From the IMG/VR virus record IMGVR_UViG_3300046333_000090: 64,000 bases of DNA; one strand, written 5' to 3'. How positions within the stretch are numbered: position 1 is the stretch's first letter; every line of letters starts with the position of its first letter. Position numbers and translations under genes: made by a program. Below, piece after piece: positions 1 through 64,000 of the stretch. The notes beneath the pieces were generated by a model that worked only from the letters and a program-made list of their open reading frames with translations, ran no database searches and was not told where the DNA came from. This stretch comes from a virus.

Positions 1-3000
1 CATATTGGTGATTGACAGAAACACTAATATTATCCCCACCACAAACATTCGTATAATTGGCACTAGAAATAGCGTATACCCCAAAATTATCTAAATCAAT
101 TGGTACAATCGAAGTAAAGGTTTTATTTAATTCTACTAGTGGAATACCATTTATAGAATAAATCTCTACTACACTATTTGTTAAATGCTGAATGATTGAA
201 GTGTTATTCTTACCTCTACCACCAGCAGGGATAGTGATTAATTTTGTGCCATTATTCACATTAATATATGATAGGATCTCATCATCTATTTTGATATAAC
301 CTGGATTGGTGATAGATATTGGTAGATTATTTATAAATTGAGGTACCAATTCAGGAGTTTCTACTGGTATCGTTGTAGCCACTGTATACTGAGTGTCAGA
401 AATAATATCAGTCAATATAGTTGGAATATAATTAGACACTATATTCTTTATAGTCACACTGTTATTAGTGGTGTGCATCCCATGATTTTTGGAATATACA
501 CTAACTAAGTTGCTATTTTTTGTTGTGGTTATATAATTTCCAATAATTTCTGGGAGATTGTCTTCATTATTAAAATTAATATTTCCAGTCAAACTAAATT
601 TTGCTTTATTCAACTTGAATTTTATCGATTTCTTATTGTCTGCGATCCAATTTTTATAGTTTTGTGGGACGTATAGATTGGAAATATTAGGATTTTTGAT
701 TGAAACTATATCAGTTGTATTTTTTACTTCAAAGTCATTACTGAATATTTCATAATTATTTGAGTTAGATAGTACACAAATACAATATTGAGTATTGTCC
801 TTTAAGTATACCATATTATTAAATTTAATAATAGTAGGCGTATTTCCATCACTACTGGTAACTATATCTTTTGTATTTACGCTTATTTCTGAGTATGGTA
901 GAATAGTTTCAGTAGGATAGTTATTTTCAACAGTTCTCAACTGAACTATTAAAGGGATGAAATTATCTTTTTTGTTGAAGAATAGTTCTAATGAGGTGAT
1001 AAAGCAGCCACCAACAATATTGTTATTAAATGATTGAGTTATTGGACTATTCCAACCATTATTGTTGATGATATTACCATTGATCTGATTTTGAATTATG
1101 TTAGTGTCATTATTTTCAGGAATGCTTAGTGAGATGATGTCTTTAGTTTCGATGTTAGAATTGCCACCACACTGAAATATGGTTTTAGCAAATGTAGTAT
1201 TACCAATTGCGGATAACACTAGTGTTCCTACTGAAAATTTGTAATCGCTTTTAGTTGGGTTGGGAATAAATACATTTCCTGCAAAATTACCATTGTCATC
1301 ACTAATGATATCAGTGTTTGTCAAAATTGCAATTGCCCCCGAAGTTTGTCCAATGATGTATGTGCCGACTCCAATATCCTCCACATTAAACTGATACCCG
1401 TCATTCCAATTTATTTTTATGGTGTTAGTGGTGCCAGTGTACACTCCACTAGATAAACTATCTACTTTGGCGGATATATAATTTGATAGTACTGTTGGCT
1501 GATATCTTGAACCTGTTAATACTCTAGTATTGACATTTCTCCACAACAATTTTTCACCAACTACAAATGATATAGTATTAGTGCCATTAGTACCATCCTT
1601 TTTAATTACACAAGTAGAGGGTACTACTAGATCTGTAATATTTTTTGAATTTATATATACATCCAGTTTAGTGTTTGGTTTTAGTGCATCTATATTTATT
1701 TTTATAGTTTGTTGTTTTAAGTAATTGTTGGTGTTAGTATTTTTCTTAGTAGATTTGTTGCTGGTGATAGGCAACCAATTTTCTTTGTCAGAGTAATCTC
1801 CATAAAACCAATTGTCAGAACTAGGATGAGTGTTTATAACACCTTCCCAATTATTCAACGCATATGGATTGACCTTCAATACATAATTTTTGTTATTTTG
1901 TTCGATAAATGTTGCCTCAGTATATGGTAGACTGATTAAATTATTGCTTATTTTGTAACTACCATTATTAATTTTCAATTTTATATTTTTACTTGCAGTC
2001 TTTGGTACTAAAGTTTGATCATCGGGATTTATGCTGCTTTTATATGCTAAATTACTTATGTCGGATAATTGGTAATTTAAAAATTCATCTACCACAAATC
2101 CAGTCTTTAGTCGAACTATTCCAGTATTGTCTAGTAATACTGTATTATTGGCAGTAGATTCTAATTTGTTTAATGCTATTTCATTTTCTGTATTTTTTAT
2201 TCTTTTTTCTAAATTTCCAATATCTTCCATAGTGTATCTCTTGTTTGGATACACCACAGTTTTAATGTCACTAATAGCTTTAACTACTGGTGGGATTTGT
2301 AATGTTGCTATCGCCAAACAATCTTGTGGCAGATCGGGATTATTTGGATTGTTTGCCGAAATACCACTAATTATTCTACATTTACCAGTAGTATCTATTA
2401 TTAGTAAATCTGTTCTAGGAGTGTAATAATTATAATCACCTTTTAGTATGGTGCTTGGTGCAGGAAATGATCTTAGTTTTAATAGTCTGGTGCTGGGGTT
2501 TAGACCACTATACAACAAACTATATGGGGATAGGAGATTGCCTAGTCCAACAATTGTTGGAGATTTAGCATAGTATCTCAAATCGATTATATTAGTCTCT
2601 ATATCATCAGTTGGGTTGATGTAAGAATCAATACTCGTTATATCTCCTATACTAGTGTTAAAATAATCAAACACCACTACTAAATGATTGGTGGGTATGT
2701 TACTATTATTGATTATGGTCAATTTGTCGATGTCATGAATGTTATTATTACTATTTTTTATTAATTTGTAATTGCCAGTTACATCAATATAATTTCCTCT
2801 ATATACATTTGTCACTGTACTAGTAGTTGCAGTATTCCAATTGAACGCTGTATCAGCAATATTAAAATGATTGCTACTGTAATATATTAAATTTAATATA
2901 TTACCAGTTATGCCTATTATTTTGGCTTTTATATTCTTGTTATAAACAATATCACCTACATTAAATAATGAATTGTTGGATATAGTGATATTGTCGAAAC

Positions 3001-5347
3001 ATTCATTAGTGTAGTTGTTATTGGTATTGTCATTGTTAGAATATCTGACTGCCAATACATTACTCACATTACTATATCCTAAAGATAGTTCAGGATCATC
3101 ATAACGAATACCATAGTCAGAAGGAACTACATCAGTTTTTGACTTAATGTACTTTATTACTTTATTTTGTATTAAAGTATTAGTAGTAATGGTTGGGGTG
3201 AGTAATTCTACGGTATAAGAAACTAACCCATTCCCAGTAAAGGGCACTCCTAGATTTACTAAAGTTATTGTGTTAATCCCTGTAAATGTACCAACAAAAC
3301 TTCCTACACTGGTCTGCACTAGCGTATCTCCACTATAAATTTCATTAATATTTTGATTTGGCAGTACGCCCACATTATTTGTGAACGATATTGAACTGTT
3401 TCTTATAATAGAAATAGTTTTGTTGGTGGTGTCTTTGATATTCTTATCTGTTAATGGCACATATAAGTTTTTGTTATTACTTTTTAGTATAGTAACAGAT
3501 TTGTAGATGGTATCAATATTTTGAGAAGTAAAGCTATTGGATAAAGAAAGAGTAGTATTATTTAAAATGCCATCAACTGTGGTAATAACCCCAGCCAAAT
3601 TTATATTACTTCCAACATGTAATTCTGATATAAATTTAGAATTAATACCCGTTAAGGTTGTGCCATTGACATTGAAGTTGCTACCAGTCAAAACAAATTC
3701 TGTTTTTAATGTTGATGCCGCAAATCCGACTCTACCAATACTTCTAATATCATCAATCAAGTAATCTCTTATTTCCAATATATTGTTGATGATATTGTTT
3801 TTTGAGTTAATAATTGGTTCGTTCAAAATAAATGTACCTGTATTGTTCTCCAACGTAATCATATCACCAACTACTGAATATACATATCCAGAAGAACCAG
3901 AAATTGTTCCAGTCACATGATCGCCATAGACGATATTAGTTAATGCCCCACTTACTCTTAAATCGGTGTGAGTGGATAAATCTATCACATACAGTCTCAC
4001 CGAATTTTGAAGATAATTAATCGATACGGCTTTGGCTACCCCAATAATCTTCGATGGGGTAGCTACAGTGCTAGTACTATATAAATTTATATTTTGTGGT
4101 GATGATGATACATCTAACATACCGCCTATGCCACTAATTTCAAGATAAGACCCACAATCTATGAATGATTGGTGATTTATTCTTCGGTTTGTTTTGGTGG
4201 GTAGGTCTACGGTTATTAATTGTTTATCTGGAAACTTGTAATTGTACCCCTTTACTACAGCATCGCCAGCAGACAATTCCACAGAAAAGTAATCATTTCC
4301 ATTGATCTTATTTGGTTCACTCACCAATGGATCTACATTGATTACTGTTCTATTTTGATCGTCTACCTCATTTACTTTATATACACCATTATTAAATAAA
4401 TTATCTAGTGTTGGGTATACATTAATGTCAAAATCCTTGAGTACATAATTGCCAGCTTGTTTGTAAGTCTGAACCGCAATTGCATCAATAATTTGAGTAT
4501 TTACACTTACATCGATTTTGTAATTGATATTTCCATTCAATATTTGTACTAACTCTGTGTAATTAGTAGGAATGGCGGAACCATAAGTAAGTTTTACTAC
4601 ATTTGCTAATATTTGTAATCTGTCTGCTCCAACAGCAGCACAATTATTGAATCCATTCGCATTATCTGTTAAAGTTGCGTCATCTACAGCAGTGACAAAT
4701 TTAGGAGTAAATTGTATCCCAATACTATAATTACCTGTGTTGGTGTATTGATCTAATACCACACTAGTATTGTTCAGGTTGGTATAGTACCCGTCCCAAT
4801 AAAATGTGCCCTGATTTACGTGTACTATACTTGAATTATATAGTGTACTATTCGTGCTAATAGTTGTGGCAAATTTAATATTATTGAATGACAATATTTC
4901 ATTATCTGCAAATTTGTTATATTGTACTCCCATCAATACAGTACCACCACTAACATATTTTACATATAATGATGGTTTGGATATAGTACTATTCTTTTTG
5001 CTTACATATGCAACTACTATGGCTTGTACGTTTGTAGTATTACCTTTAATAGTTTTGCCAATTAGTTTATTTATTTCTACATCGGGTGTATTGCCATTAA
5101 ATAGATCATTTAATAATACTACATCTACCTCTTTGTCATGAGTAATCTCACCACCAGAAATCAAATCTCCATTTTGGTATTGTACATCAGATAAAGATTT
5201 TATTTGATTCTGAGCAATACTTTGTAGATTATTTAATTCTCTAGCTTGGATCGGATATCCTGGTTTAAATAATACTTGGTGATAATTTTTGGATTTGCCA
5301 AAATCATCATGATACGGTGGGATGTTTGTGTTGATTTTGTCGGTCAT
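1..5347 (-). CDS. Very large virion structural/baseplate protein (DUF4815/VrlC-like, cyanomyovirus type); 3' end runs off the window
   Basis: ATG at 5347; N-terminus MTDKINTNIPPYHDDFGKSKNYHQVLFKPGYPIQARELNNLQS matches the PY.DDF...LFKPG.P.QAREL motif of these proteins. Absent from the ORF track, probably because it is open at the window edge. Confidence 0.8.
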   Translation of the reverse strand, partial: MTDKINTNIPPYHDDFGKSKNYHQVLFKPGYPIQARELNNLQSIAQNQIKSLSDVQYQNGDLISGGEITHDKEVDVVLLNDLFNGNTPDVEINKLIGKTIKGNTTNVQAIVVAYVSKKNSTISKPSLYVKYVSGGTVLMGVQYNKFADNEILSFNNIKFATTISTNSTLYNSSIVHVNQGTFYWDGYYTNLNNTSVVLDQYTNTGNYSIGIQFTPKFVTAVDDATLTDNANGFNNCAAVGADRLQILANVVKLTYGSAIPTNYTELVQILNGNINYKIDVSVNTQIIDAIAVQTYKQAGNYVLKDFDINVYPTLDNLFNNGVYKVNEVDDQNRTVINVDPLVSEPNKINGNDYFSVELSAGDAVVKGYNYKFPDKQLITVDLPTKTNRRINHQSFIDCGSYLEISGIGGMLDVSSSPQNINLYSTSTVATPSKIIGVAKAVSINYLQNSVRLYVIDLSTHTDLRVSGALTNIVYGDHVTGTISGSSGYVYSVVGDMITLENNTGTFILNEPIINSKNNIINNILEIRDYLIDDIRSIGRVGFAASTLKTEFVLTGSNFNVNGTTLTGINSKFISELHVGSNINLAGVITTVDGILNNTTLSLSNSFTSQNIDTIYKSVTILKSNNKNLYVPLTDKNIKDTTNKTISIIRNSSISFTNNVGVLPNQNINEIYSGDTLVQTSVGSFVGTFTGINTITLVNLGVPFTGNGLVSYTVELLTPTITTNTLIQNKVIKYIKSKTDVVPSDYGIRYDDPELSLGYSNVSNVLAVRYSNNDNTNNNYTNECFDNITISNNSLFNVGDIVYNKNIKAKIIGITGNILNLIYYSSNHFNIADTAFNWNTATTSTVTNVYRGNYIDVTGNYKLIKNSNNNIHDIDKLTIINNSNIPTNHLVVVFDYFNTSIGDITSIDSYINPTDDIETNIIDLRYYAKSPTIVGLGNLLSPYSLLYSGLNPSTRLLKLRSFPAPSTILKGDYNYYTPRTDLLIIDTTGKCRIISGISANNPNNPDLPQDCLAIATLQIPPVVKAISDIKTVVYPNKRYTMEDIGNLEKRIKNTENEIALNKLESTANNTVLLDNTGIVRLKTGFVVDEFLNYQLSDISNLAYKSSINPDDQTLVPKTASKNIKLKINNGSYKISNNLISLPYTEATFIEQNNKNYVLKVNPYALNNWEGVINTHPSSDNWFYGDYSDKENWLPITSNKSTKKNTNTNNYLKQQTIKINIDALKPNTKLDVYINSKNITDLVVPSTCVIKKDGTNGTNTISFVVGEKLLWRNVNTRVLTGSRYQPTVLSNYISAKVDSLSSGVYTGTTNTIKINWNDGYQFNVEDIGVGTYIIGQTSGAIAILTNTDIISDDNGNFAGNVFIPNPTKSDYKFSVGTLVLSAIGNTTFAKTIFQCGGNSNIETKDIISLSIPENNDTNIIQNQINGNIINNNGWNSPITQSFNNNIVGGCFITSLELFFNKKDNFIPLIVQLRTVENNYPTETILPYSEISVNTKDIVTSSDGNTPTIIKFNNMVYLKDNTQYCICVLSNSNNYEIFSNDFEVKNTTDIVSIKNPNISNLYVPQNYKNWIADNKKSIKFKLNKAKFSLTGNINFNNEDNLPEIIGNYITTTKNSNLVSVYSKNHGMHTTNNSVTIKNIVSNYIPTILTDIISDTQYTVATTIPVETPELVPQFINNLPISITNPGYIKIDDEILSYINVNNGTKLITIPAGGRGKNNTSIIQHLTNSVVEIYSINGIPLVELNKTFTSIVPIDLDNFGVYAISSANYTNVCGGDNISVSVNHQY

Positions 5348-5373
5348 ACTAGAAATTTTTGTATTCTTTTTAA

Positions 5374-5405
5374 TATTTAGTTTAATATAAATATCTGTAT
5401 AAATA
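5374..5405. promoter_or_regulatory. Divergent T4-type late promoters (TATAAATA on + at 5386 and 5398; CTAAATA on - at 5374-5380)
   Basis: gp55-type consensus directly upstream of two divergent structural genes. Confidence 0.65.
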
Positions 5406-5419
5406 TTAAATTTAATAAA

Positions 5420-6895
5420 ATGAGTTCAATCATTACAAATCAATTTCGTACTGCTATTGCAAAGAATTTTTTATCTCTTGCCGCCACTGACAATTTATAT
5501 CTCTTCATCTCTAGACCACAACAATGGCAGTCTGAAGAGTATGCTGGTAATCCTGCCGTCAGTGAATTAACCCCCCCAGTGCCTAATGACAATTCTGCTG
5601 AATTTGTGAATAGTCACAATAATATGATCGGGATTAAGAAAATTAATTCTACCGATCTCTCGCTTGTGATTAAGAAAATTGTATGGCAACCAGGCGTAAT
5701 TTATGATATGTATAAGCATAATTACTCTCAAAATAATCCTACCGCCACTGGTTCTACTATTTTGGCGGATAGTAATTTTTACATAGTCAACAGCCAATTT
5801 CAAGTTTTTAAATGTATATATAACGGACAAACCCCAGAAACTCCATTAGGGATACCAACTACTATCGGGTCGGAACCTACTGTAATAGGTTCTTCTACCG
5901 CTATTGTCACTACGTCAGATGGATATAAATGGAAATATTTATTCTCTCTGACCACTAATCAAGTATTGAAATTTGCAAATAACAATTATATTCCTGTACT
6001 AGTAGATAGTGTTGTTAGCATTGCTGCTGCTCCTGGTTCAATTTCTCAATTGAATATCCTTAATAGAGGTACAAACCTGACTCCAGGTACATATTACTCC
6101 AGAATTATTGGTAATGGTGAAGGTGGGATTATTAGAATTATTGTTCCCAATGATACTTTAGACCCATTTAATCAAAAAATTGGTAGTGTATCTGTTATTT
6201 CTGGTGGTACTGATTATACTTATGCTAAAGTTAATTTGGGTGCTGTCTTTAGTGACATTCTGTGTACCATTCCTTCTAATATTGGCACTATTAATAATTC
6301 AGTACAGTATTTGGAAGTAATTATTCCACCAATATTAGGGCATGGGAGCGATCCGGAAAAAGAATTGTTCGCTCATCGCGTAGTTATCGCTCCCAAATTA
6401 GAATCTATCGATCAAGATATTCCCGTAAATATCCAGTATCGTCAGTTTGGTTTGTTCATAAATCCAAAAGTTGCTGGCACGGATACATTATTTGATGCTG
6501 CTACTGGTAATTGTACCACTCGTATCAAATTTCCTAATACTTTCGTAGGTACGTTTGTGTTAGGTGAGCGAGTTGTGCAAGCTATAACTGGCGCAATTGG
6601 TAATGTAGTGGCGTGGGATGTAGTTAATAAGATATTGTCTGTGTATCAGAATCAGTTTCAAAACAATTTTGTTGTTGATGACTTTGCTGGCGCAAATACT
6701 GTAACTGCTGGTGGGTTGACTGGAGTTCCTGAAATTGCTTTTAATGGTGTATTGAATTACAATACTTTCATTAATGGATATTCCACTAGCGAGATCGAAA
6801 AATATTCTGGTGAAATACTTTACATAGAAAACAGGGGGGCGATCAATAGAAGTCTCGATCAAACAGAGCAGATACTTCTCATAATTGAACTCTGA
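5420..6895 (+). CDS. gp8: Baseplate wedge subunit gp8
   Basis: MSSIITNQFR..., YDMYKHNY, DGYKWKYLF and C-terminal GEILYIENR...EQILLIIEL motifs. Confidence 0.9.
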   Translation: MSSIITNQFRTAIAKNFLSLAATDNLYLFISRPQQWQSEEYAGNPAVSELTPPVPNDNSAEFVNSHNNMIGIKKINSTDLSLVIKKIVWQPGVIYDMYKHNYSQNNPTATGSTILADSNFYIVNSQFQVFKCIYNGQTPETPLGIPTTIGSEPTVIGSSTAIVTTSDGYKWKYLFSLTTNQVLKFANNNYIPVLVDSVVSIAAAPGSISQLNILNRGTNLTPGTYYSRIIGNGEGGIIRIIVPNDTLDPFNQKIGSVSVISGGTDYTYAKVNLGAVFSDILCTIPSNIGTINNSVQYLEVIIPPILGHGSDPEKELFAHRVVIAPKLESIDQDIPVNIQYRQFGLFINPKVAGTDTLFDAATGNCTTRIKFPNTFVGTFVLGERVVQAITGAIGNVVAWDVVNKILSVYQNQFQNNFVVDDFAGANTVTAGGLTGVPEIAFNGVLNYNTFINGYSTSEIEKYSGEILYIENRGAINRSLDQTEQILLIIEL

Positions 6896-6952
6896 TGACA
6901 AATAATTAAAATTTGTGTTATAATAGGAATGTTGTCATTCCTATTATTTTTT

Positions 6953-7156
6953 ATGGATAAAAATAAGAAATACTATTACACTTATATCATTCGACACAAA
7001 AATGGGCAATATTATGTAGGCAGAAGGACTTCTAAAGTAGAACCACAATTAGATTCGTACATGGGATCTGGCGTGTGGGTAACTGCAATTAAAGATAGGG
7101 ACTCTATTGAAAAATATATAATTGCTGAGTACAATTATGCTATAAGAACATCATAA
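6953..7156 (+). pseudogene. Truncated GIY-YIG (Seg-like) homing endonuclease
   Basis: YYYTY...YYVGRR...DSYMGSG motif, stop after ~67 aa; paralogue of 34741 and 44722. Confidence 0.7.
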
Positions 7157-7164
7157 CACAGATA

Positions 7165-8868
7165 TCAAATAAATGGGAAAATCTGCACCACCTCAGCAAA
7201 CCAATTATTTATTTCGTTAGAACCTATTTCTTCGTAGCTATATTGAGTATTCGCATCAATCCAAAAAGATGTTAAAGTTTTCATAGAATAATATACTATT
7301 TCACTTCCTACATATTCATAATTTCTAATTTCATTAGAACCACTAGTGGTAAAGGTTACATTAAATTTGTTCAATTGTAAATAACCAGAACTCATGAATT
7401 CACTAGTGTCAACAACATTAATGACTCTTTGACCAATTAGCAAATCGGTAGTCATCGTAGTAATGGCAGGAGTGGGGTATTCATAATTACCACCAATATC
7501 GTTAACTAATTTTATTTTTTCTGCACCAAAGCTGTATTTTGTAGAAATATCGATCTGATTTTGGATGTCGCGCAAATTAGTAACATTAGACGAACCATAT
7601 GGTTCGATATCGTAGTCTAATACATGAGTAGTAGTTTCATAAACTACATCATTACCAGCAAATAATACATTAGTGGTAGTGTTATTAGTATATCCTACAA
7701 AATTGACATAATTATTGGCATCTTTATTGTATCTTATAGATGGAGGTGCAGAATATGTAATATCATCAGGTACTTGTGGATCTATATTTGGAGTGACAGT
7801 AGTGGTATAGTTATAAGTATGTAACAGCCAGCCATCAATGACACGAGAATTAAGAGTAGTAGCAGGAGGGTTAGTGATAGGAATTGGTGAATAGAACCTA
7901 TTAAATTTAATAGTTATTGCCCCAAAACTAGGAGAAACATAAGTAAAATCGTTATTTTTGGGGGTAATGTTACTAACGCCGAAACCAACAATATTAGTTT
8001 TGATGGGGATATCCAGCCAAGAAGTCACTACTATAGGATTATCTATATTACTGATACCATCTACAGGACTATCATTTTTGACAAATGTTGCACCATTGAG
8101 ATCTGCAATAGATGAGATGTGACTATTAGCAGTAGATAATATACTATTAGCAGTAGATAATCTGTTATTTGGGGTGGAGATGGGGACAATTTGCGAATTA
8201 TCCACATATTTGGTATTATTTTGTTCAGTATAGGGATTTGGCAATTTTAGATCATAATTACTAAAATTACTCACCGAATCTGAATTTGTAGGTAAATTTG
8301 GTGTAAATTTGGCATAATACGATATATTTTTATAATCTGTGGAATATTTACCAACTACTCCAGCACGATCTAATATTCCTTTTCCAGCTAATATTATGAC
8401 TTGAATTCCATTAACTGTGATAACCTGATTGACAGTAAAAGTAGCAGTGCCAGTATATTCAAAATATGAATATTTGTCAAACAAATTAACCACTTTTGTA
8501 ATAATTCCATTATTAAATGTATCACCCAATTTTAGTAAGTTTTTATTAGACCTTGGGTTTATAATGTAGTCAAATATGACTGCATTAGTAGTCATATCTG
8601 CATAATAAATGGTAGCATTAGGATTAGGTATTACAGATATAGCAGTAGCAACTAATTGAATAGTGCCTTGTAAATCTAATGTATAGTTATCTACGTTTTC
8701 TGGGGTAGATTCTGTTCGAGTATCTGCTTTATTAGCCGTGGACAGATTAAGAGTTAATTGATTTGATGGGATGACGAAAACATGGGCAAATGTGGTGTCG
8801 TCAGTATAAAATATGGGTAGGGGTGGGTTAATTGTTAAAGTTTTTTTGTAACTATTCTGGAGCGTCAT
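7165..8868 (-). CDS. Hypothetical virion structural protein
   Basis: 567-aa Thr/Asn-rich ORF directly downstream of gp25. Confidence 0.55.
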   Translation of the reverse strand: MTLQNSYKKTLTINPPLPIFYTDDTTFAHVFVIPSNQLTLNLSTANKADTRTESTPENVDNYTLDLQGTIQLVATAISVIPNPNATIYYADMTTNAVIFDYIINPRSNKNLLKLGDTFNNGIITKVVNLFDKYSYFEYTGTATFTVNQVITVNGIQVIILAGKGILDRAGVVGKYSTDYKNISYYAKFTPNLPTNSDSVSNFSNYDLKLPNPYTEQNNTKYVDNSQIVPISTPNNRLSTANSILSTANSHISSIADLNGATFVKNDSPVDGISNIDNPIVVTSWLDIPIKTNIVGFGVSNITPKNNDFTYVSPSFGAITIKFNRFYSPIPITNPPATTLNSRVIDGWLLHTYNYTTTVTPNIDPQVPDDITYSAPPSIRYNKDANNYVNFVGYTNNTTTNVLFAGNDVVYETTTHVLDYDIEPYGSSNVTNLRDIQNQIDISTKYSFGAEKIKLVNDIGGNYEYPTPAITTMTTDLLIGQRVINVVDTSEFMSSGYLQLNKFNVTFTTSGSNEIRNYEYVGSEIVYYSMKTLTSFWIDANTQYSYEEIGSNEINNWFAEVVQIFPFI

Positions 8869-8874
8869 GTCTGT

Positions 8875-9243
8875 TTATCTATCTCTCACTAAGTTTACAG
8901 TGAATGAATCTGTTTCTTCCAGTTGTTTAATAGTGTATTCTAGATAAACAGATAATGTAATATTATCATCTTCTAAAATAACTTCTATTTTTTCTATAAT
9001 AACACGATTCTCCCATAACGTCAAGGAGGTTCTGATCTCTTCAAGTATTTCGTTCCCAAGATTGTTGTCTGCAACTTCAAATAAATATTTTGATAGTGAT
9101 GTACCGTAATAAGGTTGGAAAATTGCACTACCTCTTTCGGTGAGTATAATATTTTTTACTGATGCTTTTACGGCTGCTTTTGTATTTAAGATTGTGATAT
9201 CGTGACTATTAGTTTGGCTGAATGATAAATCCAAGTCTGGCAT
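8875..9243 (-). CDS. gp25: Baseplate wedge gp25 (GPW/gp25 family)
   Basis: DLDLSF...AVKASVKNIILTERG...FQPYYG...LFE...WENRV. Confidence 0.9.
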   Translation of the reverse strand: MPDLDLSFSQTNSHDITILNTKAAVKASVKNIILTERGSAIFQPYYGTSLSKYLFEVADNNLGNEILEEIRTSLTLWENRVIIEKIEVILEDDNITLSVYLEYTIKQLEETDSFTVNLVRDR

Positions 9244-9283
9244 AATTTTTATGTTTTGATACTAATAGTCATATTTAGAGTTT

Positions 9284-10012
9284 CTATGCGGTGTAGGGCA
9301 TTCTAGACCCCTCTGGGAGCATAATAGGTTGTTCCCAAGATGCTTGATTTTCTAAATGTGCTTCAATTAATTGGTCTAGTTTTATCTGATGTTTTGGTGA
9401 GAATTGGATAGTATGATCTGGCAACCAATTAGGAGTTTCTTTGAGGTATCGTTCTGGCAATACTAAACCTGATTTGATGCCGAACTGATAGTGAATATTT
9501 TGAAGGTAATTTATTGATTGTGAACCAAAACTTATTCTCTCACCATTTACTCTTGGCATACGAATTTGTGTTTTATAGCTACTACTACCACCATTAGCAC
9601 ATTTTATACCAATAGGGAGTCCAGATGACTTCTTCATTAATGCTATATTAAACCATTGAGTGACTACTTCTAAATTAGATAATTTGTTATTACTAGGATC
9701 TCCGTCGATATGATTGATCACCCAATTATTATTAGTCTTCAATCCAACTATTAATTCATGAATTTTTACAGTTTGTCCATTTTTATATGTTAGAAATCTA
9801 CCTGTATTATTAGGATTAAAATTATATAGTTTTAATAGATCTACTTTATCAAGATCTATAGAATTAGTATATAATATACCAGTATTAGTATTGAGTACAT
9901 ACAGTTGGTCATAAGTAAAGAATTGATTATATATTAAATTGTAACCATTGTCTACATTATGATGAGGTTGATTGAACTGCCATAAATCCAGCGTTGTGTC
10001 GTAGTAAATCAT
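9284..10012 (-). CDS. HNH endonuclease, expanded family copy A (intact)
   Basis: INHIDGDPSNNKLSNLEVVT HNH motif; start set at MIYYD by alignment with paralogues. Confidence 0.85.
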   Translation of the reverse strand: MIYYDTTLDLWQFNQPHHNVDNGYNLIYNQFFTYDQLYVLNTNTGILYTNSIDLDKVDLLKLYNFNPNNTGRFLTYKNGQTVKIHELIVGLKTNNNWVINHIDGDPSNNKLSNLEVVTQWFNIALMKKSSGLPIGIKCANGGSSSYKTQIRMPRVNGERISFGSQSINYLQNIHYQFGIKSGLVLPERYLKETPNWLPDHTIQFSPKHQIKLDQLIEAHLENQASWEQPIMLPEGSRMPYTA

Positions 10013-10100
10013 TTTAATATAATAAAGTATATAATCATCATAACACAGATATTGATGTATCGCAATCATAAATATCTATAGAATTATTAAATTTAATAGA

Positions 10101-11957
10101 ATGAAGATCTCCCCGTTGACTAATCTCGACTACGAAAGCATTAAAACAGATCTAAAGCTATTTTTGAAAGATAACACTACATTTAGTGATTATGACTATA
10201 ATGGTTCAAATATCACTCAACTGATAAATTTGCTTGCGTATAATACATTTCTAAGTCAGTTTCAACTCAACTTAGCATTAAATGAATTATCGTTAGAAAC
10301 TGCAACATTACGAGATAATGTCACAGCTAAAGCGAATGAACTCGGATACACACCTAACAACTATTCTTCAGCACTTCTAGATTTGCCACTCACGTTCACC
10401 GTTCCCGCTGGTGCAAAATTTGTAGAGATTCCATCAGGAATAATGTTTGTCGGCACTAAATCTACAGACAACATTGGTTACACATTCAATAATGTAGATA
10501 GAAAGATCTTGCCAGCAACAAATGGTAATGTAACAACTACATTAACGCTAAGTGAAGGTGTATTGCTAACAAATTCTTACATTTATGGTGAAGAAGATGC
10601 AGATCGAATCATTCTGTTCAATGACAAAATCGACATCAACACAATTCGAGTTACATCAAATGGGATAAATTATACTAAATTTGACCGAAATAACGCTACA
10701 GATACAACATTCTATGTCTCTTTAATACAAGATCAAAACATAGAAATTCAATTTGGTGGTAATATTTTGGGAAAATCTCCGAATATTGGTGATACGGTAA
10801 CAGTATCATACCTCACTAATAATGGTTCTAATGGTAATAATATTAATCAAGGTACATTTGTAGGAAACATCAAATACTACTTTGACAACAATGCAATTGG
10901 TATAATAGTACCATTAGGAGATATTACAGTAGGAACAATTGCTGTTAGTAGTGGTGGGACAGATAGCCAGCCGCTTAAACAGATCAAATTTAATGCTAGA
11001 AATTTGTATACTGCACAGGATAGAGCAGTAGTAGCTAGTGACTATCAAGCGTTGTTGATAGAACATTTCCCTTTTATCAACTCAGTGATGGTCATTGGTG
11101 GAGAAACATTAGTACCACCAAGATACGGTCATGTGAAGCTAATTATACAAAATAAAGATGGAAATAAGCTGAATCAAGTACAGAAAAACAATATATTACA
11201 ATTTTTGAAGCGATACAACTTAACAAATATAATCATCATAGAGGACGCAAAGTATACCAAATTGAAGATCCGATCTTATATCAAATATGATCTGAAGAAA
11301 TTGCCTACTTATATCGATAAACTAATAGAAAAAATTAGTACTGCAATAAACGATTACGTCGCCACAGAAGACTTTGCTAATGGTTTTTATGGTAATAGGT
11401 TAGAATCAATCATTTATAATTTGGACAAATCCATCCTATCGGCAAAAATTAAACTAGTGCTAGTGGATGAGTTGAGTAGTAATAATGGTAATTATAAGGG
11501 AAATATTGGCAACAAGATTAAATCAGATAACTGCAAATTATTTTCCCTGATGAGTAAATCCTATAATCAGAATGGGACAAACTATAGAATTGTGTCTGTA
11601 GGAGATAGTGGAATAGTAGAGAAGCAGAAGTATACATCGGATGGGGATGTATATTCTTGGAATATGGATTCCAATGTAGGTACGATAGATCCTAAAACTG
11701 GCGAATTTGATCTAAATGTGGATACTAACGATCTAACTATTGTGACTATACCAGATACGCTAGACATAGATAATACTGGGGGTATATTAGTGCCAGTAGT
11801 ATTGCCCCCAGTGGTGTCTGTTGATGATATTGTAATCATTGATGATATTTCCATAGAGGAAGAAGTAGTCGATCCAGTAGTGATAGATGTGGTAACGCCA
11901 ATCGATACGGTAGTGATTAGCGATATTATTCCAATTTTGTCCAATATTGTTTGTTAA
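10101..11957 (+). CDS. gp6: Baseplate wedge gp6
   Basis: LDYESIKTDLK...FSDYDYNGS...LAYNT; AQDRAVVASDY. Confidence 0.92.
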   Translation: MKISPLTNLDYESIKTDLKLFLKDNTTFSDYDYNGSNITQLINLLAYNTFLSQFQLNLALNELSLETATLRDNVTAKANELGYTPNNYSSALLDLPLTFTVPAGAKFVEIPSGIMFVGTKSTDNIGYTFNNVDRKILPATNGNVTTTLTLSEGVLLTNSYIYGEEDADRIILFNDKIDINTIRVTSNGINYTKFDRNNATDTTFYVSLIQDQNIEIQFGGNILGKSPNIGDTVTVSYLTNNGSNGNNINQGTFVGNIKYYFDNNAIGIIVPLGDITVGTIAVSSGGTDSQPLKQIKFNARNLYTAQDRAVVASDYQALLIEHFPFINSVMVIGGETLVPPRYGHVKLIIQNKDGNKLNQVQKNNILQFLKRYNLTNIIIIEDAKYTKLKIRSYIKYDLKKLPTYIDKLIEKISTAINDYVATEDFANGFYGNRLESIIYNLDKSILSAKIKLVLVDELSSNNGNYKGNIGNKIKSDNCKLFSLMSKSYNQNGTNYRIVSVGDSGIVEKQKYTSDGDVYSWNMDSNVGTIDPKTGEFDLNVDTNDLTIVTIPDTLDIDNTGGILVPVVLPPVVSVDDIVIIDDISIEEEVVDPVVIDVVTPIDTVVISDIIPILSNIVC

Positions 11958-12019
11958 TAAGTCGTTTGTCCATAAAAAATAATAGTAATGACAACATTAC
12001 TATTATAACATAAATATTT

Positions 12020-12445
12020 TTATATATCAGATTTCTTATTTATAAATTTTAATAACTGCGCCGTACTTCCAACGAAAATACTATTATTAGTAGTATTGTT
12101 AGTATTGCCGCCATTCAATCCTTTGACCTTTTTGACTTCATTCGCCAATTTGATCAAAGATAAATTCAGTTCAACCGCCTCTCTCACCAACCCACCAGCG
12201 ACTTCATATGCGCGGGGAGTTTCTGATGCTTGGGCGACATCTATTGCATTGTCGATCAATCCGTTTAGTTTTTCTGAAAGAGCATGTAAATTGCTTCTGG
12301 TACGAACATAATCTACATCTAGATTAGTATTTATAGATGTGTCACCAATAGTAGTAGTAATAGGTTCGGCATCTACAACCTCTACTGGGGTAATAGACAC
12401 ATTTTCTATGTCCAATGATTCTGTAAGTTTATCAAATATTGACAT
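12020..12445 (-). CDS. gp16: Terminase small subunit gp16
   Basis: DYVRTRSNL...PRAYEVAG...NNSIFVGSTAQLLKFI, cyanophage gp16 signature. Confidence 0.9.
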   Translation of the reverse strand: MSIFDKLTESLDIENVSITPVEVVDAEPITTTIGDTSINTNLDVDYVRTRSNLHALSEKLNGLIDNAIDVAQASETPRAYEVAGGLVREAVELNLSLIKLANEVKKVKGLNGGNTNNTTNNSIFVGSTAQLLKFINKKSDI

Positions 12446-12635
12446 TTTATTTTTTTTTGAATCTGACTATATTTATATCAAATTGTTACATGTTTCCATG
12501 TTCTGCCGACTGTGATTCCAATCACTACCGCGACCGCGGTAGTAGTATCAAATTATTCAAATATGCTAATTAAAATCATTTTGGATATATCATTGGTGAC
12601 AGCTGCTTTGCAGCATTTCTCACCAATGATATGCC

Positions 12636-14951
12636 TCATACATCAATTATACTGATACTCACTGGGTCAGGAGTAGCTATTAAATAATTATTACCAGAAA
12701 CCAAAGTAAGAGTAACCGTCTTATTACCTTCTACAAAAGCACCAGTAATAGGAGTAATTATTAATTCTGTGGTAAGAATATTATTATTATCAAATGTAAT
12801 AACTGTGTCAACTAATTCATAATCAATACCATTAACCGCAATACCACCTAATATATAATTAACGCTCATAATACTAGTATTACCATCAGTCCTCGTAAAA
12901 GTAAATCCAGTGTTATTAGCATTAGCAACCACACTAACATCAGTAGGATCAATAATAGTCATAATAAATATGTCTGGTGTAAGTATTTCGTATCCACCTC
13001 CAGCAACTAATGTAATAGTAACTGTCTCAGAACCATCATTAAGCGCATCAAGAATAGGACGTATAGTTATAAAGGCATATTCAGAACCACGAGTAAATGT
13101 GACGGTATTATCCAGTAATTCATAATCAACACCATTAACCGCAGTACCACCTAATGTGTAATTAATAGTTAGAGGATTAGTATTGGAACCAGTTCTTTGT
13201 AATGTGAACGTCCCAATGAAGTCATCATTTTCCACAACAACAGGAAAATTAGCTGCATTCATAATCACACCAGCAAGAGAATCGTTAAGATTAATAGTAA
13301 CGGGATTAGGAGTAATAACGGTATATTCGCTACTGCCTAGCACAGTTAATTGAATATTTTCAGTTGGTTCTGCTACGTTATCAATAGTAGGATCAATTAT
13401 TAATTCAGCAGTGGCAGAACCAGCAGCAATTATGACAGAAGAATTAATTACTGTATAATCAACCCCATCAGTAGCAGTACCACCTAATGTGTAATTAATA
13501 GTTAAAGGATTAGTAGTGGAACCACTTCTTGTGAATGTATATGTAGCATTTACTACTTCATTTTCAACAATGCTCGTAGTACTAGCAACAGTGGTGATTT
13601 CAGGAAGTGCAGTAGTACTATCTAAAATATTAATACTTACCGGATCGGGAGTAATAGACACATATCCACTACCATCGACTAATGTAATAGAAACGGTTTC
13701 CGTTGCTTCGCTGTCTGCATCCACAATAGGAACGATTACCAAAGTAGAAGTAGCAGAATTGGCACCAAAAATAATAGAATTACCTACCGCAACATAATCT
13801 GCACTAGTGGTAGCAGTACCACCCAATATATAATTAACCGTCAATGGATTAGTAATATCGCCATTTCTTGTAAATGTATATACGGAATTGGTGTTTCCAT
13901 CTTCAGTGATATTAGTATTAGTCGCAAATAAACTAACATCAACGGGAATAGTATTACTTAATAAATTAATAATTACCGGATTAATACTAATAGAAATATA
14001 TCCGCTACCATTTATTAAATTTAATGATATTGTTTCTGTTTCCTCTTCAACATTATCAACAATAGGATTGATTACTAGTGTGGTGGTAGAAGAATTGGTA
14101 GCAAATATAGCTGAGGTACTAATTAATTCATAATCAACACCATTAACCGCAGTACCACCTAATGTGTAATTAATAGTTAGAGGATTAGCAGTGGAACCAC
14201 TTCTTGTGAATGTATATGTAGCATTTAATACTTCATTTTCAACAATAGTTGCCGTAGATGCAGTAACACTAACCTGAATATTACTTACCAACTCAAAATT
14301 AATAATATTTACAACAACTGGATTAACAGTATTTTTAATATATTCTGTATCATCAAGTAATTCTACAGAAATCGTTTCTGTAAATTCTACAATATTATCA
14401 GAAGTAGGATCGATTATCAGGGTGGCAGTATCAGATCCCGCAGGTATTATAATATTATCAGGTAATAACGCATAATCAAAACCATTAGTACAAGAACCGC
14501 TTAATATATAATTTACCACCAAGTCATAATTGTTATACCCAGTTCTAGTAAATGTATATACTAGATTGGTAGCACTATTTTCATCAGCAGTAGAAATAGT
14601 GGCAGATACACTGACCCCGACATCTTTAATTATATTTACTATAATTGGGGTAATAGTATCTACAGCATAATCAGCACTATCCACTAATGTTAAAGAAATA
14701 GCCTCATACAATTGAGTAAGATTAGTTGTGCGAGGATTAATAGTTAATGTAGTAGTATTAGATCCGGCGGGGATGACGATGGGAATTTTGGCAGAAATCG
14801 CACCAACATTATTACTATCAGTAAATCTATAAAAAATAGTCAATGGATTGTCTGTACTACCAGTTCTAATAAATGTAAATTCGATATAATGTATAGTATT
14901 TACCGAATTATAAACTCTAACTCTAGTATCATCAGAAATTAATATTGGCAT
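12636..14951 (-). CDS. Calx-beta repeat protein (~7 units), probable virion surface/adhesion protein
   Basis: Repeated YTFTRxG...LTxNYxLGGTAxxGxDY...IxPxxDxxxExxETxxxxL units. Confidence 0.8.
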   Translation of the reverse strand: MPILISDDTRVRVYNSVNTIHYIEFTFIRTGSTDNPLTIFYRFTDSNNVGAISAKIPIVIPAGSNTTTLTINPRTTNLTQLYEAISLTLVDSADYAVDTITPIIVNIIKDVGVSVSATISTADENSATNLVYTFTRTGYNNYDLVVNYILSGSCTNGFDYALLPDNIIIPAGSDTATLIIDPTSDNIVEFTETISVELLDDTEYIKNTVNPVVVNIINFELVSNIQVSVTASTATIVENEVLNATYTFTRSGSTANPLTINYTLGGTAVNGVDYELISTSAIFATNSSTTTLVINPIVDNVEEETETISLNLINGSGYISISINPVIINLLSNTIPVDVSLFATNTNITEDGNTNSVYTFTRNGDITNPLTVNYILGGTATTSADYVAVGNSIIFGANSATSTLVIVPIVDADSEATETVSITLVDGSGYVSITPDPVSINILDSTTALPEITTVASTTSIVENEVVNATYTFTRSGSTTNPLTINYTLGGTATDGVDYTVINSSVIIAAGSATAELIIDPTIDNVAEPTENIQLTVLGSSEYTVITPNPVTINLNDSLAGVIMNAANFPVVVENDDFIGTFTLQRTGSNTNPLTINYTLGGTAVNGVDYELLDNTVTFTRGSEYAFITIRPILDALNDGSETVTITLVAGGGYEILTPDIFIMTIIDPTDVSVVANANNTGFTFTRTDGNTSIMSVNYILGGIAVNGIDYELVDTVITFDNNNILTTELIITPITGAFVEGNKTVTLTLVSGNNYLIATPDPVSISIIDV

Positions 14952-14986
14952 AAAATTATTAAATTTAATATTTATATTTAGTTCAG

Positions 14987-15784
14987 CTAATTTATTGCCA
15001 ATGCGAATCCAAAATCACTAGTAGCAGTTAATAAATTATTATCTAATTGATTTATTGCCCCATCATTATTCAGATCGGTCTTAGCTACTGGCGTTACTAC
15101 TAATGTAGATGCAGGCACGACACTATTATTGACTGTATTTATATTTACGGTTACATGTTTAATCAACTTATTACTGTTATCAGTAATTGCTCCAAATATA
15201 TTACCACTAGCCGTAAATCTTAATGTATATATAATTTCTCTAGTGGAATCCATATAATTCCCCGCATAACTATCACTATAATTAATATTATTCAGGGTGA
15301 TTGGTACTTCTGTACTTGGGAATCCTGCCGTACTGACTATATTTATAGTGAATGTGGGAGTAAAGTATGGTAATATTTGTTCGACTATTTGTAGAACATC
15401 ATCATTAGAAATAGTGAGTATATTGACTTCAAAATCTAAATTGTAGGGCACTGGTACTAAAGTTGAGGACTTCCCATCAATACTGCAATTGTAGAGTTTG
15501 TTTAAGGTATTCAGTTTTCGTTCTGGATCGTATTGGAGCGAGATCATCTCAAAAACGATCTGAGGATACTTCATTCCAATCAAAGTAGTATCTTCCAGAT
15601 CTGGTACTTCTAGTGCCCTCGCTAGAAGGCGGTCTCTGTTCGAGTAGTGGATCGGGACTTTGATAGTTTGGATCAATGTGTTGGTCTTGTCATATCTTCG
15701 TAATTCAATGTTCGAGAATAGAGTGCCGAATGCTATAATAATTCGTTTAATTGATTCGTTATAAAACCATCTATTTCCTAACAT
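14987..15784 (-). CDS. gp15: Tail sheath stabiliser/completion protein gp15
   Basis: FYNESIKRIIIAFGTLFSNI...PVPYNLDF...QIVEQILPYFTP. Confidence 0.93.
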   Translation of the reverse strand: MLGNRWFYNESIKRIIIAFGTLFSNIELRRYDKTNTLIQTIKVPIHYSNRDRLLARALEVPDLEDTTLIGMKYPQIVFEMISLQYDPERKLNTLNKLYNCSIDGKSSTLVPVPYNLDFEVNILTISNDDVLQIVEQILPYFTPTFTINIVSTAGFPSTEVPITLNNINYSDSYAGNYMDSTREIIYTLRFTASGNIFGAITDNSNKLIKHVTVNINTVNNSVVPASTLVVTPVAKTDLNNDGAINQLDNNLLTATSDFGFALAIN

Positions 15785-15819
15785 TTTTATATTTTGATAC
15801 TTGTATTCATATTTAGAGT

Positions 15820-16115
15820 TATGGTGCGTTGTGGGGCATCCTAGACCTCTCTCAGAGCAGAATAGGTTTACCCCATGTTGCTTGATTCTCTAGATGTGCT
15901 TCAATTAATTGATTTTGACATACCTCCCTGTGCTAAAGCATCGCTTCGCTCAGGGATTCCTCTGCGTTTCTCAGAACAATTGCTATCTAATTACCCCGTA
16001 AGGGGTTTTTACCCAAATCTCCGATAAACTATCTTTTTATTAGCATTTTTTTATATACATTATGATTAGGTTGATCGAACTGCCAAAGATTTAATATTTT
16101 ACAGAAATGAATCAT
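15820..16115 (-). pseudogene. HNH family copy B: only the 5' and 3' ends remain, interrupted by an IS200/IS605 right-end remnant
   Basis: MIHFCKILNLWQFDQPNHN start at 16115; QLIEAHLENQATWGKPILL end near 15850-15912. Confidence 0.8.
15915..16045 (-). mobile_element. IS200/IS605 right-end / TnpB omegaRNA-type remnant (PATE-like)
   Basis: - strand ...GGAATCCCTGAGCGAAGCGATGCTTTAGCACAGGGAGGTATGTCAA: hairpin plus TCAA end. Far boundary approximate. Confidence 0.65.
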
Positions 16116-16157
16116 AATTTGCTAATATAAAGTATATAATCATTATAACACAAAAAA

Positions 16158-17018
16158 TTAAAAGTTATTCATAAAATTACTTGTCACGATTTTGCCTAAA
16201 GCATTGACTTCGCTCTGATCTACAATAGTATCTGCCTTCTTCTCTAGTAAATCATTTATATCCATCAAAATATTAGTATCATCAGTGGTCTTAAATTTGG
16301 CAATACTCCAGACAGTAGAACCACTAATTATAGGTAAAATCTCATTCACCGCACCATTCATATCAATTAATTTCAATTCTCTAGTGACTATATTCCAGTC
16401 AACTACCTTACCATTAACAGTTCCATTATTTGCCGCTTCGCCAATAATAAAATCACCAACTCCAGCATCTAATGTGATAGTAAGTGCAGTGCTAAACCCG
16501 TTTGCTTCTCGTTCCACAATGTCAGTATTAATACGTTGATTGCTATATTTGTAAGCTTCACAACTTAATTTGTACGTTTGTATCTTACCGAACTGTCTAT
16601 AGGGGTTCTCTTCTTCAACAAACTTTATTTGAAACAGTTCTCTAGAAACGATAGAATATATAAGATCCCCTTCCAATGGTCTGGTTAGTGATGAAAGATT
16701 GTTGTCCAATACCACTTGCTCAAACTTAGTTTTAGAGATGGTGTATATTGCTTCATCCTTAACTTCTATCCCAAACTTACCAAAAATGTTAGCTTGATTC
16801 CCAAACCCAGAGTTTTGATTGTCCATATATGCTTCTAATAAAAAAGATTCCGTGTATTTGGACAGAATATCCTCACCAAATAAAGTATCAAAATTGACAA
16901 TTGTGCGAGGAAGATATAGAATGTCCTCACCCATGATATAGATGGATTCAGTGATGATGTTTTCATATAATCTCTGCTCATTTTCCGAAGAATTTCTAAA
17001 GTACGGTGATTTAGCCAT
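16158..17018 (-). CDS. gp14: Neck protein gp14
   Basis: EQRLYENIITESI...YLPRT...FGED...KFGIEVKDE...RPLEGDLIY. Confidence 0.93.
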   Translation of the reverse strand: MAKSPYFRNSSENEQRLYENIITESIYIMGEDILYLPRTIVNFDTLFGEDILSKYTESFLLEAYMDNQNSGFGNQANIFGKFGIEVKDEAIYTISKTKFEQVVLDNNLSSLTRPLEGDLIYSIVSRELFQIKFVEEENPYRQFGKIQTYKLSCEAYKYSNQRINTDIVEREANGFSTALTITLDAGVGDFIIGEAANNGTVNGKVVDWNIVTRELKLIDMNGAVNEILPIISGSTVWSIAKFKTTDDTNILMDINDLLEKKADTIVDQSEVNALGKIVTSNFMNNF

Positions 17019-17235
17019 TGTAACCCCAAATATTGGTATTAATATTTATAAAAAAACTCCCCATTATTAACAGGGAGTTATTAAATTTAATAATTATATT
17101 CTTCCAAAGTTTGTCTAGCTGCATCTTCTGCGGTTAACCCATTATTAATTAAATACCTGCGGCGCGATACTAGTTTACAAATCATTTGCTTATCGTTTTT
17201 TATACTAAAAATCAGTGTTTTTAATTTGGTGTCCA

Positions 17236-17628
17236 TTATAGTTTATGTAGTGATGTGAACATAGTTTCTCCAGCAATTGATAACTCTAATAAAAATTCGG
17301 AAACAGTTGGCAATTTTGATAAATTATTAAGGTAGTATTCAACTTTGTTGAATATAAAATCAAAATCTGCATCGTCTGATATTAATACAGTTTCTGCTGA
17401 CCAATCACCATCATCAATGTTATTAATAGTCACATTAACTGCCGCACCATTTTGTTTAATATTTTTTACATATTTTATAGACTGACGTAATTTGATCGAT
17501 AGTAATCCACTATCATAATCAAACATTGGAAAATCACCAGTGGGTATATAACGAATGAGGTTATATTTAGACATTTCTCGAAATTTAAAATATTCTCGAT
17601 AGACTGCGGACAAACTTTTATAGTTCAT
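17236..17628 (-). CDS. Hypothetical protein
   Basis: 130-aa ORF, no recognised motif. Confidence 0.5.
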   Translation of the reverse strand: MNYKSLSAVYREYFKFREMSKYNLIRYIPTGDFPMFDYDSGLLSIKLRQSIKYVKNIKQNGAAVNVTINNIDDGDWSAETVLISDDADFDFIFNKVEYYLNNLSKLPTVSEFLLELSIAGETMFTSLHKL

Positions 17629-17640
17629 TGTTATTAATAT

Positions 17641-17877
17641 TTGAATGACCCGTACTTACTAATAAAGTTACAAGTTCCTTAGACCAACATATCCAAGATG
17701 TCCTATTTAATAGAATCTAAACAATTAGATTTATAGAGGTACAGCCTAGGAAAATATCTGAACGTATGTGCCAGGATATGTATTGTAGATGTGGTCAGAC
17801 CACAAATGATCTAGACAAGACTTGAGTTAGATATATTGTTATACCCAAGCCACGGGGTTAACCCCGTGGTTCTTGAC
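17641..17877 (-). ncRNA. Stand-alone IscB-type omegaRNA (HEARO-like), copy 1
   Basis: Starts GTCAAGAACCACGGGGTTAACCCCGTGGCTTG; ~200 nt nearly identical to the RNA in front of the IscB PLMP remnant at 48368-48602; no iscB follows. Confidence 0.75.
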
Positions 17878-17923
17878 AATTAATCTTTCGCTACTTATAT
17901 ATTATGACACCATCTCCATAAAA

Positions 17924-17951
17924 TGGTTATCCGCCATTTGGCGGATAACCA
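17924..17951 (-). terminator. Intrinsic terminator after gp43
   Basis: TGGTTATCCGCCA-N2-TGGCGGATAACCA hairpin followed by a T run on -. Confidence 0.7.
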
Positions 17952-17956
17952 ATACA

Positions 17957-20443
17957 CTAGAACAGCAAATCTTCTAGTGTATTGGATTCAGTTAATTCCC
18001 ATCCTACAACATTTAGAACGCCCTCTAGGGGAGTTAAGAAACATTTCTCTAGCATTAAGTCGTGATCCACATACTGCTCTAACCCCATTTCTGGCGGTAT
18101 GCTGCCAAAAAAGGCAATAATATTCTCGTGGATGGGATTGGGCATCTTTAGATATACCGTTTTAATTTTATCACCATTTTTGATTAATTGATATTTTTTT
18201 TCCAAATTATTAACAAGAATATATCCATTATATACAATTGCAGACCTTGCACCAATAGGTGTCCCTTTTATGTATCCATTACTATACGGATCCGTATACT
18301 TGTTCACATCAGACACTCCACGCGCAACACCAATTTCGGCAGAAGTTAGCTTTTTGCTATCAGACCGTACCCGATCTACATATTCAATCAATTCTGAATT
18401 ATTAGAATTGATGATAACAGAATATGCAGAGTTCAACTTATCTCGAAAACACTTAGGAGTAGACGAACGTACTACTTCTAATCCAACTACCTTTAATTTT
18501 GGTTCTTTGTAGCGCACCCCTTCTGCATCATAAACATTAGATATGTATCGTTTTTTACCAGTAATCAAGAATTTACTAGAAATCGTGTCCCGAACCATCG
18601 TAAGACACTGCTTATACACATGCAAATATTCTCCCAGTTCGTCATATATTTCTGATATCTTTGGACTGATAATAGCTTGACAATATTCGTCCAAATAATC
18701 AACTATTTGCTCATTATTCATACCTTCACATTTAGCCAATACTAAATCGTTAAAATCAATAAACATAGAATCTGTATCGTTAGCAATAATACGGTCTTTA
18801 CTCTTGCCTACTAGTTCAGAAATAAATATGTTAATTCTGTCACTCGCGCAACGAATAGCGACTTGTCCAGTATGCGTAATTGAAGTAGCGTTTGCTAAGT
18901 TATAATACCTGAAATATGGCGATCCTAGAACACCATAAGCACTATTCATGGCAATTTTTTTGGCAAGCTGTATGTTATTGTAGGTAGATATATCTATCGC
19001 TAATTGCTCGGTAGGATTAATTTGATATTCCTTTTCTGCTTCTTTTTGTAATTTTTTATAATGTTTTCGTTCACTATAGTACTTTGACATTAGTTGAGAT
19101 AACATACCTTCACTAGTACGATCATACAACGTACCAGAAGGAGAAATACAATAATCGGTGTATCGAGAGAAGTCTAAACTTTCATTCAATACCTTTTCTA
19201 TTGTTATTTGTGGGTCAAATCCTCGTATAGTCTCTGGGGAGATATTAAGCAGTTGGATAATGTGAGGATACAGAGATGCCAAATCGAATGACACAACCCA
19301 ACTATACATACCAGGGTTAGGTTCTTTGACAAATGCACCATCAAATTTGTCATCTTTGGTATTATAAGCTTTAGAAGGAACTACTATATTTCTTTCTTTG
19401 AGGTAATTATAGATAATATTATCCCAGCAACATACTTGAGAATATACATCAGAGAAATTAATTTTGGCATCATATGATACTACTAATGCTAAGTCTAGTA
19501 GACCCATCTTTTCTTCTAATCGCCGGAGTAATCGTACATCTTGTAAATTATAAGAAGTAAATTTGAAAATGTTTTCAGTGTAGAATGAAATCCAACTACC
19601 ATACTCGCTATGATCTAACTTTTCTGCCCCCAATTCCACATTAGCAATATGATCCAATGAATAACTTTCTTGATTCTTATATGTAAACTTTTTGTAAAGC
19701 TGCATATAATCTAAGTGAGATACCCCTACGATCTCATACACAGTATATTCATTACCAAAATCATAATCCTTTTTAGTATGAATCCTACCCCAAGGTGACA
19801 ACTTCTTGCTATATGATTCACCCAAGACTAGATTGATTCGATTAATTATATAGGGAATATCAAATTTTATACCATTCCAACTAGAAAGAACATCTGGATA
19901 ATTATCTTTCCAATAATTAAGAAACCCAATCAGCATATCAGGTTCAGTGCTATATTGGTGATACACCGTATCTACTTCTTCTAAAGTTATATCTGCAATA
20001 CCATACACATTGTATATCTTTGTATATGAATCGTATAAAGTAAGACAAATTATACTCTCTTGTGGATCGTTTACATTGGGAAATCCATATTCGCTGGTAG
20101 TTTCGATATCCAAATAGAACTTCCTGACCAGTTCATTATTAAATTTAATAATTTCTGGAAACTTTTCTGATAACCATATATAGTTAAATTTCTCATAACC
20201 ATACACTTTGAAATCAGTTACATACTCGTACTCCTTAATAAAATCCTTTGCTTCTTTGACGGTATTGAAGGATTTTGGTGATACAAATTCGCCAGATAAA
20301 GTTTTATAATCAGTGGGAGTATTTGATTTTAGATATAAAGATGGGGAAATTGGTTCTTTGAATTGAACCCTTTTCCCATCCTGATACCCAATATAATATA
20401 TAATATTTCCGAAAAGTTTGCAGCTAACATACTGTGCAGACAT
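17957..20443 (-). CDS. gp43: Family B DNA polymerase gp43
   Basis: DIET exonuclease I, SFDLASLYPHII, KKIAMNSAYG, DTDS, KKRY motifs. Confidence 0.97.
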   Translation of the reverse strand: MSAQYVSCKLFGNIIYYIGYQDGKRVQFKEPISPSLYLKSNTPTDYKTLSGEFVSPKSFNTVKEAKDFIKEYEYVTDFKVYGYEKFNYIWLSEKFPEIIKFNNELVRKFYLDIETTSEYGFPNVNDPQESIICLTLYDSYTKIYNVYGIADITLEEVDTVYHQYSTEPDMLIGFLNYWKDNYPDVLSSWNGIKFDIPYIINRINLVLGESYSKKLSPWGRIHTKKDYDFGNEYTVYEIVGVSHLDYMQLYKKFTYKNQESYSLDHIANVELGAEKLDHSEYGSWISFYTENIFKFTSYNLQDVRLLRRLEEKMGLLDLALVVSYDAKINFSDVYSQVCCWDNIIYNYLKERNIVVPSKAYNTKDDKFDGAFVKEPNPGMYSWVVSFDLASLYPHIIQLLNISPETIRGFDPQITIEKVLNESLDFSRYTDYCISPSGTLYDRTSEGMLSQLMSKYYSERKHYKKLQKEAEKEYQINPTEQLAIDISTYNNIQLAKKIAMNSAYGVLGSPYFRYYNLANATSITHTGQVAIRCASDRINIFISELVGKSKDRIIANDTDSMFIDFNDLVLAKCEGMNNEQIVDYLDEYCQAIISPKISEIYDELGEYLHVYKQCLTMVRDTISSKFLITGKKRYISNVYDAEGVRYKEPKLKVVGLEVVRSSTPKCFRDKLNSAYSVIINSNNSELIEYVDRVRSDSKKLTSAEIGVARGVSDVNKYTDPYSNGYIKGTPIGARSAIVYNGYILVNNLEKKYQLIKNGDKIKTVYLKMPNPIHENIIAFFGSIPPEMGLEQYVDHDLMLEKCFLTPLEGVLNVVGWELTESNTLEDLLF

Positions 20444-20493
20444 GTTTCAATTTCCTTATTTTAATACTATCGTATCACTAAAATTAATTATTG

Positions 20494-20715
20494 TCAATCA
20501 TCGATTTCTATATATCCTTCACCTACTAATGAAAAGTGATCGTAACCTAATGGCAATTGCATCCTCAATCGATTCCTTAATTGTATAGTGGCTGTCTGTA
20601 ATATGGTTTCATATGGTTGTTTATAAACAATCACTACACCAGATAATAAGGGTAGCTGATATTGAAAACAATAATATTTTAGTTTAGTATTCATAGCTTC
20701 ACATATCCCACACAA
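20494..20715 (-). CDS. Hypothetical protein
   Basis: Short ORF in a run of - strand genes. Confidence 0.4.
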   Translation of the reverse strand: MCGICEAMNTKLKYYCFQYQLPLLSGVVIVYKQPYETILQTATIQLRNRLRMQLPLGYDHFSLVGEGYIEIDD

Positions 20716-21092
20716 GTTTGATATAATGCAGTAAATTCCGCACCATTCGCAGTAACCATAATGTCTTCATATATTTTTTGAGACAATTCTTCTAATTTAC
20801 CTTCTGGTAAGTCTTTCCAGACTTCATCTGGTTTTGTATTAACTACCAGATCTACTTTTTTAATTTGTGAATAATTATTAGCAGGATCGACTCCTCTCAA
20901 CTCACGAACTTTATGGTTCGGCATATAATGAAGTTGTTTGTTTAGTATCCCATATTCTTTAATCAAATCACAAATTTCTGGTACTGTAATACCTAACTGC
21001 ATAGCCATATCTGTACGACTACAACTTGTTTTTGCTAATAAAATTATTTCTTCTTTTGTTGGTTTCATGTTCTTAATTAAATATGTTTCCAA
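20691..21092 (-). CDS. Hypothetical protein, possible N-terminal HTH
   Basis: SRTDMAMQLGITVPEICDLIKEYGI resembles an HTH. Confidence 0.5.
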   Translation of the reverse strand: METYLIKNMKPTKEEIILLAKTSCSRTDMAMQLGITVPEICDLIKEYGILNKQLHYMPNHKVRELRGVDPANNYSQIKKVDLVVNTKPDEVWKDLPEGKLEELSQKIYEDIMVTANGAEFTALYQTCVGYVKL

Positions 21093-22117
21093 GTACGTCT
21101 TTCTACCATATCCGAAACAGTTTTTCTATCCAAACTATAACGTCTAGATAATTCTCCTTTACTTACTCCTTCACTCCATAATCTTCTTATTTCTAATACT
21201 TGTTCGTCAGATACTTTACTATTCTTGTGCGAACTTCCAACCATTGTACGAGATTTGATGACAACACCTGGGAATATTTTACGCTCCACATGTTTAAAGC
21301 ATTCTCGTCTCAATATTCTCCCTACTTGTACTTGACTGATTTGGAATTTCTCACCAATTTCTTTTTGTGTCCATTTATGTATATCATACAATTCTACAAT
21401 ATGGAGAATATCTTCTTCACTTAAATCAGAATTAGTTCGGAATTTCTCGGCTTTATCATTATTATTGTCTATTCTGGAACCTTCAAATAAATTATCTGGG
21501 TGAACATTTAATTTATTATCATCTTTATGACATAAACATATATCTGAAGTTAATACTACCTTTGTTAGTTGATATATGATTCTATGTATTTTATGAGATG
21601 ATGGTTTTCCATTTTTACATAAAGTGATTTTAGGATAGCCATTAGTGGTACTATACTTACACAACCAAGTATTTTCATCTATTACATCTATCTTACCTTC
21701 CAATTTTTCGATCATATCTTGCAAATATATATCACTCAATCCTAATTTATTTACAATTGGCACACCAAAAATATTAAAATTAATATCTAATTCAATATAT
21801 GCACGAACTACTCGCACAATATTATATTTATCAATTAATCGATTTATTGTAGATGGCGAACTATTAAGTAATTTAGCTGCTTCTGATTGATGCCAATTAC
21901 ATTCTTCCAATGCTTCCATCAACTGTTCTCGACTAATGCTGCTGAATTTAGGTTTTTGTAGAAATATTAGTTCCTTTTTATTAATCCCCAATCGTTTAAT
22001 GTGAAGATGAATACCAGTTACACTGTATCCTAATTGTTTAGCTATATCAGAACCACTATGTACAGTTTTAGCAATATCAAGCAATTCTTTTTTCGTTAAA
22101 GTTATTTTATTAGCCAT
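21077..22117 (-). CDS. HNH homing endonuclease with multiple HTH domains
   Basis: HKIHRIIY...LCHKDDNKLNVHPDNLFEGSRIDNNND plus N- and C-terminal HTHs; directly downstream of the TerL IntN-bearing gene. Confidence 0.85.
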   Translation of the reverse strand: MANKITLTKKELLDIAKTVHSGSDIAKQLGYSVTGIHLHIKRLGINKKELIFLQKPKFSSISREQLMEALEECNWHQSEAAKLLNSSPSTINRLIDKYNIVRVVRAYIELDINFNIFGVPIVNKLGLSDIYLQDMIEKLEGKIDVIDENTWLCKYSTTNGYPKITLCKNGKPSSHKIHRIIYQLTKVVLTSDICLCHKDDNKLNVHPDNLFEGSRIDNNNDKAEKFRTNSDLSEEDILHIVELYDIHKWTQKEIGEKFQISQVQVGRILRRECFKHVERKIFPGVVIKSRTMVGSSHKNSKVSDEQVLEIRRLWSEGVSKGELSRRYSLDRKTVSDMVERRTWKHI

Positions 22118-22157
22118 CTATACATCTTAATTCAATAAATTAATCATAACATCCACA

Positions 22158-22319
22158 TCATTCTTTGTCAAGTACTATTTCTGAATCAATATCTATGCAC
22201 TCTTGCTTCTGCTCTAATATGTTCTGTTCTTTTAATAAATTGTATAATTCTCCTAATTGTATGTCTCTCTCAACCCCCTCTAGATCGATGATACGAACAA
22301 TACTACAAGATGAAAGCGA
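22158..22319 (-). other. Split-intein N-fragment 2 (short, Ser1; 53 aa including an acidic tail)
   Basis: EQEFE|SLSSCSIVRIIDLEGVERDIQLGELYNLL; same site and pattern as the AceL/GOS TerL short IntN. Confidence 0.82.
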
Positions 22320-24569
22320 CTCAAACTCCTGCTCGAATTGTTTAGCACTCGTATTCGCGATGGTCATTCGTTTAAATTCCGCATCTCTTCCTGGAATCAT
22401 ATCCCATGTAATCTCTACTGGCACATACTCATTCTTACCATTCTTTGCATCAACAAAAATACGATAAAATAAGTTTAGCCCACGGGGGGTTTGTTCACCA
22501 ACAAATCCATTATAGATAACGGAATGACACCAAGGATCGTTAGGAACATTATCTAGAGAAAAATCATATAACTGTTCGATGTGGTCGTCATTAATCCGAC
22601 GAATTTTAGTCCACAACAAATCCGGTCTAACATTCAATTCAACAAATTCGCTAACACTACTATTAATTACAGATTGAATGATTGGTAATTTTTTAAGAGC
22701 ATTTTGTCGATTCATGTGTACATATTTGTGTTGTCCCTCCCCATTAAAAGCAAAATATTGTTTAATATATTTCTTTTGTGTTTCTAATGGGAGATGTTGT
22801 TTAATGAATGGAATAAAAAATGGAATAGAATCACTCTGTTTACGAAATTTTCTGATATTAGTCTGATAGCAATTCCATTGTTGTTTGTGAGGATGTTTAA
22901 AATTAATTATTTCAAAAAATTCTGGGGTGTAGCAATTTGGTATCTTCAGCAAAGTGCGACGAGAGTATCTCATTTTTCTTCTCATATGCCAATAATATCT
23001 TCGTTGTTCATATAACCCCTTTTTGATAGAATTAACCACACCAATATTCAATAATAATAGGTGTATTTGTTCCAATAGGTCTTCATTAGTATTAGTGATG
23101 TATATATCACCATAATTGTTATTTTTTTTACGATGATTCACTAGTGCCATACTATCGAAGCATCCTTGGAGAAAGGTAACAGTATTAATTTTAGACCACC
23201 GAAGGGGAATATCAGTTAGACCATTTCCAAAAGTAGTATACTTATCAGGAGAAGTGTACTTCAATTTTTTTAATACACTGGCTAGTTCAATTGAATCTAT
23301 AATGTAATTAACCCCATCAAACTCATAATCCAGTCCAATATTTTTTATGGCATCATCATAACAATCCTCATCCAAATATCCACTATCCGTAATACGAAGA
23401 GTCAGAGTAATAAATCTGCCATCAGTTATATAACCACTACCAGCATATATACCAAAAAAATAAGCAAATTCTGGAGTAACTATTGGGAATTTTTCAGAAT
23501 CTAATGTATCCAAATTACCAAATATTTGAGTATTATATCTGACTGCAATAAAATCATTAGGTTCCAACTCAGATGCCCTAAACCAACCATATTTGCCTTG
23601 CTTACAGGCATAAAGTTTATGAGTAGTCGAACACTCCAATTCAGTAAAATTAGTATATATTTTTCTAACGTTTGATTTACCGTTATTACACATAACAGTA
23701 CCTTTATTATTTCCCTTCATACCCACTAATTCATATGGTGGGATATGATATGATTTTTTCTCTAATTGATCTTTAATAAAAGTTTCGATGCGAGTATAAC
23801 CTTTAGTGGTGAGAATATATGTATTTTTCACTACACAAGAAGTGATAATTAATTTAGATTCTTTAGATGACGAAATAGTAGGATATACCGAGGTCATAAA
23901 CTCTTCTTGGATACCATTAGGGACGAATGCGAATTCGTCGCAAAATACGATATTGAAGGTAGACCCGCGAACAGAGGTGGCACTGGTGGATGAGGCTAAT
24001 ATTTGAGAACCATTTTCAAGTTCGATATGTGTTTTATTCCATTGTATTACTCCTTGTTGTAACCACATTGGCAAATTTTCATATGCCATTTGTAGTCTAC
24101 CTAATAGTTCCATAGATAGATCTCTTTTGTTTGCTAATATTGCAATATTTTGATGAGGTTTAAATAGTGCGACCCAGAGGGCATAGCAAATCATCGTAGT
24201 CGAGTTATGTGAAACTATATTATTGGTGATGTAGAGGTCATCTTCTACATTCAATAAATCATACATATTTTCAATATTATCTGATTCATTAATAGCAAGA
24301 ATTATATCAGGATACAAATATCCACCATCATCCATTACCAATATCTCGTCCCCAACTATTAAATCTACTAGTTTAGTTTCTTCATACTCATCTTTATCAT
24401 TCAATCTAATTAGAATATGATCGTCAGCACAAGATAGATGATATTGGGTGGTGTATACGTTCCAAACATTATATTTAATAGTTTGCCCTACTCCAGCAAA
24501 ATCTTTATATCCAGTAGGCGTTAGTACTTGCCAATCATTAGTATATTTTTCTTGTACAAACTCAGCCAT
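22158..24569 (-). CDS. gp17: Large terminase gp17, middle fragment: IntC - ATPase part - cis intein - extein - IntN
   Basis: Exteins STTMICYALW...ILANK...LENGS...VRG...FCDEFAFVP...IITS|TPRGLNLFY...FEQEFE; intein motifs at both ends and internally. Confidence 0.92.
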   Translation of the reverse strand: MAEFVQEKYTNDWQVLTPTGYKDFAGVGQTIKYNVWNVYTTQYHLSCADDHILIRLNDKDEYEETKLVDLIVGDEILVMDDGGYLYPDIILAINESDNIENMYDLLNVEDDLYITNNIVSHNSTTMICYALWVALFKPHQNIAILANKRDLSMELLGRLQMAYENLPMWLQQGVIQWNKTHIELENGSQILASSTSATSVRGSTFNIVFCDEFAFVPNGIQEEFMTSVYPTISSSKESKLIITSCVVKNTYILTTKGYTRIETFIKDQLEKKSYHIPPYELVGMKGNNKGTVMCNNGKSNVRKIYTNFTELECSTTHKLYACKQGKYGWFRASELEPNDFIAVRYNTQIFGNLDTLDSEKFPIVTPEFAYFFGIYAGSGYITDGRFITLTLRITDSGYLDEDCYDDAIKNIGLDYEFDGVNYIIDSIELASVLKKLKYTSPDKYTTFGNGLTDIPLRWSKINTVTFLQGCFDSMALVNHRKKNNNYGDIYITNTNEDLLEQIHLLLLNIGVVNSIKKGLYEQRRYYWHMRRKMRYSRRTLLKIPNCYTPEFFEIINFKHPHKQQWNCYQTNIRKFRKQSDSIPFFIPFIKQHLPLETQKKYIKQYFAFNGEGQHKYVHMNRQNALKKLPIIQSVINSSVSEFVELNVRPDLLWTKIRRINDDHIEQLYDFSLDNVPNDPWCHSVIYNGFVGEQTPRGLNLFYRIFVDAKNGKNEYVPVEITWDMIPGRDAEFKRMTIANTSAKQFEQEFESLSSCSIVRIIDLEGVERDIQLGELYNLLKEQNILEQKQECIDIDSEIVLDKE
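22491..23837 (-). other. Contiguous intein (449 aa) in TerL: Cys1, C-terminal Gln, Thr+1, degenerate LAGLIDADG domain
   Basis: IITS|CVVKNTYILT...TTHKL...LYDFSL...GFVGEQ|TPRG. Confidence 0.85.
24204..24569 (-). other. Split-intein C-fragment 1 (122 aa, ends SHN, Ser+1) at the TerL Walker A site
   Basis: VLTPTGYKDFAGV...CADDH...MYDLLNVEDDLYITNNIVSHN|STT. Confidence 0.88.
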
Positions 24570-24629
24570 TTTATTAAATTTAATAATTCTATACTGATAT
24601 TTATTGGTGTGTTTTTAATTATTAAATTT

Positions 24630-24668
24630 AATAATGACCTCCTAAAATCAATTAGGAGGTCATTATTT
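24630..24668. terminator. Hairpin terminator between HNH copy C and the TerL middle fragment
   Basis: AATAATGACCTCCTAA-N6-TTAGGAGGTCATTATT. Confidence 0.75.
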
Positions 24669-24734
24669 TATGATTTGATACTAGTAGTCATATTTGTGAT
24701 TTTTATGCTCTGAGAGGGGCATCCTAGACCCCTC

Positions 24735-25433
24735 TCAGAGCATAATAGGTTTATCCCAAGTAGCTTGATTTTCTAGATGCGTTTCAATAAGTTGTTCTAG
24801 TTTTGATTGATGTTCTGCTGTGAATACAATATTAGGATCTGGCAACCAATTAGGTACTTCTTGTAAGTATCTTTCGGGAGTGACTAATCCAGATTTTACT
24901 CCAAACTGATAATGCAAGTTTTGTAAGTAATTGAGATCTTTATAACAAAAATTTATATGTTTACCATTTACTCTTGGCATAGCAATTTGTGTTATATAGC
25001 TACCATTATTATATGTTGCACCAATAGGGAGTCCAGATGACTTCTTTTGTATTAATATGTTAAACCATTGAGTAACTACTTCTAAATTAGAACGTTTATT
25101 ATTACTAGGATCGCCATCTATATGATTAATTACCCAATTAGCATTAGTTTTATATCCATATACTAACTCATGAATTCTTACAGTTTGTCCATCTTTTTTT
25201 GTACTAAATCTACCTCCACTATTATGATACCAATTATATAGTTTTAACAATTCTACTTTATCAAGATCTATTGTGTTAGTATATATTTTACCAGATTTAG
25301 TATTCAGTACATGTAACGTTTCATCTACAAATAGTTGATTGTAAGTAAGTTTACCTGCATATAGTTTATTGAGATTATGGTGAGGTTGATCGAATTGATA
25401 GAAATTGAGTATTTTGTCGCAGAAATGTATCAT
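24735..25433 (-). CDS. HNH endonuclease, expanded family copy C (intact)
   Basis: MIHFCD...QFDQPHHN; INHIDGDPSNNKRSNLEVVT. Confidence 0.88.
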   Translation of the reverse strand: MIHFCDKILNFYQFDQPHHNLNKLYAGKLTYNQLFVDETLHVLNTKSGKIYTNTIDLDKVELLKLYNWYHNSGGRFSTKKDGQTVRIHELVYGYKTNANWVINHIDGDPSNNKRSNLEVVTQWFNILIQKKSSGLPIGATYNNGSYITQIAMPRVNGKHINFCYKDLNYLQNLHYQFGVKSGLVTPERYLQEVPNWLPDPNIVFTAEHQSKLEQLIETHLENQATWDKPIML

Positions 25434-25435
25434 TT

Positions 25436-25807
25436 TTAATAATAATATATAGAATATATCTCAATCTGACGCATCCGATTTAGAAAATAGGTTTTTTCAT
25501 TTTCAGTTTCAACTATCGCAACCGACGCATAAAATTCAACACAATTCCCTAAGTCAATTCTTTCAACTTCTATATATTCTTTTAGTCCCGAACCAATTTT
25601 AAATATTTGATCTTTTAATATTATACCAGATTCACCATTAACACTGATATTAATAATTTTGATATATTTTTCGTTTAAATCTTCAACAATTCCAGAGTAT
25701 CTTTGAGATCTATTTTTGTACTTAACTAAGTTGCCATTAATAATGTTCAATATATTTTTTCTCGATGTGTATTCTAATAATATAACATTATTGGTGAGAT
25801 ATGTCAA
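25436..25807 (-). CDS. Hypothetical protein
   Basis: 123-aa ORF; no TerL or intein motif. Confidence 0.5.
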   Translation of the reverse strand: MTYLTNNVILLEYTSRKNILNIINGNLVKYKNRSQRYSGIVEDLNEKYIKIINISVNGESGIILKDQIFKIGSGLKEYIEVERIDLGNCVEFYASVAIVETENEKTYFLNRMRQIEIYSIYYY

Positions 25808-25844
25808 GTATATCTAAATATCAATATAAAAATTCAGTTTTTAC

Positions 25845-27068
25845 ATGTTAAAATTACTTCCGTCATTACAGCAAAATATAGGAAATTTGGTAGAAACACC
25901 AGATGGTTTCGAGAAATTTATGGGAGTGCAGAAAATTTATAGAAATAAATATATAGAATTAGAATTCTTAGACGACAATAAATTAGTTTGCTCACTTAAT
26001 CATCCGATAAACACCACAGAAGGTATAATATTAGCTAAAGATCTCACTAAAACTATAGAAATAATTGGAAAAGTAAATAATACTTTTCTTAAAACAAAAA
26101 AAACTATAAGAAAAAAAATAGAATTATATGATATTGTTAATTCTGGCAAGAATCATTGGTATTATGCGAACGATATATTAAATAAAAACTGTAGCTTCAT
26201 AGGTTCATCGCTCACCCTTCTTAATGCCAATAAATTAGCAGCATTAACCCATAAAGAACCAATAGAAAGAAATGACAATATAGTTGTCTACGCAAAACCA
26301 AATCCTACGCATAGATATATGATTTGTGCAGACACCGCAGAAGGTGTTGAAAAGGATTATTCAGTAGCAATGGTGTTTGACATCACTACTGTACCATACA
26401 CCATAACAGCTATTTATAAAAACAATAATATTGCACCAATAGTATTCCCCAACATAATATTGAAATTGGCGAATGAATATAATAAAGCTTACGTTCTTGT
26501 AGAGTTAAACAGCATTGGATCACAAGTAGGAGATATTCTACATTACGATCTAGAATATAGCAACCTACTTATGACAGCCACCGTGGGACGAAACGGGTTA
26601 ATTCTAGGTCAAGGATTCGGTAATAAGTGCAAATTTGGATTACAAATTACTAAAACTACAAAACGACTAGGTTATAGTAACATGAAATCTTTGATTGAAG
26701 ATGATAAATTACTAATAGAAGATTTTGGTATTATTAGTGAATTATCAACATATGTAGAAAAAGGGGATTCTTATGCAGCAGATGATGGTAGTAATGATGA
26801 TCTAGTAGCTTGTATCGTATTATTTTCTTGGTGTGTTACCCAGCCGTATTTCAAAGAACTTACAGATTTAGACGTAGCAAAAGATATTCGGGAATTACAC
26901 AGACAAGAAATAGAAGACGACATGGCGGTATTAGGTGCTTTATTGATAAATGGAGAAGAATTAGAAGATGGTATTGTGGAAGAAGGTGGAGATCTGTGGT
27001 GGAATGCTAAGTTAACTGACAGTTATTATGAGTACGGGTACGAGGTGCCAGTTATTTATTACTTTTAA
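25845..27068 (+). CDS. gp17: Large terminase gp17, C-terminal fragment: IntC (25845-26189, 115 aa, ends NKN, Cys+1) plus nuclease domain
   Basis: VETPDGFEKFMGVQK...SLNHP...LYDIVN...DILNKN|CSFIGSSLTL; RuvC-like ADTAEG..DYS, VELN..G, NDDLV; late promoter CTAAATA at 25814. Confidence 0.92.
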   Translation: MLKLLPSLQQNIGNLVETPDGFEKFMGVQKIYRNKYIELEFLDDNKLVCSLNHPINTTEGIILAKDLTKTIEIIGKVNNTFLKTKKTIRKKIELYDIVNSGKNHWYYANDILNKNCSFIGSSLTLLNANKLAALTHKEPIERNDNIVVYAKPNPTHRYMICADTAEGVEKDYSVAMVFDITTVPYTITAIYKNNNIAPIVFPNIILKLANEYNKAYVLVELNSIGSQVGDILHYDLEYSNLLMTATVGRNGLILGQGFGNKCKFGLQITKTTKRLGYSNMKSLIEDDKLLIEDFGIISELSTYVEKGDSYAADDGSNDDLVACIVLFSWCVTQPYFKELTDLDVAKDIRELHRQEIEDDMAVLGALLINGEELEDGIVEEGGDLWWNAKLTDSYYEYGYEVPVIYYF

Positions 27069-27120
27069 TTGCTTACTATAATTATAGTTTTCGTGCGTTG
27101 TAGGGCATTTTAGCCATCTC

Positions 27121-27525
27121 TCAGAGTATAATTGGCTGCTCCCAAGTAGATTGATTCTCTAGATGTGCTTCAATTAATTGATCTAATTTTGTTTGATGTT
27201 TTGGTGAGCATTGTATGGTAGAATCGGGTAGCCAATTAGGAACTTCTCTGAGGTATCTTTCTGGAGTAACTAATCCTGACTTTACTGCAAAATGATAATG
27301 TATGTTTTGTAAGTAATTTATATATTTAGAACCAAAAGTCATAGCTTTACTATTTTTTCTTGGCATAGCAATATTTGTTAGATAACTACCGCCACTAACA
27401 ATTATTTATAGATCGTCTATAAATAATTGATTATATGTTAATTTTAATTTTTATTTTCCATTATCTACATTATGATTAGGCAGATTGAACTGATAGAGAT
27501 TTAATGTTTTGCAGAAGTGGATCAT
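27121..27525 (-). pseudogene. HNH family copy D, internally deleted (HNH core lost)
   Basis: MIHFCKTLNLYQFNLPNHN start and QNIHYHF...HLENQSTWEQPIIL end retained. Confidence 0.8.
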
Positions 27526-27564
27526 TTTTACCAATATAAAGTATATAATAATTATAACACATAA

Positions 27565-27864
27565 ATGCAAAAAAAACAGGTTTATATTATCTTTAATGAA
27601 TTATTAAATTTAATAAAAATAGGAGTCACCAACAACATTCCTCGCAGACTAAGGCAACTTGAGTGCAGTTCTGGATGCAAACTAGAACTATACTATCATA
27701 CTGAACCGATATATAACGCAACCAAAATAGAAAAGTCACTGCATCAGTATTTTAATTTAAAACGAAAAGAAGGCGAGTACTTTTTTATAAGCGCAGAAGA
27801 AGCAAAAGAAAAATTGTTATTTATGATATCTAACTTGACTAAAGTATATACAGACAATTTATAA
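27565..27864 (+). CDS. T5orf172/Mug113-type GIY-YIG domain protein
   Basis: VYII...IKIGVT..IPRRLRQL...IEKSLHQYF...GEYF. Confidence 0.8.
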   Translation: MQKKQVYIIFNELLNLIKIGVTNNIPRRLRQLECSSGCKLELYYHTEPIYNATKIEKSLHQYFNLKRKEGEYFFISAEEAKEKLLFMISNLTKVYTDNL

Positions 27865-27899
27865 ATATAAATAATAGTAATAACAATAAGTATAATAAA

Positions 27900-29876
27900 A
27901 TGCCTATAAATTTATCCTCGCCTGGTGTGTCGATTCAAGAAATAGATAAGTCCGCAACAATCAATACAGAAAATAGCAAAATTGCAATTATTGCATTACC
28001 CGCATCTAAAGGCGTAACTAATAAAGTAACATACATTTCTAATGAAGCAGAATTAGTAGAGCAATTTGGTAAACCAGATGATAATAATTACATTGAATGG
28101 TTTAGCGCATTAGAAGTAATGCGTTATGGAGTACTAGCAGGGGTAATTCGCCCAAATGATAGTACCACTGCACTAAAAACAGCAAACGTAACTAGCAATG
28201 GATTTGATAGTACATTATCTGTATCAGGAATGTCAGAATACGAATTAAACACCAATAACTATATTTTTTCTGCACAAAGTCAATCTGATTTATACAATGG
28301 GGTGACAGTAGCGGTAATCGATCATGGAGCAGATCAAATTCTGACAATAAATGTTGGTACAAATCCAGTACCAACAATTGCAGTTGGGGATATTGTAAAA
28401 ACGATAACTAGTTTTGGATGGGTGTATTCTATTAATACAAATGGATATACAGTTACAATAAATGACCCCACCAAAAAATTTAATTTGGGGGAAACTATTT
28501 ATCTAGTAGATGGTATTACACCTATTGGGGTAATCACTGGCATTACTGATTTTTATAATACACAAAATATATTACCAGGACTTCCTTGGTCAACTATTGC
28601 ACCACAACCAGGAACTAGTCAAAAAGCTAAAGATTTGAATAGCAAATTTGATGAATTTCATGCAGTAATTATTGATACTACTGGTAAAATTAGTGGTAAT
28701 ATTAATGCAATTTTAGAATCATACACATACCTATCCAAAGCATCAGATGGAACTAGTGCGGAAGGAGTAGACACTTATTGGAAACGAGCAATTTTAAATC
28801 GTTCAAAATATATTTTCCCTGGTTCACAAAAATTTAATATTGGTACTACATTAACTCCAGTAATCCCAGCAAATGCTACATATATTGGAGCAGATATTGG
28901 AGATCAAATTGCCGGAAAAATATTTAGACTATTTCGGAATAGTTCGAGTGGAGCAACATTAAAATTACATTTACAAGGTGGTACATCTTACAATTGGCTA
29001 TTACCTACAGTTGTCGAAAGCAGTATTAGTTCTGCCTATGATATTGTAGAAGATTCCGAAGTATTTGGTGATATCGATTTTTTAATCCCTGGTAAAATTA
29101 CTACACAGAGAATATTAAAATTACTCAGTATTTGCGAACGTCGTAGAGACTGTAGAATGGCGGTCGCGCCTGCACAAGCAGATGTTTTAAATAGTTTCAG
29201 TAGTAACAATAAAGTTAACAGAATTATTAATTTCTTTGATACACTACCTAGTAGTTCATTCATGATTTTCTGTGATAATTATAAATACATTTATGACAAG
29301 TACAATAATACTTTTAGATATATTCCATGCTCTGCTGATGTGGCTGGATTAACTTTATCTACATTAAATTCTTGGCAATCTCCCGCAGGAGTTACACATG
29401 GGGTAATAAAAAATGCAATTAAACTAGCATATAGTCCAAAACGTTCTGAAAGAGATCAACTATATAGTCATAGAGTAAATTCGATCATTAGCTACCCAGG
29501 TAGAGGGGTAATTCTAAATGGTGACAAAACTGCATTATCTTCACCATCGGCATTCGATCGAATTGGTGTAAGAGGATTGATGATTGAATTACAACGAGTA
29601 ATTTCTCAATTTGCAGAAAATCAATTATTTGAAATCAATGACGATAACAGCAGAAAGAATTTTCTAGATAACGTAACACCTTATCTACAGAATATTCAAG
29701 CAAATCGCGGAATTTACGAATACCAAGTGATTGCCGACACTACTAATAATAGTGTTCAAGATATTGATGCCAATAAGTTTACTGCGGATATCTACATCAA
29801 ACCTGCACGTAGTATAAACTTTATCGTATTGAATTTTATTGTTACTGCTACTGGTGCAAGTTTCACAGAAACTTAA
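27900..29876 (+). CDS. gp18: Tail sheath protein gp18
   Basis: SPGVSIQEID, FGKP, WQSPAG, GDKTAL..SAFDRIGVR, IKPARSINFI. Confidence 0.96.
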   Translation: MPINLSSPGVSIQEIDKSATINTENSKIAIIALPASKGVTNKVTYISNEAELVEQFGKPDDNNYIEWFSALEVMRYGVLAGVIRPNDSTTALKTANVTSNGFDSTLSVSGMSEYELNTNNYIFSAQSQSDLYNGVTVAVIDHGADQILTINVGTNPVPTIAVGDIVKTITSFGWVYSINTNGYTVTINDPTKKFNLGETIYLVDGITPIGVITGITDFYNTQNILPGLPWSTIAPQPGTSQKAKDLNSKFDEFHAVIIDTTGKISGNINAILESYTYLSKASDGTSAEGVDTYWKRAILNRSKYIFPGSQKFNIGTTLTPVIPANATYIGADIGDQIAGKIFRLFRNSSSGATLKLHLQGGTSYNWLLPTVVESSISSAYDIVEDSEVFGDIDFLIPGKITTQRILKLLSICERRRDCRMAVAPAQADVLNSFSSNNKVNRIINFFDTLPSSSFMIFCDNYKYIYDKYNNTFRYIPCSADVAGLTLSTLNSWQSPAGVTHGVIKNAIKLAYSPKRSERDQLYSHRVNSIISYPGRGVILNGDKTALSSPSAFDRIGVRGLMIELQRVISQFAENQLFEINDDNSRKNFLDNVTPYLQNIQANRGIYEYQVIADTTNNSVQDIDANKFTADIYIKPARSINFIVLNFIVTATGASFTET

Positions 29877-29893
29877 TTTAAATTATTAAATTT

Positions 29894-29927
29894 AATAAAA
29901 TGCCCTCAACTATGAGGGCATTTTATT
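29894..29927 (+). terminator. Terminator after gp18
   Basis: AATAAAATGCCCTCA-N4-TGAGGGCATTTTATT. Confidence 0.75.
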
Positions 29928-30002
29928 GTATTAGATGCTAGTAGTCATTATTCTAGTTATCATGCGTTGAGGGGCATTCTACACCCCTCTCAGCGCATAA
30001 TA

Positions 30003-30190
30003 TTAGATATCAGGAAAATTTAAGTGTGCAAATTGTTTATGATGTATTTTCGCAGCATCATCATAAGCTTTAGCTGCTTCAATTTCAGTTTTAAACCTTC
30101 CTAATCGGTACTTGGTCTTATTTGCAATTATTGTTGCCATCCAGGTATTATTACGAGAATCTAAATAGTATCGAATAATATAGACATTTA
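30003..30190 (-). pseudogene. AP2-domain C-terminal fragment of a gene interrupted by IS607
   Basis: WMATI...YRLGRFKTEIEAAKAYDDAAKIHHKQFAHLNFP. Confidence 0.75.
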
Positions 30191-30202
30191 AGTCTTTACT
30201 AC

Positions 30203-31423
30203 TCATTTGTAAGTTTTTATCCTTACTGGGTGTACTACTAAACCCTCTATCCCATTGCTGAACACGTTTGGGATTGCTTTTCTCATGATATTATAACTAC
30301 CATTTATGTCTGCATTAAATTTCAGACCACTCTTGGCTTTGTATATCCCTCGTTGCAGTCTTCTACCGCTGAACTGGCGTTTTACACCTGCACTGTAAGT
30401 AGGAATTGAATCTGCATCTAAGAAACTTGCTTTACTTGTATAACTCTCTTCTTGTTCGATAAATTTTATACCTACCAATTCACATTTGTAATGCAGTTTG
30501 GCTATCAAATCATTAAATGGTACTTGAACGAAGTTCTGGTTATTTTTACTCCCTATATTGATGTTTTGTTTCCATCCATTGTTTTTACCTACTACCAATG
30601 TGCCCACATCATTTTCTATCAATGTCCTTACAATAGTTGTACTAGCTTTATGTAAATAATCACTAATTTTGTTTCCTCTCTTATTGTAAAGCCTTCTGAT
30701 CCTCTTACTACTACCACCTTTCAAGATTGATTGTAGCTGCGCTAATCTCTTGTTGAAAAATTGGTTAATTGATTTTAGAGGATTCCCACTTAACAGCATT
30801 GGCTTAGTTCCAATTTTATTAAATGTAAGTGCAACCAAATTACTCAGTCCTAAATCTATAGCTGCTACGTTTGCTTGGTCTAATCTCAAATCAACAATTG
30901 ATTTTTCGTAAACTATTTCTACTACATAATGCTCCAATTTTGGCACAATTCTAACTTGATCGATTTTCTCATATGGGATATCTGTTTGAACAAATATATT
31001 GGTACCAGATGGATTAAGTAGTCCATCCTTGGTTAAGCTGCGCTTAGAAATAGCTTGATTAGAGTAAGAAGTTACATTTCTACCAGATTCAATTTTATGA
31101 TATTTTGGAATTTTTGGACACGCATTAAATTTAGATGGATTGCTTGTAAAAGATTTGATAGCCTGAAAGTAAGATTTCCAATTTTTATCAAGACCCATCA
31201 GGACATGTTGGGACACTTTCGCCGGAAGCGAAGTATAATCAATAGTACCCTGAACAAGCTTTAATATCTTGTAATAATTAAGATAACCAGTACCAGCAAA
31301 TATAGATTGTCTAATTATATAATTTGCATAGTTATATAAATTCTTAGATAAGAAACAAATAGAATCTAACTCATAATAAAATGGATGATTAGAGTAGAAC
31401 TTATGTTGTTGAGTTAGTTTCAT
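30203..31423 (-). CDS. tnpB: TnpB RNA-guided endonuclease (IS607 type)
   Basis: SKNLYNYANY, IDLGLSNL (RuvC-I), VVGKNNGWKQ, EESYTSK, NADINGSYNI. Confidence 0.92.
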   Translation of the reverse strand: MKLTQQHKFYSNHPFYYELDSICFLSKNLYNYANYIIRQSIFAGTGYLNYYKILKLVQGTIDYTSLPAKVSQHVLMGLDKNWKSYFQAIKSFTSNPSKFNACPKIPKYHKIESGRNVTSYSNQAISKRSLTKDGLLNPSGTNIFVQTDIPYEKIDQVRIVPKLEHYVVEIVYEKSIVDLRLDQANVAAIDLGLSNLVALTFNKIGTKPMLLSGNPLKSINQFFNKRLAQLQSILKGGSSKRIRRLYNKRGNKISDYLHKASTTIVRTLIENDVGTLVVGKNNGWKQNINIGSKNNQNFVQVPFNDLIAKLHYKCELVGIKFIEQEESYTSKASFLDADSIPTYSAGVKRQFSGRRLQRGIYKAKSGLKFNADINGSYNIMRKAIPNVFSNGIEGLVVHPVRIKTYK

Positions 31424-31979
31424 CAGAATTAATAATATTTACAATTTGACAAGATTTTCTAGTTCTTCTACGAATAGAATATAGTCTAGCACAGAAAGAA
31501 GTAATAATGCTAACAAAATCTTGCATAAGATCATCAGTACGTTCGGTACAAATATTAACCACATCAATAGATTTGCCTTGTTTAGATAGTAGAACATCTA
31601 GATAATTAAACCCAACTCTAGTAAGGCGATCTTTATGTTCTACAACTATGATATCATAGTTATCAGAATTAAGCAAGTCAATAAATTTACGTCTATGGTC
31701 ATTAACGCCAGAACCAACTTCTTTAATAATTTTAACAATAGAATAACCTTTTGATAAACAATAGGATTCTAAGCGTTCCACTTGAGTGTCCAGATTAGAT
31801 TTATTTTGAGAAGAAGAGACTCTGGTATATATAACTGCATTTTTAGTAGGAGTGGTAGGTGGATGAACAATAATAGTACCAGTAGGGAGTTGGGTGGCGG
31901 ATAGAGTGCCAGATTTCCACATACGCCAAGCAGTTTTGTAGGAAATACCAAGAGAAGAGGCGTAAGTAGATAACTTCAT
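31401..31979 (-). CDS. tnpA: IS607 TnpA serine recombinase
   Basis: N-terminal HTH; YTRVSS...LDTQ...EVGSG...EHKDRLTRVGF. Confidence 0.94.
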   Translation of the reverse strand: MKLSTYASSLGISYKTAWRMWKSGTLSATQLPTGTIIVHPPTTPTKNAVIYTRVSSSQNKSNLDTQVERLESYCLSKGYSIVKIIKEVGSGVNDHRRKFIDLLNSDNYDIIVVEHKDRLTRVGFNYLDVLLSKQGKSIDVVNICTERTDDLMQDFVSIITSFCARLYSIRRRTRKSCQIVNIINSDETNSTT

Positions 31980-32029
31980 ATGTGACTATATATAACCATG
32001 TTTGTCTATATATTTAGCAAAGTTAACCA

Positions 32030-32164
32030 ATACATTAGTCTACTGACTGAAGTATTACTAATTCCCAAATCTTTAGCAGTCAAAGATTGATCGTAATTAT
32101 TATCATTTAATGATTTGATAAATTCTTCTTTAGTTATATTTGCTGTAGAATTTGGATTTGACAT
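32030..32164 (-). pseudogene. N-terminal HTH fragment of the IS607-disrupted gene
   Basis: MSNPNSTANITKEEFIKSLNDNNYDQSLTAKDLGISNTSVSRL; sigma70-like TTGACT-17-TATAAT at 32195-32223. Confidence 0.55.
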
Positions 32165-32283
32165 GATGATTTATTTAACTTTTTACATATTTTAATTATA
32201 TCACATTTAAACTATTGAGTCAAGCATACTACGAAATTACTAAATATTAATATAACAAAATATAATAATTTTTTAAAAAACAT

Positions 32284-32934
32284 ATGGCATTAAATATAAT
32301 GGACTTTCGGACACAATTACTACTTGGTGGCTTTAGAAGCAACTTGTTCAGAGTAGATCTGTCCTTCCCCTCCCAAATTGATTCATTAAAAGGAAATACT
32401 GGGGATAAACCAGCATCAGCAGCAACATTAAATACAGCAGCTAGTTTTTTGATTAAATCAGCACAAATACCTAGTATGGACATTGGAGTAATTCCTGTTC
32501 CATTTAGAGGAAGAGAATTAAAAGTAGCTGGTGACAGAAGTTTTGAGAATTTTTCCTGTACTGTAATTAATGATGGTGAATTTAGATTACGCAAAGGATT
32601 TGAGGCATGGTCTAGAGGCATCAATGCGTTGACAGAAAACGTATCAGAATTAGGATATTCTAATGGATCGGGTACAAACAAAATTAGTTATATTCAAGAT
32701 ATTACATTACATTTATTGAGTAGAGATAATGTTGCTCCAGAGAGAACACCAGCAAATGCTAGTTCATTTAGTTCTGCTACTGATAAGATTTTGAGAAGTT
32801 ATCGGTTATACGGTGCATGGGTATCCAGTTTATCTGGAATGGATCTTGGTTACGAACTCAATAACCAAATTTCGCAGTACAGTGTGACTTTTGCGTACCA
32901 GTACTTCGAGGTACTACCAAGTACTACAAATTAA
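32284..32934 (+). CDS. gp19: Tail tube protein gp19
   Basis: GGFRSNLFRV...VPFRGRELKVAGDRSFE...VINDGEF..RK.FE.W. Confidence 0.95.
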   Translation: MALNIMDFRTQLLLGGFRSNLFRVDLSFPSQIDSLKGNTGDKPASAATLNTAASFLIKSAQIPSMDIGVIPVPFRGRELKVAGDRSFENFSCTVINDGEFRLRKGFEAWSRGINALTENVSELGYSNGSGTNKISYIQDITLHLLSRDNVAPERTPANASSFSSATDKILRSYRLYGAWVSSLSGMDLGYELNNQISQYSVTFAYQYFEVLPSTTN

Positions 32935-32949
32935 TTATTAAATTTAATA

Positions 32950-32985
32950 AAGCCTTTCTAGATGACTCTAGAAAGGCTTATTTTT
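32950..32985 (+). terminator. Terminator after gp19
   Basis: AAGCCTTTCTAGA-N4-TCTAGAAAGGCTT followed by T-rich sequence. Confidence 0.75.
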
Positions 32986-33046
32986 ATATTCTGACACTAG
33001 TAGTCATTATTATAGTTTTCGTGCGTTGTGAGGCATCCTAGACCTC

Positions 33047-33760
33047 TCTCAGAGCAGAATAGGTTTACCCCATGTTGCTTGATTCTCTAGATGTGCTTCA
33101 ATTAATTGATCTAATTTTGTTTGATGTTCTGCTGTGAATACAATATTAGGATCTGGCAACCAATTAGGTACTTCTTGTAAGTATCTTTCTGGGGGACACT
33201 AAACCTGATTTGGTTGCAAATTGGTAATGAATATTTTGAAGGTAATTGAGATTTTTAGAACCAAAACTTATACTTTTTCCATTTACTTTTGGCATCCTGA
33301 TTTGTGTCACATAGCTACCAACATAATTAGTATATTGTAACCCAATAAATAAACCAGAAAACTTTTTCTTTATTGTTGTGTTGAACCATTGAGTCAATAG
33401 TTCTAGATTGGAACGTATATTATTACTAGCATTACTATCTAAATGATTAATTACATAATTTTCATTAGTCTTCGCTCCAAATACTAGTTGATGAATATAT
33501 GTATTAGCACTATCAGTTCTTGTCTTAAATCTACCACTACTATCAAGATTAAAATTATATTGTTTTAGAATATCTACTTTATCAAGATCTATAGAATTAG
33601 TATATATTGTACCAGATTTAATATTGAGTAGATGTAATTTGTCATGTAAAAATAATTGATTATATATTAATTTGTAATTACCATTATTTACATTATGGTG
33701 AGGAAGATCGAACTGCCATAATTTTAGTAATGAATCAAAGTGAATCATATTACTACTCAT
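33047..33760 (-). pseudogene. HNH family copy E, frameshifted near 33190
   Basis: INHLDSNASNNIRSNLE motif; the family C-terminus continues in another frame after LVSP. Confidence 0.8.
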
Positions 33761-33775
33761 AAAAATTTATTAAAT

Positions 33776-34639
33776 TTAATAAAGTACTTCAACTAACTCG
33801 TTAATACCCAAACCAGAGACTTTACACGGTTTTGTTCCTATAGAAGAACCTCGATCATTATACACTCCAACAATTGTATCAAACTGAGCATTGACATGGT
33901 AGTGCCCAAAGTAATATTTCTCTGGATTGATGCGATTGAATATACCATTAAGATATACCGCATCTTTATCTAAATCTTCTTTTAAAGTAGGATCGTTTTT
34001 ATATCGTTGGTCTAAGCAACTTAATTTTAAATAGGGATAGAATAGCATCGGCGCAGAATGACTGACAACGATATCAAAGTAATTGGCATTTATGAGATTA
34101 TCTAATATTTTATCAGCATCATTATAAGGAGATACTTTAGTTATTTTTTGTGCGCCGTGGCGAGAACAAACTGATAAATGGCGTATATATTCGTCTTCCC
34201 ACCACGACACATTTTTTTCTCTGTCTACTCGATCAATAGAAGTTGCACCACCAACAGTCAATAGTTTTTTACATACAGAACCCCCTTTCCAATTAATAAC
34301 CGAATAGTCTGGTAAAAATTTAATATTGGATAAAGGTCGATCATATTCCTTTGTACCAATATGAGGTTCATGATTATAATATTGCGAACCCAACTCAGGA
34401 TAATGGTTATAGTAATTGTCGTGGTTGCCACGATTAATTAGTAAAGTAACATCATTACACCTCAAATAATAATCGAGTTTGGATAATTGTTCTTGAGTGA
34501 ATCCGTAACCAAAATCGCCGACTTGGATAATTGTGCAGCCTTGTAAATCAAATCTAGTGATGTAGCTGTAGATGACGGCAAGTTCGCCGTGGATGTCGCT
34601 TAAAATGAATAGCCGTCCGTTTGTATAAAATTCTTGCAT
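33776..34639 (-). CDS. Calcineurin-like metallophosphoesterase
   Basis: SDIHG, GDFG, GNHD, GGATSID, SHSAP, FGHYH. Confidence 0.9.
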   Translation of the reverse strand: MQEFYTNGRLFILSDIHGELAVIYSYITRFDLQGCTIIQVGDFGYGFTQEQLSKLDYYLRCNDVTLLINRGNHDNYYNHYPELGSQYYNHEPHIGTKEYDRPLSNIKFLPDYSVINWKGGSVCKKLLTVGGATSIDRVDREKNVSWWEDEYIRHLSVCSRHGAQKITKVSPYNDADKILDNLINANYFDIVVSHSAPMLFYPYLKLSCLDQRYKNDPTLKEDLDKDAVYLNGIFNRINPEKYYFGHYHVNAQFDTIVGVYNDRGSSIGTKPCKVSGLGINELVEVLY

Positions 34640-34740
34640 AAATATAAATCTCTTTTATTACCATAACTAATTAATGGTGTTCTTTATTTATATTCTAACA
34701 TATATTAGTTCTAAATACTAGAAGAATTACCATTAATTAG

Positions 34741-35439
34741 TTATGAATGATGTGCCCATGTTCTCCCATATTTAATACCATATATCGCCCCCTGACTGAT
34801 ATTATAAAGTTTGGCAATATATACACAAGTATGACCATCTCTTAATAATATTTTTATTTCCTTTACTGATATATTATTAAGTATTGCTCTTGGATTGTTT
34901 TCTCCACTATATTTACCAATTCTTGCATCAGAAATTTTTTTCTTAGATTCTTCTGTATGATTTTTTCCAAATCTATTATGATTACTTCCAATTTTACCCA
35001 TTGCAGAATTGGACATTTTTTTCTTAGATTCTTCTGTATGAGTTTTACCAAAAAAAGTATTATCTTCCCCACAAAATTTTCCCGTCCTGGCATCAGATAA
35101 TTTTTTTCTATGTTCTTCTGACTTAGGGATTCTGGCATTAGTTCCTGGCGGACTTCCTGCTGTTCCATGAGATATATTATTACAACCATGTTTTCCTATA
35201 TTTTCTTTAATTAATAACTTTTCCGCCTTTTTTAATTCTATAGCTGTATTAAAAAATTGAAGTTCAGTTCTATGTAGTAATTTTTTATTTTTTATAGATC
35301 TCACCCAATTTCCAGATCCTTTATATGAATCTTTAGTGGGGTCTTTATCTGATGAATGCTTGCCGACGTAGTAATCGTTACTCCCTTCTAAAGTTGTCTT
35401 GTAGAGGTAATTATACTTTTTTTCTTTAAATTCAGCCAT
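34741..35439 (-). CDS. GIY-YIG homing endonuclease with NUMOD3 repeats and HTH
   Basis: YLYKT...YYVGKH...YKGSG; FGKTHTEESKKKMS repeated. Confidence 0.88.
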   Translation of the reverse strand: MAEFKEKKYNYLYKTTLEGSNDYYVGKHSSDKDPTKDSYKGSGNWVRSIKNKKLLHRTELQFFNTAIELKKAEKLLIKENIGKHGCNNISHGTAGSPPGTNARIPKSEEHRKKLSDARTGKFCGEDNTFFGKTHTEESKKKMSNSAMGKIGSNHNRFGKNHTEESKKKISDARIGKYSGENNPRAILNNISVKEIKILLRDGHTCVYIAKLYNISQGAIYGIKYGRTWAHHS

Positions 35440-35476
35440 AAATACTAATAGTAAGGATATAATTATTAATATTTAT

Positions 35477-37057
35477 ATGAATAAAGGTGTAGAATTATTA
35501 GGATTTAATTTAGAAGAAAGAATCCGTGGAAAAAAAGCTGCATCATCCCCAATCCCAAAAAATAATGATGATGGCACAGTCATGATATCTGGGGCGGGAT
35601 TCTTTAGTACGGGGATCGACTTAGAATTGAATTTCAAAAATATTGCAGATCTTATTAATAAATATCGTCAAATAGCACTGGATCCGTTAGTAGATGCCTC
35701 AATTGATGATGTGGTGAATGAGATGATTGCTAGCGATCTGACAGAAATGCCAGTAAAGATAGATTTATCAAAATCACAAATACCTGACAATATAAAAACC
35801 GCAATACGAGAAGAATTTGATTATATTTGCAAATTATTAAAATTTGAAAAAAATTGTCATAGTATTACTAGAAAATGGTATGTAGATGGTATTTTATATT
35901 ATCAAAAAATAGTAGATCCAAAAAATTTGAAGAAAGGAATTCAAGAATTAAGAAATATCGATCCTATTCACATCAAGCCGATTAAGCAAAAAATAAAAGA
36001 TGATCAAATATTATCAGAGAATGATAAAAAATTCGTAAATGAAAATTATTTGGAATATTATATCTATATAAAGAGTTCATCCAATAATAACAATAATTAC
36101 AGTCCTAGTCCACATGCGGGGTCAGCACTTAAATTTACTAAAGATTCAATCACCAGCATTCCTAGTGGAGTAGTTGATTATACCAAAAAAATAAATGTAT
36201 CATACCTAAATAAAGCGATTAAGCCAATCAACCAATTGAGAATGTTGGAAGACAGTATTGTAATATATGCTCTAACAAGAGCAACAGAAAAGAGAATTTT
36301 TTATATTGATGTAGGTAATTTACCAAAAATAAAAGCAGAGCAATATTTGAAAGAGGTAGTGAATAGATATAAAAATAAAATTAGTTATGATTCCGTCACC
36401 GGAGAAGTTGCTAACAAAAGACACCAAGCAACTATGTTAGAGGATTTCTTCTTACCCAGACGCTCTAGTGGTAATGGTACAGAAATTTCTACATTACCTG
36501 CTGGACAAAATTTGGGAGATTTGGGAGAAAATTTAAAGTTCTTTTTGAAAAAAGCACTACATGCACTTAATGTACCCGAATCTAGACAAAGTGGGGACTC
36601 TGGTAGTTTTAATATTGGTAGAGGTAGTGAGATAGCCAGAGATGAAATAAAGTTTGCTAAATTCGTAGGCAGATTGAGAAAACAATTTAGTCAATTATTT
36701 TTAGATCCACTCAAAACTCAATTAGTATTAAAAGGAATATTAAATGTTGATGAGTGGGATGCTATAGAATCTGATATACAAATAGACTTTATATTTGATA
36801 ATCACTATGCAGAACTTGTGGCATCTGAATTAGCAGTAGATAGATTAAATATATTGGCACAAACTGAACCATATTTGGGCAATTATTTTAGCAAACAATA
36901 TATTCAAAAAAATGTACTGAAAATGAATGACAGAGAAATAGAAGAAATAGCTTTACAGATCCAAATGGAGAAAAATCTGGGGTTAATTCCAGATCCAGCA
37001 CAAATGACACAAATTGCTGCACAAACCCCTGCTCCACCACAAAATACTGCTAAATAA
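35477..37057 (+). CDS. gp20: Portal protein gp20
   Basis: WYVDG, SYLNKAIKPINQLRMLEDS, RIFYIDVGNLPK.KAEQY, EDFFLPRR. Confidence 0.97.
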   Translation: MNKGVELLGFNLEERIRGKKAASSPIPKNNDDGTVMISGAGFFSTGIDLELNFKNIADLINKYRQIALDPLVDASIDDVVNEMIASDLTEMPVKIDLSKSQIPDNIKTAIREEFDYICKLLKFEKNCHSITRKWYVDGILYYQKIVDPKNLKKGIQELRNIDPIHIKPIKQKIKDDQILSENDKKFVNENYLEYYIYIKSSSNNNNNYSPSPHAGSALKFTKDSITSIPSGVVDYTKKINVSYLNKAIKPINQLRMLEDSIVIYALTRATEKRIFYIDVGNLPKIKAEQYLKEVVNRYKNKISYDSVTGEVANKRHQATMLEDFFLPRRSSGNGTEISTLPAGQNLGDLGENLKFFLKKALHALNVPESRQSGDSGSFNIGRGSEIARDEIKFAKFVGRLRKQFSQLFLDPLKTQLVLKGILNVDEWDAIESDIQIDFIFDNHYAELVASELAVDRLNILAQTEPYLGNYFSKQYIQKNVLKMNDREIEEIALQIQMEKNLGLIPDPAQMTQIAAQTPAPPQNTAK

Positions 37058-37080
37058 ACTATATATAATTATTAAATTTT

Positions 37081-37578
37081 ATGAGTACAGCTAGAGATAT
37101 ATTCAATTCAATTATTGACCAAGATAACGTAAGTGCATCCCAACATATTGCAGATGCACTACTTGATAGAAGTGTAGAAAAAATAGAATTGATGAGAGAA
37201 TATGTGGGTAAGTCTTTATTTCAAGAAGCATCTGATTCTGACTATAACGAAGGATTAAAGGATGCTACTCGTGAAGATAACGCCAATACATTCACCAAAG
37301 GGGTGCGCAACAGAATCAAAAATCCTAGTATCAAGGATAGAGATGCAAGAATAGATGCGTCTACTAGAGAATATTACAAAAAATCTTTAAATAATCCAGA
37401 TAGCATGGATTATGGAGTGAAATTGGGTGATAGACATGATAGTTTGAGAAATAGAATTACCCTAAATCCTTCAGAAAAAGAAGAATTAAATACCTTAGAC
37501 AAAGAACAACAATCGAGTAGTAAACATGCGAAATATCTAACAAAACGTTATCCAGATCATTTACCAAAGTACAAATAA
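37081..37578 (+). CDS. Prohead core protein (gp67/68-like N-terminus) with C-terminal extension
   Basis: Position between gp20 and gp21; helical N-terminus ending ...VGKSLFQE. Confidence 0.55.
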   Translation: MSTARDIFNSIIDQDNVSASQHIADALLDRSVEKIELMREYVGKSLFQEASDSDYNEGLKDATREDNANTFTKGVRNRIKNPSIKDRDARIDASTREYYKKSLNNPDSMDYGVKLGDRHDSLRNRITLNPSEKEELNTLDKEQQSSSKHAKYLTKRYPDHLPKYK

Positions 37579-37579
37579 T

Positions 37580-38218
37580 ATGAAATTACTAATAGAATCA
37601 GCAGAACAAATAGAATACCTCACCGAAGAAGTAAATGGCACGAAACAATACTTTATTGAGGGGATTTTTCTTCAATCGGAGTTAGAAAACAAAAATGGAA
37701 GAATTTATCCAAAACACATTCTAGATAAAGAAGTAAAACGGTATATCAAAGAATCCATAGAACAAAATAAAGCAGTAGGAGAACTAAGTCACAGCAGCAG
37801 TATTTTACCAGATCCAAAATTAATATCTCATAAAATTATTTCTTTGAAGGAATCTGGCAATAATTATATTGGTAAGGCATTAGTATTGGATACACCTAAT
37901 GGGAAAATTGTAAAAGCTTTGATGGAAGGTGGAGTCAAATTCGGTGTATCTAGTAAAGGACTAGGCACACTTCAAGAGCGTAATGGTAAAAAATATGTAT
38001 CAGAAGATTATAAATTATCTACTGCTGGAGATTGCGTAATGGATCCTAGTGCGCCAGATGCTTATGTTAATGCAATTATGGAATCCACCGAGTATGATAT
38101 TGATAAAAATGGACTAATATACGAAATCAAATATAATATTCAAAGTGCTAACACTAAATCACAATTAGAAGAAGCGCGGTTAGGTGCATTCAAAAAATTA
38201 TTAAATTTAATAAAATGA
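37580..38218 (+). CDS. gp21: Prohead protease gp21
   Basis: FIEGIFLQ...NKNGRIYP...GELSH...TPNGKIVK...GVSSKGLG...DPSAPDAYV. Confidence 0.96.
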   Translation: MKLLIESAEQIEYLTEEVNGTKQYFIEGIFLQSELENKNGRIYPKHILDKEVKRYIKESIEQNKAVGELSHSSSILPDPKLISHKIISLKESGNNYIGKALVLDTPNGKIVKALMEGGVKFGVSSKGLGTLQERNGKKYVSEDYKLSTAGDCVMDPSAPDAYVNAIMESTEYDIDKNGLIYEIKYNIQSANTKSQLEEARLGAFKKLLNLIK

Positions 38219-38619
38219 ATGATAAAAATGTATTACCAATTCCTCAATTAAGTACTAATGATGGAAACATTTATATTTTAAAGGACAGATACGTAATTAA
38301 TTTCAGTAAATATTTTAATTTTGATATAGTGGTGCCAAAAAATTATAAATCCGATCTAGCATCTGTACCAAAATTATTAAGGTGGATTATAGATAGAGCA
38401 TCACTAGGTTTAGTGGCACCATTATTGCATGACTATATATGTTTTAAAAAGGGGAGAATTATAAGCATAGATGGAGCAATGTATGAACTAACTTGGTTTG
38501 AATGTCATTTATTATTTTTATTGGTGATGAATATAACAGGGATTCATTGGTTTCGTGCTACTTTATGTTTTTTAGCAGTATTGATCGGTGTTAAGTATTG
38601 GGAAAATAATAAATACTAA
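38215..38619 (+). CDS. DUF1353-like protein
   Basis: IVVPKNYKSDLASVPK...LLHDYI. Confidence 0.75.
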   Translation: MNDKNVLPIPQLSTNDGNIYILKDRYVINFSKYFNFDIVVPKNYKSDLASVPKLLRWIIDRASLGLVAPLLHDYICFKKGRIISIDGAMYELTWFECHLLFLLVMNITGIHWFRATLCFLAVLIGVKYWENNKY

Positions 38620-38629
38620 ATTTAATAAA

Positions 38630-39421
38630 ATGAGAGACTTATATCAAGAAATTCAAGAATTTTATTTGTTAGGTGAGGGGTTATCCAAAGAACCATCTTC
38701 ACCAATAGAAACTCGAAAAGTTAAAACTACAGGAAATCTATATCATTCACTTAATAGCACCGTTCATACCCAATATAACGCTGCACAATCCCACGAAACT
38801 GATAAAATAGCACCTGGTCAATCTGATATTTCACACCATGTGTCCTGGAACAATTTAATTGATCGTAATAATATGAATAATACACAAAAAAAACATACAT
38901 TACATGACGCTTTACATTTACATAATGATTATGTTAAAAACCATACAAATATTGGAGATTTAGTAACTAATCATCCAGCTACAAAAGCAGATAAGACTGA
39001 AAGAAATAGAAGAGAGGAAATATATAGAAAAGTAGCAGGATTTGGTGCTTTAGCTAAAGATGGACGAACCCAGTATGGTATAGTCAAACAACATCCAGAC
39101 GTTCATCCAGAAGAACATTTACGAGGACAAAAATACTTACATCCACTAGAAGATCATGAAATTAAATCTTATCAAGAAAAAAATAGATTAATTAATGACA
39201 TGAAAAGGAATAATACTCCAGAAAAACGAGAAGAAGGGATAGCTAAAATAAAAAAAGGACAAGAAAAATGGGAAGAAAAAAGAATGCTGAGTGGAAGATT
39301 ATCTTTAGCATCTTTGCAACGTAAACCAGGAAGTGATAAAAATCATCTAGAAAGAGGACAACGTTTAATAAATACTAAAAGGTCAATTTTAGGGGGGTAT
39401 TTGCACCAAGAAAATTTTTAA
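38630..39421 (+). CDS. Hypothetical protein, possible internal head protein
   Basis: Likely start MRDLYQEIQEFYLLGE at 38630; His/Lys-rich; within the head operon. Confidence 0.5.
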   Translation: MRDLYQEIQEFYLLGEGLSKEPSSPIETRKVKTTGNLYHSLNSTVHTQYNAAQSHETDKIAPGQSDISHHVSWNNLIDRNNMNNTQKKHTLHDALHLHNDYVKNHTNIGDLVTNHPATKADKTERNRREEIYRKVAGFGALAKDGRTQYGIVKQHPDVHPEEHLRGQKYLHPLEDHEIKSYQEKNRLINDMKRNNTPEKREEGIAKIKKGQEKWEEKRMLSGRLSLASLQRKPGSDKNHLERGQRLINTKRSILGGYLHQENF

Positions 39422-39494
39422 TACACCAAGTAAAACAAAAAATAATGAAATATAAATATAAATATAAATAGTAGTATAAATTAAAATAATTACA

Positions 39495-40421
39495 ATGGGA
39501 AGAAATCAGGTAACAAAAAACGCAGTAGCAGGAGATCCTATGGATACTTCTTTATCAGATGGTAACGTAGAAGAATTACCTAATTCTGAACCTATTGCTA
39601 CTGAACAACCAAACACTGCTGCAAAATATGTGGCTGGTGTCAAAAAAATCAAGAATATCGTAAATAAAGATGCTGTACCCCCAGTACCTATGAATGGATT
39701 ACAGAAAAGTGACATGGATGAATCCATTAGTGTAACAGATTCAATCAATACTTTATTTGAAGGTTCTGATTTATCAGAAGAATTTAAAGAAAAACTGATT
39801 GTTATTTTTGAAGCAGCAGTAAAAGAAAAAACATTTGAATTGATGACCAATCTTGAGGAACACTATAATCAAACTCTAGAAGAAGAAATTAACTCACTAG
39901 CAGAAGTATTGATTGAATCTATTGACACCAAACTAGATTATATTTCTGGAATGTGGTTAGAAGAAAATGAAATTGCTATTGAAAATGGTATCAAATTAGA
40001 ACTATTTGAAAACTTTATTGGAGGGATGAAAAATCTATTCCAAGAAAATTATGTAGATATTCCCGAAGAACGATATGATGTATTGAGTAATATGAATGAT
40101 ACTATCGAGATGCTAGAAAACAAATTGAATGAGCAAATTGATATCAACACCGAACTATATGGTGTTCTTCAGGAATCTACCCTAGAACAAACTATAGAAG
40201 AAGTGGGTAGAGATTTAAGTCAAAATCAAAAAGCAAAATTGCGATTTTTAGCAGAAGGATTAAATATAGACTCCGTTGACGATTTGGCAAATAAAGTACA
40301 AATCTTAAAAGAAAGTTCTTTCCCCACTGTAACAAAAAAATATACTATCTTGGATGATGATGTGTCTGGAAATTATGAAGTTATTAGTGATAGTATGTCT
40401 AAATATGTAAGTGCTTTGTAA
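39495..40421 (+). CDS. gp22: Prohead scaffold gp22
   Basis: LSEEFKEK...IFEAAV...WLEENEIAIENGIK...FQENYVDIPEE. Confidence 0.93.
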   Translation: MGRNQVTKNAVAGDPMDTSLSDGNVEELPNSEPIATEQPNTAAKYVAGVKKIKNIVNKDAVPPVPMNGLQKSDMDESISVTDSINTLFEGSDLSEEFKEKLIVIFEAAVKEKTFELMTNLEEHYNQTLEEEINSLAEVLIESIDTKLDYISGMWLEENEIAIENGIKLELFENFIGGMKNLFQENYVDIPEERYDVLSNMNDTIEMLENKLNEQIDINTELYGVLQESTLEQTIEEVGRDLSQNQKAKLRFLAEGLNIDSVDDLANKVQILKESSFPTVTKKYTILDDDVSGNYEVISDSMSKYVSAL

Positions 40422-40460
40422 TTTTCTATAAATAATAATAATAATAAAAAATATAAATTT

Positions 40461-41846
40461 ATGTCTTACGGAAATCAAATGTTAGGAATTGAGCAATTGT
40501 TGGAAAAATGGGCACCAGTACTAAATGCCCAGAGTCAAGTAGAAATCAAAGACGAATATAAACGAAAATGTACAGCAATCTTACTGGAGAACCAAGAACG
40601 AGATAATCGTTCACAAAAAGAAATGTTGTTTGAGTCTCCTACCAACTCTGCTGGTAACGGTGGTTTTACTGGCGGTGCTGCATCTACTCCAGTAGCAGGT
40701 TACGATCCTGTGCTAATTTCGATGGTACGTCGTTCTATGCCCAAAATGATGGCATATGATGTTTGTGGGGTACAACCACTAACTGCACCATCTGGACTAA
40801 TATTTTCTCTGCGTTCTCATTTCGGTACAGATCGAGATGGTAATGGTGCTACCCCCAATGTTTACACCAATGAACTATTTTATAATGAAACTGATACTGC
40901 ACGTTCTGCTAATGGTGGGGTATACACACCAGTGGCAGGAAATCTAGAAGACAACCCAGCAGTACTAAATCCTGGTGCTAGTGGTATTCCTGGTGCATAC
41001 ACTTATTCTCAAGGTATGCCAACAGCTATTCAAGAATCTTTGGGGGAAAGTGGTAATGCTTTCCGCGAAGTCAGTTTCTCCATCGAAAAATTCTTAGTAG
41101 AAGCAAAAGGTCGTGCGCTAAAAGCAAGCTACTCTCTTGAACTACAACAAGATTTGAAAGCAGTACATGGTCTAGATGCAGAATCCGAACTAGCAAACAT
41201 CTTGTCTAGTGAGATTATATCTGAGATCAACCGCGAAATCATTCGTACCATTTATGTTACTGCTAGACCAGGGGCACAAAATAACGTAGTTATCCCAGGT
41301 CAATTTGACCTCAACTTGGATTCAAATGGACGTTGGGCAGTAGAACGTTTCAAAGGGTTGTGTTTCCAATTAGAACGTGAAGCAAACGCTGTAGGTCATC
41401 TCACTCGTCGGGGTAAAGCGAATTTCATGATTGTTTCTGCTGATACTGCATCTGCTTTACACGCAGCTAAACAACTTGATTATACTCCAGCAATGGCGGT
41501 AAATGATGTCCCTGATGACACCACCAGTACATATGCTGGTCTGTTCAACAGTCGCATCAAAGTTTATGTAGATCCTTATGCAGCTAATATTTCTGATACC
41601 CACTTTGCAGTACTAGGGTATAAAGGTGCGTCTGCTTGGGATGCAGGTATTTACTACTCCCCATATGTTGCACTACAAATGGTACGAGCAACCGATCCTG
41701 AAACATTCCAACCCAAGATAGGGTATAAATCTCGATATGCAGTAAGTGCTAACCCATTCTCCCAAGGTTCTACTCAGTCTAATGGATCTTTGACTCCCAA
41801 CGCCAACGTTTATTTCCGTAGAATTTCCATCGTGAACTTGAACTGA
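40461..41846 (+). CDS. gp23: Major capsid protein gp23
   Basis: LLENQE, DPVLISMVRR, GVQP, KASYSLELQQDLKAVHGLDAESEL, FQPKIG. Confidence 0.98.
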   Translation: MSYGNQMLGIEQLLEKWAPVLNAQSQVEIKDEYKRKCTAILLENQERDNRSQKEMLFESPTNSAGNGGFTGGAASTPVAGYDPVLISMVRRSMPKMMAYDVCGVQPLTAPSGLIFSLRSHFGTDRDGNGATPNVYTNELFYNETDTARSANGGVYTPVAGNLEDNPAVLNPGASGIPGAYTYSQGMPTAIQESLGESGNAFREVSFSIEKFLVEAKGRALKASYSLELQQDLKAVHGLDAESELANILSSEIISEINREIIRTIYVTARPGAQNNVVIPGQFDLNLDSNGRWAVERFKGLCFQLEREANAVGHLTRRGKANFMIVSADTASALHAAKQLDYTPAMAVNDVPDDTTSTYAGLFNSRIKVYVDPYAANISDTHFAVLGYKGASAWDAGIYYSPYVALQMVRATDPETFQPKIGYKSRYAVSANPFSQGSTQSNGSLTPNANVYFRRISIVNLN

Positions 41847-41938
41847 CCCACGTTATTAAACCTATTGTAAAATAAGTAAAATCTGTTGTAATAGAACTAA
41901 GGAAGTAAAAAACCTTAGTTCTATTTTTTCATTAAATT

Positions 41939-42395
41939 ATGCCTTGGACAAGAACAAAATCATATTATCACAAAATGAACGATATATGTTTTGATACAAA
42001 CCATAAACAGTATCATATGTATGATGCTGTGGGTATATCAGTAGAACTGCGATGGAAGTCAAATTTTGACTCATTTTACGAGGACATGGGAAAATGCCCA
42101 GAAAATTTAAGATTGTGTCGTAAAGACCGAACAAAAAACTTCAACAAAGATAATTGCCACCAGAAAAGCAAACGCAAAACCACAAAGCGAACACCAGAAA
42201 AAAGTAGTATCAGAGTTAATGGCTAAAAAATATATACTTACCGTTCCTAATGGAGTAGAACACCATATCACTAATTTATTGCAATTTTGTTTATTAACAC
42301 CAGAATTGGGTAAGAATGCAAGTGCAAATTTAACAAATGTAGCAAATGGAAAATTAAATCATTACAAGAAGTGGAGAGCAAGAAGAGTTGAATAG
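41939..42395 (+). pseudogene. Decayed homing endonuclease (degenerate HNH part plus separate C-terminal DNA-binding fragment)
   Basis: GISVELRWKSNFDSFYEDMG.CP...KDNC, then MAKKYILTVPNG...NLLQFC...NHYKKW in another frame. Confidence 0.55.
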
Positions 42396-42398
42396 ATC

Positions 42399-42434
42399 AA
42401 AAAGACCTCCTAATTGAGTTTAGGAGGTCTTTTT
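42399..42434. terminator. Bidirectional terminator at the strand switch
   Basis: AAAAAGACCTCCTAA-N6-TTAGGAGGTCTTTTT; same stem core as 24630. Confidence 0.8.
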
Positions 42435-42608
42435 ATTAAATTTAATAATTAATCAAAATGTTCATCATACCACCAGAATTGCATAGTAGTATAAAAAAAA
42501 AATTTATCGGTAGTGATAATATTATATGGAGTGAACATCAAGTTTTTCCAAATAATTAGAGAATATTTAAAGTCGCTCCAACCAAACATAATTTGTCTAA
42601 ACGACCAT

Positions 42609-43355
42609 TTATATGGAGTCATTTTTTAAGCCTTGTAATTTAATATTATTAACATAAGCTTCAATAGGTATATCCCAAGTTGATTGATTTTCTAGATGCG
42701 CTTGAATTAATTGGTCTAGTTTTATCTGATGGTCTGGTGAGAATTGGATAGTATGATCTGGCAACCAATTAGGAGTTTCTTTGAGGTATCTTTTTGGTGT
42801 AACTAAACCTGATTTAGTGCCGAACTGATAGTGAATATTTTGAAGGTAATTAAGTTCTTTGGCACCAAAATTTATACATTTGCCATGTATTCTTGGCATG
42901 GCAATTTTTGTTAGATAGCTAGTACCACTATTATTATATCTTATACCAATAGATAGTCCAGATTTTTTCTTCATTAACACTGTATTAAACCAATGAGTAC
43001 ATAATTCCAAATTAGACAATATATTGTTACTAGGATCTCCGTCGATATGATTGATTACATAATTGCGATTAGTTTTTACTTCATATACTAATTCATGAAT
43101 ATATACAATTTGACCATTTTTACCTGTATTAAATCTACCTTCATTATCAGCACAAAAATTATATTGTTTTAATAGATTTATTTTATCTAGTTCTACAGTA
43201 TTGGTATAAATTTTGCCAGTCTTTGTATTGAGTACATAAAGTTTATCATCTACAAATAATTGATTATATGTTAATGCACCAGTATGGGATTTATATATAT
43301 TATGATGAGGTTGATCAAATTGATAAAGATTGAGTGTTATGTCAAAGTGAATCAT
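42609..43355 (-). CDS. HNH endonuclease, expanded family copy F (intact)
   Basis: MIHFDITLNLYQFDQPHHN; INHIDGDPSNNILSNLE. Confidence 0.88.
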   Translation of the reverse strand: MIHFDITLNLYQFDQPHHNIYKSHTGALTYNQLFVDDKLYVLNTKTGKIYTNTVELDKINLLKQYNFCADNEGRFNTGKNGQIVYIHELVYEVKTNRNYVINHIDGDPSNNILSNLELCTHWFNTVLMKKKSGLSIGIRYNNSGTSYLTKIAMPRIHGKCINFGAKELNYLQNIHYQFGTKSGLVTPKRYLKETPNWLPDHTIQFSPDHQIKLDQLIQAHLENQSTWDIPIEAYVNNIKLQGLKNDSI

Positions 43356-43955
43356 AATCTATATAAATCCATAACCATTATCTTAAAAATTGTTCATTGT
43401 GATGCCACCAGCCTAAAGAAGCATAAAATGCTCTAGTAGATCTAGCATATGCAGGATTAAACATTAATAGTTTCCAGTGATCGTAGGAATCCTTAATATC
43501 TGTATATCCATCTCGAATATATCCTCTTTTATCCTCTTTTTGTTTCCTGAACATTATAGATCTCATTGTAGTGATACCCAACCATCGATTATACCAGACA
43601 AAACAGCAATAATGAAATATTTTGTCTGGTATAATTTATTCATTTATTCTTCGTCGTCATCGTCATCGGCATCATCATCGTCAAAGTCATCCCAATCATT
43701 ATCATCAAAATCTGGAACTGAATCTGGGTCAATTGAATTAATCTTAGCTGATTTTAGTTTTTCTGGAGTAATTGGTAGCATAATTTTATTATCTTAGTTC
43801 TGAGACTATTGTAGTGATTAAGTTTTTGAAAACAGAAATTTCGCTATTCAATGATTGTTCGCTATTTTTAATCATCTCAAGAAATACATTATAGTATTCT
43901 TCAGATAATTGTTCAATATCTTCTTCTTCTTGAGTTGAATAACGACTAGACATAT

Positions 43956-44168
43956 TTATAGATGGGTAGGATAAATAACGCCAGATTTTAGTAATTGATA
44001 AAATACCCCAAAAACATTACCAGAAGAAAATGCCGCTGTTACAAATTCAAATTTGTCTGCGTCTACAGTAAATGGAAATAGTATTTTTGGGGTAGATTCA
44101 AAATAAAAAAATACTTGGTTAGTATCAGGAGAAAAGGTAATAGTAGGCATGAATTTAGGTGTTGACAT
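43956..44168 (-). CDS. KTSC-like small protein, paralogue 2
   Basis: Aligns with 44171-44413 (NQV..F.S.P...P.TV....F..V..AFS....G..Y..L). Confidence 0.55.
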   Translation of the reverse strand: MSTPKFMPTITFSPDTNQVFFYFESTPKILFPFTVDADKFEFVTAAFSSGNVFGVFYQLLKSGVIYPTHL

Positions 44169-44170
44169 AC

Positions 44171-44413
44171 TTATTTTAAGGGAAAAATGATGGAATTATT
44201 GACTAATTCGTGATAAATTGCACCAACAGATTCAGTCAAAGAAAATGCTTCTACTACATAATGAAATCGACCTTCAGCTACAGTATAGGGGTATTGTTTA
44301 TCTGGATTAGAAGTGAAAGTTAAAATTACTTGATTATCACTTTCACTAAAAGATACCTGAGAAATAGCACTAGACTTTTTATTAATATTTGAAGCAATTT
44401 CGGTTGATGGCAT
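44171..44413 (-). CDS. KTSC-like small protein, paralogue 1
   Basis: SSAISQVSF...LTF...Y.Y...F..AFSLTESVG..Y. Confidence 0.6.
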   Translation of the reverse strand: MPSTEIASNINKKSSAISQVSFSESDNQVILTFTSNPDKQYPYTVAEGRFHYVVEAFSLTESVGAIYHELVNNSIIFPLK

Positions 44414-44721
44414 ATATTTTGATTTATTTTGATTTACTCTTATATTCTAGCACATTAATTTTGATTTGGCAAGGACAAACTCGATATTAGAAATTTAATT
44501 ATTTAATTTGTCCAATTGTTTTTGTCTTAACCAAAATGATAGTGTTACCTTTAGCCACTACTTTTGCAAGATGATCTCTTTGTTTTTTTTACATTTTAGT
44601 GTCCATCTGATATGGTCATCCGCACAATTATTGCAGCTACACCCTTCCATAACCGACCCATCACATTGAGGGCAAACACCAATAGAATGACCCATATTTT
44701 TATAGTTTTTATTTAATAAAA

Positions 44722-45378
44722 TTATTGATGTTGCCAAGATTTTCCATTTATTATTCTATAAATGGTTTTTCTATTGACATTAAACGTTGTTGCTATTTGT
44801 TTTTGAGAAACATTTTTTTTATATAGTATCTTAATTTCTTCGATATCCTTTTCAGTTAATTTTGCACATCCATTTTGTATACCAATATTTTTTCCCTTCA
44901 CTGATTTAGATATATTATCTTTATGTTCTTTTGTTAGAGATTTGCCCTTTTTCGCATCAGATAATTTCTTTTTAATTTCATTAGACATAATATGTCCAGG
45001 TTTAAACCCACTGGAAGAATATATCATGTTCATACAATTCACGTCACTATAATGTTTTTCTATCCACAACTCTTCTGCTATATACAAATCTTCTATCGAA
45101 CTGTATATGCCTAAAATTATTTTGGATAATTTATTTTTATCTTTAATTTTTCTAATCCAAACACCCGAACCAAAATACCCGTCATTTAATATATCTTTTT
45201 TTGTTGTTGAGTGTCTGCCGATATAATACTTATCATTCCCTTCCAATAATGTTTTATAAACGTAATGAGTAACCACAAATTTTTTAATAAAATATACATA
45301 TATATTTATTAAAAAAATGTAGTTACCTGATGCCCCATATAGGTTTACTCCCCAATAGATTTTAATCGTTTTTCCCAA
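44722..45378 (-). CDS. GIY-YIG homing endonuclease with NUMOD3 and HTH (true start probably internal)
   Basis: HYVYKT...YYIGRH...GYFGSG; C-terminal HTH. Confidence 0.8.
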   Translation of the reverse strand: MGKTIKIYWGVNLYGASGNYIFLINIYVYFIKKFVVTHYVYKTLLEGNDKYYIGRHSTTKKDILNDGYFGSGVWIRKIKDKNKLSKIILGIYSSIEDLYIAEELWIEKHYSDVNCMNMIYSSSGFKPGHIMSNEIKKKLSDAKKGKSLTKEHKDNISKSVKGKNIGIQNGCAKLTEKDIEEIKILYKKNVSQKQIATTFNVNRKTIYRIINGKSWQHQ

Positions 45379-45578
45379 CTATCTCCTTCCGCCGGATCCC
45401 CAGTTTTATTAATACACTGGAGTTTTAATGCTACCCCATTTGGATTTTTACTAAGATTAGAACACACCAGTCCAGCCACATCATTAGCTGAAATTGGCTG
45501 AGTAGGTTTATAGGAAAACCTGAATGTACCATCAATGAAATAAACACCACATACAGGACAAATGATAGGATTTTCCAT
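45345..45578 (-). CDS. Small Cys-containing hypothetical protein
   Basis: CPVC...C...CIN pattern. Confidence 0.55.
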   Translation of the reverse strand: MENPIICPVCGVYFIDGTFRFSYKPTQPISANDVAGLVCSNLSKNPNGVALKLQCINKTGDPAEGDSWEKRLKSIGE

Positions 45579-45762
45579 AAAATTAAATAAAAATTACTAT
45601 TTTTTCATTTTCTAATGTGTTTTCATTAATATTACCGCATGGAAACCCAACAGGTTTAGAAGTAGCATGATAACTATAAGTTTCGATATGACAACTTAAA
45701 GTTATCATGCTGTGCTTTAGTTTTCTATAATTCAGCGATGATTTGTGAAATTTTCATAATTT

Positions 45763-46446
45763 TTAAGTGATAGAGTCGCTTTCACAAGCGATCCAGTAAA
45801 TGAGATCCATATTTTCATTACAAAATTTAGAGATTTTCTTTTTACTGATAGAAATCCAGTAGTCGCCAGACAATAGTTTTAAATTGGCTATTTTGAAATT
45901 GAATTCTATATCTGTATCACCAATCACTTCTGGATAATAATTAGATTGTTCCAATTTTATTGTATGATTATTAGTGGCACTATTTGATTTATCACATACT
46001 ACTCCCACCAATACATCATCTACTATCTTAACCACTAGGTCTGGTAAAGATAATTTGGTGGAAAATTGATTAATAGTGGTGATATCGTTATTACGAAGCA
46101 TAAATTCTGCTTCAATATCAGTCATAATAATATCCTTTTCTGGCAGTTTTACTGTTAATACAGTGATATCTGAAAAAAGATATCTTGTAGATTGTCTTTC
46201 GTTTGAAATAGTCAGATGTGTGTCATAAAATATAATATCTGGATCGTCAACGATCTCAACAACAGACAATAATTTATTAAGATCGTAAATAGCAAAATCT
46301 GGAAATGTTTCTTCTACATGGGCAATCGCATATACGTTCTTAGCGTCCGACAAAGTTTTGATAGTATTCCCAGATTTTATAATCAAAGAAGGATTAATTT
46401 TTTGATAATTCTTGAGAATTTTTAGTGTGTCTTTAGAAATTTTCAT
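45763..46446 (-). CDS. gp45: Sliding clamp gp45
   Basis: MKISKDTLKILKNY..INPS...FAIYDLN...NLKLLSGDY...YWIACE. Confidence 0.94.
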   Translation of the reverse strand: MKISKDTLKILKNYQKINPSLIIKSGNTIKTLSDAKNVYAIAHVEETFPDFAIYDLNKLLSVVEIVDDPDIIFYDTHLTISNERQSTRYLFSDITVLTVKLPEKDIIMTDIEAEFMLRNNDITTINQFSTKLSLPDLVVKIVDDVLVGVVCDKSNSATNNHTIKLEQSNYYPEVIGDTDIEFNFKIANLKLLSGDYWISISKKKISKFCNENMDLIYWIACESDSIT

Positions 46447-46753
46447 TTTGATTATTCTCCAATAATAATTCGGGACTAGTAAATGGTTTTCGTGTAAAGT
46501 GTATTAATAAGATGATACAGTGGATCGCCTTAAATAAATCTTTTACGTTGTATGGATTTTTGTTTTCGTCTGCTTTTTTACCATACCTTAACACGTATCG
46601 CATAATAGATGTTTTAAGGTAATCTATAATCATATCCTCACTAGCAAACAAGTCTATTAATTGGACAGATTTAGATTTATAATGTTGTCTGTATGTGCTA
46701 CAAACATATTTTTTAACATCACTTAAAATTTCTTCTTCAGAATAATTAAACAT
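46433..46753 (-). CDS. Conserved T4-like cyanophage protein (DUF3310-like)
   Basis: TYRQHY...RYGKK...DLFKAIHC. Confidence 0.65.
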   Translation of the reverse strand: MFNYSEEEILSDVKKYVCSTYRQHYKSKSVQLIDLFASEDMIIDYLKTSIMRYVLRYGKKADENKNPYNVKDLFKAIHCIILLIHFTRKPFTSPELLLENNQNENF

Positions 46754-46827
46754 TAGTTTTTTTTTGATAATGTATGGTTTAATTAATTTTATCCCAGAAT
46801 AGTATTGACGAGAACAGGCATCTTCTA

Positions 46828-47055
46828 CTATAGAAACAGGGGTATTAACACATATACAAACACTGTTTGTATATTTTTGTCAGATAAATATGAATACAAT
46901 ACCCAGATATTTGTGCCTCTAATAGTTTTAGCCTCTCTCAAAGTTTTTAAAATAGTTTCAGTGATAGTTGTGGAGTTGGTTAATTGGAATAAAAATGATA
47001 AAGCACCTGGATTGCCTTTAGCGTATTTTATAATTTGTTCGGCGGTTAGTGTCAT
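46828..47055 (-). CDS. Hypothetical protein
   Basis: GNPGAL...IRGTNIWVLY motif. Confidence 0.5.
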   Translation of the reverse strand: MTLTAEQIIKYAKGNPGALSFLFQLTNSTTITETILKTLREAKTIRGTNIWVLYSYLSDKNIQTVFVYVLIPLFL

Positions 47056-47248
47056 TTTTTTATCTGTTACTTTTTAAAATTATTCTTTGTAACTGTAGTG
47101 AGATCCAAGAACAGTTTAAATAAACCCATCCTGCATGTTTAATTACTGCCAATGGTCTAAAGCCAAAAAGATCTATATAAATCCATTTTGAATCAAACTC
47201 TCCCTTGTGAAAATATATCCTATTGTGCTTAATCATTAAATTTAATAA

Positions 47249-48052
47249 TTAAGCAGAGTGTAATAATGATATTAATTGAATAGATTCATTTTGATAATGC
47301 TGTTTTCGAGCAGCAGAATAAGCAGCAGCAGTAGCAGAATCAGCAGCAGCAGAATAAGCAGCAGCAGTAGCAGTAGCAGAATAAGCAGCAGTAGCAGAAT
47401 AAGCAGCAGCAGAAGCAGAATAAGCAGCAGTAGCAGAATCAGCAGCAGCAGTAGCAGTAGCAGAATCAGCAGCAGCAGTAGCAGAATAAGCAGCACAAGC
47501 AGCAGAATAAGCAGCAGCAGTAGCAGAATAAGCAGCAGCAGCAGTAGCATAATCAACAGAATAAGCAGCAGAACGAGCAGCATACCATTCGTTTTTACTC
47601 ACTTCCTGTATTAATGCCTTTTTATGTAATTCTGCTACATCTACTATACACTCATCATTACTAAATCTGATTACTCCTCGTTCTGGATCTAATAATCTCC
47701 ATATAGCTAATTTGTGTAATACTGGTTGTAAACACACTCCTACTGGTATAGCTTGTATAGATTCTAAAGGAAATCTCATAGCATCATCATTAGGCAATCC
47801 TTCAAATATATTATCAAATAAATAGCATATCCATTCTGGTAATCCAAAAAAATTACTCATATCTTTATGAGAATTAGAATGAATGCAACAACCTACATGA
47901 CACCCCTTACCATTTTGCCAATAGTGACCTTTAATTATTTGATCGTGGGCATAGTGGGATTGTAGTTGATATAGGAGATCTTGTTTGAGTTGGTCATTAC
48001 CATAGAAAGATAAATTATTGTAACGAGTGTAGGAGTGGGTATAGTCGATCAT
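47249..48052 (-). CDS. Early protein with an Ala-rich tandem repeat tract
   Basis: N-terminal GKGCHVGC domain, then (A)nYS/DS repeats; sigma70 promoter upstream. Confidence 0.75.
   Translation of the reverse strand: MIDYTHSYTRYNNLSFYGNDQLKQDLLYQLQSHYAHDQIIKGHYWQNGKGCHVGCCIHSNSHKDMSNFFGLPEWICYLFDNIFEGLPNDDAMRFPLESIQAIPVGVCLQPVLHKLAIWRLLDPERGVIRFSNDECIVDVAELHKKALIQEVSKNEWYAARSAAYSVDYATAAAAYSATAAAYSAACAAYSATAAADSATATAAADSATAAYSASAAAYSATAAYSATATAAAYSAAADSATAAAYSAARKQHYQNESIQLISLLHSA
47308..47583. repeat. Imperfect tandem repeat (GCA)n-GTA/GAATAA encoding A/T/Y/S
   Basis: About 14 units of gcagcag(tagcag)aataa. Confidence 0.9.
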
Positions 48053-48076
48053 GATGATTAATGTGATGATATAGTT

Positions 48077-48105
48077 ATCATATCATCACTGATTTAGATT
48101 GTCAA
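48077..48105 (-). promoter_or_regulatory. sigma70-type early promoter TTGACA-17-TATGAT
   Basis: Exact spacing; its upstream ~50 bp is repeated at 55153-55203. Confidence 0.8.
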
Positions 48106-48154
48106 CTATTAATTTTGTGGTATGAGAGGGGTCTAGAATGCCCTGTAAGGGGGG

Positions 48155-48367
48155 TTAAATGGATTTAATGTATTTGTTATGGTCAACGCCGTGGGCGATA
48201 TCTTGAGTAATATTATCTGAAGGTTCTGCGATTAATCGAATATAATAAATACCCAAATCACTCCAATGTGGAGTAGCAAGATGCTGATTGACCATACGTC
48301 TAGCACGAGATGCTTTAGTAGGCATGAGCGGTAGACCGCTAGGAGATAAGACGGGTACTCTTTGCAT
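48155..48367 (-). pseudogene. iscB: IscB N-terminal remnant (PLMP/RRXRR domain, truncated at RuvC-I)
   Basis: MQRVPVLSPSGLPLMPTKASRARR...TQDIAHGVD then breaks off. Confidence 0.85.
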
Positions 48368-48602
48368 AGAGATAATCCTAAGAGTAATAAAGTTAACGGT
48401 TCCTTAGACCAACATATCCAAGATGTCCTATTTAATAGAATCTAAACAATTAGATTTATAGAGGTACAGACTAGGAAAATATCTGAACGTATATACCAGG
48501 ATATGTATTGTAGATGTGGTCTAACCACAAATGATCTAGACAAGACTTGAGTTAGATATATTGTTATATCCAAGCCACGGGGTTAACCCCGTGGTTCTTG
48601 AC
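48368..48602 (-). ncRNA. IscB omegaRNA, copy 2
   Basis: GTCAA start, CCACGGGGTTAACCCCGTGG hairpin, immediately 5' of the iscB remnant. Confidence 0.8.
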
Positions 48603-48603
48603 C

Positions 48604-51333
48604 TTAGTTAGTGGGGTAGGCTATTTTGGTGAATCCATCGACTTTAGAAAATTGCATCACTCGATCAAAATCATCGATAGCAACATCTTCTCGATGAGTA
48701 ATAATCATAATATTATGATCGACCATCTGGTTAATAATACTCATCAAATTATTGTTAGAATCATAATCTAAAGAACTATCAAACACTTCATCCATTATCA
48801 ATATATTAGTACTATTAGCACTATTTAAAGACGCAAGATCTCTAAATGAGAGCATAATTGCTAGAGATATTTTCATCTTTTCTCCCTCACTAAATGATTC
48901 ATAAGAAAAATTCTGTTTATCCCTAGCACATATAATTTCTTTAAATAATGAATTAAATGTGAAATTTATGTTTAATCCAAATATGTTGAGATAATTATTG
49001 ATATAGCTATTGAAATATGGTAAATATTTTTCTAGAATTTTTGATTTAATCCCAGAATCAGACAACAACTTAACCACTATATCATAATTATTTTTATCTA
49101 CTTTCAATAAATCCAATTTATTATATAATGACTCTAAATTAGCTTTAGTGTTAGTCAATTTATCATTATATTCAGTTATATCAGAATTATTTGATTTTGG
49201 AATTACGATAGATAATCGGCTAATTCGATTATCTATAGATGTTAGTTCACTATTCAAATTTTTCATTTTTTGAGCATGTTCTGTTTTTCTACTAGTCAAC
49301 TTTTGAATATCTGACAAGATAGCTTGTCCAGAATTAAGTTTTTTAGTGGCTATATCTAATTTAGTTTCAAAGGATTGTATATCACTCTTAAATTTTAATA
49401 TAGAATCCCTTTTTAATGTAGGATCTATAGATTGAGTACAAGTAGGGCAAGTATTGTTACTCTCGTAAAATTTAATTTGTTTGTTGTCCAATTTGATTGC
49501 AGCATTACAATCACTTACATAAGTTTTAAGCTTAGTGATATGTGGCTGCGGATCGCTGAAACCAGATAACTCTAACTCTAGTTTATCCTTTTCTAGCATC
49601 AATAAATTGATATTTTTATTGATAGAGTCTTTCTCTAAATTTAATCTATTAATTTCTTCACTATTATCCACCACAGTGGTATTGGTGATAGTATTGATGA
49701 ATGATTGTATTAATACTACTTGCTCATTATTTGATTTGATGTCATTTGATATAGATTTAATCTCATCATATAACTCTTTATTTCGCTCTTTAGCCACCAC
49801 TAACATTTCTGCAAAGATTTTTATATCTAGCAGTTCTTCAATTAGTGTACGCCGCACCAATACTGGCTGCTCCATAAAAGGAATATAATTACAACTACCC
49901 AATATAGCGATATTAGAAAATGTTAGATAGTTGATTTTAATGATATGATCTTCAAGATATTTCTGTTGTTCCTTTACTGAAGACAATTCGTTAAGTTTTT
50001 CACCATTAATGTATATATCAAATACATTTGGCTGCTGTCCTCTGACAATTTTGTATTCATTATTAGATGAAGAAAATTCTAATTCTACCAGTAATTGTGC
50101 TTTATTGGTAGAATTGATTAGTTGACTTTTATTTATATTTCTGTATGCTACACCGTATAGTGCATACACAATAGAATCTAGCAATGTCGAACTATTATGG
50201 GTCAATTTAAACCCAGTAGTCACATATAATTGATCTTCTGCATCAACGGTGATACATACTTGTTCTTCCTGATAACCATTCTGTACGATCTCACTAATCG
50301 TTGATTGCATAGAACGTCTGGATGGTCGCCATCTGTCATCATGTAATTTGAATGGGCATACTGGCAATCTGAATGACAAATTCCAGCAATTACCAGACTT
50401 ATAATGGGTACGATTATCTGCAATTGGTTCACATGCTCGTCCACCCAACGATCTTACCAAATCTCTTACTAAAACAATTAAATTGATAGAAGTAGAACTA
50501 AAACTAGATCGTGGTCTACCATCTGCTTTTGATAATCCTACACAACCATTGCTATCTAATAATCCCTGTAGTAATTCTAGTCTCGATTGATAATCCCATA
50601 GCAACCAATCACTATGATCTTTGTGTAAATTTTTATCATGTGATAAACCACTATCACGATACTTTGCTATTTCTGGATGAATAGCAGACCAACTATATCC
50701 AGATTGTGCAGAATGACCACCATTATTTCTTGAATTAGTAGGAATCCCCAGAGAAGATTCTAATAGTGGCAGTAGTTTAGATTCAATTCTGTCATCATAT
50801 GAAACCTTTAGTTGTCCTTGACTAAAACAACCATTACCAAGACAATAACCTAGTGCATATCCAAAACTAACAGAGATACCTTCTTGGAGTCCGTCAAATT
50901 TAGGTAACGTATATCTTGCAGTATTATCTGATGATTTTCTCACACCATTGTCAATTAATTCTTGAGTAGTTTTGGTAATTAATACATTTTTACCATGTCT
51001 TTTTACCCATACAGACCATAGATGGTCTTTACCACATCGTATATCCACCCCATCCATAGTCTTTACCGTGTATACATCTTTCACTCCTTGAGGATGGATA
51101 GACAATACTTTGATGGGTGTGCCAGCAGAACCAATCACATAGTCACCAGGACGAATAGCACCCATAGTAGACCAACCTAAAGGAGTTAGAACTGGTTCTG
51201 ATATTGGTGCTTCTTTACCCGTCCCATTAGACCCTACAACAATAGTTTTATTGTGGTTACACAAATCTATTTCTATTGGCACATTACCAACAGAAATGAA
51301 ATTTTTTATTTTGAGTTTTTTTAGTAAGATCAT
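48604..51333 (-). CDS. gp46: Recombination ATPase gp46 (Rad50/SbcC-like) with intein
   Basis: GSNGTGK|intein|SSTLLD, CPTC zinc hook, FSEGEK signature, ILIMDEVFDSSLD. Confidence 0.95.
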   Translation of the reverse strand: MILLKKLKIKNFISVGNVPIEIDLCNHNKTIVVGSNGTGKEAPISEPVLTPLGWSTMGAIRPGDYVIGSAGTPIKVLSIHPQGVKDVYTVKTMDGVDIRCGKDHLWSVWVKRHGKNVLITKTTQELIDNGVRKSSDNTARYTLPKFDGLQEGISVSFGYALGYCLGNGCFSQGQLKVSYDDRIESKLLPLLESSLGIPTNSRNNGGHSAQSGYSWSAIHPEIAKYRDSGLSHDKNLHKDHSDWLLWDYQSRLELLQGLLDSNGCVGLSKADGRPRSSFSSTSINLIVLVRDLVRSLGGRACEPIADNRTHYKSGNCWNLSFRLPVCPFKLHDDRWRPSRRSMQSTISEIVQNGYQEEQVCITVDAEDQLYVTTGFKLTHNSSTLLDSIVYALYGVAYRNINKSQLINSTNKAQLLVELEFSSSNNEYKIVRGQQPNVFDIYINGEKLNELSSVKEQQKYLEDHIIKINYLTFSNIAILGSCNYIPFMEQPVLVRRTLIEELLDIKIFAEMLVVAKERNKELYDEIKSISNDIKSNNEQVVLIQSFINTITNTTVVDNSEEINRLNLEKDSINKNINLLMLEKDKLELELSGFSDPQPHITKLKTYVSDCNAAIKLDNKQIKFYESNNTCPTCTQSIDPTLKRDSILKFKSDIQSFETKLDIATKKLNSGQAILSDIQKLTSRKTEHAQKMKNLNSELTSIDNRISRLSIVIPKSNNSDITEYNDKLTNTKANLESLYNKLDLLKVDKNNYDIVVKLLSDSGIKSKILEKYLPYFNSYINNYLNIFGLNINFTFNSLFKEIICARDKQNFSYESFSEGEKMKISLAIMLSFRDLASLNSANSTNILIMDEVFDSSLDYDSNNNLMSIINQMVDHNIMIITHREDVAIDDFDRVMQFSKVDGFTKIAYPTN
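50194..51213 (-). other. Class 3 intein (340 aa) in the gp46 Walker A motif
   Basis: Starts EAPISEPVLTP (no nucleophile); WCT triad DHLW / QVCITV / LTHN. Confidence 0.85.
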
Positions 51334-52077
51334 CTAATAACTTCTACCATTAGCAGCAAGATTAAGGGAACCGTTGTATAGATCAGAATGATTTCTATAC
51401 ATGCTTATTGCTACCCAATTCTTAAAATTGGCATATTTGATAGAAAAACTCCAATAATTATTTTCAGAAGTATTTCTCAGCACATCTATTAATTTTAATA
51501 ATTTGCGATCTTCTTCTATCACAGAGGCTTTGTTTTTATTAAAAGCATATAAGAAAGATACCCCTCCTTGTAATAATTCTTCTTTATCAAAAAACTCTAT
51601 ATATCTTTTTTCTAATGTAATGTAATTATGCAAATCGTCATATGCACTTACCAGTTTCTTATTTTCCTCCCAATGATAATTAACAATATATAAAGGACTA
51701 CGCTCAAAAATTTGTGGAACAATATTGTCTTTCAAATTATATTCAGGAGCAGAGTTTAAATAATAATGATTAATAGGTCTACCAATAATACGACAACAAA
51801 GATTTTCCAGATGACATTTGTATCTATGTTGTCTAATCTTATCTCTAAATTCTTTCTGGCTGCTTATATTAATAATATCGCGAGAAACATACATCTTTAA
51901 TGTGTGTCCAGACAACAAATAATGTAGTTTATCATCAATATTCAGTAGATGCAAGAAAGCATTAATAGTGGCTAATGTTTTTAGCCTAATCGGATAATAC
52001 TTATATTGATCGGAATCATCACTAGTCGTAGAAATTTGTAATACTGTTGGTTTAACAAACTTTATAAAATATGCCAT
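51334..52077 (-). CDS. Hypothetical protein between gp47 and gp46
   Basis: 247-aa ORF, no recognised motif. Confidence 0.55.
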   Translation of the reverse strand: MAYFIKFVKPTVLQISTTSDDSDQYKYYPIRLKTLATINAFLHLLNIDDKLHYLLSGHTLKMYVSRDIINISSQKEFRDKIRQHRYKCHLENLCCRIIGRPINHYYLNSAPEYNLKDNIVPQIFERSPLYIVNYHWEENKKLVSAYDDLHNYITLEKRYIEFFDKEELLQGGVSFLYAFNKNKASVIEEDRKLLKLIDVLRNTSENNYWSFSIKYANFKNWVAISMYRNHSDLYNGSLNLAANGRSY

Positions 52078-52092
52078 ATTACTTTCCTAAAT

Positions 52093-53118
52093 TCATACTA
52101 TTTTCTGGTATATATTCTTTATAATCGACATCACCGTATCTATATCGTCTATGTCTATACTTTGCACATATTCTTCAAACAATTCTAGAGTAGAATTGTT
52201 TGAAATTGCTTCATCAGTAAATTCTACATCACTGATATTTTTAACCAATTGTTCTACTATTTTAACACTGTATGCAACAGAAGTCAATCTTTCCACATAA
52301 CTATCAAAATCTTGAATTCCATCTAATCCCTTCACTATTAACTTTACCACACAATCCCTATAGGATTCTAGATCAATAGGTGTTAAATATGGTTCATAAT
52401 AGACAGTTTGATAAAGTTTATAAGGATTTCGTATAAACTTTGTTTTTAGGGTGGTAGTATCGAGTACAGTTAATCCTCTAACCGCATTCTCATCACCAGC
52501 ATTCATTTCTCCAAATATACCAATATAGTGAATATTTTGGTAAATAGATCTGAAATGAATATGACCAGATAACACCTTAGTATATTTGGAGAAAATATTG
52601 GGATCTGTGCCATGAGTGAGGTGGTGTCCTGGTAACAACATGGCACCATTGACCTCTAAGTGGGCAAATGCAATTTTTGATTTAGTATCGTCAATAAATT
52701 TGACAGTATTATCATAATTACTAGTATTGATCCAAGGAATCAAATCGATACTAGTTCCACCAATATTAATAGTCGCACATTCTGAATAAGTATTGATATT
52801 TGTATACTCACCTAATACTAAATCAATAGAATTAATATGGTTCGAGTCTTTATAATACAGATCGTGATTACCAGTAATGATATGTATCTTTTTATCTTTT
52901 AGTTTATCTAGTACATATGTTTTAGTTTGATATATGGTATGTAGTTCAAGTGATTTGCGGTTATCAAAAAAGTCACCTAATTGGATGATGGTATTGATAT
53001 TATTTTCTTCTATGTATGGAAGAAAAATATTGTCAAACCACTTTAAGAAATAATTCCAGTGCATTGGATCGGATTTTCTTACACCCAGATGGAGATCTGC
53101 TAAAATTGCTACTAACAT
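52093..53118 (-). CDS. gp47: Recombination nuclease gp47 (Mre11/SbcD-like)
   Basis: DLHLG, GDFFDNRK, GNHD, PWIN, HLE, SGHIH. Confidence 0.95.
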   Translation of the reverse strand: MLVAILADLHLGVRKSDPMHWNYFLKWFDNIFLPYIEENNINTIIQLGDFFDNRKSLELHTIYQTKTYVLDKLKDKKIHIITGNHDLYYKDSNHINSIDLVLGEYTNINTYSECATINIGGTSIDLIPWINTSNYDNTVKFIDDTKSKIAFAHLEVNGAMLLPGHHLTHGTDPNIFSKYTKVLSGHIHFRSIYQNIHYIGIFGEMNAGDENAVRGLTVLDTTTLKTKFIRNPYKLYQTVYYEPYLTPIDLESYRDCVVKLIVKGLDGIQDFDSYVERLTSVAYSVKIVEQLVKNISDVEFTDEAISNNSTLELFEEYVQSIDIDDIDTVMSIIKNIYQKIV

Positions 53119-53149
53119 TATTCTTTCTCATCCTCTAGTGGTGGTTCCA

Positions 53150-53428
53150 TGTTGTCTGGTTAGCTATATGTGTCCCAATTAATTGGTCTAATTTGATCTG
53201 ATATTCTGGTGAGAATTGGATAGTACTATCAGGCAACCAACTAGGAACTTATTTGAGATATCTTTCTGGCGATACTAATCCTGATTTTACTCCAAACTGA
53301 TAATGTAAATATAATTTGTCACCACCAAACCATTGATTATAAATTAATTGCTTAGTAGATCCATTATTTACATTATGATTGGGTTGATCGAATTGCCACA
53401 AATTGAGTATAGGATCGAAATGAATCAT
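53150..53428 (-). pseudogene. HNH family copy G, miniature with internal deletions
   Basis: MIHFDPILNLWQFDQPNHN start joined to LHYQFGVKSGLVSPERYL...WLPD. Confidence 0.75.
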
Positions 53429-53430
53429 AA

Positions 53431-54015
53431 TTATACTATCTCCAGATTTCTATATTTTAACTCGATAGAATCTTTTAAAGCTTGCTTCTCATGTTCCTCC
53501 AAACCACCTCCATTAAAGAAATAACTAAACTCTGAAAAATCTATAATTTTATTTTTTATCTCTTGCTGCTTCTTCTCAATCGCGATAGTGCGAATGAACG
53601 CAAAATAACAAATTTGAGTAAAGTAGGAGAATGGGTTAGTACTTATAGCAGGATCGAAATTGGTGATAGACTTTAGACAATTTTCTACTGCATTATTAAT
53701 CATGTCCTGTTTATAGGTATAATTAACAAATCCACCACCTTGAGAAAATCGATATGCAATCTTTTCTATCTGAATTAATAAGTAATTACTTACCATTGGT
53801 TTATCTAGTATATTAGCAATTAAATACTCGTAAGTGCATCTAAGATAATACAATTTTAATATATTAGTAGTAGAGGGTAACTGTTCTTTAAAGAGAATTA
53901 TTAAATTTAATACTTTGGATTTCCAGTCGAGTATCTTGGTCTTGTGTTCAATCAAGGCATCTGCAAATGCTACATTGTCAACATAGTGTTTTGGTTCTTT
54001 GGTGGTTCTTGGCAT
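53431..54015 (-). CDS. gp55: Late sigma factor gp55
   Basis: HYVDN..F..AL; FVNYTYKQDMI..AVENC...FDP..STNPFSYFTQICYFAFIR.I..EKKQ. Confidence 0.93.
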   Translation of the reverse strand: MPRTTKEPKHYVDNVAFADALIEHKTKILDWKSKVLNLIILFKEQLPSTTNILKLYYLRCTYEYLIANILDKPMVSNYLLIQIEKIAYRFSQGGGFVNYTYKQDMINNAVENCLKSITNFDPAISTNPFSYFTQICYFAFIRTIAIEKKQQEIKNKIIDFSEFSYFFNGGGLEEHEKQALKDSIELKYRNLEIV

Positions 54016-54102
54016 AAAATTATTAGATTATCATAGTAGTATATTAATTTTTCAATTATATATATACCATTATAAACAATATATCACAAATTGTCAATGA
54101 CA

Positions 54103-54135
54103 TAAATCCCTCCTATTGTTAATAGGAGGGATTTA
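54103..54135. terminator. Hairpin terminator after the dual-coding locus
   Basis: TAAATCCCTCCTATT-GTT-AATAGGAGGGATTTA. Confidence 0.7.
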
Positions 54136-54197
54136 ACATCACTTCAGCTTTACTGGACTACCACAACCATTTCTGGTACTGCATATATTAAATACAC

Positions 54198-55127
54198 CTA
54201 ATCAAACATTACATCTGCTGTAATGTTTCGTTGAGGAAACGGGAAGCTAGAGTTTGATTTTCTGGTGCCACTAGATCCATCAATTTCTTCAGGAGTTCCT
54301 CCAAGAGCGTAAAATAACTTTGTGAACGGTTTAATAATAACTTCGTCGAGGACTGTGAAGTGTTCGTCGAGGACTGTACTGATTTTAACGTTGCTGTCAT
54401 AAATTTTTTCAAATATTCCAGTAATGGTTGATCGATCTGCCAATAAAGTAGTTTTATCTTGTTGTACATTTTCTGATTGCATATTTTCAATCGCTTGACT
54501 TGTTCGGAGTCTGATGGATGAATTGTTGTCATCAACAACTGCATTTGATTCATCGAGTATTGCATACGCCCCCCCCACGCTTCTATTTGTGCTATCACTT
54601 CCAACACTGGTTCTGGAATCATAAACTTCTCCAACATTTCCCACAAAACTTTGATGTGAAATTTCTGGTTGCATGGATTCCATTTTATTAGATTGCGAAT
54701 CTCGCTGTAGGTCTTTTTCGTTTGTGTCTGACCAGTTGTATTTTCGTACTTGATTATATCTGATCGTAATTTTGAATTTATGTTTTTTAAATGACCGTTT
54801 TCCATATCCAAGCCAGTCATTTTGTCCTGACATTGGGTAGCAAAATCTTTTTCTTTCTTGGATGTTTTCTCCAGTTGACTGACTTTTTCCTTCAGTCTGG
54901 CTATCTCCAATTCTGCCAATCTCAGCTTTTCTGCTATCTTCATAATCCTGTCCTTCGCTCTTAGCAAATTTGGCAATCAATCGTTTAGCACAACCCAAAC
55001 TAGCCACTTTAAATGATTCTAATCCATCAATTACAACCAACCAAAATGGTGATTGTTTACCAGATTTAGTAGTGTGTCTAATTAATTCGATCATCTCAGT
55101 TAAAGTGGTTTGTTTGGCTGTCTTCAT
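54198..55127 (-). CDS. Hypothetical protein, frame 0 of the dual-coding locus (start may be 55094)
   Basis: 309-codon ORF behind a TTGACA-17-TATAGT promoter (55130-55158). Confidence 0.6.
   Translation of the reverse strand: MKTAKQTTLTEMIELIRHTTKSGKQSPFWLVVIDGLESFKVASLGCAKRLIAKFAKSEGQDYEDSRKAEIGRIGDSQTEGKSQSTGENIQERKRFCYPMSGQNDWLGYGKRSFKKHKFKITIRYNQVRKYNWSDTNEKDLQRDSQSNKMESMQPEISHQSFVGNVGEVYDSRTSVGSDSTNRSVGGAYAILDESNAVVDDNNSSIRLRTSQAIENMQSENVQQDKTTLLADRSTITGIFEKIYDSNVKISTVLDEHFTVLDEVIIKPFTKLFYALGGTPEEIDGSSGTRKSNSSFPFPQRNITADVMFD
54209..54943 (-). CDS. Hypothetical coiled-coil protein nested in the +1 frame
   Basis: ATG at 54943 preceded by GAAGGACAGGATT (SD-like); MKIAEKLRLAELEIARLKEKVSQLEK heptads. 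Confidence 0.6.
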   Translation of the reverse strand: MKIAEKLRLAELEIARLKEKVSQLEKTSKKEKDFATQCQDKMTGLDMENGHLKNINSKLRSDIIKYENTTGQTQTKKTYSEIRNLIKWNPCNQKFHIKVLWEMLEKFMIPEPVLEVIAQIEAWGGRMQYSMNQMQLLMTTIHPSDSEQVKRLKICNQKMYNKIKLLYWQIDQPLLEYLKKFMTATLKSVQSSTNTSQSSTKLLLNRSQSYFTLLEELLKKLMDLVAPENQTLASRFLNETLQQM

Positions 55128-55220
55128 TAACTATATCAGTGAAGGTATAGTTTGTCAACTATTAATTTTGTGGTCTGAGGGGGGTCTAGGATGCCCCGTA
55201 AGGTGTCTCGATCTGGGAGT

Positions 55221-55400
55221 TTGACACTCCCCTGCCTAAAGGCGAGGAGATTCTTCTCTCAATGACGCACCTTGCCCACGCAGGTTTGCCCCAGCGAAAG
55301 TAGAGGTTATGGGTGAGATAACTAAAGTGACGGGGGTTTCCGATAACCCAATTCTGACAATTCTGGGTCTTTGTATTCCGCAAAAGTAGTCGCAATTCTG
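55221..55400 (-). mobile_element. IS605/IS1341-type right end / TnpB omegaRNA remnant without tnpB
   Basis: - strand ...AAGAATCTCCTCGCCTTTAGGCAGGGGAGTGTCAA; GC-richer than flanks; far boundary approximate. Confidence 0.7.
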
Positions 55401-55449
55401 CAAAAATAGGAATAAGGCTTTGTACGATATGTCCTAGACATTTTATTAA

Positions 55450-55887
55450 TTATAAATTTTTATAAATATTCTCCAAAGAATTTTTGATCGAAATCATCTC
55501 AGGAGAATTTTGATTATTATCCACCCCAACTTCTTGTAACACTCCAGTATATTCAACAGAATTGAGATACATATTGTAATATTCAAACATAGTAGGACTC
55601 ATATCTCCCCAGACTACTACATCTTTTTGATTCATATGAAACGTATTATCAGAACTATTACTCATCCACGGTGATAACTGGTAGTTCATAATCATCCGAC
55701 CACCAGAAATAATTGTTATTGGTCTAACCACCAGTGGATCGGTAATATAAAAAGACCCGTCTTCTTGTTCTTCAAGATCGTCTGGGATATTGACAAATCC
55801 AATAATTTCCTCATTTGTAACTAATTTAATAGCAGCAAAGAATTCTAAATCTTGATTTTCAGCTTTTGAGTCTGGAGTTAACATCAT
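55450..55887 (-). CDS. Conserved T4-like protein downstream of uvsW (Sm-like fold)
   Basis: FAAIKLVTNEEIIG...DP.V...PWM..S.D..F. Confidence 0.7.
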   Translation of the reverse strand: MMLTPDSKAENQDLEFFAAIKLVTNEEIIGFVNIPDDLEEQEDGSFYITDPLVVRPITIISGGRMIMNYQLSPWMSNSSDNTFHMNQKDVVVWGDMSPTMFEYYNMYLNSVEYTGVLQEVGVDNNQNSPEMISIKNSLENIYKNL

Positions 55888-58271
55888 TTTTTCTTTATTA
55901 AATCTATTTCTGTTATGTTAAATTCTAATTCTTCTTCGGAATAATATTTGATTCTGTCCATCAAATGATCGATAGTATAATTTTTTATATTACCTACACT
56001 AATGTTATCCGCGATATCATATATAGTAGCACGTTGTTTAGAATCATGCAAACGTAAACCTCTCCCTATACTCTGTAAATTGCGTATTCTAGATTTATTT
56101 GGTGATGCGAATATGATATTATGTAGGTTTTTAATATTTATACCTTGTTGGTATGTCTGGTAGGATGCTATTATCACACCATTTTGTTCGGTTTCTACTA
56201 ATTGTCTAATTCTTTCTCTCTCGTCACTACTAATTTTTCCATATACTAAATGTATACTTTTTTCTGGTAGTTCTTTAGTGAACTGTTCATATAGTGGCAG
56301 ACCTTGTTGTTCTACTCTACTGAATAATACCAAAGTATTGCCTTTTAGTCTAGAAACTAAATTTTTGATAAAGTTATTTCTAATTTGGTGAGTGACTAGA
56401 TATTCTAATTCTTCTGTGTACGTTGCAAACATTCGATATGGGTGCTTCAGAATAAGAATTTTAATAAAAACATCACTAATTTGTTTATTTTTAATTAGTT
56501 CGGTAGTAGTGACTACTTGTTTACAGTCACCAAATAAACCCATTAATTGTAATTTATTAGCTTTAGCACCATCTAGAGTACCAGTAAATCCAAATCTATA
56601 TTTACATTGATCTAGATGTTGTAGGATGATAGTCAATGATTTGGCAACAGCAGTGTGGCAATTGCCTGTTATAACAACTTTACCATTGTGGCGAACAACA
56701 ATATTTCCTGTTGGCACTTTCACACAATAAACTTTGCCATTATAATCGATTTCAGATTTAGTTATACCTCGACAACCTATTCTATTAATATGTTTACTAA
56801 TAAATAATCTATAAACATCATTAAACGTATCAGATCTATTATCAACTTGAACGGTTTGATTAGTGTGGTAATTACATAGCACCGCCATCGCCTGATAAAA
56901 ATCAACATTGGCTTTAATAGTTGAACTATAGTAGTATAAACCATTTTTTGTAATACTTCCATCCCAACAAACCATTTCTTCAATAATTTGTCTACATACA
57001 TCTAGTGACAATTCCGCAATATTAAAATAATCTGATATATTTTTATAAGCGTATGAAATGCCACTCACCAAAAATCTTCTTTTATCCTTTACGTTGCCAT
57101 TACGTTCAGTTCCCTTGACTTCTCTAAAATTAAAGTCACCTTTAGACATAATATCTAAAAATTTATTTATTTTACGTTGTTTTGAAAACGTAAAATCTAA
57201 AGTTAAAGTTCCATTTATATCAGTGTGCCACAAACTACCATCCGCTTGGAAAGCAATTAATAACTTATCTAATTCAGTCAATTCTGTTTTAATATTTGAT
57301 GTTGTCAAACCACAAGTTTTAATAGTCCAATTACCATTATTATAACTAACATCTTTATGAGACTTTTTAACATGATTTATTTTATTAAAAAGTAAAATTT
57401 CGTGATTTGGTGTGGTAGTTAAGCTTATTCTTCTGTCAGAACTAGCATTAATCAATTTTCCACTATAGTCATTTTCAATATAACAAATTGGTTTTACAAA
57501 AGATATTTCATTTGTGTCTGAATCATATTGGGCAACTAATTCAGTTTTATCTAAACAATCAAATCTAACAAATCCTTTATTGGTGAGTATTTCTGTATCT
57601 GGGGTAAAGCATTCGTCCACTTGAACGCATCCATACTGTTTGAAATATGATTTAGGCTGAGTATATATACCTTGCCACGTAGACATCACTATTGGTTTAT
57701 CTGATTGTTTTTCACGATCTTCAAATATTTCATGAATTAATCTAACATCCATACCATAACTAACAAATTCTTTTTTAGTTTGTATTACTAAACTAGTATT
57801 TGGAAAAATTATCAAGACTTTAGTAAAATCTTTATAATAATTAGCCAAAATATAAAGAGACATGCTCTTGCCGCTACTTGTTGGAGACAGTATTAATTTT
57901 CTATTATTAAATATACACTCCTTAACAGTATCTATCTGATAATCTCTAAGAGAAAATGGCAATTTTAGAGATTTTATATATGTATCTACATCGTAATTAC
58001 ATTTTTCATTTACATCTGGTGAGATTTCATATGTATAATTATTATCCTTCAGAAAATTGGTGAGATGATCTAGTAGTCCATAATATAATTGCCCACCAGT
58101 AACAGAGAATAATCTGATTTTTCCGTCCCACGCACCATTCTTATATGCTGGCATATATTTGTAGCCAGATACTTCAAATGAGTAATAATCATTCAATATA
58201 TATCTCAGTTCAGCATCACACTCTACAATAATGTAGAGTTCATTCTTTTTTTTAATCCTAACGTCAGTCAT
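55884..58271 (-). CDS. uvsW: UvsW helicase with intein
   Basis: WDGKIRLF, LRDYQ, SPTSSGKS, VDE|intein|CH, GFTGT, LQSIGRGLR; start set at MTDVRIKKKNE. Confidence 0.94.
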   Translation of the reverse strand: MTDVRIKKKNELYIIVECDAELRYILNDYYSFEVSGYKYMPAYKNGAWDGKIRLFSVTGGQLYYGLLDHLTNFLKDNNYTYEISPDVNEKCNYDVDTYIKSLKLPFSLRDYQIDTVKECIFNNRKLILSPTSSGKSMSLYILANYYKDFTKVLIIFPNTSLVIQTKKEFVSYGMDVRLIHEIFEDREKQSDKPIVMSTWQGIYTQPKSYFKQYGCVQVDECFTPDTEILTNKGFVRFDCLDKTELVAQYDSDTNEISFVKPICYIENDYSGKLINASSDRRISLTTTPNHEILLFNKINHVKKSHKDVSYNNGNWTIKTCGLTTSNIKTELTELDKLLIAFQADGSLWHTDINGTLTLDFTFSKQRKINKFLDIMSKGDFNFREVKGTERNGNVKDKRRFLVSGISYAYKNISDYFNIAELSLDVCRQIIEEMVCWDGSITKNGLYYYSSTIKANVDFYQAMAVLCNYHTNQTVQVDNRSDTFNDVYRLFISKHINRIGCRGITKSEIDYNGKVYCVKVPTGNIVVRHNGKVVITGNCHTAVAKSLTIILQHLDQCKYRFGFTGTLDGAKANKLQLMGLFGDCKQVVTTTELIKNKQISDVFIKILILKHPYRMFATYTEELEYLVTHQIRNNFIKNLVSRLKGNTLVLFSRVEQQGLPLYEQFTKELPEKSIHLVYGKISSDERERIRQLVETEQNGVIIASYQTYQQGINIKNLHNIIFASPNKSRIRNLQSIGRGLRLHDSKQRATIYDIADNISVGNIKNYTIDHLMDRIKYYSEEELEFNITEIDLIKKK
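56661..57611 (-). other. Contiguous intein (317 aa) in the UvsW DExH box
   Basis: DE|CFTPDTEILT...TPNH...VYCVKVP...VVITGN|CH. Confidence 0.9.
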
Positions 58272-58371
58272 GAATGCCCCAAAACCTTTAATAAATTTAT
58301 AGAATGGCACAAAGTATCTCATTACTATTTAGAGGGGGTCACAGGGCATTCTATACCCCTCTCAGAGCATA

Positions 58372-58857
58372 TTATCTAAATGCTCCATCAGCAAACCTGA
58401 TCTGATCGGCACAAGTTTTAAGATGATTGCCTTGAAACTTTACAAAATCTAATATTCTAGTGATATAAACTTTGAGATCTTCCAATTTAGAAATTTCGTT
58501 CAGATAAGATATATATTCTGAATCTAATTCTATTGCTCTATTAAGTTCAGTATTAGTTTTACCTTTAACTATTAGATCTGGATTTATCTTTTTTTCGTGT
58601 TCATATGATGTACCATTGTAATATCTAGCCAATCTAGATCTCAATATTTCCTTTTCATAACTCTTAATTCTATAAGCATCATGAATAGATTGGTATATAC
58701 TATGGTATTTACTATACAGTAGAGGATAGTCACTTAACCTCTGAGTAATATTTGCAGCATTTATAGGTTGACAATCTTCTTGAAATATATTATATAGTTT
58801 TTCGGAATTTGGGTATTGTTGTAAATAATCCAAAAATGAGACTGATTTGTCAGACAT
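58372..58857 (-). CDS. uvsY: UvsY recombination mediator
   Basis: P.LYSKY...YYNG...HLK...FADG; adjacent to uvsW. Confidence 0.75.
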   Translation of the reverse strand: MSDKSVSFLDYLQQYPNSEKLYNIFQEDCQPINAANITQRLSDYPLLYSKYHSIYQSIHDAYRIKSYEKEILRSRLARYYNGTSYEHEKKINPDLIVKGKTNTELNRAIELDSEYISYLNEISKLEDLKVYITRILDFVKFQGNHLKTCADQIRFADGAFR

Positions 58858-58891
58858 ATATTTTTTAGTGAGGTATTAAATTTAATAGATT

Positions 58892-59446
58892 TTAGATAAC
58901 ATGTGGTTTTACATCAAAATACACATATTTGAATGAGGCAGTGACTTCTAATGGTGAAGATTGACGATTTTGAGTAGAAAAGTTAATAGAAGACAATCTT
59001 ACTGGAAAGATTTTATAGAAATATACATCGAATTTTGGATTTAGTGAGTTATCTAATACCGTCAATACAGCATCACTAAAAATGCCGCCATTACTAGCTT
59101 CTCCACCTTTTGATGGATTATTCCTTACATAATTTTGTTGTTCATACAAATCGGTGAGATTAGTTGGATGTCCAGAATTGATCAACCAGTTATAAATTTC
59201 TAAATAATCTGCTAAATTTTCTTGTAATTTGAAACTAACGACTAAATCCGTGTACTGGATCTCATCTCCAGGCATAGGAATTGCATTATACAAAGTACTC
59301 TGTGTGGTAGTTTCTACAGAGATCTCCGGTACTGCAACTTTAGTAACAAAAAACGTTACATTCGGTGAGTTAAGTATTTTAAACTTAAAACTGGTGTCAT
59401 TGAGAAAGTTTATATTATTTGTGTTTTCGCAAGAAACATTACTCAT
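58892..59446 (-). CDS. gp3: Tail completion protein gp3
   Basis: NFL....FKF...PNV.FF...PGDEIQY..L...F...ENL.DY.EIYNW...SDA.L...FPV.LS. Confidence 0.88.
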   Translation of the reverse strand: MSNVSCENTNNINFLNDTSFKFKILNSPNVTFFVTKVAVPEISVETTTQSTLYNAIPMPGDEIQYTDLVVSFKLQENLADYLEIYNWLINSGHPTNLTDLYEQQNYVRNNPSKGGEASNGGIFSDAVLTVLDNSLNPKFDVYFYKIFPVRLSSINFSTQNRQSSPLEVTASFKYVYFDVKPHVI

Positions 59447-59510
59447 GAGGTTTAGATTATTAAATTTAATAATGTACTCTTACAGTATAACATACTATTA
59501 ATATTAATGC

Positions 59511-59743
59511 AAATGTCTGAAAGCTATACTAAGCACTGGTGAGAGAGTTGATAGTATATAATTAGTAATAGTAGGTAGTACTATTACTAATTGTAATAAT
59601 AGATCATACTTGTAATAATAGATCATACAAATATGATCTATATTGTATTATATTAATAGTAAAATTGTAATAGTACTACCTACTATTACTAATTATATAC
59701 TATCGACTCTCTCATCAGTACTTAGTATAGCTTTCAGACATTT
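59511..59743. repeat. Long inverted repeat: 77-bp arms (3 mismatches) around a 79-bp spacer with a 19-bp tandem repeat
   Basis: Arms 59511-59587 and 59667-59743; TTGTAATAATAGATCATAC x2 at 59591-59628. Confidence 0.92.
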
Positions 59744-59874
59744 AGTGAGAATAGTTGCAATATACAAGATAATATGTTATGCTTATAGCAGCATAGGTAA
59801 AGACAAGAGAACTACTAAAAGTGGTTCTCCTTTTAAAATCAAATACTCACCAAAAAAGATTATCTTGTTAATGC

Positions 59875-59903
59875 TTGACAGACTAATATGGATATGTTAG
59901 AAT
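59875..59903 (+). promoter_or_regulatory. sigma70-type promoter TTGACA-17-TAGAAT
   Basis: Near-consensus; suggests the next gene starts at 59974. Confidence 0.75.
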
Positions 59904-61536
59904 GATAAATATAAGAGTAGACAATAAAAAAAAGTCTACTATTTCTAGTAAACTTATCAACTCAATATTATTTATGCTAAATCAAACTATCCCATTCTCA
60001 CCAGACATTTTCATTTCCGACATTGGTAAGTTCCAATTATGGACACTTGCTAACAGTATTAAACTTAATAATAGATCGAATTTTTCTATGCAAGAGATGC
60101 AAGATGCTCTAGGGTATGGAATGAGAACGATCCAGAAGCATATGTCAAGCAATCTATTCTATCATAGAGAAGAGCAGATTGAACTAGGATATACCAAAGA
60201 CAGCGATTATGTATGGTTCAAAGATAAAAATTTGTACCACTATGATGAAAATCGTACAACTATATACTCACTATTTCCTAAACCTTTTGATGAAGTAAAA
60301 AATATTTTAGGATTTATTAGAGAATTATCTTTAGTTGAAATCTCACCAGAAGAATTGCATAGAGATAATGTAAAAGTTACTCATATTACTGCAACAGAAT
60401 ATATTTTACGCAATCAAAAAATTGAATATCAATCATCACTACAAACTGATAAATTAATTCTAGATACTGAATCAATCTTTAGTGATGTAGATAATGTAAA
60501 GGGAGTCCTTAATACTAATAGAGAAGAGTTAGTATTGTTGAATGGTGATGTAGTAAATACTAAAACATCTGTCACCCAAAAAGAAATCGCTAATTATTTG
60601 GGGAAATCTATTGGATATGTATCAAGAAATCTGAGAAATGCAGATATCGATACTAAAATTGTATATGCTACTACTGAAGAACTGAACAAAAAAGTCGGTA
60701 AATATTTCAAAGAAAATCCAGATAAAAAAGCTGGTTTTTTTCAAAATATTGGGTTTGTGTCAGTCATGGGTGGCAAAGTTTTTAAGAAGATCGGCAATAT
60801 ATACAACAAGACTTACAATTTTGTTAAAGGAGTTGTTGAAACAGTTGTAGAGACTATTAAAGAAAAATTTTTGCATTTTTTTGATGTTCATACCGATTTA
60901 CAATTGCATAAAGTGTATCAAGCATTTAAAACAGAACAAAAAAAATTAGGTCAAAATGTGCCTGGAGTTTGGAATCAACTTACTATAAATTTTTTAAATG
61001 ATTCGTTTGATGATATCATTATTAAACCAGATGAAGTCATCTATTATGAGGCAGAAAAAAACAATCCTGAATATGGAGAACCAGGATGGCAAAGAATTAG
61101 TGTCAAGAGTGCCGTTAGAAAATACGTTGCAGCACTTAATGATAGTCAATATAACGAATATATACTTGCAAAAGATGATATTAATGAACTTTATAATGAT
61201 GCCATCAGTCAATTAGCAGAATACCATTATCGTGATTCTCACCCAGAAAAAGCAGAATTATTTGCCGAAAAAGATAGAATCCAAAGAATTGCATCAGAAA
61301 AAGCAAAACAGCACCAAAAAGATGTTCAACAAAGAAATCAACAAGAAAAAAATTTAGTTGCGAAATATGAAAAAAAAGCAGGCGTGAGTGAGATGTTTGA
61401 CGACAAAGCAGAAGATAAATCTTTACAAAAAGATCTTGATTATGCAGTCAAATTGGGGGAGAAATATTGGAATGAGATGTTAGATAAATCTGTGCCAGGA
61501 GAAGATGAAATGATGGATTTTATTGCATTGTTCTAG
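59902..61536 (+). CDS. Large protein with two HTH motifs, possible replication initiator or regulator
   Basis: SMQEMQDALGYGMRTIQKHM and TQKEIANYLGKSIGYVSRNL; charged C-terminal helix. Confidence 0.6.
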   Translation: MINIRVDNKKKSTISSKLINSILFMLNQTIPFSPDIFISDIGKFQLWTLANSIKLNNRSNFSMQEMQDALGYGMRTIQKHMSSNLFYHREEQIELGYTKDSDYVWFKDKNLYHYDENRTTIYSLFPKPFDEVKNILGFIRELSLVEISPEELHRDNVKVTHITATEYILRNQKIEYQSSLQTDKLILDTESIFSDVDNVKGVLNTNREELVLLNGDVVNTKTSVTQKEIANYLGKSIGYVSRNLRNADIDTKIVYATTEELNKKVGKYFKENPDKKAGFFQNIGFVSVMGGKVFKKIGNIYNKTYNFVKGVVETVVETIKEKFLHFFDVHTDLQLHKVYQAFKTEQKKLGQNVPGVWNQLTINFLNDSFDDIIIKPDEVIYYEAEKNNPEYGEPGWQRISVKSAVRKYVAALNDSQYNEYILAKDDINELYNDAISQLAEYHYRDSHPEKAELFAEKDRIQRIASEKAKQHQKDVQQRNQQEKNLVAKYEKKAGVSEMFDDKAEDKSLQKDLDYAVKLGEKYWNEMLDKSVPGEDEMMDFIALF

Positions 61537-61605
61537 TATGCTCTCAGAGGGGACTAGAATGCCCCACACCCCTCCCTAAATACAATTAATATACTTTTAA
61601 TCAAT

Positions 61606-61791
61606 ATGAAAGACAAGAATCTATATATAGCAGCCTTTGTTGCTGCACTTATTCATTTTATAATTATTCCCTTGGTGATCATGTTTTTCTGGAATATGGT
61701 ATTGGTTCCAATCATCCCAGCAGTAGTAGCTGTTATTAATTTCTGGCAATCATTAGCAATTAGTCTAACAATTCAATTTTTAAAAAGATAA
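61606..61791 (+). CDS. Small membrane protein
   Basis: Two hydrophobic segments, INFWQSLAI. Confidence 0.6.
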   Translation: MKDKNLYIAAFVAALIHFIIIPLVIMFFWNMVLVPIIPAVVAVINFWQSLAISLTIQFLKR

Positions 61792-61944
61792 AAATCTCAC
61801 CAAAATAAAATCATATATATTATTAACTATGTGTGCATATTTGGGTCTTGATGGATGTATTAGAATTAAAGTTGGCAATCCTAATAATATGTTATATTAA
61901 TTAAAAGATCATTCACAAAAAAAAACACTGGAGAAAATTAAATC

Positions 61945-62292
61945 ATGACTTTATATAGAGGTACATGTGCATATCTAGATCTTGATGGAGAGATCTATAC
62001 TGATACAAAAGTGGTAGAGGCTGATTCAAAAAAACTAGCAGGATCTATTTTGTCTGAATTTTTCCGCAATAAGCACGATGTACCTAATGCTAAATTTTTA
62101 TTTAGCACACCAAAAGAAGTAACTGGTAATACAACTATTGCTACTGGAGATCGTAGTGTTGCTATTGGAGGTCGTACTGGTAATACAGTTATTAATAATG
62201 GTAATGGTAACATAGTTGGTAATAATAATCAGTTCATTGGTGCAAATACTGGAACTGGCAATAGCAATATAATCGGAAATCTGAATATTTAG
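61945..62292 (+). CDS. Hypothetical protein with Gly/Asn-rich tail
   Basis: GGAG SD-like motif upstream; GDRSVAIGG...GNGNIVG tail. Confidence 0.55.
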   Translation: MTLYRGTCAYLDLDGEIYTDTKVVEADSKKLAGSILSEFFRNKHDVPNAKFLFSTPKEVTGNTTIATGDRSVAIGGRTGNTVINNGNGNIVGNNNQFIGANTGTGNSNIIGNLNI

Positions 62293-62297
62293 ATACC

Positions 62298-62326
62298 TTG
62301 CTAAATATTTAAAACAGTGTTATAAT
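62298..62326 (+). promoter_or_regulatory. sigma70-type promoter for the tRNA cluster (TTGCTA-17-TATAAT, extended -10)
   Basis: Consensus spacing upstream of the tRNAs. Confidence 0.65.
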
Positions 62327-62442
62327 AAGATATAGGTTAACAATAAAGAAATATATCTTAATAGTAAAGCAGAGTCCTTTAATTATTAAATTTAATAATT
62401 AATTATTGGTTCAGATTTTCCAAACAAAAAAATCTTTAACTT

Positions 62443-62480
62443 GCCCTCGTAGCTGAAAGACAGCCAGTCGCCTTATAAAC
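62443..62480 (+). pseudogene. 5' half of a tRNA-like sequence with a TAT anticodon loop
   Basis: GCCCTCG-TA-GCTG aaaga CAGC-CA-GTCGC-CTTATAA; abuts the next tRNA. Confidence 0.45.
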
Positions 62481-62553
62481 GCACTTTTAGCGATCTAGTG
62501 AACGCACCGATCTCATAAATCGGCTGAGGAGGGTGCAATCCCCTCAAGGTGCA
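62481..62553 (+). tRNA. tRNA with CAT anticodon (Met, or Ile2 if lysidine-modified)
   Basis: GCACTTT/AAGGTGC acceptor, CCGAT-CTCATAA-ATCGG, GAGGG-TGCAATC-CCCTC (non-canonical T loop). Confidence 0.8.
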
Positions 62554-62583
62554 TTAGTTAAACTTCTATAAAAAGTTACTCTT

Positions 62584-62673
62584 GGGGGTGTAGTGTAAGC
62601 AGCACCGACCATCTTATAAATGGTGTTCTCTAGATTTTGGAGACGAGTTCCAGTTCAAGTCTGGACACCCCTA
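62584..62673 (+). tRNA. tRNA with TAT anticodon (nominally Ile) and a long variable arm
   Basis: GGGGGTG/CACCCCT acceptor, ACCAT-CTTATAA-ATGGT, 24-nt variable region, TCCAG-TTCAAGT-CTGGA. Confidence 0.78.
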
Positions 62674-62862
62674 TTAATTTCTTCTATTTTTTAAATCAGT
62701 AATATTTAAAAAATTATGATCGAATTCCCAATAAAGGATATTGGCACACTGCTGTTTATGAAAAACCAAAATTTTTTGGACAACCAAGTATGTTAAATTC
62801 ACCACTAATTTCTGTTAGAATAGAATTAGTATATTGTCAAATTGTAAATATTATTAATTCTG

Positions 62863-64000
62863 ATGAAACTAACTCAACAACATAAATTTTACTCTAATCA
62901 TCCATTTTATTATGAATTAGATTATATCTGCTTCTTATCTAAAAATTTATATAATTATGCAAATTATATTATTAGACAATCTATATTTGCTGGTACTGGT
63001 TATCTTAATTATTACAAGATATTAAAGCTTGTTCAGGGTACTATTGATTATACTTCGCTTCCGGCGAAAGTGTCCCAACATGTCCTGATGGGTCTTGATA
63101 AAAATTGGAAATCTTACTTTCAGGCTATCAAATCTTTTACAAGCAATCCATCTAAATTTAATGCGTGTCCAAAAATTCCAAAATATCATAAAATTGAATC
63201 TGGTAGAAATGTAACTTCTTACTCTAATCAAGCTATTTCTAAGCGCAGCTTAACCAAGGATGGACTACTTAATCCATCTGGTACCAATATATTTGTTCAA
63301 ACAGATATCCCATATGAGAAAATCGATCAAGTTAGAATTGTGCCAAAATTGGAGCATTATGTAGTAGAAATAGTTTACGAAAAATCAATTGTTGATTTGA
63401 GATTAGACCAAGCAAACGTAGCAGCTATAGATTTAGGACTGAGTAATTTGGTTGCACTTACATTTAATAAAATTGGAACTAAGCCAATGCTGTTAAGTGG
63501 GAATCCTCTAAAATCAATTAACCAATTTTTCAACAAGAGATTAGCGCAGCTACAATCAATCTTGAAAGGTGGTAGTAGTAAGAGGATCAGAAGGCTTTAC
63601 AATAAGAGAGGAAACAAAATTAGTGATTATTTACATAAAGCTAGTACAACTATTGTAAGGACATTGATAGAAAATGATGTGGGCACATTGGTAGTAGGTA
63701 AAAACAATGGATGGAAACAAAACATCAATATAGGGAGTAAAAATAACCAGAACTTCGTTCAAGTACCATTTAATGATTTGATAGCTAAACTGCATTACAA
63801 ATGTGAGTTGGTAGGTATAAAATTTATAGAACAAGAAGAGAGTTATACAAGTAAAGCAAGTTTCTTAGATGCAGATTCAATTCCTACTTACAGTGCAGGT
63901 GTAACACACCAGTTCAGCGGTAGAAGACTGCAACGAGGAATGTACAAAGCCAAGAGTGGTCTGAGATTGAATGCAGACATAAATGGTAGTTATAATATCA
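62863..64000 (+). CDS. tnpB: Second TnpB copy without tnpA; runs off the window
   Basis: Near-identical inverted copy of 30203-31423; similarity starts at ~62834 (last ~30 nt upstream of tnpB, inside tnpA). Confidence 0.92.
   Translation, partial: MKLTQQHKFYSNHPFYYELDYICFLSKNLYNYANYIIRQSIFAGTGYLNYYKILKLVQGTIDYTSLPAKVSQHVLMGLDKNWKSYFQAIKSFTSNPSKFNACPKIPKYHKIESGRNVTSYSNQAISKRSLTKDGLLNPSGTNIFVQTDIPYEKIDQVRIVPKLEHYVVEIVYEKSIVDLRLDQANVAAIDLGLSNLVALTFNKIGTKPMLLSGNPLKSINQFFNKRLAQLQSILKGGSSKRIRRLYNKRGNKISDYLHKASTTIVRTLIENDVGTLVVGKNNGWKQNINIGSKNNQNFVQVPFNDLIAKLHYKCELVGIKFIEQEESYTSKASFLDADSIPTYSAGVTHQFSGRRLQRGMYKAKSGLRLNADINGSYNI

What the first reader, a model, noticed from the sequence alone, without database searches (positions are those of the whole stretch)
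814..62402. Highly iterated palindrome (T)ATTAAATTTAAT(A): >=20 copies, about one per 3 kb, also inside coding sequence
Seen near 816, 2885 (extends to a 26-bp perfect palindrome 2879-2904), 5404, 7898, 10085, 14957, 17078, 24571, 24619, 27601, 29883, 32935, 33767, 38198, 42433, 47235, 53899, 58874, 59456 and 62379 (24 bp), plus a one-mismatch copy at 38614. A rough i.i.d. estimate at ~70% AT gives ~0.2 copies of the 12-mer core per 64 kb. Many lie 1-10 nt upstream of start codons (gp8, gp6, Calx-beta, TerL-middle, DUF1353, gp3) or abut terminators. At least six are in coding frames (e.g. LLNLI). Inference: a genome-wide binding site for a dimeric phage protein (operator, DNA-organising/parS-like or packaging signal), or a phage counterpart of cyanobacterial HIP1. 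An RNA hairpin controlling translation initiation is an alternative.
Basis: partly seen in the sequence, partly recalled or inferred. Interest (0 to 1): 0.78.

Follow-up and report, generated by a model that had tools for sequence, protein, structure and literature searches.

The report
Iterated AT-only palindrome in T4-like phage
An uncultured T4-like phage carries one invariant 16-20-bp AT-only palindrome about every 2.6 kb, at gene boundaries and also written into long genes, most likely as docking sites for an unidentified two-fold-symmetric DNA-binding protein; nothing like it is described for T4-like phages.

Summary
ATTAAATTTAAT occurs 22 times in the window, against 0.13-0.4 expected. 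Twenty copies extend to TATTAAATTTAATA, and five more differ by one base. The full consensus is AATTATTAAATTTAATAATT. No other palindrome is enriched.

The host is a T4-like myovirus with ordinary TATAAATA late promoters and no Shine-Dalgarno sites, so the palindrome is neither of these.

Selection acts on the nucleotides. Inside genes the motif is read as IKFN or LNLI, both over-represented, and 10 of 11 occurrences use exactly the palindrome's codons. Three coding copies are kept in relatives that are 77-84% identical in DNA. Spacing is more even than chance: 34 sites in 86 kb, CV 0.56, P about 0.0003. More distant relatives, 160 other T4-like loci, GenBank phages and 185,000 prokaryote genomes lack the array.

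Best reading (0.5): a genome-wide set of binding sites for a dimeric, probably phage-encoded protein. The binder is not identified. The 59902 HTH protein is not supported, and I could not fetch the ParB-like gene that other readers noted upstream.

Several genes are bracketed by copies, and one indel between relatives sits exactly at a copy, so a recombination role is a live rival.

Other first-stage readers noted the same palindrome in three overlapping or adjacent windows of this genome. The scan has also noted analogous palindrome arrays in other phages.

The parts
818..829 (.). Palindrome copy inside the giant DUF4815 gene (2-5347, minus strand), read as IIKFNN; perfect palindrome of 20 bp.
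   Evidence: Kept in relative L274 at position 2241 within an 18-nt identical run.
2879..2904 (.). Copy extended to a 26-bp perfect palindrome inside the DUF4815 gene, read as NILNLIY.
   Evidence: It lies in the longest identical run (38 nt) of the 6.9-kb, 77%-identity alignment with L274.
5405..5416 (.). Copy 3 nt upstream of the gp8 start codon (5420). TATAAATA late promoters lie 11 nt upstream (5386) and overlapping it (5398).
   Evidence: The L274 copy here has one mismatch.
7900..7911 (.). Copy inside the 567-aa gene (7165-8868, minus strand), read as TIKFNR.
10086..10097 (.). Copy in a 31-nt divergent intergenic region: 3 nt upstream of gp6 (10101) and 16 nt upstream of the HNH gene (10069, minus strand).
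14014..14025 (.). Copy inside the Calx-beta gene (12636-14951, minus strand), read as SLNLI.
14958..14969 (.). Copy 6 nt upstream of the Calx-beta gene start. A late promoter overlaps it (TATAAAT followed directly by the palindrome).
17080..17091 (.). Copy directly abutting a terminator-like hairpin, between the 130-aa gene and the neck-protein gene.
20138..20149 (.). Copy inside the DNA polymerase gene, read as IIKFNN, about 10 codons before the exonuclease DIE motif.
   Evidence: Kept in L289 (82% nt identity) and L290 (84%) with changed flanks. Relatives at 68-69% aa identity read (I/S)KFD here, which cannot encode the palindrome.
24573..24584 (.). Copy 3 nt upstream of the start codon of the middle terminase piece (24569, minus strand), downstream of an ATAAATA late promoter.
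   Evidence: Kept in L289 at 2939.
24621..24632 (.). Copy abutting the hairpin of a ~120-nt dispersed cassette, 15-16 nt upstream of the late promoter.
27603..27614 (.). Copy in the region upstream of the tail sheath gene.
29885..29896 (.). Copy 8 nt after the sheath gene stop codon, abutting a terminator hairpin.
32937..32948 (.). Copy 2 nt after the tail-tube gene stop codon, abutting a hairpin. It forms one side of the bracket around the HNH unit.
33769..33780 (.). Copy 8 nt upstream of the HNH gene start (33760, minus strand). It contains the stop codon of the upstream gene.
38200..38211 (.). Copy in the last codons of the prohead protease gene (read as LLNLIK, then stop), 3 nt upstream of the DUF1353 gene start.
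38614..38627 (.). One-mismatch copy (TACTAAATTTAATA) that holds the DUF1353 stop codon and lies 2 nt (3 nt from the 12-mer core) upstream of the next ATG. Together with 38200 it brackets the DUF1353 gene.
42435..42446 (.). Copy beside a bidirectional terminator hairpin downstream of the major capsid gene block.
47235..47246 (.). Copy at the boundary between two minus-strand genes, 2 nt after a stop codon.
53900..53911 (.). Copy inside the 194-aa gene (53431-54015, minus strand), read as VLNLII.
58875..58886 (.). Copy 17 nt upstream of the uvsY start codon and 5 nt after the stop codon of the upstream gene.
59459..59470 (.). Copy 12 nt upstream of gene 58892-59446 (minus strand). With 58875 it brackets that gene.
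62379..62402 (.). Copy extended to a 24-bp perfect palindrome, upstream of a tRNA gene and the second TnpB copy.
568..581 (.). One-mismatch copy inside the DUF4815 gene.
21772..21785 (.). One-mismatch copy inside gene 21077-22117. It splits the 4.4-kb gap between 20138 and 24573.
51487..51500 (.). One-mismatch copy inside gene 51334-52077. It splits the largest gap (6.7 kb).
60057..60070 (.). One-mismatch copy near the 5' end of the HTH protein gene (59902-61536).

Best explanation
The palindrome AATTATTAAATTTAATAATT (invariant 12-14-bp core) is a DNA-level element. I read it as a genome-wide array of binding sites for one sequence-specific, two-fold-symmetric (dimeric) DNA-binding protein, most likely encoded by the phage.

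Sites sit in the little non-coding space this compact genome has: between a late promoter and the start codon, or between a stop codon and a terminator hairpin. Where genes are too long to offer such space, the site is written into the reading frame as IKFN or LNLI. As a result no stretch longer than about 5-7 kb lacks one.

Because the site contains only A and T, it does not disturb the unstructured, Shine-Dalgarno-free leaders.

What the bound protein does is inferred, not shown. It may mark, organise or insulate the phage chromosome, as ParB/KorB-type clamps or global operators do. Being the only sequence shared by otherwise unrelated intergenic regions, the sites also act as junctions for gene-cassette exchange.

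Shown: enrichment, symmetry, nucleotide-level selection in coding sequence, conservation in close relatives, over-even spacing, and restriction to one lineage.

Inferred: protein binding, the identity of the binder, and the function.
For: - Enrichment is about 100-fold and unique among palindromes.
- The motif is sharply defined: 20 perfect 14-mers, 7 with one mismatch, and two-mismatch copies at background level.
- Conservation of the flanks is symmetric and follows base preference, with no compensatory variation. This points to sequence recognition rather than selection for a fold.
- In coding sequence, IKFN occurs 6 times (0.45 expected from composition) and LNLI 5 times (1.2 expected). Ten of these 11 occurrences use exactly the palindrome's codons, where codon usage predicts 24% and about 5%.
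- Coding copies at 818 and 2886 are kept in L274 at 77% nt identity, and 2886 lies in the longest identical run of 1225.
- The DNA polymerase copy is kept in L289 and L290 with altered flanks, whereas relatives at 68-69% aa identity read (I/S)KFD there.
- Spacing has CV 0.55 in the window (P about 0.002-0.004, also against a null that respects gene boundaries). Over 34 sites in 86 kb, including upstream loci of the same phage, CV is 0.56 and P is 0.00025.
- One-mismatch copies split the two largest gaps.
- The site's position relative to the TATAAATA late promoters varies: overlapping it, 8-13 nt downstream, or 15-18 nt upstream. At three promoters the expected start falls inside the site, so the whole palindrome is not in those RNAs.
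- The RNA hairpin is marginal at -1.9 kcal/mol.
- No prokaryote genome among 185,579 species carries more than one copy of the 20-mer. This argues against a host regulator's regulon and for a phage-encoded binder.
Against: - No binder is identified.
- The in-window candidate P0121 has only sub-threshold ParB/KorB HTH matches. Its candidate recognition helix is not conserved in its ortholog P0122, which comes from the same samples as the relative contigs that carry the same site. A homolog also exists in a relative without the array.
- The ParB-like gene that other first-stage readers noted 30-61 kb upstream could not be fetched or checked.
- Five copies sit at exactly 3 nt from an ATG, a precision that a pure organising array does not predict.
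- Part of the multiplicity comes from repeated modules that share flanking homology: a late promoter-spacer-palindrome-ATG module and a ~120-nt cassette-hairpin-palindrome module.
- The synonymous-site argument for any single copy is weak in a genome this AT-rich.
Confidence: 0.5

Rival explanations
1. Recombination site. The palindrome's main role is to serve as an orientation-free crossover point, either by microhomology for the T4-type recombination machinery (as proposed for PeSLs) or as a site for a recombinase. Genes or gene blocks bracketed by two copies could then be excised, inserted or inverted.
For: - Four gene units are bracketed by copies: DUF1353 (38200 and 38614), the HNH unit (33769 and 32937), gene 58892-59446 (59459 and 58875), and both copies of a 265-276-aa gene in L289.
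- Relative to the window, L289 has that gene inserted exactly at the position of copy 24621. A left half-site remains at one junction and a full copy at the other.
- In L274 the synteny break after gp8 carries cassette, hairpin and palindrome.
- Copies sit at 7 of about 13 strand-switch points but at only about 8 of 59 other boundaries (my count).
- An IS607-family serine recombinase is encoded at 31401-31979.
Against: - This reading does not explain the conserved in-frame copies inside DNA polymerase and other single-copy genes, nor the over-even spacing.
- Only 2 of about 4 breakpoints seen between close relatives involve a copy.
- Eighty identical recombination sites would be a heavy liability for the genome.
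- The boundaries of the TnpB copies do not coincide with the palindrome.
- Junction use can be a by-product of any conserved intergenic sequence, as argued for PeSLs (PMC4122927).
Confidence: 0.2
2. RNA-level signal. The AU-only sequence in 5' and 3' untranslated regions acts in the transcript, as a leader that promotes or regulates translation initiation, or as a target for an endoribonuclease or an RNA-binding protein that punctuates polycistronic messages.
For: - Ten of 23 copies lie within 20 nt upstream of a start codon, five at exactly 3 nt, and seven lie within 12 nt after a stop codon.
- The phage uses no Shine-Dalgarno sites: 6 of 51 genes have an SD-like 4-mer.
- Two nearby copies can pair with each other in one RNA, at -16 kcal/mol.
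- There is a published analogy in the Start Associated Sequences of Cluster K mycobacteriophages (PMC3203893).
- A possible Sm-like protein is encoded at 55450-55887, although the match is below threshold.
Against: - An RNA signal read from one strand has no need for perfect two-fold symmetry over 16-20 nt.
- The single-copy hairpin is marginal.
- Most late genes, including those for the major capsid, sheath and portal proteins, have AT-rich leaders without the motif.
- At three late promoters the transcript should start inside the motif.
- Coding copies and even spacing are not predicted.
Confidence: 0.12
3. Passenger of selfish elements. The copies are footprints, ends or target sites of the HNH, cassette or IS607-type mobile elements that crowd this genome, and have no function for the phage.
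For: - The ~120-nt cassette ends in hairpin plus palindrome at three places, and HNH genes lie next to several copies.
- The first-stage notes on cassettes and the HNH family in this genome agree with this.
Against: - Most copies share no flanking homology beyond 16-20 bp.
- The coding copies are in frame, conserved in relatives, and not associated with any element.
- The hairpins next to the palindrome differ in sequence.
- The even spacing is unexplained.
Confidence: 0.08
4. Host-factor site. The palindrome is bound by a nucleoid protein or global regulator of the unknown host, which the phage recruits.
For: AT-rich dyad sites with a central AAATTT and symmetric TpA steps are typical of DNA-bending host proteins. 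This rests on general knowledge and was not tested.
Against: - The 20-mer occurs once at most in any of 185,579 species genomes, with 61 scattered single hits.
- Host-factor sites are usually degenerate, whereas these are nearly invariant.
- The array is absent from related phages of similar GC content, which probably infect similar hosts.
Confidence: 0.07

Closest known systems
17-bp dyad repeat of Cluster O mycobacteriophages (Corndog; TGTTCGG-N3-CCGAACA; PMC4351075, PMC6439249)
   Same: More than 30 nearly invariant dyad-symmetric copies in about 70 kb of a non-temperate phage. They are spread through the genome, many intergenic or near gene starts, and about a third lie in coding sequence. 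The authors predict a dimeric binder and state that the function is unknown; those phages also encode a ParB-like domain protein.
   Different: The sequences are unrelated: GC-rich and gapped there, AT-only and ungapped here. The host and phage type differ (siphovirus of Mycobacterium versus T4-like myovirus). The Cluster O authors saw few, if any, rearrangements at their repeats, whereas here some indels and bracketed genes sit at copies. Even spacing and codon-level selection were shown here; I did not find them addressed in the passages read.
KorB with its OB operators on plasmid RK2, and ParB-parS and Noc-NBS (ParB-family HTH proteins on 13-16-bp palindromes)
   Same: Identical palindromes of similar length are dispersed over a replicon at and away from promoters, including inside genes. 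A dimeric HTH protein is the expected reader (established knowledge of the family).
   Different: I verified no ParB-family CTPase in this phage. The site sequence is unrelated. The density is higher, about 1 per 2.6 kb over more than 86 kb. The setting is a lytic T4-like phage.
PeSLs, the promoter-early stem-loop cassettes of T4-type phages (PMC2839356, PMC4122927)
   Same: Both are repeated intergenic regulatory modules in T4-like genomes, placed next to stem-loops and found at indel and exchange junctions between close relatives.
   Different: PeSLs are composites of terminator, sigma70 promoter and Shine-Dalgarno site. They are degenerate, confined mostly to hyperplastic regions, and neither palindromic nor found in coding sequence. 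The element here is a short invariant palindrome found throughout structural and replication modules and inside genes.
Start Associated Sequences of Cluster K mycobacteriophages (PMC3203893)
   Same: A conserved short repeat lies 3-7 bp upstream of the start codons of a subset of genes. Stop codons of upstream genes sometimes lie within it. The function is unknown.
   Different: SAS are asymmetric, present in one orientation, contain the Shine-Dalgarno core, and are restricted to the non-structural half of the genome. Here the element is palindromic, has no SD, is also associated with stop codons and terminators, and occurs in coding sequence.
HIP1 (GCGATCGC) of cyanobacteria
   Same: A highly iterated palindrome that also occurs in coding sequence.
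   Different: HIP1 is 8 bp, GC-rich, chromosomal and linked to methylation. There is no sequence or size relation; the comparison is only an analogy.

Membership tests
ParB-parS / KorB-OB / Noc-NBS system | Multiple near-identical 13-16-bp palindromic sites on the replicon | tested here: met
   22 perfect 12-mers and 20 perfect 14-mers, with a 16-20-bp consensus.
ParB-parS / KorB-OB / Noc-NBS system | A ParB-family protein (N-terminal CTPase domain with GxxRxxA, plus HTH) encoded by the same genome | tested here: inconclusive
   In the window, only P0121 shows ParB/KorB-type HTH matches, and both are below the curated cut-offs: PF08535 at 19.7 bits against 22.3, and TIGR00180 at 16.6 against 58.5. 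No ParBc domain was detected. A ParB-like gene noted by other first-stage readers 30-61 kb upstream could not be fetched.
ParB-parS / KorB-OB / Noc-NBS system | Specific binding, and CTP-dependent spreading from the site | not testable with these tools
   Needs EMSA, ChIP-seq or in vitro loading assays.
PeSL (promoter-early stem-loop) cassette | Composite of terminator stem-loop, sigma70-type early promoter, Shine-Dalgarno site and start codon | tested here: not met
   The palindrome itself has no promoter or SD. Only 5 of 22 copies abut a stem-loop. The phage lacks SD sites. Copies occur inside genes.
PeSL (promoter-early stem-loop) cassette | Located at indel or exchange junctions between closely related phages | tested here: inconclusive
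   Two of about 4 breakpoints against L274 and L289 carry a copy. One insertion lies exactly at copy 24621 and leaves a half-site.
Cluster O-type dispersed dyad repeat (descriptive class, function unknown) | More than 30 invariant dyad-symmetric copies spread through a non-temperate phage genome, partly in coding sequence | tested here: met
   34 copies in 86 kb, about a quarter to a third in coding sequence. Description of the class from PMC4351075.
Start Associated Sequence (Cluster K) | Asymmetric, single orientation, contains the SD core, 3-7 bp upstream of ATG | tested here: not met
   The element is palindromic, has no SD, and only 8 of 23 copies lie within 8 nt of an ATG.
T4-type late promoter | TATAAATA at -10 | tested here: not met
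   TATAAATA occurs 26 times on its own, with 14 intergenic copies 14-45 nt upstream of start codons. The palindrome is a separate element at variable distance from it.
Intrinsic terminator or regulatory RNA hairpin | A stable stem-loop in the transcript | tested here: not met
   The 20-mer folds at -1.9 kcal/mol. Rfam finds no family match in the window other than one tRNA.
HIP1 | The octamer GCGATCGC iterated in a cyanobacterial chromosome | tested here: not met
   The sequence, length and replicon all differ.

The most novel reading that the evidence does not exclude
The palindrome is the universal boundary site of an orientation-free gene-cassette system in a T4-like phage. Any two copies can recombine at the dyad centre, through a dedicated recombinase or the phage's own recombination machinery, to excise, capture or invert the DNA between them. 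This would explain the genes bracketed by copies, the half-site left at an insertion junction, and the unusually mixed gene orientation of the baseplate module. It would resemble an integron, but with one short perfect palindrome in place of attC.
Probability: 0.12. Interest if true: 0.85.

Novelty: new variant of a known kind. Interest (0 to 1): 0.62.

Why it matters
T4-like phages are among the best-studied viruses, yet no genome-wide invariant palindrome has been described for them. I found none in 160 related loci from public collections, in GenBank phages or in the literature searched.

Here the site is selected strongly enough to dictate codons, and even amino acids (D to N in the DNA polymerase), in essential genes, and to keep a regular spacing. 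This implies a protein-DNA system that acts on the whole chromosome.

Together with the unexplained Cluster O repeats and other arrays this scan has noted in large phages, it points to a recurrent and still unexplained way in which lytic phages mark or organise their DNA. Possible roles are self-marking in a phage that may lack modified bases, global transcription insulation, or cassette exchange.

The site is short, exact and easy to test: by pull-down, by EMSA, and by end mapping in metatranscriptomes of the source lakes or waters.

Tried and rejected
- **Late promoter.** Rejected. TATAAATA is present separately, 26 times.
- **Shine-Dalgarno substitute.** Rejected as the explanation. The phage has no SD anywhere, and most late genes lack the palindrome.
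- **Peptide-driven repeat.** Rejected. Codon choice and peptide over-representation show that the DNA drives the peptides.
- **Structure selected by covariation (cruciform or hairpin).** No covariation beyond base preference.
- **Shared motif of T4-like phages.** Rejected. 80 IMG/VR and 80 metagenome loci around gp8 homologs lack it. TAAATTTA hits in four of those loci I inspected (L116, L165, L168, L184) have varied flanks and no palindrome context.
- **Exact-pattern scans.** The 16-mer in IMG/VR gave only scattered hits of one or two sites per contig in AT-rich contigs. A lineage-specific 24-mer gave none. The 20-mer in 185,579 species genomes gave 61 single hits.
- **GenBank phages.** No DNA match.
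- **P0121 as binder.** No PDB relative. Only 6 homologs among 1.8 billion representatives. The AlphaFold models were poor, with pLDDT 35 and 53, so no fold search was made. The candidate recognition helix is not conserved.
- **Multi-HTH protein 21077-22117.** It looks like an HNH-type homing endonuclease with HTH modules, judged by eye from an HNH-like motif in the alignment, which Pfam did not call as an HNH domain. I did not pursue it.
- **TnpB or IS607 ends as the origin of the site.** The 98%-identical TnpB copies begin 450 nt from the nearest palindrome.
- **Walking upstream to the reported ParB-like gene.** The walk reached about -25 kb and then stalled, because only short contigs were returned. 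The records are not held for whole-record search.
- **Literature.** The exact 12-mer gave only unrelated papers. A search for ParB arrays in lytic phages gave nothing relevant.
Full report
**What is there**

The 12-mer ATTAAATTTAAT occurs 22 times in the 64-kb window, against 0.13 expected from dinucleotide shuffles. Markov models of order 0-5 expect 0.15-0.41, and models trained after masking the copies expect 0.13-0.27. No other 12-mer palindrome occurs more than three times, and every other AT-only 12-mer palindrome occurs 0 or 1 time.

Twenty copies extend to TATTAAATTTAATA. Seven 14-mers carry one mismatch (0.5 expected), and two-mismatch copies are at background (8 against 6.1), so the motif is unusually sharp. 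Flank statistics give the consensus AATTATTAAATTTAATAATT. The next two positions outward are A in 42/44 and 34/44 half-sites, followed by T-rich positions. Complementarity beyond that follows base preference, with no compensatory variation.

**The genome**

PHROG and Pfam matches identify a T4-like myovirus:

| Gene | Coordinates |
|---|---|
| gp8 | 5420-6895 |
| gp25 | 8875-9243 (named from synteny with annotated relatives) |
| gp6 | 10101-11957 |
| gp15 | 14987-15784 |
| neck protein | 16158-17018 |
| DNA polymerase | 17957-20443 |
| terminase pieces | 22158-24569 and 25845-27068 |
| tail sheath | 27900-29876 |
| portal | 35477-37057 |
| prohead protease | 37580-38218 |
| scaffold | 39495-40421 |
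| major capsid protein | 40461-41846 |
| gp45 clamp | 45763-46446 |
| gp46/47-like | 48604-53118 |
| UvsW | 55884-58322 |
| UvsY | 58372-58857 |

The capsid protein is at most 58% identical to those of cyanomyoviruses. No GenBank phage matches at the DNA level.

The T4 late promoter TATAAATA is present 26 times, with 14 intergenic copies 14-45 nt upstream of start codons. Only 6 of 51 genes have a Shine-Dalgarno-like 4-mer, and leaders are about 85-90% A+T. The palindrome is therefore neither the late promoter nor a ribosome-binding substitute peculiar to some genes.

**Placement**

About 15 copies are at gene boundaries, which make up roughly 8% of the sequence. Six are well inside long ORFs, and one is in the last codons of the protease gene.

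- Ten of 23 copies (including the near copy at 38614) lie within 20 nt upstream of a start codon. Five of these (before gp8, gp6, the terminase middle piece, DUF1353 and the next gene) are exactly 3 nt upstream.
- Seven lie within 12 nt after a stop codon.
- Five abut GC-rich hairpins at 0-2 nt.
- In upstream loci of the same phage, the common layout is stop codon, palindrome, hairpin, U-tract, with hairpins of different sequence.

The position relative to late promoters is not fixed.
- The promoter overlaps the site (TATAAAT followed directly by the palindrome) at 5398, at 14969 and in L290.
- The promoter lies 8-13 nt upstream of the site at gp8, gp6, the terminase piece and in L289.
- The site lies 15-18 nt upstream of the promoter at 24621, L274:8432 and L284:1878.

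From established knowledge of T4 late promoters, transcription starts about 6 nt after TATAAATA. In the overlapping cases the transcript would therefore begin at the centre of the palindrome and could not contain all of it.

**Selection at the nucleotide level**

In coding sequence the motif is read in the two open frames, as (I)IKFN(N) or xLNLI.

- In the window's ORFs, IKFN occurs 6 times (0.45 expected from amino-acid composition) and LNLI 5 times (1.2 expected). Near-neighbour peptides such as IKFD, VKFN and LNLV occur 0-2 times.
- Five of six IKFN and five of five LNLI use exactly the palindrome's codons, where codon usage predicts 24% and about 5%. A few of these ORFs are short frames that overlap intergenic copies, which inflates the count slightly but does not change the direction.

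**Conservation and range**

Walking through public assemblies recovered several related loci.

- *The same phage from other samples* (L276-L287) shows 12 more copies in the 25 kb upstream of the window, including two inside a giant YHYH-domain gene.
- *Close relatives.* L274 is 79% identical in gp8 protein and 77% in DNA over 6.9 kb. It keeps both copies inside the DUF4815 gene, and the 26-bp palindrome lies in the longest identical run (38 nt) of 1225 runs. L289 and L290 are 82% and 84% identical in DNA within the polymerase gene. Both keep the copy in the DNA polymerase gene, while the neighbouring bases vary.
- *Polymerase homologs at 68-69% amino-acid identity* read (I/S)KFD at that place, which cannot encode the site.
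- *A more distant relative* (L275 plus L288; 56% in gp8) has one copy in 31.5 kb and no other iterated palindrome.
- *Wider collections.* Eighty IMG/VR and eighty metagenome loci around gp8 homologs at 45% identity or less lack the array. The 20-mer occurs at most once in any of 185,579 prokaryote species genomes.

The array is thus confined to one narrow lineage and is maintained within it.

**Spacing**

| Set | Sites | CV of gaps | Null CV | P |
|---|---|---|---|---|
| Window, uniform null | 22 | 0.55 | 0.93 | 0.002 |
| Window, boundary-aware null | 22 | 0.55 | 0.91 | 0.004 |
| Window plus upstream loci, 86 kb | 34 | 0.56 | 0.96 | 0.00025 |

The boundary-aware null draws boundary copies only from real gene boundaries. 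With the upstream loci, the mean gap is 2.6 kb. The one-mismatch copies at 21772 and 51487 split the two largest gaps.

**Interpretation**

The evidence has six parts:
- strict dyad symmetry of sequence rather than of pairing;
- near-invariance;
- nucleotide-level selection in genes;
- retention in relatives;
- even spacing;
- absence from cellular genomes.

Together these fit a DNA site read by a symmetric dimer encoded by the phage and needed at intervals along the whole chromosome.

An AT-only site can sit in unstructured leaders and 3' ends without creating RNA structure. The single-copy hairpin is worth -1.9 kcal/mol. This may explain both its composition and its placement in the only free space of very short intergenic regions.

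What the protein does is not shown. The closest published parallel is the 17-bp dyad repeat of Cluster O mycobacteriophages, with more than 30 invariant copies, a third of them in genes, a predicted dimeric binder and unknown function (PMC4351075). The closest mechanistic models are KorB-OB, ParB-parS and Noc-NBS.

**The binder**

I could not identify it.

It has two HTH motifs and only sub-threshold matches of one HTH to KorB and ParB models. It has no PDB relative and only six homologs among 1.8 billion representatives. The structure models were poor. Its ortholog P0122, from the same samples as L274 and so presumably from the sister lineage, is 66% identical, but the candidate recognition helix of the ParB-like HTH differs at 5 of 9 residues although the site is identical. 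A 30% homolog sits at the same place in the relative that lacks the array. None of this supports P0121.
- *ParB-like gene upstream.* Other first-stage readers noted a ParB-like CTPase/HTH gene 30-61 kb upstream. I could not reach it, so that link is untested.

**Recombination**

Several units are bracketed by copies:
- DUF1353, an insertion between the protease and scaffold genes (38200 and 38614);
- an HNH gene with its cassette (33769 and 32937);
- gene 58892-59446 (59459 and 58875);
- both copies of a 265-276-aa gene in L289, whose homolog in the window (38630-39421) sits elsewhere and also has a copy before its ATG.

Relative to the window, L289 carries that gene inserted exactly at the position of copy 24621. 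The left half of the site remains at one junction and a full copy at the other. L274 differs from the window after gp8 at a cassette-hairpin-palindrome module.

This resembles what was proposed for PeSLs in T4-type phages (PMC4122927). The genome also encodes an IS607-family serine recombinase. However, TnpB copy boundaries do not coincide with the site, and only about half of the few breakpoints seen involve it. Recombination also does not explain the conserved in-frame copies or the spacing. I therefore rank it as a secondary consequence or rival (0.2).

**RNA-level rival**

The start and stop proximity recalls the Start Associated Sequences of Cluster K phages (PMC3203893). Symmetry, coding copies, spacing and the promoter overlaps all argue against it (0.12).

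**Verdict**

The DNA-site reading is the best supported (0.5), but without a binder or a function. It is a new variant of a known but unexplained kind of phage feature, and new for T4-like phages.

Noticed in passing
window 30203-31979 (minus strand) and 62831-64000: An IS607-family element, with the TnpA serine recombinase at 31401-31979 (NF033518, E 2e-50) and TnpB at 30203-31423, sits between the tail sheath and tail tube genes of a T4-like phage. A second TnpB copy, 98.4% identical and without TnpA, starts at 62831 and runs off the window.
   Followed up: partly
window 9284-10069, 24735-25433, 33164-33760, 42609-43355; also 34741-35439 and 44722-45378: There are at least four free-standing HNH_3 endonuclease genes and two NUMOD3 or HTH homing-type genes. 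Gene 21077-22117 combines about four HTH modules with an HNH-like motif that I saw by eye; Pfam did not call an HNH domain there.
   Followed up: partly
window 24625-24746, 29889-30001, 32941-33060; partial copies at 9246-9325, 15784-15863 and 27074-27133: A dispersed non-coding cassette of about 120 nt ends in a hairpin and then the palindrome. Truncated copies lack both the hairpin and the palindrome. Copies are also present in relatives L274 and L289.
   Followed up: partly
window 22158-24569, 25845-27068, 12020-12445: The large terminase is encoded in separate pieces on different strands. The relative's middle piece carries intein and LAGLIDADG matches. A gp16-like small terminase match lies at 12020-12445.
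   Followed up: no
window 48604-51333 and 55884-58322: The gp46-like SMC_N protein has a weak LAGLIDADG match, suggesting a possible intein. UvsW is 812 aa here but 1145 aa, with intein domains, in the sister lineage.
   Followed up: no
window, all gene starts: There is no Shine-Dalgarno signal: 6 of 51 genes have an SD-like 4-mer, and G is at 4-14% in the 10 nt before start codons. This points to a host that does not rely on SD pairing.
   Followed up: yes
window 39451-39470, 27860-27873, 5386-5405: TATAAATA late promoters occur as tandem overlapping copies, three in a row before the scaffold gene.
   Followed up: no
window 62481-62553: One tRNA gene (Rfam RF00005, 48 bits) lies between a palindrome copy and the second TnpB.
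   Followed up: no
window 6896-7165 compared with L276 and L277-L280: A strain-level polymorphism lies just after gp8: a 67-aa ORF in some samples and a 75-aa ORF in others.
   Followed up: no
window 55450-55887: A 145-aa protein gives a just-below-threshold Sm-like domain match (PF16243, 28.4 bits against a cut-off of 29.4). It is conserved next to UvsW in the sister lineage.
   Followed up: no
L284 9171-9671 (same phage, about 13 kb upstream of the window): A phage-type Dam N6-adenine methyltransferase (PF05869) lies next to two HNH genes.
   Followed up: no

Follow-up and report, generated by a model that had tools for sequence, protein, structure and literature searches.

The 64,000 nucleotides of viral DNA analyzed here (the window) belong to a distant T4-like phage in which, by the reading that we hold to be probable, a single family of free-standing homing endonucleases has expanded within one lineage, its copies spreading, exchanging sequence, and decaying in place. 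The family is a crowded form of the homing genes already known from phages rather than a transposon with MITEs. Its genome carries at least 11 copies of the family at different intergenic sites, a count that includes four (P0006, P0008, P0010, and P0042) found through protein clusters and contig look-ups, which are assigned to this genome from a database listing; a preliminary description of the DNA had proposed such a genome-wide count and had itself reported seven copies. Those seven were recovered: when the three intact proteins were searched against the window with tblastn, exactly 7 places matched, all in minus frames and between unrelated genes. Copies A, C, and F are intact, E carries a frameshift, and B, D, and G have lost the nuclease core; the N-terminal and C-terminal motifs that the copies had been said to share were both found in the translated copies. 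Their positions are as follows.

9246 to 10052, minus strand: copy A, intact cassette (tblastn match 9287-10069)
10022 to 10047, minus strand: predicted extended -10 promoter of copy A
start at 10012 or 10069, end at 9284, minus strand: open reading frame of copy A
15787 to 16157, minus strand: copy B, miniature between gp14 and gp15 (tblastn match 15825-16156)
24666 to 25433, minus strand: copy C, intact open reading frame (24735-25433) plus 3' block (tblastn match 24738-25433)
27078 to 27566, minus strand: copy D, miniature (tblastn match 27094-27549)
32980 to 33760, minus strand: copy E, full length with one frameshift (tblastn match 33022-33748, in two frames)
42609 to 43355, minus strand: copy F, intact open reading frame (tblastn match 42612-43355)
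53144 to 53434, minus strand: copy G, miniature between gp55 and gp47 (extent of the tblastn match)

The genes flanking these copies (gp25/gp6, gp14/gp15, terminase pieces, gp19, gp23, and gp47/gp55) are unrelated and run in both orientations. With 66% of the genes in the window on the minus strand, the placement of seven out of seven copies there has a p of about 0.055 when taken alone; the co-orientation is repeated in a relative, where 7/7 and 2/2 matches lie on one strand in two contigs and where six intact copies occur within 59 kb. Copy A has lost the usual TGA, and reading runs 14 codons into its 3' block, which ends 2 nt short of the gp25 ATG (9243). Copy C, upstream of the N-terminal piece of the terminase, has a 3' block with a perfect 16-bp hairpin stem (-33 kcal/mol) and a late-promoter motif in which CTAAATA is mutated to ACAAATA, copy E is frameshifted near 33170-33192 and keeps a 3' block with a mutated promoter motif, and copy F has a divergent C-terminal tail and neither promoter block nor 3' block. 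About half of the copies are decaying in place, some hit by nonsense mutations, one by a frameshift, and others by internal deletions that arose independently, those in B, D, G, and P0042 being four different ones. For example, copy B consists, in this order, of the promoter block, 23 N-terminal codons, a filler of 141 bp (15912-16052) that contains a small hairpin and is unique (a search for matches found nothing else similar to it), the last ~20 codons, and the 3' block up to the gp15 ATG. Copy D has its promoter block at 27536-27561, an N-terminal remnant interrupted by stops, a clean deletion of about residues 50-142, a C-terminal open reading frame of 81 residues (27121-27366), and a degenerate 3' block. 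In copy G, 49 N-terminal codons are joined in frame to the C-terminal region, with about residues 49-176 deleted, and are followed by stops; no 3' block was found downstream. For annotators, this is a warning that the small open reading frames of B, D, and G are the remains of genes.

The site between gp14 and gp15 shows how one such remnant came about. The close relative L001 carries at the site of copy B a full-length pseudogene with the same junctions, which indicates that the miniature arose in place. The pseudogene has four premature stops; reassignment of a stop codon in L001 was rejected, as three of the stops are TAA and the fourth is TAG, and the HNH copy alone is affected. In two more distant relatives, L109 and L111, the site is vacant, with spacers of 64 and 34 bp, so that the search for empty sites that the preliminary description had suggested was successful here, and in L110 the site holds other cargo. 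Presence or absence at the same intergenic site, by which free-standing homing endonuclease genes are recognized, is therefore seen at gp14/gp15; the comparison of filled and empty states covers this one site, close relatives being few, and scans of IMG/VR and metagenomes with gp15 and gp55 returned almost no close relatives.

Copies A, C, and F are predicted homing endonucleases. They match Pfam HNH_3 (PF13392) at 29.0, 33.1, and 28.4 bits, respectively (gathering cut-off 24.8), PHROG HNH families also match (down to 1e-13), and residues N103, H104, N111, N112, and N116 are invariant across 34 family members, the HNN motif being missing from B, D, and G. The dN/dS of intact copies is 0.28-0.55, and they are under purifying selection. 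The C-terminal domain, unrecognized in the preliminary description, is modeled as a divergent AP2-like DNA-binding fold followed by two helices. The structure prediction that had been proposed for it gave, for the domain alone, a model with pLDDT 86 and a beta-beta-beta-alpha core, and AP2/ERF structures were the recurring top matches in a fold search with this model, at weak scores (7et4, E 0.24; 2gcc, Z 3.8; 5wx9, Z 3.6; 7wq5, Z 3.4). An hhalign comparison with HNH_3-AP2 proteins reached a probability of 99.7% over residues 39-166, extending to the first AP2 strands; Pfam AP2 had no match on the family proteins, and AlphaFold gave a poor model of the full-length protein (pLDDT 51), with which a fold search was uninformative (Z 3.3 or less). 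In the modeled layout, a beta region at the N-terminus precedes an HNN-type His-Me finger (HNH_3), which is followed by the AP2-like domain and a tail of two helices. By sequence, I-HmuI of Bacillus phage SPO1 (PDB 1U3E) is the only solved structure that matches, weakly (E 0.017) and in the region of the HNN motif. By analogy, the enzyme may be a monomer that nicks DNA and binds it through an extended C-terminal part, although I-HmuI is encoded in an intron and has a helix-turn-helix at its end rather than an AP2-like domain.

The unit that multiplies appears to be an expression cassette made up of an extended -10 promoter, the open reading frame, and, in this lineage, a 3' block. The gene's own promoter (consensus match TGTGnTATAAT) accompanies it in both lineages, and the upstream block TGTGTTATAATnATTATATACTTTAT, already noticed in the preliminary description, occurs three times (A, B, and D) against 0 expected. 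The DNA shared by A to E downstream, earlier put at ~60-70 bp, extends for about 75 bp following the stop codon and is composed of a hairpin, with the stop codon within its 5' arm, the late-promoter-like motif CTCTAAATA, and an A-rich leader abutting the next gene. In copies A and B, CTCTAAATA lies about 30 nt ahead of the gp25 and gp15 start codons, as expected from the earlier remark that CTAAATA faces these two genes, and the DNA behind both copies likely carries the late promoter that serves the adjoining gene. This promoter and the extended -10 promoter are both predicted from consensus matches. The 3' block is a genome-wide regulatory cassette and not private to the HNH element, because it also follows an AP2-only open reading frame, probably the remnant of another HNH-AP2 gene, and an unrelated insert of ~490 bp in L110, and because its 21-nt core (GAGRGGGGTCTAGRATGCCCC), with nine occurrences against 0.08 expected, stands alone at four sites apart from the HNH copies. 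These sites in the window are as follows.

29905 to 30206, minus strand: AP2-only open reading frame of 67 residues (30003-30206) with a complete 3' block, hairpin -20 kcal/mol
48115 to 48150, plus strand: solo core motif, followed on the opposite strand by a TTGACA early-type promoter for the open reading frame 47249-48052, a PeSL-like layout
55168 to 55205, plus strand: solo core motif, followed on the opposite strand by a TTGACA early-type promoter for the open reading frame 54198-55127, a PeSL-like layout
58330 to 58372, minus strand: solo hairpin motif and CCCTCTAAATA, between a 161-residue open reading frame and UvsW, neither of them a homing gene
61536 to 61585, plus strand: solo hairpin motif and CCCTAAATA, between a 544-residue and a 61-residue open reading frame

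The hairpin folds better than shuffled sequences in only 3/10 copies of the block and was rejected as a conserved RNA structure for most of them, and Rfam returned no RNA family in the blocks.

Such a block raises the alternative that cassette shuffling drives the spread, with the HNH gene only as cargo and the blocks acting as portable homology for phage recombination, possibly through small circles. We consider this unlikely. The block stands behind three kinds of cargo (the HNH family, the AP2-only open reading frame, and the L110 insert), its core is strongly over-represented and appears twice as a hairpin with TTGACA, the exchange tracts between copies gather near their 3' end, and PeSL-mediated shuffling has been demonstrated experimentally (PMC2839356). 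The replacement of the cargo at gp14/gp15 in L110, compared with the window and L001, is compatible with cassette exchange, if indirectly. However, the 5' and 3' blocks are unlike, so that the cargo lacks the flanking direct repeats from which PeSL mini-circles form; F, G, P0006, and P0008 are without the 3' block, which makes the cassette non-uniform; the relative lineage shows the expansion without the 3'-block motif; and the cargo is an endonuclease far more often than chance would suggest.

In the expansion of a homing endonuclease family that we favor, new sites would be reached either when a double-strand break is repaired ectopically, a rare event, or when short regulatory sequences common to two sites recombine, and allelic homing between co-infecting phages would afterwards fix the insertion. 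The ends of a copy would outlast its decay because the promoter or leader of essential neighbors lies there, larger deletions being expected to damage those neighbors. It is a long shot that the endonuclease, or some of the paralogs, recognizes the dispersed 21-nt core rather than a unique gene sequence; if so, one enzyme lineage could home beside any repeated terminator/late-promoter cassette, a repeat-targeted and effectively transposon-like homing that would redistribute late promoters genome-wide.

All copies of the window's genome fall into one clade and those of a relative into another (support 99/93 and 100/100). Paralog dS is 0.34-0.73, compared with 0.79 (gp15) and 1.27 (gp14) for flanking core genes between the window and L001, and the copies are younger, or more recently homogenized, than the split from the nearest relative. 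Tracts of 91-95% identity within pairs that are otherwise 62-80% identical give the copies a mosaic appearance that shows gene conversion between them. Gene conversion alone could produce the lineage clustering, without recent new insertions. The spread of the family to non-allelic sites is real. Separate acquisition of each copy by ancient homing, with other phages carrying its orthologues at that locus, is hardly credible: two sites are indeed shared (gp14/gp15 with L001 and the site behind a 322-residue gene with L003), but the copies at the latter still split into different lineage-specific clades, paralog dS lies below the ortholog dS of the flanking genes, and the 3' end of B is closer to E (92% identity over the 3' 131 bp of E) than to the L001 copy at B's own site (about 82-85%). 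The preliminary description had named copies each closest to a same-locus orthologue as the observation that would speak against its reading; the grouping found follows phage lineage, not locus.

A true transposon, in which full-length copies supply an enzyme mobilizing the miniatures via shared ends, is close to refuted: although both ends are kept in B, D, and G, every copy is co-oriented, and promoter and 3' blocks are common to copies, the proposed alignment of termini and flanks revealed neither terminal inverted repeats (aligning the first 40 nt with the reverse-complemented last 40 nt gives scores of 8-10, as do shuffled controls) nor target-site duplications (longest common word in 15-nt flanks 0-4 nt), the three deletion junctions are all unlike, which shows that the miniatures were not amplified from one non-autonomous element, no miniature was seen twice, L001 has a full-length copy at the position of B, the shared 3' ends belong to a general regulatory cassette, and HNH-AP2 proteins are not known to act as transposases. 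The self-spreading cassette with MITE-like derivatives put forward earlier therefore survives in its many non-allelic sites and its likely promoters for neighbors, and fails as a transposon with MITEs for want of inverted repeats, duplications, and like deletions. Loss of the nuclease core, mentioned there as the alternative, fits the data better. It was also too strict to assume, as the same description did, that free-standing homing genes are confined to the cognate allelic site, since transposition-like moves to new sites are described for T4-type phages (PMC2988022).

Dispersed decaying HNN-AP2 families and promoter-bearing homing genes have already been described, in Xp10-type phages, T4, and PeSLs. 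The Xanthomonas phages Xp10, Xop411, and OP1 carry six to eight HNN-AP2 copies per genome at sites that differ between relatives, with intact, truncated, and strongly degenerate forms together, some of which keep only the C-terminal DNA-binding part, and for them duplication or transposition has been proposed as the means of spread, together with a gain-then-decay model (PMC2248197). The present family is likewise dispersed and in graded decay, and is modeled as HNN-AP2-like. Whereas those authors did not find conserved flanking sequence (PMC2248197), the gene here travels with an extended -10 promoter, joined in one lineage by the hairpin/late-promoter block, its carrier is a T4-like myovirus, and the AP2-like domain that it encodes diverges too far for a Pfam match and bears a two-helix extension. 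In T4, the paralogous mob (HNH) and seg (GIY-YIG) endonuclease genes lie between conserved genes, retention of the endonuclease gene is favored by its linkage to promoters of essential genes downstream, transposition-like moves to new sites have been proposed, and decayed copies such as mobA occur (PMC2988022). Intergenic paralogs, linked promoters, and decayed copies are found here too; unlike the old and very divergent mob and seg genes, however, the copies here (at least 11) have 60-77% protein identity, tract exchange, and graded decay, and the repeated block that follows the open reading frame, not the frame itself, contains the predicted downstream promoter. The PeSLs of RB49/phi1-type phages are short repeated intergenic cassettes in which a GGGG...CCCC-type stem-loop is combined with a promoter ending at the next start codon; they carry sigma70-type early promoters, flank ORFans on both sides, and are tied to variable cargo genes that are inserted, deleted, or replaced between relatives (PMC2839356, PMC4122927). 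The 3' block resembles them as a repeated intergenic hairpin plus predicted promoter with variable cargo, and two solo core motifs lie beside TTGACA promoters; the block behind the HNH genes, however, has a late-type motif (TAAATA), lies only 3' of its cargo, has a conserved loop sequence, and folds poorly in most copies.

Free-standing homing genes have mostly been studied as single, site-locked elements, and their spread to new sites and target diversification have so far been deduced mostly from old divergent paralogs such as T4 mob and seg. Here, one genome offers a young and dense series of intact, nonsense-hit, frameshifted, and core-deleted copies and of block-only sites, which may be relics, and the filled, empty, and replaced states of one site make the gain-spread-decay cycle and the role of linked promoters directly testable. 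Among GenBank phages (50,697 records), megablast and tblastn found nothing for the region or the HNH protein, the capsid protein giving the only match (cyanophages, 58%), and no exact protein is on record for the window's gp15. The palindrome TTATTAAATTTAATAA was rejected as an element terminus, as it is a genome-wide motif with 29 copies, and it accounts for some of the short similarities between the flanks of different copies.

The window has a G+C content of ~31% and comes from a distant T4-like phage, whose capsid protein is 58% identical to cyanophage capsid proteins; among the GenBank phages searched, there was no nucleotide match to the window and no match to the HNH protein. When its three open HNH_3 endonuclease copies were used as tblastn queries, the family was found at seven places in the window, in minus frames throughout, in agreement with the preliminary description both in number and strand and in the division into three intact copies, one frameshifted copy, and three miniatures lacking the HNH core.

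9287-10069, minus strand, copy A, intact
15825-16156, minus strand, copy B, miniature
24738-25433, minus strand, copy C, intact
27094-27549, minus strand, copy D, miniature
33022-33748, minus strand, copy E, one frameshift
42612-43355, minus strand, copy F, intact
53144-53434, minus strand, copy G, miniature

Full copies in the window share 73-79% DNA identity, and the genes adjoining the family are gp25|gp6, gp14|gp15, two terminase pieces, gp19, gp23, and gp47|gp55. Co-orientation of the seven copies (p ~0.055) is by itself weak evidence because 66% of the window genes lie on the minus strand; it recurs in a relative, where each of two contigs has all its matches (7/7 and 2/2) on a single strand. 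Four more copies, listed in protein clusters on contigs of up to 156,966 bp, the same maximum length as for the window copies, appear to bring the genome-wide count to at least 11, of which six are intact, and a relative carries six intact copies within 59 kb.

Copies A, C, and F exceed the Pfam cut-off for HNH_3 and match PHROG HNH families, and the HNN motif residues are invariant across 34 family members. The family is narrow, with E <1e-30 in just seven 50%-identity clusters among 1.84 billion; its remoter matches are HNH_3 proteins whose AP2 domains score below threshold, and the sole solved relative by sequence is I-HmuI (E 0.017). In profile-profile comparison, residues 39-166 align to HNH_3/AP2 proteins at 99.7% probability, into the first AP2 strands. 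The model of the final 103 residues is confident (pLDDT 86) and comprises three strands, a helix, and two further helices, and two independent fold searches with it recurrently placed AP2/ERF structures at the top, with low scores. On these results, the most likely identity of the C-terminal domain, which the preliminary description did not recognize, is a DNA-binding domain of divergent AP2-like type followed by a helical tail.

If the copies reflected independent ancient homing events, each would be expected nearest its same-locus orthologue in other phages; in a maximum-likelihood tree, the clades instead follow lineage, all the window-genome copies forming one clade with that of the close relative L001 (support 99/93) and all other-lineage copies a separate one (100/100). 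For example, P0042 of the window genome and P0030 of the other lineage lie behind orthologous 322-aa genes, yet fall in different lineage clades. Synonymous divergence (dS) is 0.34-0.73 between paralogs, compared with 0.79 for gp15 and 1.27 for gp14 between the window and L001. Identity profiles between copies are mosaic, with tracts at 91-95%, and the 3' end of B is nearer E than its positional orthologue in L001. Intact copies have dN/dS values of 0.28-0.55, indicating that they encode working proteins. Taken as a whole, the copies duplicate to new sites and/or convert one another, and subsequently decay in situ.

The miniatures had been proposed to be MITE-like derivatives of a candidate transposon-like cassette, but their junctions are all different. 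B retains 23 codons from the N-terminus and ~20 from the C-terminus, separated by a unique 141-bp filler with no match elsewhere in the window or in the fetched loci; D shows a clean loss of ~aa 50-142, plus stops; G joins codon 49 in frame to ~codon 176; and P0042, outside the window, has lost just its first ~70 codons and retains its promoter. These are therefore four independent events rather than the amplification of one defective element. The B filler (15912-16052, minus strand) is of higher G+C and holds a small hairpin (CCCCTTACGGGG). At gp14|gp15, L001, whose gp15 is ~91% identical to that of the window, carries a full-length copy with premature stops (three TAA and one TAG), its 5' and 3' junctions identical to those of B. 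The L001 gp15 also changes frame near codon 150 (L001:1946), through either a genuine frameshift or an assembly artefact. The same site is empty in the remoter relatives L109 and L111 (spacers of 64 and 34 bp), as the preliminary description had proposed to look for. In L110 (gp15 83% identical), it holds a ~490-bp insert (2007-2500) with broken reading frames, unrelated to the HNH family and followed by the same hairpin and CTCTAAATA block. Nor did transposon-like termini emerge: terminal inverted repeats and target duplications were both absent.

The upstream promoter block described for A, B, and D occurs exactly at those three copies. An extended -10 promoter (TGTGnTATAAT) lies upstream of copies in both phage lineages (A, B, D, P0006, P0042, L001, L003, and L005) and belongs to the gene. 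Past the stop codon, A-E have ~75 bp in common, slightly more than the 60-70 bp previously described, in the form of a hairpin whose 5' arm contains the stop and the codons just before it, and then CTCTAAATA and an A-rich leader. In A and B, where a late promoter facing gp25 and gp15 had been proposed, motif and leader are indeed present, the leader extending to the next ATG; the promoter role is plausible by consensus, since TATAAATA or CTAAATA sits 25-35 nt upstream of many late genes in this phage. C, D, and E carry mutations in this promoter motif; D and E have no co-oriented gene directly downstream, and C lies upstream of the terminase N-terminal piece, which has its own AATAAATA motif further downstream. 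The block is not exclusive to the HNH gene: a complete copy also trails an AP2-only 67-aa ORF (30003-30206). The block core, GGTCTAGRATGCC, has 9 sites where 0.08 would be expected, two of them adjoining TTGACA promoters and two preceding other genes, and strong folding is left in just 3 of 10 block copies. Copies in the other lineage adjoin that phage's usual TTGACTTTAAT promoter instead. The arrangement resembles PeSL cassettes (PMC2839356).

Dispersed HNN-AP2 families with graded decay have been described in Xp10-type phages (PMC2248197), as have homing-gene-linked promoters and transposition-like moves of homing genes to new sites in T4-type phages (PMC2988022). The present family differs in being dense and young, and in its association with a repeated block of hairpin plus late promoter.

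A palindrome, TTATTAAATTTAATAA, has 29 sites in the window (≤2 mismatches) against ~1 expected, mostly directly upstream of start codons or past stops (e.g. 10084-10099, 24571-24586, 32935-32950, and 42433-42448), and accounts for some short flank similarities between different HNH copies. The large terminase is split into pieces encoded on different strands, with copies C and D on either side of the C-terminal one. Another family resembling homing endonucleases, with NUMOD3 motifs, comprises two full genes and one N-terminal fragment in the window and has relatives in L002 and L006; one member also has an HTH. The insert dividing the helicase motifs of a UvsW-type gene looks like an intein.

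22158-24569, minus strand, terminase 803-aa piece, Terminase_6N plus intein with LAGLIDADG domain
25845-27068, plus strand, terminase 407-aa piece, Terminase_6C
6929-7156 (plus strand), 34741-35439 and 44722-45378 (minus strand), NUMOD3 family
27565-27864, plus strand, 99-aa T5orf172/MUG113-type nuclease fragment adjoining copy D
41939-42226, plus strand, 95-aa HNH-type nuclease fragment adjoining copy F
30203-31979, minus strand, IS607-like pair, with the genes for tail sheath and tail tube on either side
31401-31979, minus strand, its serine recombinase
30203-31423, minus strand, its TnpB/OrfB_IS605
62863-63999, plus strand, second TnpB-like ORF, running past the window end
55884-58322, minus strand, UvsW-type helicase gene (~812 aa) with the large insert
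62481-62553, plus strand, a tRNA gene (48 bits, Rfam RF00005)

Follow-up and report, generated by a model that had tools for sequence, protein, structure and literature searches.

The window is the whole stretch of DNA that was analysed, 64,000 nucleotides from an uncultured freshwater T4-like phage (IMG/VR record IMGVR_UViG_3300046333_000090), and contains two divergent open reading frames (ORFs) that encode parts of the large terminase, gp17/TerL. The middle piece, an 803-aa ORF on the minus strand (22158-24569), contains in order IntC1 (24204..24569), the 122-aa C-fragment of split intein 1 at the Walker A site, ending ...IVSHN before Ser+1; TerL extein 2 (23838..24203, gp17 87-209), the ATPase core, from the Walker A S/T via Walker B (FCDEFAF) to ...LIITS; a 449-aa cis-splicing LAGLIDADG intein (22491..23837) with Cys1 (S/CVVKNT, the slash marking the junction) and the end ...GFVGEQ/T; TerL extein 3 (22320..22490, gp17 210-266, TPRG...QEFE); and IntN2 (22161..22319), the N-fragment of split intein 2, with Ser1 (SLSSCSIV...LGELYNLL) and an acidic 23-aa tail. 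An earlier note on this DNA had described an ORF that starts with a 122-aa IntC (...VSHN/STT) and ends ...EQEFE/SLSSC...LGELYNLL; both ends are present, and all sequence features that it listed were found where it placed them. Extein 2 is 62% identical to gp17 of Prochlorococcus phage P-SSM4 (tblastn, E 2e-46) and matches Pfam Terminase_6N, extein 3 is 45% identical (tblastn), and the cis intein matches Pfam Intein_splicing and LAGLIDADG_3. The cis intein ends in Gln with a penultimate Glu, and in all relatives it occupies the same S/TP site, with HQ, HN or EQ as its last residues.

The C piece, a 407-aa ORF on the plus strand (25845-27068), begins as had been described with IntC2 (25845..26189). 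These 115 aa are the C-fragment of split intein 2, an intein of GOS-TerL/AceL-TerL/Cat type, and their last residues before Cys+1 are ...ILNKN (ILNKN/CSFIGS). They are followed by TerL extein 4 (26190..27068, gp17 267-550), the RNaseH-like nuclease domain identified by tblastn (49% identity to P-SSM4 gp17 over 286 aa, E 3e-85) and Pfam (Terminase_6C). Among 2443 phage records it is matched best by cyanomyovirus gp17 proteins; in 5.8 billion protein clusters the closest full-length TerL is 53% identical to this extein and no contiguous TerL exceeds that value. The C piece occupies the canonical gp17-gp18 position.

As the earlier note had stated, a terminator and an HNH gene lie between the two pieces. 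The terminator-like hairpin is bidirectional with a 16-bp stem (24630..24667), flanked by the HNH gene on one side and the middle-piece promoter region on the other. The free-standing HNH homing-endonuclease gene (24735..25433, minus strand; Pfam HNH_3, phrog_99) belongs to a multi-copy family, with DNA paralogs 76-79% identical at 32931-33712 and 9245-9985 and a remnant at 27078-27366. A T4 late-promoter-like motif, AATAAATA, lies 28 nt upstream of the middle-piece ATG (24598..24605, minus strand; a 7/8 match in AT-rich DNA), and (TAT)CTAAATA lies 25 nt upstream of the C-piece ATG (25814..25820, plus strand). Both of the promoter motifs proposed earlier are present, but they are weak evidence, no stronger than chance, since the window has exact TATAAATA no more often (26 copies) than shuffled sequence does (22 +/- 5). 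IntN2 is followed immediately, on the minus strand, by an HNH endonuclease gene with HTH domains (21077..22117; phrog_59 HNH endonuclease, E 7.5e-31; Pfam HTH families; HNH_3 on the core, E 0.002). This gene stands at the endonuclease position of a canonical fractured gene.

With P-SSM4 gp17 as tblastn query, residues 87-209 match 24212-23838 (minus strand), 210-266 match 22490-22311 (minus strand) and 267-550 match 26190-27044 (plus strand), and residues 1-86 have no match within the window. The earlier note had predicted a third gene more than 20 kb away with the gp17 N-terminus, RQxGK and an IntN, and a search beyond the window located it on contig L007, which overlaps window positions 1-9237 at 100% identity. 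This N piece (L007 1881-1460, minus strand; window -2700 to -3121) lies 2.7 kb left of the window edge and about 27 kb from the middle piece, and consists of an N-extein of ~85 aa, with Walker A RQSGK at its end, and a 30-aa IntN1 behind it. The N piece is not a single ORF: just before Walker A, a 59-nt hairpin with an in-frame stop parts ...VVVKYP from (P)RQSGK-IntN1, the N-extein frame stopping 7 codons into the insert and the RQSGK-IntN1 frame having no start codon of its own. Read from the sequence, production of the N piece must involve bypass or removal of this gap. The interrupted architecture is maintained in five diverged lineages, with compensatory changes in the hairpin stem, both flanking reading frames open and pN < pS on both sides of the gap (pN/pS 0.36-0.76 for SGK plus IntN1 in 10 pairwise comparisons). 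Matched CCT codons stand at both edges of the gap in this phage, and a G-rich run lies a few bases before the resume site; bypass is only a candidate reading, because just 2 of 5 relatives have matched edge codons. Ungapped N pieces of ~120 aa ending RQxGK/C plus a 30-aa IntN occur in more than 100 clusters.

Joined in silico with the N piece from L007, the exteins give a 561-aa product, compared with 550 aa for P-SSM4 gp17; in global alignment the two are colinear with 50% identity and gap-free at all four joints, including both sides of extein 3. Sequence and alignment thus confirm the earlier proposal that the terminase is encoded as three separate genes (N, middle and C pieces) on both strands; they lie up to 27 kb apart. 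The pieces are most likely joined after translation by two different split inteins.

Two atypically split inteins and one cis intein had been proposed, and the IntC fragments both match chain B (CatC) of PDB 6DSL, the solved consensus atypical TerL intein (phmmer E 4.6e-8 for IntC1 and 5e-11 for IntC2, which also matches the gp41-1 intein 6QAZ at E 3e-4); splicing itself we infer. IntN2 aligns end to end with CatN (6DSL_A), including the EFE extein (E 0.13). Together with Ser1/Cys+1 and the 115-aa IntC, which fit GOS-TerL (PMC11766414), this bears out the assignment of the EFE site and short IntN to the AceL-TerL/GOS-TerL kind: by these comparisons intein 2 is GOS-TerL-type, hence of a known kind. 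The catalytic residues are in place and conserved, namely Cys1 (or Ser1), the block B His, the terminal Asn and a Ser/Thr or Cys at +1; even relatives at 37% identity retain the nucleophiles and the terminal Asn. In IntC1, block B His51 and the SHN at the C-terminus do not vary among 7 relatives, and IntN2 is kept in P0003-P0009, its first residue being Ser or Cys. Intein 2 has no penultimate His (NKN), and this end and the Glu-Gln end of the cis intein could slow splicing. A missing penultimate His and Glu-Gln ends are tolerated in some inteins.

The complex of IntC1 with the N-piece tail was modelled with an ipSAE of 0.89, against 0.00 for the best control, passing a mark that 58 of 80 solved complexes attained, as did 2 of 110 mismatched pairs, although the pass may reflect likeness, since the similar complex 6DSL has already been solved. 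Three runs share at least 81% of contacts, partner pLDDT is at least 79, and Cys1 packs in the model against block B and the block F/G strands. HMM scans in six frames of the window and 4.6 kb upstream detected just two IntC fragments and one IntN1. Net charge is -18 for IntC1 and +4 for IntC2, and ranges from -8 to -23 for IntC1, +3 to +5 for IntC2, -1 to -6 for IntN2 and -1 to +3 for IntN1. Strongly acidic IntC1 would pair with neutral or basic IntN1 and basic IntC2 with acidic IntN2; since the two split inteins have diverged and charges are complementary within each pair, they should stay orthogonal, so that the middle piece should not cyclise.

Comparison of the window with relative L044 gave dN/dS of 0.15 for IntC1, 0.17 for IntN2, 0.10 for the cis intein and 0.02-0.13 for the exteins (0.02 for extein 2, at 96% aa identity), values that are rough because dS is near saturation; as judged by these ratios, the intein fragments evolve under purifying selection. 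Against the homolog in relative L011, IntC2 is no less conserved than the nuclease domain (63% vs 62% identity). The middle piece from IntC1 to IntN2 recurs in P0003-P0007 at 82 to 37% identity, the divergent layout recurs in relatives at 37-63% identity, and intermediate forms (P0009, P0012, P0010, P0126) have one split only or carry cis inteins at those sites. The N piece of relatives occupies the canonical gp16-gp17 position.

The opposite-strand layout could be an artefact of a chimeric join at the repeated HNH gene, which shows high summed depth in other runs and inside which (24836-25373) short-read contigs are fragmented, with loose ends at 24588-24637 and 24717. We consider this nearly negligible: three independent JGI assemblies (L002, 21 kb; L003; L004) span the whole region identically, at 99.99-100% identity, and Logan contigs from four further freshwater runs tile 22000-27200, with bridges at 23841-24836 and 25373-26183. 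Moreover, L011 and L012 also have divergent C and middle pieces, with other intervening genes and no such HNH gene, and the piece boundaries are ORF starts and stops with intein fragments rather than contig joins; a misassembly at 24570-25845, named earlier as a way to refute the layout, is not borne out. An intact terL elsewhere, with the split pieces as decaying relics of a second copy, is highly improbable. The genome measures at least 157 kb, of which ~69 kb was inspected (the window together with 4.6 kb from L007); this leaves room for such a gene, but exteins and intein fragments are both under purifying selection, the C piece and the relatives' N piece hold the gp17-gp18 and gp16-gp17 positions, and the protein collection holds no contiguous TerL above 53% identity. 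A second terL would be unusual for a T4-like phage.

The stop in the N-extein frame and the missing start of the RQSGK-IntN1 frame would also fit a hairpin that is a disabling mutation, the phage being defective or using the middle and C pieces only. This is improbable given the five diverged lineages with the same interruption, their compensatory stem changes, open frames and pN < pS; the Walker A GK comes only from the N piece, phage DNA is present in at least 24 freshwater runs, and purifying selection on IntC1 makes no sense without a partner. Alternatively, the three polypeptides might associate non-covalently, the intein fragments serving as dimerisation modules without splicing chemistry, as the NKN and Glu-Gln ends, the strong modelled association of IntN1 with IntC1 and the deduction of splicing from sequence would allow. 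We regard this too as unlikely, since nucleophiles, block B His and terminal Asn are conserved to 37% identity, a 152-aa HINT domain left between the GK and the S/T of the Walker A loop would most probably disturb the P-loop, and splicing in vitro has been demonstrated for the homologues GOS-TerL, AceL-TerL and Cat, which share the EFE/C site (PMC11766414).

The anatomy, homology, conservation and layout of the pieces and the predicted pairing of IntN1 with IntC1 are established here, and from these we infer splicing activity and orthogonality. We give a probability of about 0.8 to the full reading, that three separately transcribed and translated TerL polypeptides are joined by two predicted trans-splicing events and one cis-splicing event. 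IntN1 would dock onto IntC1 and IntN2 onto IntC2, the large IntC capturing the short disordered IntN as in Cat/AceL-TerL and each pair folding to a HINT domain. Class-1 trans-splicing would then join GK/ST (Cys1/Ser+1), a second class-1 reaction would join EFE/CS (Ser1/Cys+1), and the cis intein would excise itself at ITS/TP, presumably via Gln cyclisation, to yield 561-aa gp17.

Split intein 2 resembles GOS-TerL, AceL-TerL and Cat (6DSL) in its TerL host, EFE/C site, short IntN and IntC of ~105-115 aa (PMC11766414), shares Ser1/Cys+1 with GOS-TerL, and matches the Cat chains significantly (IntC2) or end to end (IntN2), while split intein 1 is a diverged homologue with the same atypical architecture. 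Unlike those systems, this one has two inteins for a single protein, with intein 1 placed at Walker A between GK and S/T; IntN2 has an extra ~23-aa acidic tail, IntC2 has no penultimate His, and the partner genes lie apart and are not collinear. As in engineered tandem trans-splicing (PMC7090010, PMC7210297, PMC12707363), there are three fragments, two orthogonal split inteins and a middle IntC-extein-IntN; those systems are man-made, whereas this one would be natural, the pair apparently orthogonal by divergence and charge. For the 59-nt gap of the N piece alone, the comparison is with the 50-nt bypass of T4 gene 60 with MobA, where an essential, split gene of a phage likewise contains a structured insert that cannot be translated, close to homing-endonuclease genes (bioRxiv 10.1101/2022.08.31.505936), and with the candidate bypass in the phiHau3 terminase (PMC10732093). 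The matched CCT codons and the G-rich run count among the likenesses; the gap has no sequence similarity to either, its stop comes 7 codons past the take-off codon rather than immediately, and one hairpin spans it.

Fractured genes (Dassa, London, Stoddard, Schueler-Furman, Pietrokovski 2009, PMC2677866), which include one terminase locus with a 122-residue IntC, likewise have an essential phage enzyme split by a split intein and a free-standing endonuclease gene after the IntN half, but with one split per gene and three ORFs collinear on one strand, tens of bases apart; this terminase has two splits, its C piece is divergent on the opposite strand and its N piece is 27 kb off, a contrast with the collinear form that the earlier note had rightly drawn. 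A homing-endonuclease or similar gene follows each IntN on its own strand, an arrangement that appears to be left over from two canonical fractured sites. Two such sites (extein-IntN, endonuclease gene, IntC-extein) would have come first, and after the pieces became independent genes, rearrangements would have split the late-gene block at the fractured sites. That the splits permitted rearrangement of the pieces, as proposed earlier, is supported by synteny, since in L011 the canonical late block is interrupted at both intein sites (gp14-gp15-gp16-17N; 17M; 17C-gp18-gp19-portal). We found no paper in the literature on two split inteins in one protein with non-collinear, opposite-strand pieces, and this terminase would be an unusually scattered form of a known trick.

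The window has a GC content of ~31% and derives from an uncultured freshwater T4-like myovirus, with genes for a gp43-type DNA polymerase, gp14, gp15, gp16, the gp18 sheath, tube and portal. Its DNA is present in 24 freshwater metagenome runs, and several JGI and Logan assemblies, made independently, contain it at 99.99-100% identity. A megablast search with the region returned no match among 50,697 phage records, and an exact 47-mer scan of IMG/VR found none. Between gp15 (14987-15784) and the small terminase gene gp16 (12020-12445) lies a gene (12636-14951, - strand) for a 771-aa protein that has three Calx-beta domains, an unusual spot in a T4-like late block.

A tblastn search of the window with gp17, the large terminase (TerL), of Prochlorococcus phage P-SSM4 (locus L001, 550 aa) revealed three collinear blocks: residues 87-209 at 24212-23838 (-, 62% identity), 210-266 at 22490-22311 (-) and 267-550 at 26190-27044 (+, 49% identity, E 3e-85), with no match to residues 1-86 anywhere in the window. 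The middle piece (22158-24569, -, 803 aa) and the C piece (25845-27068, +, 407 aa) read as the earlier note had stated, and match Pfam Terminase_6N, Intein_splicing and LAGLIDADG_3 and Pfam Terminase_6C, respectively. A third gene with the gp17 N-terminus, predicted to lie >20 kb away, was found ~27 kb from the middle piece on L007, a contig that is 100% identical to window 1-9237 and was retrieved via a gp8-like gene. This N piece (L007 1881-1460, window -2700 to -3121, -) is preceded by a perfect TATAAATA and reads M-A-R-K-K...R-F-V-V-V-K-Y-P in a first frame up to a 59-nt insert; past the insert, a second frame reads (P)RQSGK, then a 30-aa intein N half (IntN1) beginning C-V-T-G-D-T, then a stop. 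Joining the exteins in silico, as had been proposed, yields 561 aa that align globally to P-SSM4 gp17 at 50% identity, gap-free at all four joints (KYP|RQSGK, GK|STT, ITS|TPRG, EFE|CSF), and the product has the Walker A (RQxGK-S/T), Walker B (DE) and S/T-T-P coupling motifs and the RNaseH-like nuclease domain of T4-type TerL. An HNH gene (24735-25433, -) and a terminator-like hairpin (16-bp stem, 24630-24667) were indeed present between the middle and C pieces. The further claim that each piece has its own late-promoter motif held in that promoter-like motifs are present, but exact TATAAATA is no commoner than in shuffles, so these motifs are given little weight. The observation of a split TerL is thus confirmed, and the interpretation first placed on it is supported.

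The middle piece also contains a cis LAGLIDADG intein (residues 245-693; S|CVVKNT...STTH...GFVGEQ|TPRG; Pfam Intein_splicing and LAGLIDADG_3), which starts with Cys1, ends in G-F-V-G-E-Q before Thr+1, and has the block B TxxH, two LAGLIDADG motifs, C-terminal Gln, +1 nucleophile and open frame of a cis-splicing intein. It occupies the S|TP coupling-motif site in all relatives and ends H-Q in most of them (7/10; otherwise H-N or E-Q), so a C-terminal Gln is the norm of this family. Its removal restores a gap-free gp17 alignment, and its dN/dS is ~0.10.

Split intein 2, at the junction of middle and C pieces, is a member of the GOS-TerL/AceL-TerL/Cat kind. Its C half (IntC2, residues 1-115 of the C piece, P0002) matches chain B (CatC) of the solved consensus atypical TerL intein Cat (PDB 6DSL; E 5e-11), with the gp41-1 intein also matched, and its N half (IntN2, the middle-piece tail) aligns end to end with chain A (CatN), native EFE extein included, which fixes the intein start at EFE|S with Ser at position 1. 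This alignment, and a joint at gp17 266|267, bear out the earlier assignment to the AceL-TerL/GOS-TerL type at EFE|C. A short IntN (block A only), a long 115-aa IntC (blocks B, F and G) and Ser1/Cys+1 fit GOS-TerL as summarised in PMC11766414. The window and relatives L011 and L012 all conserve the class-1 residues (Ser1, block B SLNH, the terminal Asn and Cys+1); position 1 is Cys in the related proteins P0005 and P0006, and K, N or G stands in place of a penultimate His.

Split intein 1 lies at the Walker A site. Its C half (IntC1, residues 1-122 of the middle piece, P0001) matches CatC (E 4.6e-8) and bears only a faint likeness to IntC2. In the IntC1 of seven relatives, the block B His (His51) and the C-terminal S-H-N before S/T-T-T do not vary. 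Cys1 and the +1 S/T are likewise invariant, and IntN1 retains S-G-K-C along with a conserved pattern of beta-strands. IntN1 gave no match in the PDB, the 30-aa query being too short. Modelling IntC1 together with the N-piece tail gave a complex with an ipSAE of 0.89 vs 0.00 for the best of three controls, a level that 58 of 80 solved complexes but just 2 of 110 mismatched pairs attained. At least 81% of contacts agreed between runs, the partner pLDDT was at least 79, and Cys1 was packed onto block B and the F/G strands. Since 6DSL is a similar complex, the modelled pass shows resemblance to a working split intein and does not prove binding.

When the window and its upstream 4.6 kb were scanned with HMMs in all six frames, no other IntC or IntN fragment was found, which makes the pairings unambiguous. 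Inteins 1 and 2 would join the three TerL pieces by protein trans-splicing, as judged from sequence. With an IntC at the head of the middle piece and an IntN at its tail, cross-reaction of IntN2 with IntC1 would cyclise it. Across relatives, net charge ranges from -8 to -23 for IntC1 and from +3 to +5 for IntC2, and from -1 to +3 for IntN1 and -1 to -6 for the first 30 residues of IntN2. Cognate pairs are thus charge-complementary and the intramolecular IntN2-IntC1 pair repulsive, from which we infer that the two inteins are orthogonal; this pattern matches the charge-steering idea in Dassa 2009 (PMC2677866). The intein 1 pair uses Cys1/Ser+1 and the intein 2 pair Ser1/Cys+1, and the two are presumably orthogonal since they coexist on one polypeptide in an IntC-extein-IntN topology.

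Substitution rates point to purifying selection on the inteins. Between the window phage and its relative L044 (82% amino acid identity), dN/dS is 0.15 for IntC1, 0.17 for IntN2 and 0.02-0.13 for the exteins, ratios that are rough since dS is near saturation, with pN far below pS throughout. IntC2 and its L011 homologue share 63% identity, and the nuclease exteins 62%.

The N-piece gap (59 nt, L007 1626-1568) contains a stop and lies five codons before IntN1. It folds as a two-part hairpin (CCCC/GGGG basal stem, upper stem, AUAAAC loop; MFE -27 to -30 kcal/mol, z -2.2 to -3.4), and homologous inserts of 61-65 nt occur in four further lineages (L011, L015, L016 and L045), with clear compensatory changes in both stems. 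An Rfam scan of the N-piece region gave nothing near threshold. The 19-mer hairpin core has no second copy in the window with 3 mismatches allowed, is found in IMG/VR on the L011 contig only, and gave 26 matches in metagenome_contigs, all unrelated by context; the hairpin is therefore not a dispersed repeat. In 5/5 lineages the upstream frame enters the insert for 7 codons and then meets a stop. The coding boundary varies (P|R in L007 and L011, R|Q in L045, Q|S in L015 and L016), shifting while the distance to the stem stays fixed. Matched edge codons are found in L007 (CCT/CCT) and L015 (CAG/CAA) only; in L011, L016 and L045 they are unmatched if the canonical KxPRQSGK product is required.

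How this gap is decoded is the main uncertainty of the three-piece model. That the N piece is a dead gene is very unlikely given its conservation: downstream of the gap, pN/pS for SGK and IntN1 is 0.36-0.76 in 10/10 pairwise comparisons, and all five lineages are free of stop codons there. Decoding by a simple -1 frameshift at T_TTT_TTG was rejected, since the frame that is restored differs between inserts: in L007 a stop interrupts the -1 frame, the L015 insert keeps the frame and holds two stops, and in L016 the shift required is +1. An independent start of the RQSGK-IntN1 frame was likewise rejected, as it has no in-frame ATG, GTG or TTG. We consider a hairpin-mediated ribosomal hop across the gap the likeliest mechanism, with precedents in T4 gene 60 (bioRxiv 10.1101/2022.08.31.505936) and, for a terminase, in the phiHau3 bypass candidate (PMC10732093). 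Conserved RNA structure in the gap is a feature shared with gene 60-type bypass, whereas gene 60 has its stop right after the take-off codon and the stop here is 7 codons downstream. Excision of the gap at the RNA level is the less likely alternative. A bolder reading, which we hold at slightly less than even odds (roughly 0.45), is that TerL is made from three gene products by four non-standard joinings, namely two orthogonal natural trans-splicings, one cis-splice and the exact skip of a conserved 59-65-nt hairpin, the skip being either a new programmed-hopping family or RNA excision. On this reading, the hairpin sits where a homing endonuclease targeting Walker A DNA would cut and, by analogy with T4 mobA/gene 60, may be an immunity insert travelling with the split-intein cassette.

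The divergent layout of the middle and C pieces is unlikely to be a misassembly, since three JGI assemblies agree and Logan contigs from four other runs tile the region, among them contigs that bridge both piece starts. Assembly does break up at the repeated HNH gene, with alternative loose ends, as fits a mobile gene. Members of its family (24615-25394, 32931-33712 and 9245-9985, all -; 76-79% DNA identity) are scattered in the late region, with a truncated remnant (27078-27366) just after the C piece. Contigs of other runs end or diverge at 24588-24637 and 24717, which suggests that some genomes carry the HNH copy beside the middle piece and others lack it. Two weak 'skip' joints (24592/24714 and 24875/25252) were discounted as evidence because their sides are only 20-22 nt inside the repeated HNH region, and inversion between HNH paralogs was rejected because the copies are direct, not inverted, repeats. 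Matching assembly L004 has a 28-bp deletion (25655-25682) inside a 123-aa ORF (25436-25807) that matched no family; probably the ORF is either dispensable or no gene at all. An IS607-like pair (serine resolvase and TnpB/OrfB_IS605; 30203-31979, -) lies between the sheath and tube genes, and an inverted, 98% identical copy of the TnpB part (62831-64000, +) lies 31 kb away at the right window end; these copies could drive inversions in a shuffled phage genome.

In relative L011 (63% identity), the middle piece (+) and the C piece (-) diverge. Next to the C piece, downstream on the same strand, come gp18, tube and portal, and the N piece is found after gp14-gp15-gp16, ~7 kb downstream from the middle piece. 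L012 (37% identity) likewise has divergent C and middle pieces, here separated by three unrelated genes, and in both L015 and L016 the gene immediately before the N piece is the one in the gp16 position, itself after gp14 and gp15. These layouts indicate that the canonical gp13-gp20 block was broken exactly at the two split-intein sites, a coincidence that agrees with the earlier proposal that splitting let the pieces scatter. The window phage is shuffled further, with its N piece after gp13 and gp16 (12020-12445) detached. Each IntN is followed on the same strand by a homing-endonuclease(-like) gene: an HNH and HTH gene after IntN2 (21077-22117, -; phrog_59, E 7.5e-31) and a 112-aa ORF with a weak HNH-endonuclease match after the N piece (L007 1018-1356, window -3563 to -3225, -). 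The latter ORF ends ...IEIGEFFRDLS, near-identical to the C-terminal end of the L015 IntN1 (...VEIGEFFRDLY), and looks like a duplicated IntN tail left by insertion. In the 'fractured gene' of Dassa 2009, the N half, endonuclease gene and C half are collinear and adjacent on one strand, whereas here the middle piece (-) and C piece (+) are divergent, the N piece is 27 kb away, and only the 'IntN then HNH gene' half is kept. Because each IntN still precedes an HNH(-like) gene on its strand, the arrangement suggests two ancestral fractured-gene sites whose IntC halves moved later.

The IntC1-ATPase-cis intein-IntN2 middle piece recurs in the protein collection at 82, 63, 52 and 37% identity, among others (P0003-P0007). 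Other TerL proteins have an intact N-terminus and the EFE split only (P0009), the Walker A split only (P0012), or a cis intein at GK|ST in one fully contiguous 1331-aa chain (P0010). An extra cis mini-intein at Walker B in P0005 and P0126 (...SFN|C...VSN|CVFCDEF...) brings the count to as many as four inteins in one TerL. No contiguous TerL >53% identical to the nuclease extein of the window phage was found in the protein collection. A profile search with the N-piece tail against 1.84 billion representatives returned 170 clusters at E up to 0.001, many of them ordinary N pieces that lack the gap, span 110-135 aa and finish with RQxGK|C and a 30-aa IntN; IntNs of this type also turned up at GK| in other P-loop ATPases. 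Short ORFs from other metagenomes (P0134, P0135, P0151, P0152, P0199 and P0154) end in the same 30-aa atypical IntN (C-V-x-G-D-T...I-x-N-K-x-T-G-E...), at which the Walker A GK of a clamp-loader-like or AAA+ ATPase breaks off (e.g. ...GPAGAGK|C...), so this split-intein lineage targets P-loops in several phage ATPases. By our searches, intein 1 is a diverged relative of GOS-TerL/AceL-TerL/Cat at Walker A that is abundant in metagenomes, and the atypical split intein at Walker A (GK|S/T) is a large family extending to other P-loop ATPases.

To our knowledge, natural split inteins occur as one split per protein and are usually collinear. We found no published natural protein that needs two split inteins; tandem trans-splicing has been described only as engineering. 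Two split inteins in one natural TerL with scattered pieces are a new variation on known TerL split inteins and would be a natural case of the tandem trans-splicing that engineers had to build. The N-piece gap is an additional candidate recoding element, possibly more novel than the split layout; decoding by hopping would make it a new family of natural bypass. The locus may also provide a ready-made atypical split-intein pair whose 30-aa IntNs could be made as synthetic peptides, and an orthogonal pair would be useful for three-segment labelling. A split at the protein level leaves the parts of an essential gene free to move and invert, which turns intein sites into breakpoints within a late-gene block that is otherwise conserved.

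Follow-up and report, generated by a model that had tools for sequence, protein, structure and literature searches.

A phage terminase large subunit probably matured from three polypeptides by two lineages of atypically split inteins and a contiguous intein

The gp17 terminase large subunit (TerL) of an uncultured T4-like phage is probably produced as three polypeptides that three protein-splicing reactions turn into the mature enzyme, and its two split inteins would be old paralogues that entered the split state through independent fractures. The window analysed was the whole 64,000-nucleotide stretch of IMG/VR virus record IMGVR_UViG_3300046333_000090. The middle and third pieces of TerL were located in this window, and the middle piece carried the C-fragment of one intein (IntC-1) at its N-terminus and the N-fragment of another (IntN-2) at its C-terminus.

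The middle TerL piece was an ORF of 803 aa on the minus strand (22158-24569), with its stop codon at 22158-22160, and consisted of IntC-1, TerL ATPase extein, a LAGLIDADG intein, more extein, and IntN-2, in that order. IntC-1 (24204..24569, minus strand; aa 1-122) was the C-terminal part of an atypically split intein whose insertion site is the P-loop of TerL, and it ended in SHN, followed by Ser+1. Extein a (23838..24203, minus strand; aa 123-244) began just past the Walker A Lys, included Walker B (DEFAF) and ended at IITS; residues 85-209 of P-SSM4 gp17 aligned with it at 62% identity in tblastn, and gp17 Ser88 was flush with the first extein residue. The contiguous LAGLIDADG intein (22491..23837, minus strand; aa 245-693) was 449 aa long, with Cys1, a C-terminal Glu-Gln and Thr+1. 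It matched Pfam Intein_splicing and LAGLIDADG_3, and its boundaries were flush with gp17 residues 209/210. Extein b (22320..22490, minus strand; aa 694-750), from TPRG to QEFE, was the end of the ATPase domain and aligned with gp17 residues 210-266. IntN-2 (22161..22319, minus strand; aa 751-803, 53 aa) began with Ser1 immediately after EFE.

Pfam Terminase_6N was detected in the extein of the middle piece (E 3.9e-10). The two exteins matched P-SSM4 gp17 residues 88-209 and 210-266 with zero indels, and every extein junction was flush when set against this intact gp17. The IntC-extein-IntN order on one polypeptide, proposed in the preliminary description, was borne out by these segment boundaries and by the flush alignment.

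The third TerL piece (25845-27068, plus strand) consisted of IntC-2 and the nuclease domain, and its Cys+1 fell exactly on gp17 Cys267. [quoted passage not shown] This KN/TN/LN type of ending was common to a clade of six diverged sequences; judging from the sequence, lack of the usual penultimate His may lower the splicing rate. Extein c (26190..27068, plus strand), the RNase H-like nuclease domain, started with Cys+1, matched Pfam Terminase_6C, and aligned with gp17 residues 267-550 (48.6% identity, E 3e-85). The dN values of IntC-2 (0.29) and of the nuclease extein (0.30) were similar. The junction chemistries claimed earlier, Ser+1 for IntC-1 and Cys+1 for IntC-2, were read as such from the boundaries (SHN/S and NKN/C).

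IntN-2 was composed of a core of about 30 aa and an acidic tail, and it could be aligned with the IntN parts of a further 28 inteins at site 2. An alternative start at the Cys of SLSSC was ruled out: Ser1 aligned with Cys1 or Ser1 in every other IntN part from site 2, and the start at Ser1 kept the extein flush.

The first piece was not found in the 64-kb window with a Walker A motif regex or by tblastn with P-SSM4 gp17 and the N-piece of the related contig L003. The tblastn search with P-SSM4 gp17 also revealed no second gp17 copy in the window. In relatives, a 30-aa IntN-1 stood directly after RQSGK (L003:19625-19714, P0178 and P0181). P0178 and P0181 were uninterrupted N-pieces with the 30-aa IntN-1, and a coding gap was seen in the first piece in relatives. 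The short IntN of the Cat/AceL/GOS family (about 25-37 aa, with block A alone, right behind the N-extein) was thus present as IntN-2 here, with its ~30-aa core, and, via these three relatives, as IntN-1.

Both IntC fragments were recognisable as members of the family of atypically split TerL inteins by HINT blocks B, F and G, by the C[SA]xxH and YD motifs and by the terminal Asn. The best PDB match of both was 6DSL_B (CatC, from the consensus intein Cat of this family), with E 7.6e-8 for IntC-1 and E 5.2e-10 for IntC-2; a PDB sequence search with the IntN parts, which are too short as queries, gave zero matches. In IntC-1, residues C47, A48, H51, D104, S120, H121 and N122 were invariant across 21 homologues. 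The dN/dS of IntC-1 against L003 was 0.17, by which measure IntC-1 is under purifying selection. In the family of the contiguous intein, 13 of 17 members ended in HQ/T, so that a Gln end is the norm there; the Glu-Gln end of the present copy may nevertheless slow its splicing.

The two IntC fragments had been described as related, and this held, at a distance: BLASTP gave 32% identity over 41 aa (E 0.006), and identity over aligned columns was 18%. On a tree of 153 IntC parts with SH-aLRT branch support, the insertion-site label changed once, on a branch with a support of 95, and the median IntC identity between lineages was 24.5%. By this phylogeny, IntC-1 and IntC-2 are separate lineages of the family, one per insertion site. 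Switches between the cis and the split form within one intein lineage numbered at least 18 on the tree, and at least 5 when well-supported branches alone were counted. IntN-2 of this phage scored 7.8 bits on the IntN-1 profile, compared with 36-60 bits for true IntN-1. In certain three-piece genes IntN-2 reached 44-46 bits, like true IntN-1, and the same hydrophobic pattern was found in the IntN parts of both lineages.

The layout was not confined to this phage. Contig L003 had the same architecture at 63% overall identity, and the opposite strands and the intervening HNH gene were also kept. Among the best 150 of 3635 matches, a middle piece of the IntC-extein-IntN type was found in 20 further clusters at 50% identity; with L003 and so many clusters having the same layout, an assembly artefact was ruled out. 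In the cultured Salicola phage SCTP-2, three loci far apart from one another each encoded a piece of TerL, and the middle gene had the IntC-extein-IntN order. Going by these gene layouts, the three-piece arrangement is common in uncultured T4-like phages and present in at least one cultured phage. No paper describing natural three-piece terminases was found, and in the searchable papers the layout appeared only for engineered proteins.

The activity of the inteins, the order of splicing and the orthogonality of the two pairs are inferred from the sequences. Piece 1, encoded outside the window, would consist of about 90 N-terminal residues, ending at the Walker A Lys, and a ~30-aa IntN-1 with Cys1; piece 2 would be the product of ORF 22158-24569, and piece 3 would be IntC-2 with the nuclease domain. 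IntN-1 would fold onto IntC-1 and join GK to STT, by which the P-loop would be rebuilt. The contiguous LAGLIDADG intein would be excised, joining IITS to TPRG. IntN-2 (Ser1) would fold onto IntC-2 (Cys+1), and the splice of EFE to CSF would connect the ATPase domain with the nuclease domain.

Both ends of the middle piece were flanked by genes for free-standing HNH endonucleases. The first, a homing endonuclease (24735..25433, minus strand; Pfam HNH_3 E 4.4e-8; PHROG HNH endonuclease families), lay just upstream of the IntC-1 end. The second, with several HTH domains (21077..22117, minus strand; phrog_59 E 7.5e-31; HTH Pfam), started 41 nt downstream of IntN-2. An 81-aa remnant (27121..27366, minus strand) was a paralogue of the HNH gene at 24735-25433 and corresponded to its C-terminal third, the translations being alike by eye over about 65 residues. 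The arrangement is probably the outcome of two "fractured gene" events that struck the same gene independently, each with an HNH homing-endonuclease gene still beside it, and the IntC-extein-IntN order of the middle piece would simply follow from these two events. Within the Cat/AceL/GOS family of atypically split TerL inteins, the two would be old paralogues, each insertion site having its own lineage.

The middle piece (minus strand) and the third piece (plus strand) were head to head on opposite strands. Between the HNH gene at 24735-25433 and the third piece lay a 123-aa ORF with no assigned function (25436..25807, minus strand) and with zero Pfam or PHROG matches; a homologue was located elsewhere in L003, at 15568-15900. 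A scan for sigma-70 promoters gave background level only. TAAATA-like late-promoter cores were seen 25-36 nt upstream of both TerL pieces; the full TATAAATA motif showed no enrichment.

Comparison with known systems showed that GOS-TerL, AceL-TerL and Cat (6DSL) share with the present inteins the TerL host, the short IntN, and the long IntC with blocks B, F and G. Pair 2 had the signature given for GOS-TerL in a table of PMC11766414 (Ser1, Cys+1, 115-aa IntC), whereas IntC-2 differed from all three in having no penultimate His. Those inteins are described as having a single split site and two-piece terminases; here a second, paralogous lineage, which sits at the P-loop site and has Cys1/Ser+1 and a 122-aa acidic IntC, was split too. 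Among the fractured genes of Dassa et al. 2009 (PMC2677866) is a "Terminase" locus with a 122-residue IntC and an unusual N-terminal split point. As here, the gene of a conserved phage enzyme is interrupted by a split intein, and a free-standing homing endonuclease gene stands at the break. However, those loci have one break each and three collinear ORFs on one strand, and their endonucleases are GIY-YIG or Vsr-like; here there were two breaks, the pieces were non-adjacent, on opposite strands and thus not collinear, and the endonucleases were HNH. SICLOPPS and other engineered cyclisation constructs have the same IntC-cargo-IntN order, but SICLOPPS uses halves of one intein, while the halves here came from two lineages. 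Engineered tandem trans-splicing, for example with the two orthogonal split inteins of PMC12707363, joins three segments; the middle segment likewise carries the IntC and IntN of different pairs, and orthogonality is required. Those systems were designed in the laboratory; the present one is natural, and its two atypical inteins are related and have IntN cores of ~30 aa.

The two split inteins on the middle piece differ, as the branch with SH-aLRT 95 that separates their lineages showed, and the phage would therefore need little cross-reaction between them. The products of mis-pairing would be a ring made from the middle piece or a fusion of pieces 1 and 3. In the clade of this phage, such mis-pairing is probably kept low by the divergence of the inteins, by the swapped nucleophiles (Cys1/Ser+1 in pair 1, Ser1/Cys+1 in pair 2), and by the like negative charges of IntC-1 and IntN-2, and these same sequence features make orthogonality plausible. 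The IntN fragments of GOS and AceL are reported to be interchangeable (PMC11766414), so the atypically split family can be promiscuous. This interchange and the shared hydrophobic pattern call for caution on orthogonality.

Tuning of the two pairs by selection for complementary charges, in which an acidic IntC-1 would go with a basic IntN-1 and a basic IntC-2 with an acidic IntN-2, was suggested earlier and is considered unlikely. The charges themselves were as claimed: IntC-1 had net -18 and pI 4.05, IntN-2 net -8, and IntC-2 net +4 with pI 9.1 and 15 Lys. IntN-1 of L003 had +3, IntC-1 and IntN-2 were both negative in 16 of 21 three-piece middle fragments, and complementarity is documented in canonical split inteins (PMC2677866). 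However, IntC-1 was equally acidic in genes lacking the second split intein (median -12.5 in two-piece genes, n=56; -13 in three-piece genes, n=20; MWU p=0.29). IntN-2 charge did not differ between three-piece and remaining genes, with or without split site 1 (p=0.68), and the IntC-1 and IntN-2 charges were not correlated. The split IntN-1 parts were near neutral (-1 to +3), those of P0178 and P0181 each having -1. The acidic tail of IntN-2 was weakly kept (38% identity with L003), and the equivalent tail of GOS-TerL is reported as trimmable (PMC11766414). PMC11923092 and PMC11766414 describe atypically split inteins as associating mainly by hydrophobic contacts. IntN-2 of three-piece genes was also not less IntN-1-like than in other genes (p=0.25). 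The median IntC-2 charge was +4 over 23 homologues. On these comparisons, the charges are inherited traits of the lineages and not adaptations to the three-piece state; in the preferred reading the same goes for the sequence divergence and the swapped nucleophiles.

The preliminary description had also called the topology of the middle piece SICLOPPS-like, and on this point the evidence went the other way, since the two halves on the chain were non-cognate (SH-aLRT 95 branch, 18% IntC identity, 7.8 bits for IntN-2). If IntN-2 paired to some extent with IntC-1 of the same chain, the ATPase fragment would be closed into a ring at an EFE-STT junction; the ring could be a by-product that the phage tolerates, or it could regulate how much terminase is supplied. 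The topology allows such pairing, and so would the common fold pattern of the IntN cores and the IntN promiscuity of the family reported in PMC11766414. AF2 of the lone middle piece predicted a native-like hairpin and helix at residues 757-781 (IntN-2) with pLDDT 58-71; in P0103, which has an IntN-1-like IntN-2, pLDDT was 74-86, a difference that is no more than a lead on whether IntN-2 docks on IntC-1. Cyclisation is nevertheless very unlikely: the halves do not belong together, an active site made for Cys1 would have to work with Ser1 and Ser+1, the two fragments both carry a strong negative charge, and the reaction would destroy an essential, stoichiometric protein. Slow non-cognate cyclisation by which the phage would restrict its supply of active packaging ATPase, or set the timing of that supply, is still more remote. 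We know of no natural intein-made cyclic protein, and regulatory cyclisation, if true, would be the first.

It is highly improbable that at least one intein is dead and that the pieces are decaying gene fragments or a non-covalent complex: NKN instead of HN in IntC-2, the Glu-Gln end of the cis intein, the scattering of pieces over both strands amid homing-endonuclease genes, and the coding gap in relatives would fit such decay, but conservation covers the key nucleophiles, the terminal Asn and the His of block B, purifying selection is seen, the KN/TN/LN type of ending recurs in its clade, a Gln end is the norm in the family of the cis intein, the window has no other gp17 copy, and SCTP-2, which has a layout of this kind, is a viable phage in culture.

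Under the preferred reading, maturation from three polypeptides, an essential virion-assembly enzyme would rely on three splicing events, two of them between polypeptides from unlinked loci. Atypically split inteins are valued for an IntN of ~30 aa that can be synthesised, and a natural pair that would operate together on a single protein is a direct candidate for joining three segments in tandem. Strict orthogonality of the two inteins, which would make them a naturally occurring one-pot system for ligating three fragments by means of two IntN tags of ~30 aa, is a tentative proposal, with a little less in its favour than against it. The dozens of natural three-piece variants make up a panel for specificity in a family that binds hydrophobically, from IntN-2 parts nearly identical in profile to IntN-1 through very different ones. 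For the evolution of the family, the cis and split forms would have interchanged repeatedly, while the insertion site changed once.

The ORF at 22158-24569 (-) encoded an 803-aa middle piece of the large terminase subunit (TerL, gp17). Segment boundaries were determined by tblastn with the intact gp17 of Prochlorococcus phage P-SSM4 and by landmark extraction. From the N-terminus, the polypeptide consisted of IntC-1 [24204-24569 (-), residues 1-122], which ended in SHN and was followed by Ser+1; extein a [23838-24203 (-), residues 123-244], matching gp17 residues 88-209 with 62% identity; a contiguous LAGLIDADG intein [22491-23837 (-), residues 245-693], extending from Cys1 to Glu-Gln and followed by Thr+1; extein b [22320-22490 (-), residues 694-750], matching gp17 residues 210-266; and IntN-2 [22161-22319 (-), residues 751-803], whose Ser1 lay directly after EFE. 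The third piece, at 25845-27068 (+), consisted of IntC-2 and the nuclease domain. IntC-2 was 115 aa long with the C-terminus NKN, the next residue (Cys+1) aligned exactly with gp17 Cys267, and the nuclease domain shared 48.6% identity with gp17 (E 3e-85). All three junctions were flush against the intact gp17, with zero indels, and the Pfam matches (Terminase_6N, Intein_splicing, LAGLIDADG_3, and Terminase_6C) were consistent with the segment calls. The IntC-extein-IntN order and the Ser+1 and Cys+1 junctions of the preliminary description were thus borne out.

The N-terminal gp17 segment was absent from the 64-kb window. L003, a related contig with a comparable three-piece TerL, had a middle piece 63% identical overall to that of the window. 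Its N-piece came directly after the gp16 homologue and ended in RQSGK, followed by a 30-aa Cys1 IntN (L003:19625-19714). About six codons before this IntN, the N-piece was interrupted by a stretch of about 61 nt (L003:19546-19607) that contained a TAA stop codon and seven consecutive G and changed the frame; the gene calls P0177, P0179, and P0180 stopped at this interruption. The homologous proteins P0178 and P0181 were uninterrupted N-pieces with an IntN-1 of 30-31 aa.

Atypically split TerL inteins, fractured genes, SICLOPPS, and engineered tandem trans-splicing are already described. A full-text literature search revealed no description of a natural protein built from three polypeptides via two split inteins, and none of a split P-loop TerL intein.

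The window came from a T4-like myophage with a G+C content of about 31%, in which gp20 (portal), gp23 (capsid), gp6, gp8, UvsW, tail sheath, and PolB genes were recognisable. No close relative was found by megablast among 50,697 phage records. The small terminase gene gp16 [12020-12445 (-)] lay apart from every gp17 piece, its next gene being gp6 on the opposite strand. HNH homing-endonuclease genes flanked the middle piece, one directly upstream of IntC-1 [24735-25433 (-)] and one 41 nt downstream of IntN-2 [21077-22117 (-); phrog_59, E 7.5e-31], so that each break kept the fractured gene signature (Dassa et al. 2009, PMC2677866). Unlike in fractured genes, the partner pieces had moved: the middle and third pieces were arranged head to head, one on each strand, and the N-piece and gp16 were elsewhere. 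A truncated paralogue of the 24735-25433 gene, an 81-aa HNH remnant matching its C-terminal third, lay at 27121-27366 (-), and a GIY-YIG-like gene at 27565-27864. Two copies of the HNH family of 24735-25433 were also observed in L003 (9170-9805 and 16401-17099).

When IntC-1 plus extein a was searched with HMMER against 1.84 billion representative proteins, 3635 hits were obtained, and the best 150 of these were sorted by gp17 segments. Among these 150, site 1 (P-loop) and site 2 (after EFE) were both split in 20 clusters with IntC-extein-IntN middle pieces. Site 1 was split in 56 further clusters with no intein at site 2 and in seven with a cis intein there; site 1 carried a cis intein in eight clusters with a split site 2 and in 11 with no intein at site 2. 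The P-loop intein was in cis in the cultured Vibrio phages Kuja and VAP7.

Among solved structures, the best match of both IntC-1 (E 7.6e-8) and IntC-2 (E 5.2e-10) was CatC (PDB 6DSL_B), a consensus atypical TerL intein. The two fragments were weakly similar to each other (32% over 41 aa, E 0.006; 18% over aligned columns). Alignment of 21 middle pieces showed invariant C47, A48, and H51 (block B), D104 (block F), and S120-H121-N122 (block G) in IntC-1. Pair 2 matched GOS-TerL, for which a table in PMC11766414 gives Ser1, Cys+1, and a 115-aa IntC. A plain two-piece terminase of the GOS-TerL type, with an intact Walker A and a 36-aa Ser1 IntN, was present in L016 (5047-5940 and 5953-7182).

A tree built from 153 split and cis IntC parts of the two sites required one change of insertion site, on a branch with SH-aLRT 95. 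For the split/cis label, at least 18 changes were required in this tree with many unresolved forks, at least five being forced by well-supported branches alone. Within the P-loop lineage, 16 cis forms lay singly among split forms (16 changes, at least five on well-supported branches), which suggests that this lineage switched repeatedly between the cis and split states. Median IntC identity was 39% within site 1, 33% within site 2, and 24.5% between sites. The two site-specific lineages and the low between-site identity showed that the two intein halves of the middle piece do not form a cognate pair. The SICLOPPS-like reading was therefore not supported, and the analogy is limited to the order of parts on the chain.

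The proposed charge-driven selection for orthogonal pairs fared no better, although its charges were correct on recomputation: IntC-1 was acidic (net charge -18, pI 4.05), IntN-2, with its acidic tail, was likewise negative (-8, pI 4.20), and IntC-2 was Lys-rich (+4, pI 9.14). Three-piece genes (n = 20) had a median IntC-1 net charge of -13 and two-piece genes lacking a second split intein (n = 56) one of -12.5, with no difference (MWU p = 0.29). IntN-2 charge did not differ between three-piece genes and others (p = 0.68) and showed no correlation with IntC-1 charge. The acidity of IntC-1 is a lineage trait; in cis P-loop inteins of the family the C-part was also acidic, and the first 30 residues carried a near-neutral or slightly basic charge (-3 to +5). 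IntN-2 and IntC-2 behaved in the same way, and most IntC-2 homologues were basic (median +4, range -7 to +9). Split IntN-1 was near neutral (L003, +3; P0178, -1; P0181, -1), so pair 1 was no obvious charge-matched pair. PMC11923092 and PMC11766414 attribute association of atypically split inteins mainly to clustered hydrophobic residues, and one hydrophobic pattern was common to the IntN cores of both lineages.

Scored against an HMM built from IntN-1 sequences, true members reached 36-60 bits and three-piece IntN-2 0.3-45.8 bits, not lower than other IntN-2 (one-sided p = 0.25). The least IntN-1-like IntN-2 sequences included those of the window (7.8 bits) and L003 (0.3 bits). The data thus gave no sign that the three-piece state came with selection for orthogonality. 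Three inherited features argue against efficient mis-pairing in this phage's clade: the strong divergence of the lineages, the swapped nucleophiles (Cys1/Ser+1 and Ser1/Cys+1), and the two acidic fragments on one chain. PMC11766414 reports the GOS and AceL IntN fragments as interchangeable, which calls for caution on orthogonality.

Between the window and L003, dN/dS was 0.17 for IntC-1 and 0.25 for the cis intein, dS being saturated for the remaining segments; dN was equal for IntC-2 (0.29), the IntN-2 core (0.29), and the nuclease extein (0.30). IntC-2 lacked the penultimate His and ended in KN [26175-26189 (+)], a lack common to a clade of six sequences (63-100% identity). The six closest IntC-2 homologues ended in KN, TN, or LN, and more distant ones in HN. 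The cis intein ended in Glu-Gln, not His-Asn, before Thr+1. At the same TerL site, 13 of 17 homologous inteins ended in HQ before T, two in HN, one in FQ, and one in EQ; a C-terminal Gln is thus the norm of this family. Both the middle and third pieces were preceded by a TAAATA core, 25-36 nt before the start codon, which may weakly point to late expression.

The AF2 model of the window middle piece (21-row alignment) had a mean pLDDT of 71.5, with 63-87 for IntC-1 (last residues lower) and 58-71 for the IntN-2 core. The latter was predicted as a hairpin and a helix (residues 757-781) with a disordered tail. For P0103, whose IntN-2 was IntN-1-like, the mean was 75.3, with 83-95 over most of IntC-1 and 74-86 for the IntN-2 core.

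Elsewhere in the window, a 909-aa SMC_N/Rad50-like ORF [48604-51333 (-)] carried an insert of about 385 aa, which is probably another intein given its likeness to the Synechococcus phage B23 TerL intein (tblastn E 7e-17, window 50062-51219). In the 812-aa UvsW helicase ORF [55884-58322 (-)], ResIII ended at about residue 238 and Helicase_C began at about residue 651; this spacing suggests an insert of about 400 aa, possibly an intein.

In the cultured Salicola phage SCTP-2 (440 kb, MF360958.1; L018:3995-4888, L022, and L020), TerL was encoded as three pieces at loci separated by 40-213 kb, at record positions of about 429.5 kb, 256.5 kb, and 216-218 kb. Its N-piece ended in a Cys1 IntN directly after RQLGK, and gene 267, labelled only "terminase large subunit" in the record with the split layout and inteins unannotated, was an IntC-extein-IntN middle piece. 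The split inteins lay at the P-loop and, for the second break, at Walker B, and the last piece carried a cis intein. The three-piece TerL of this cultured phage shows that a viable phage lives with the IntC-extein-IntN topology.
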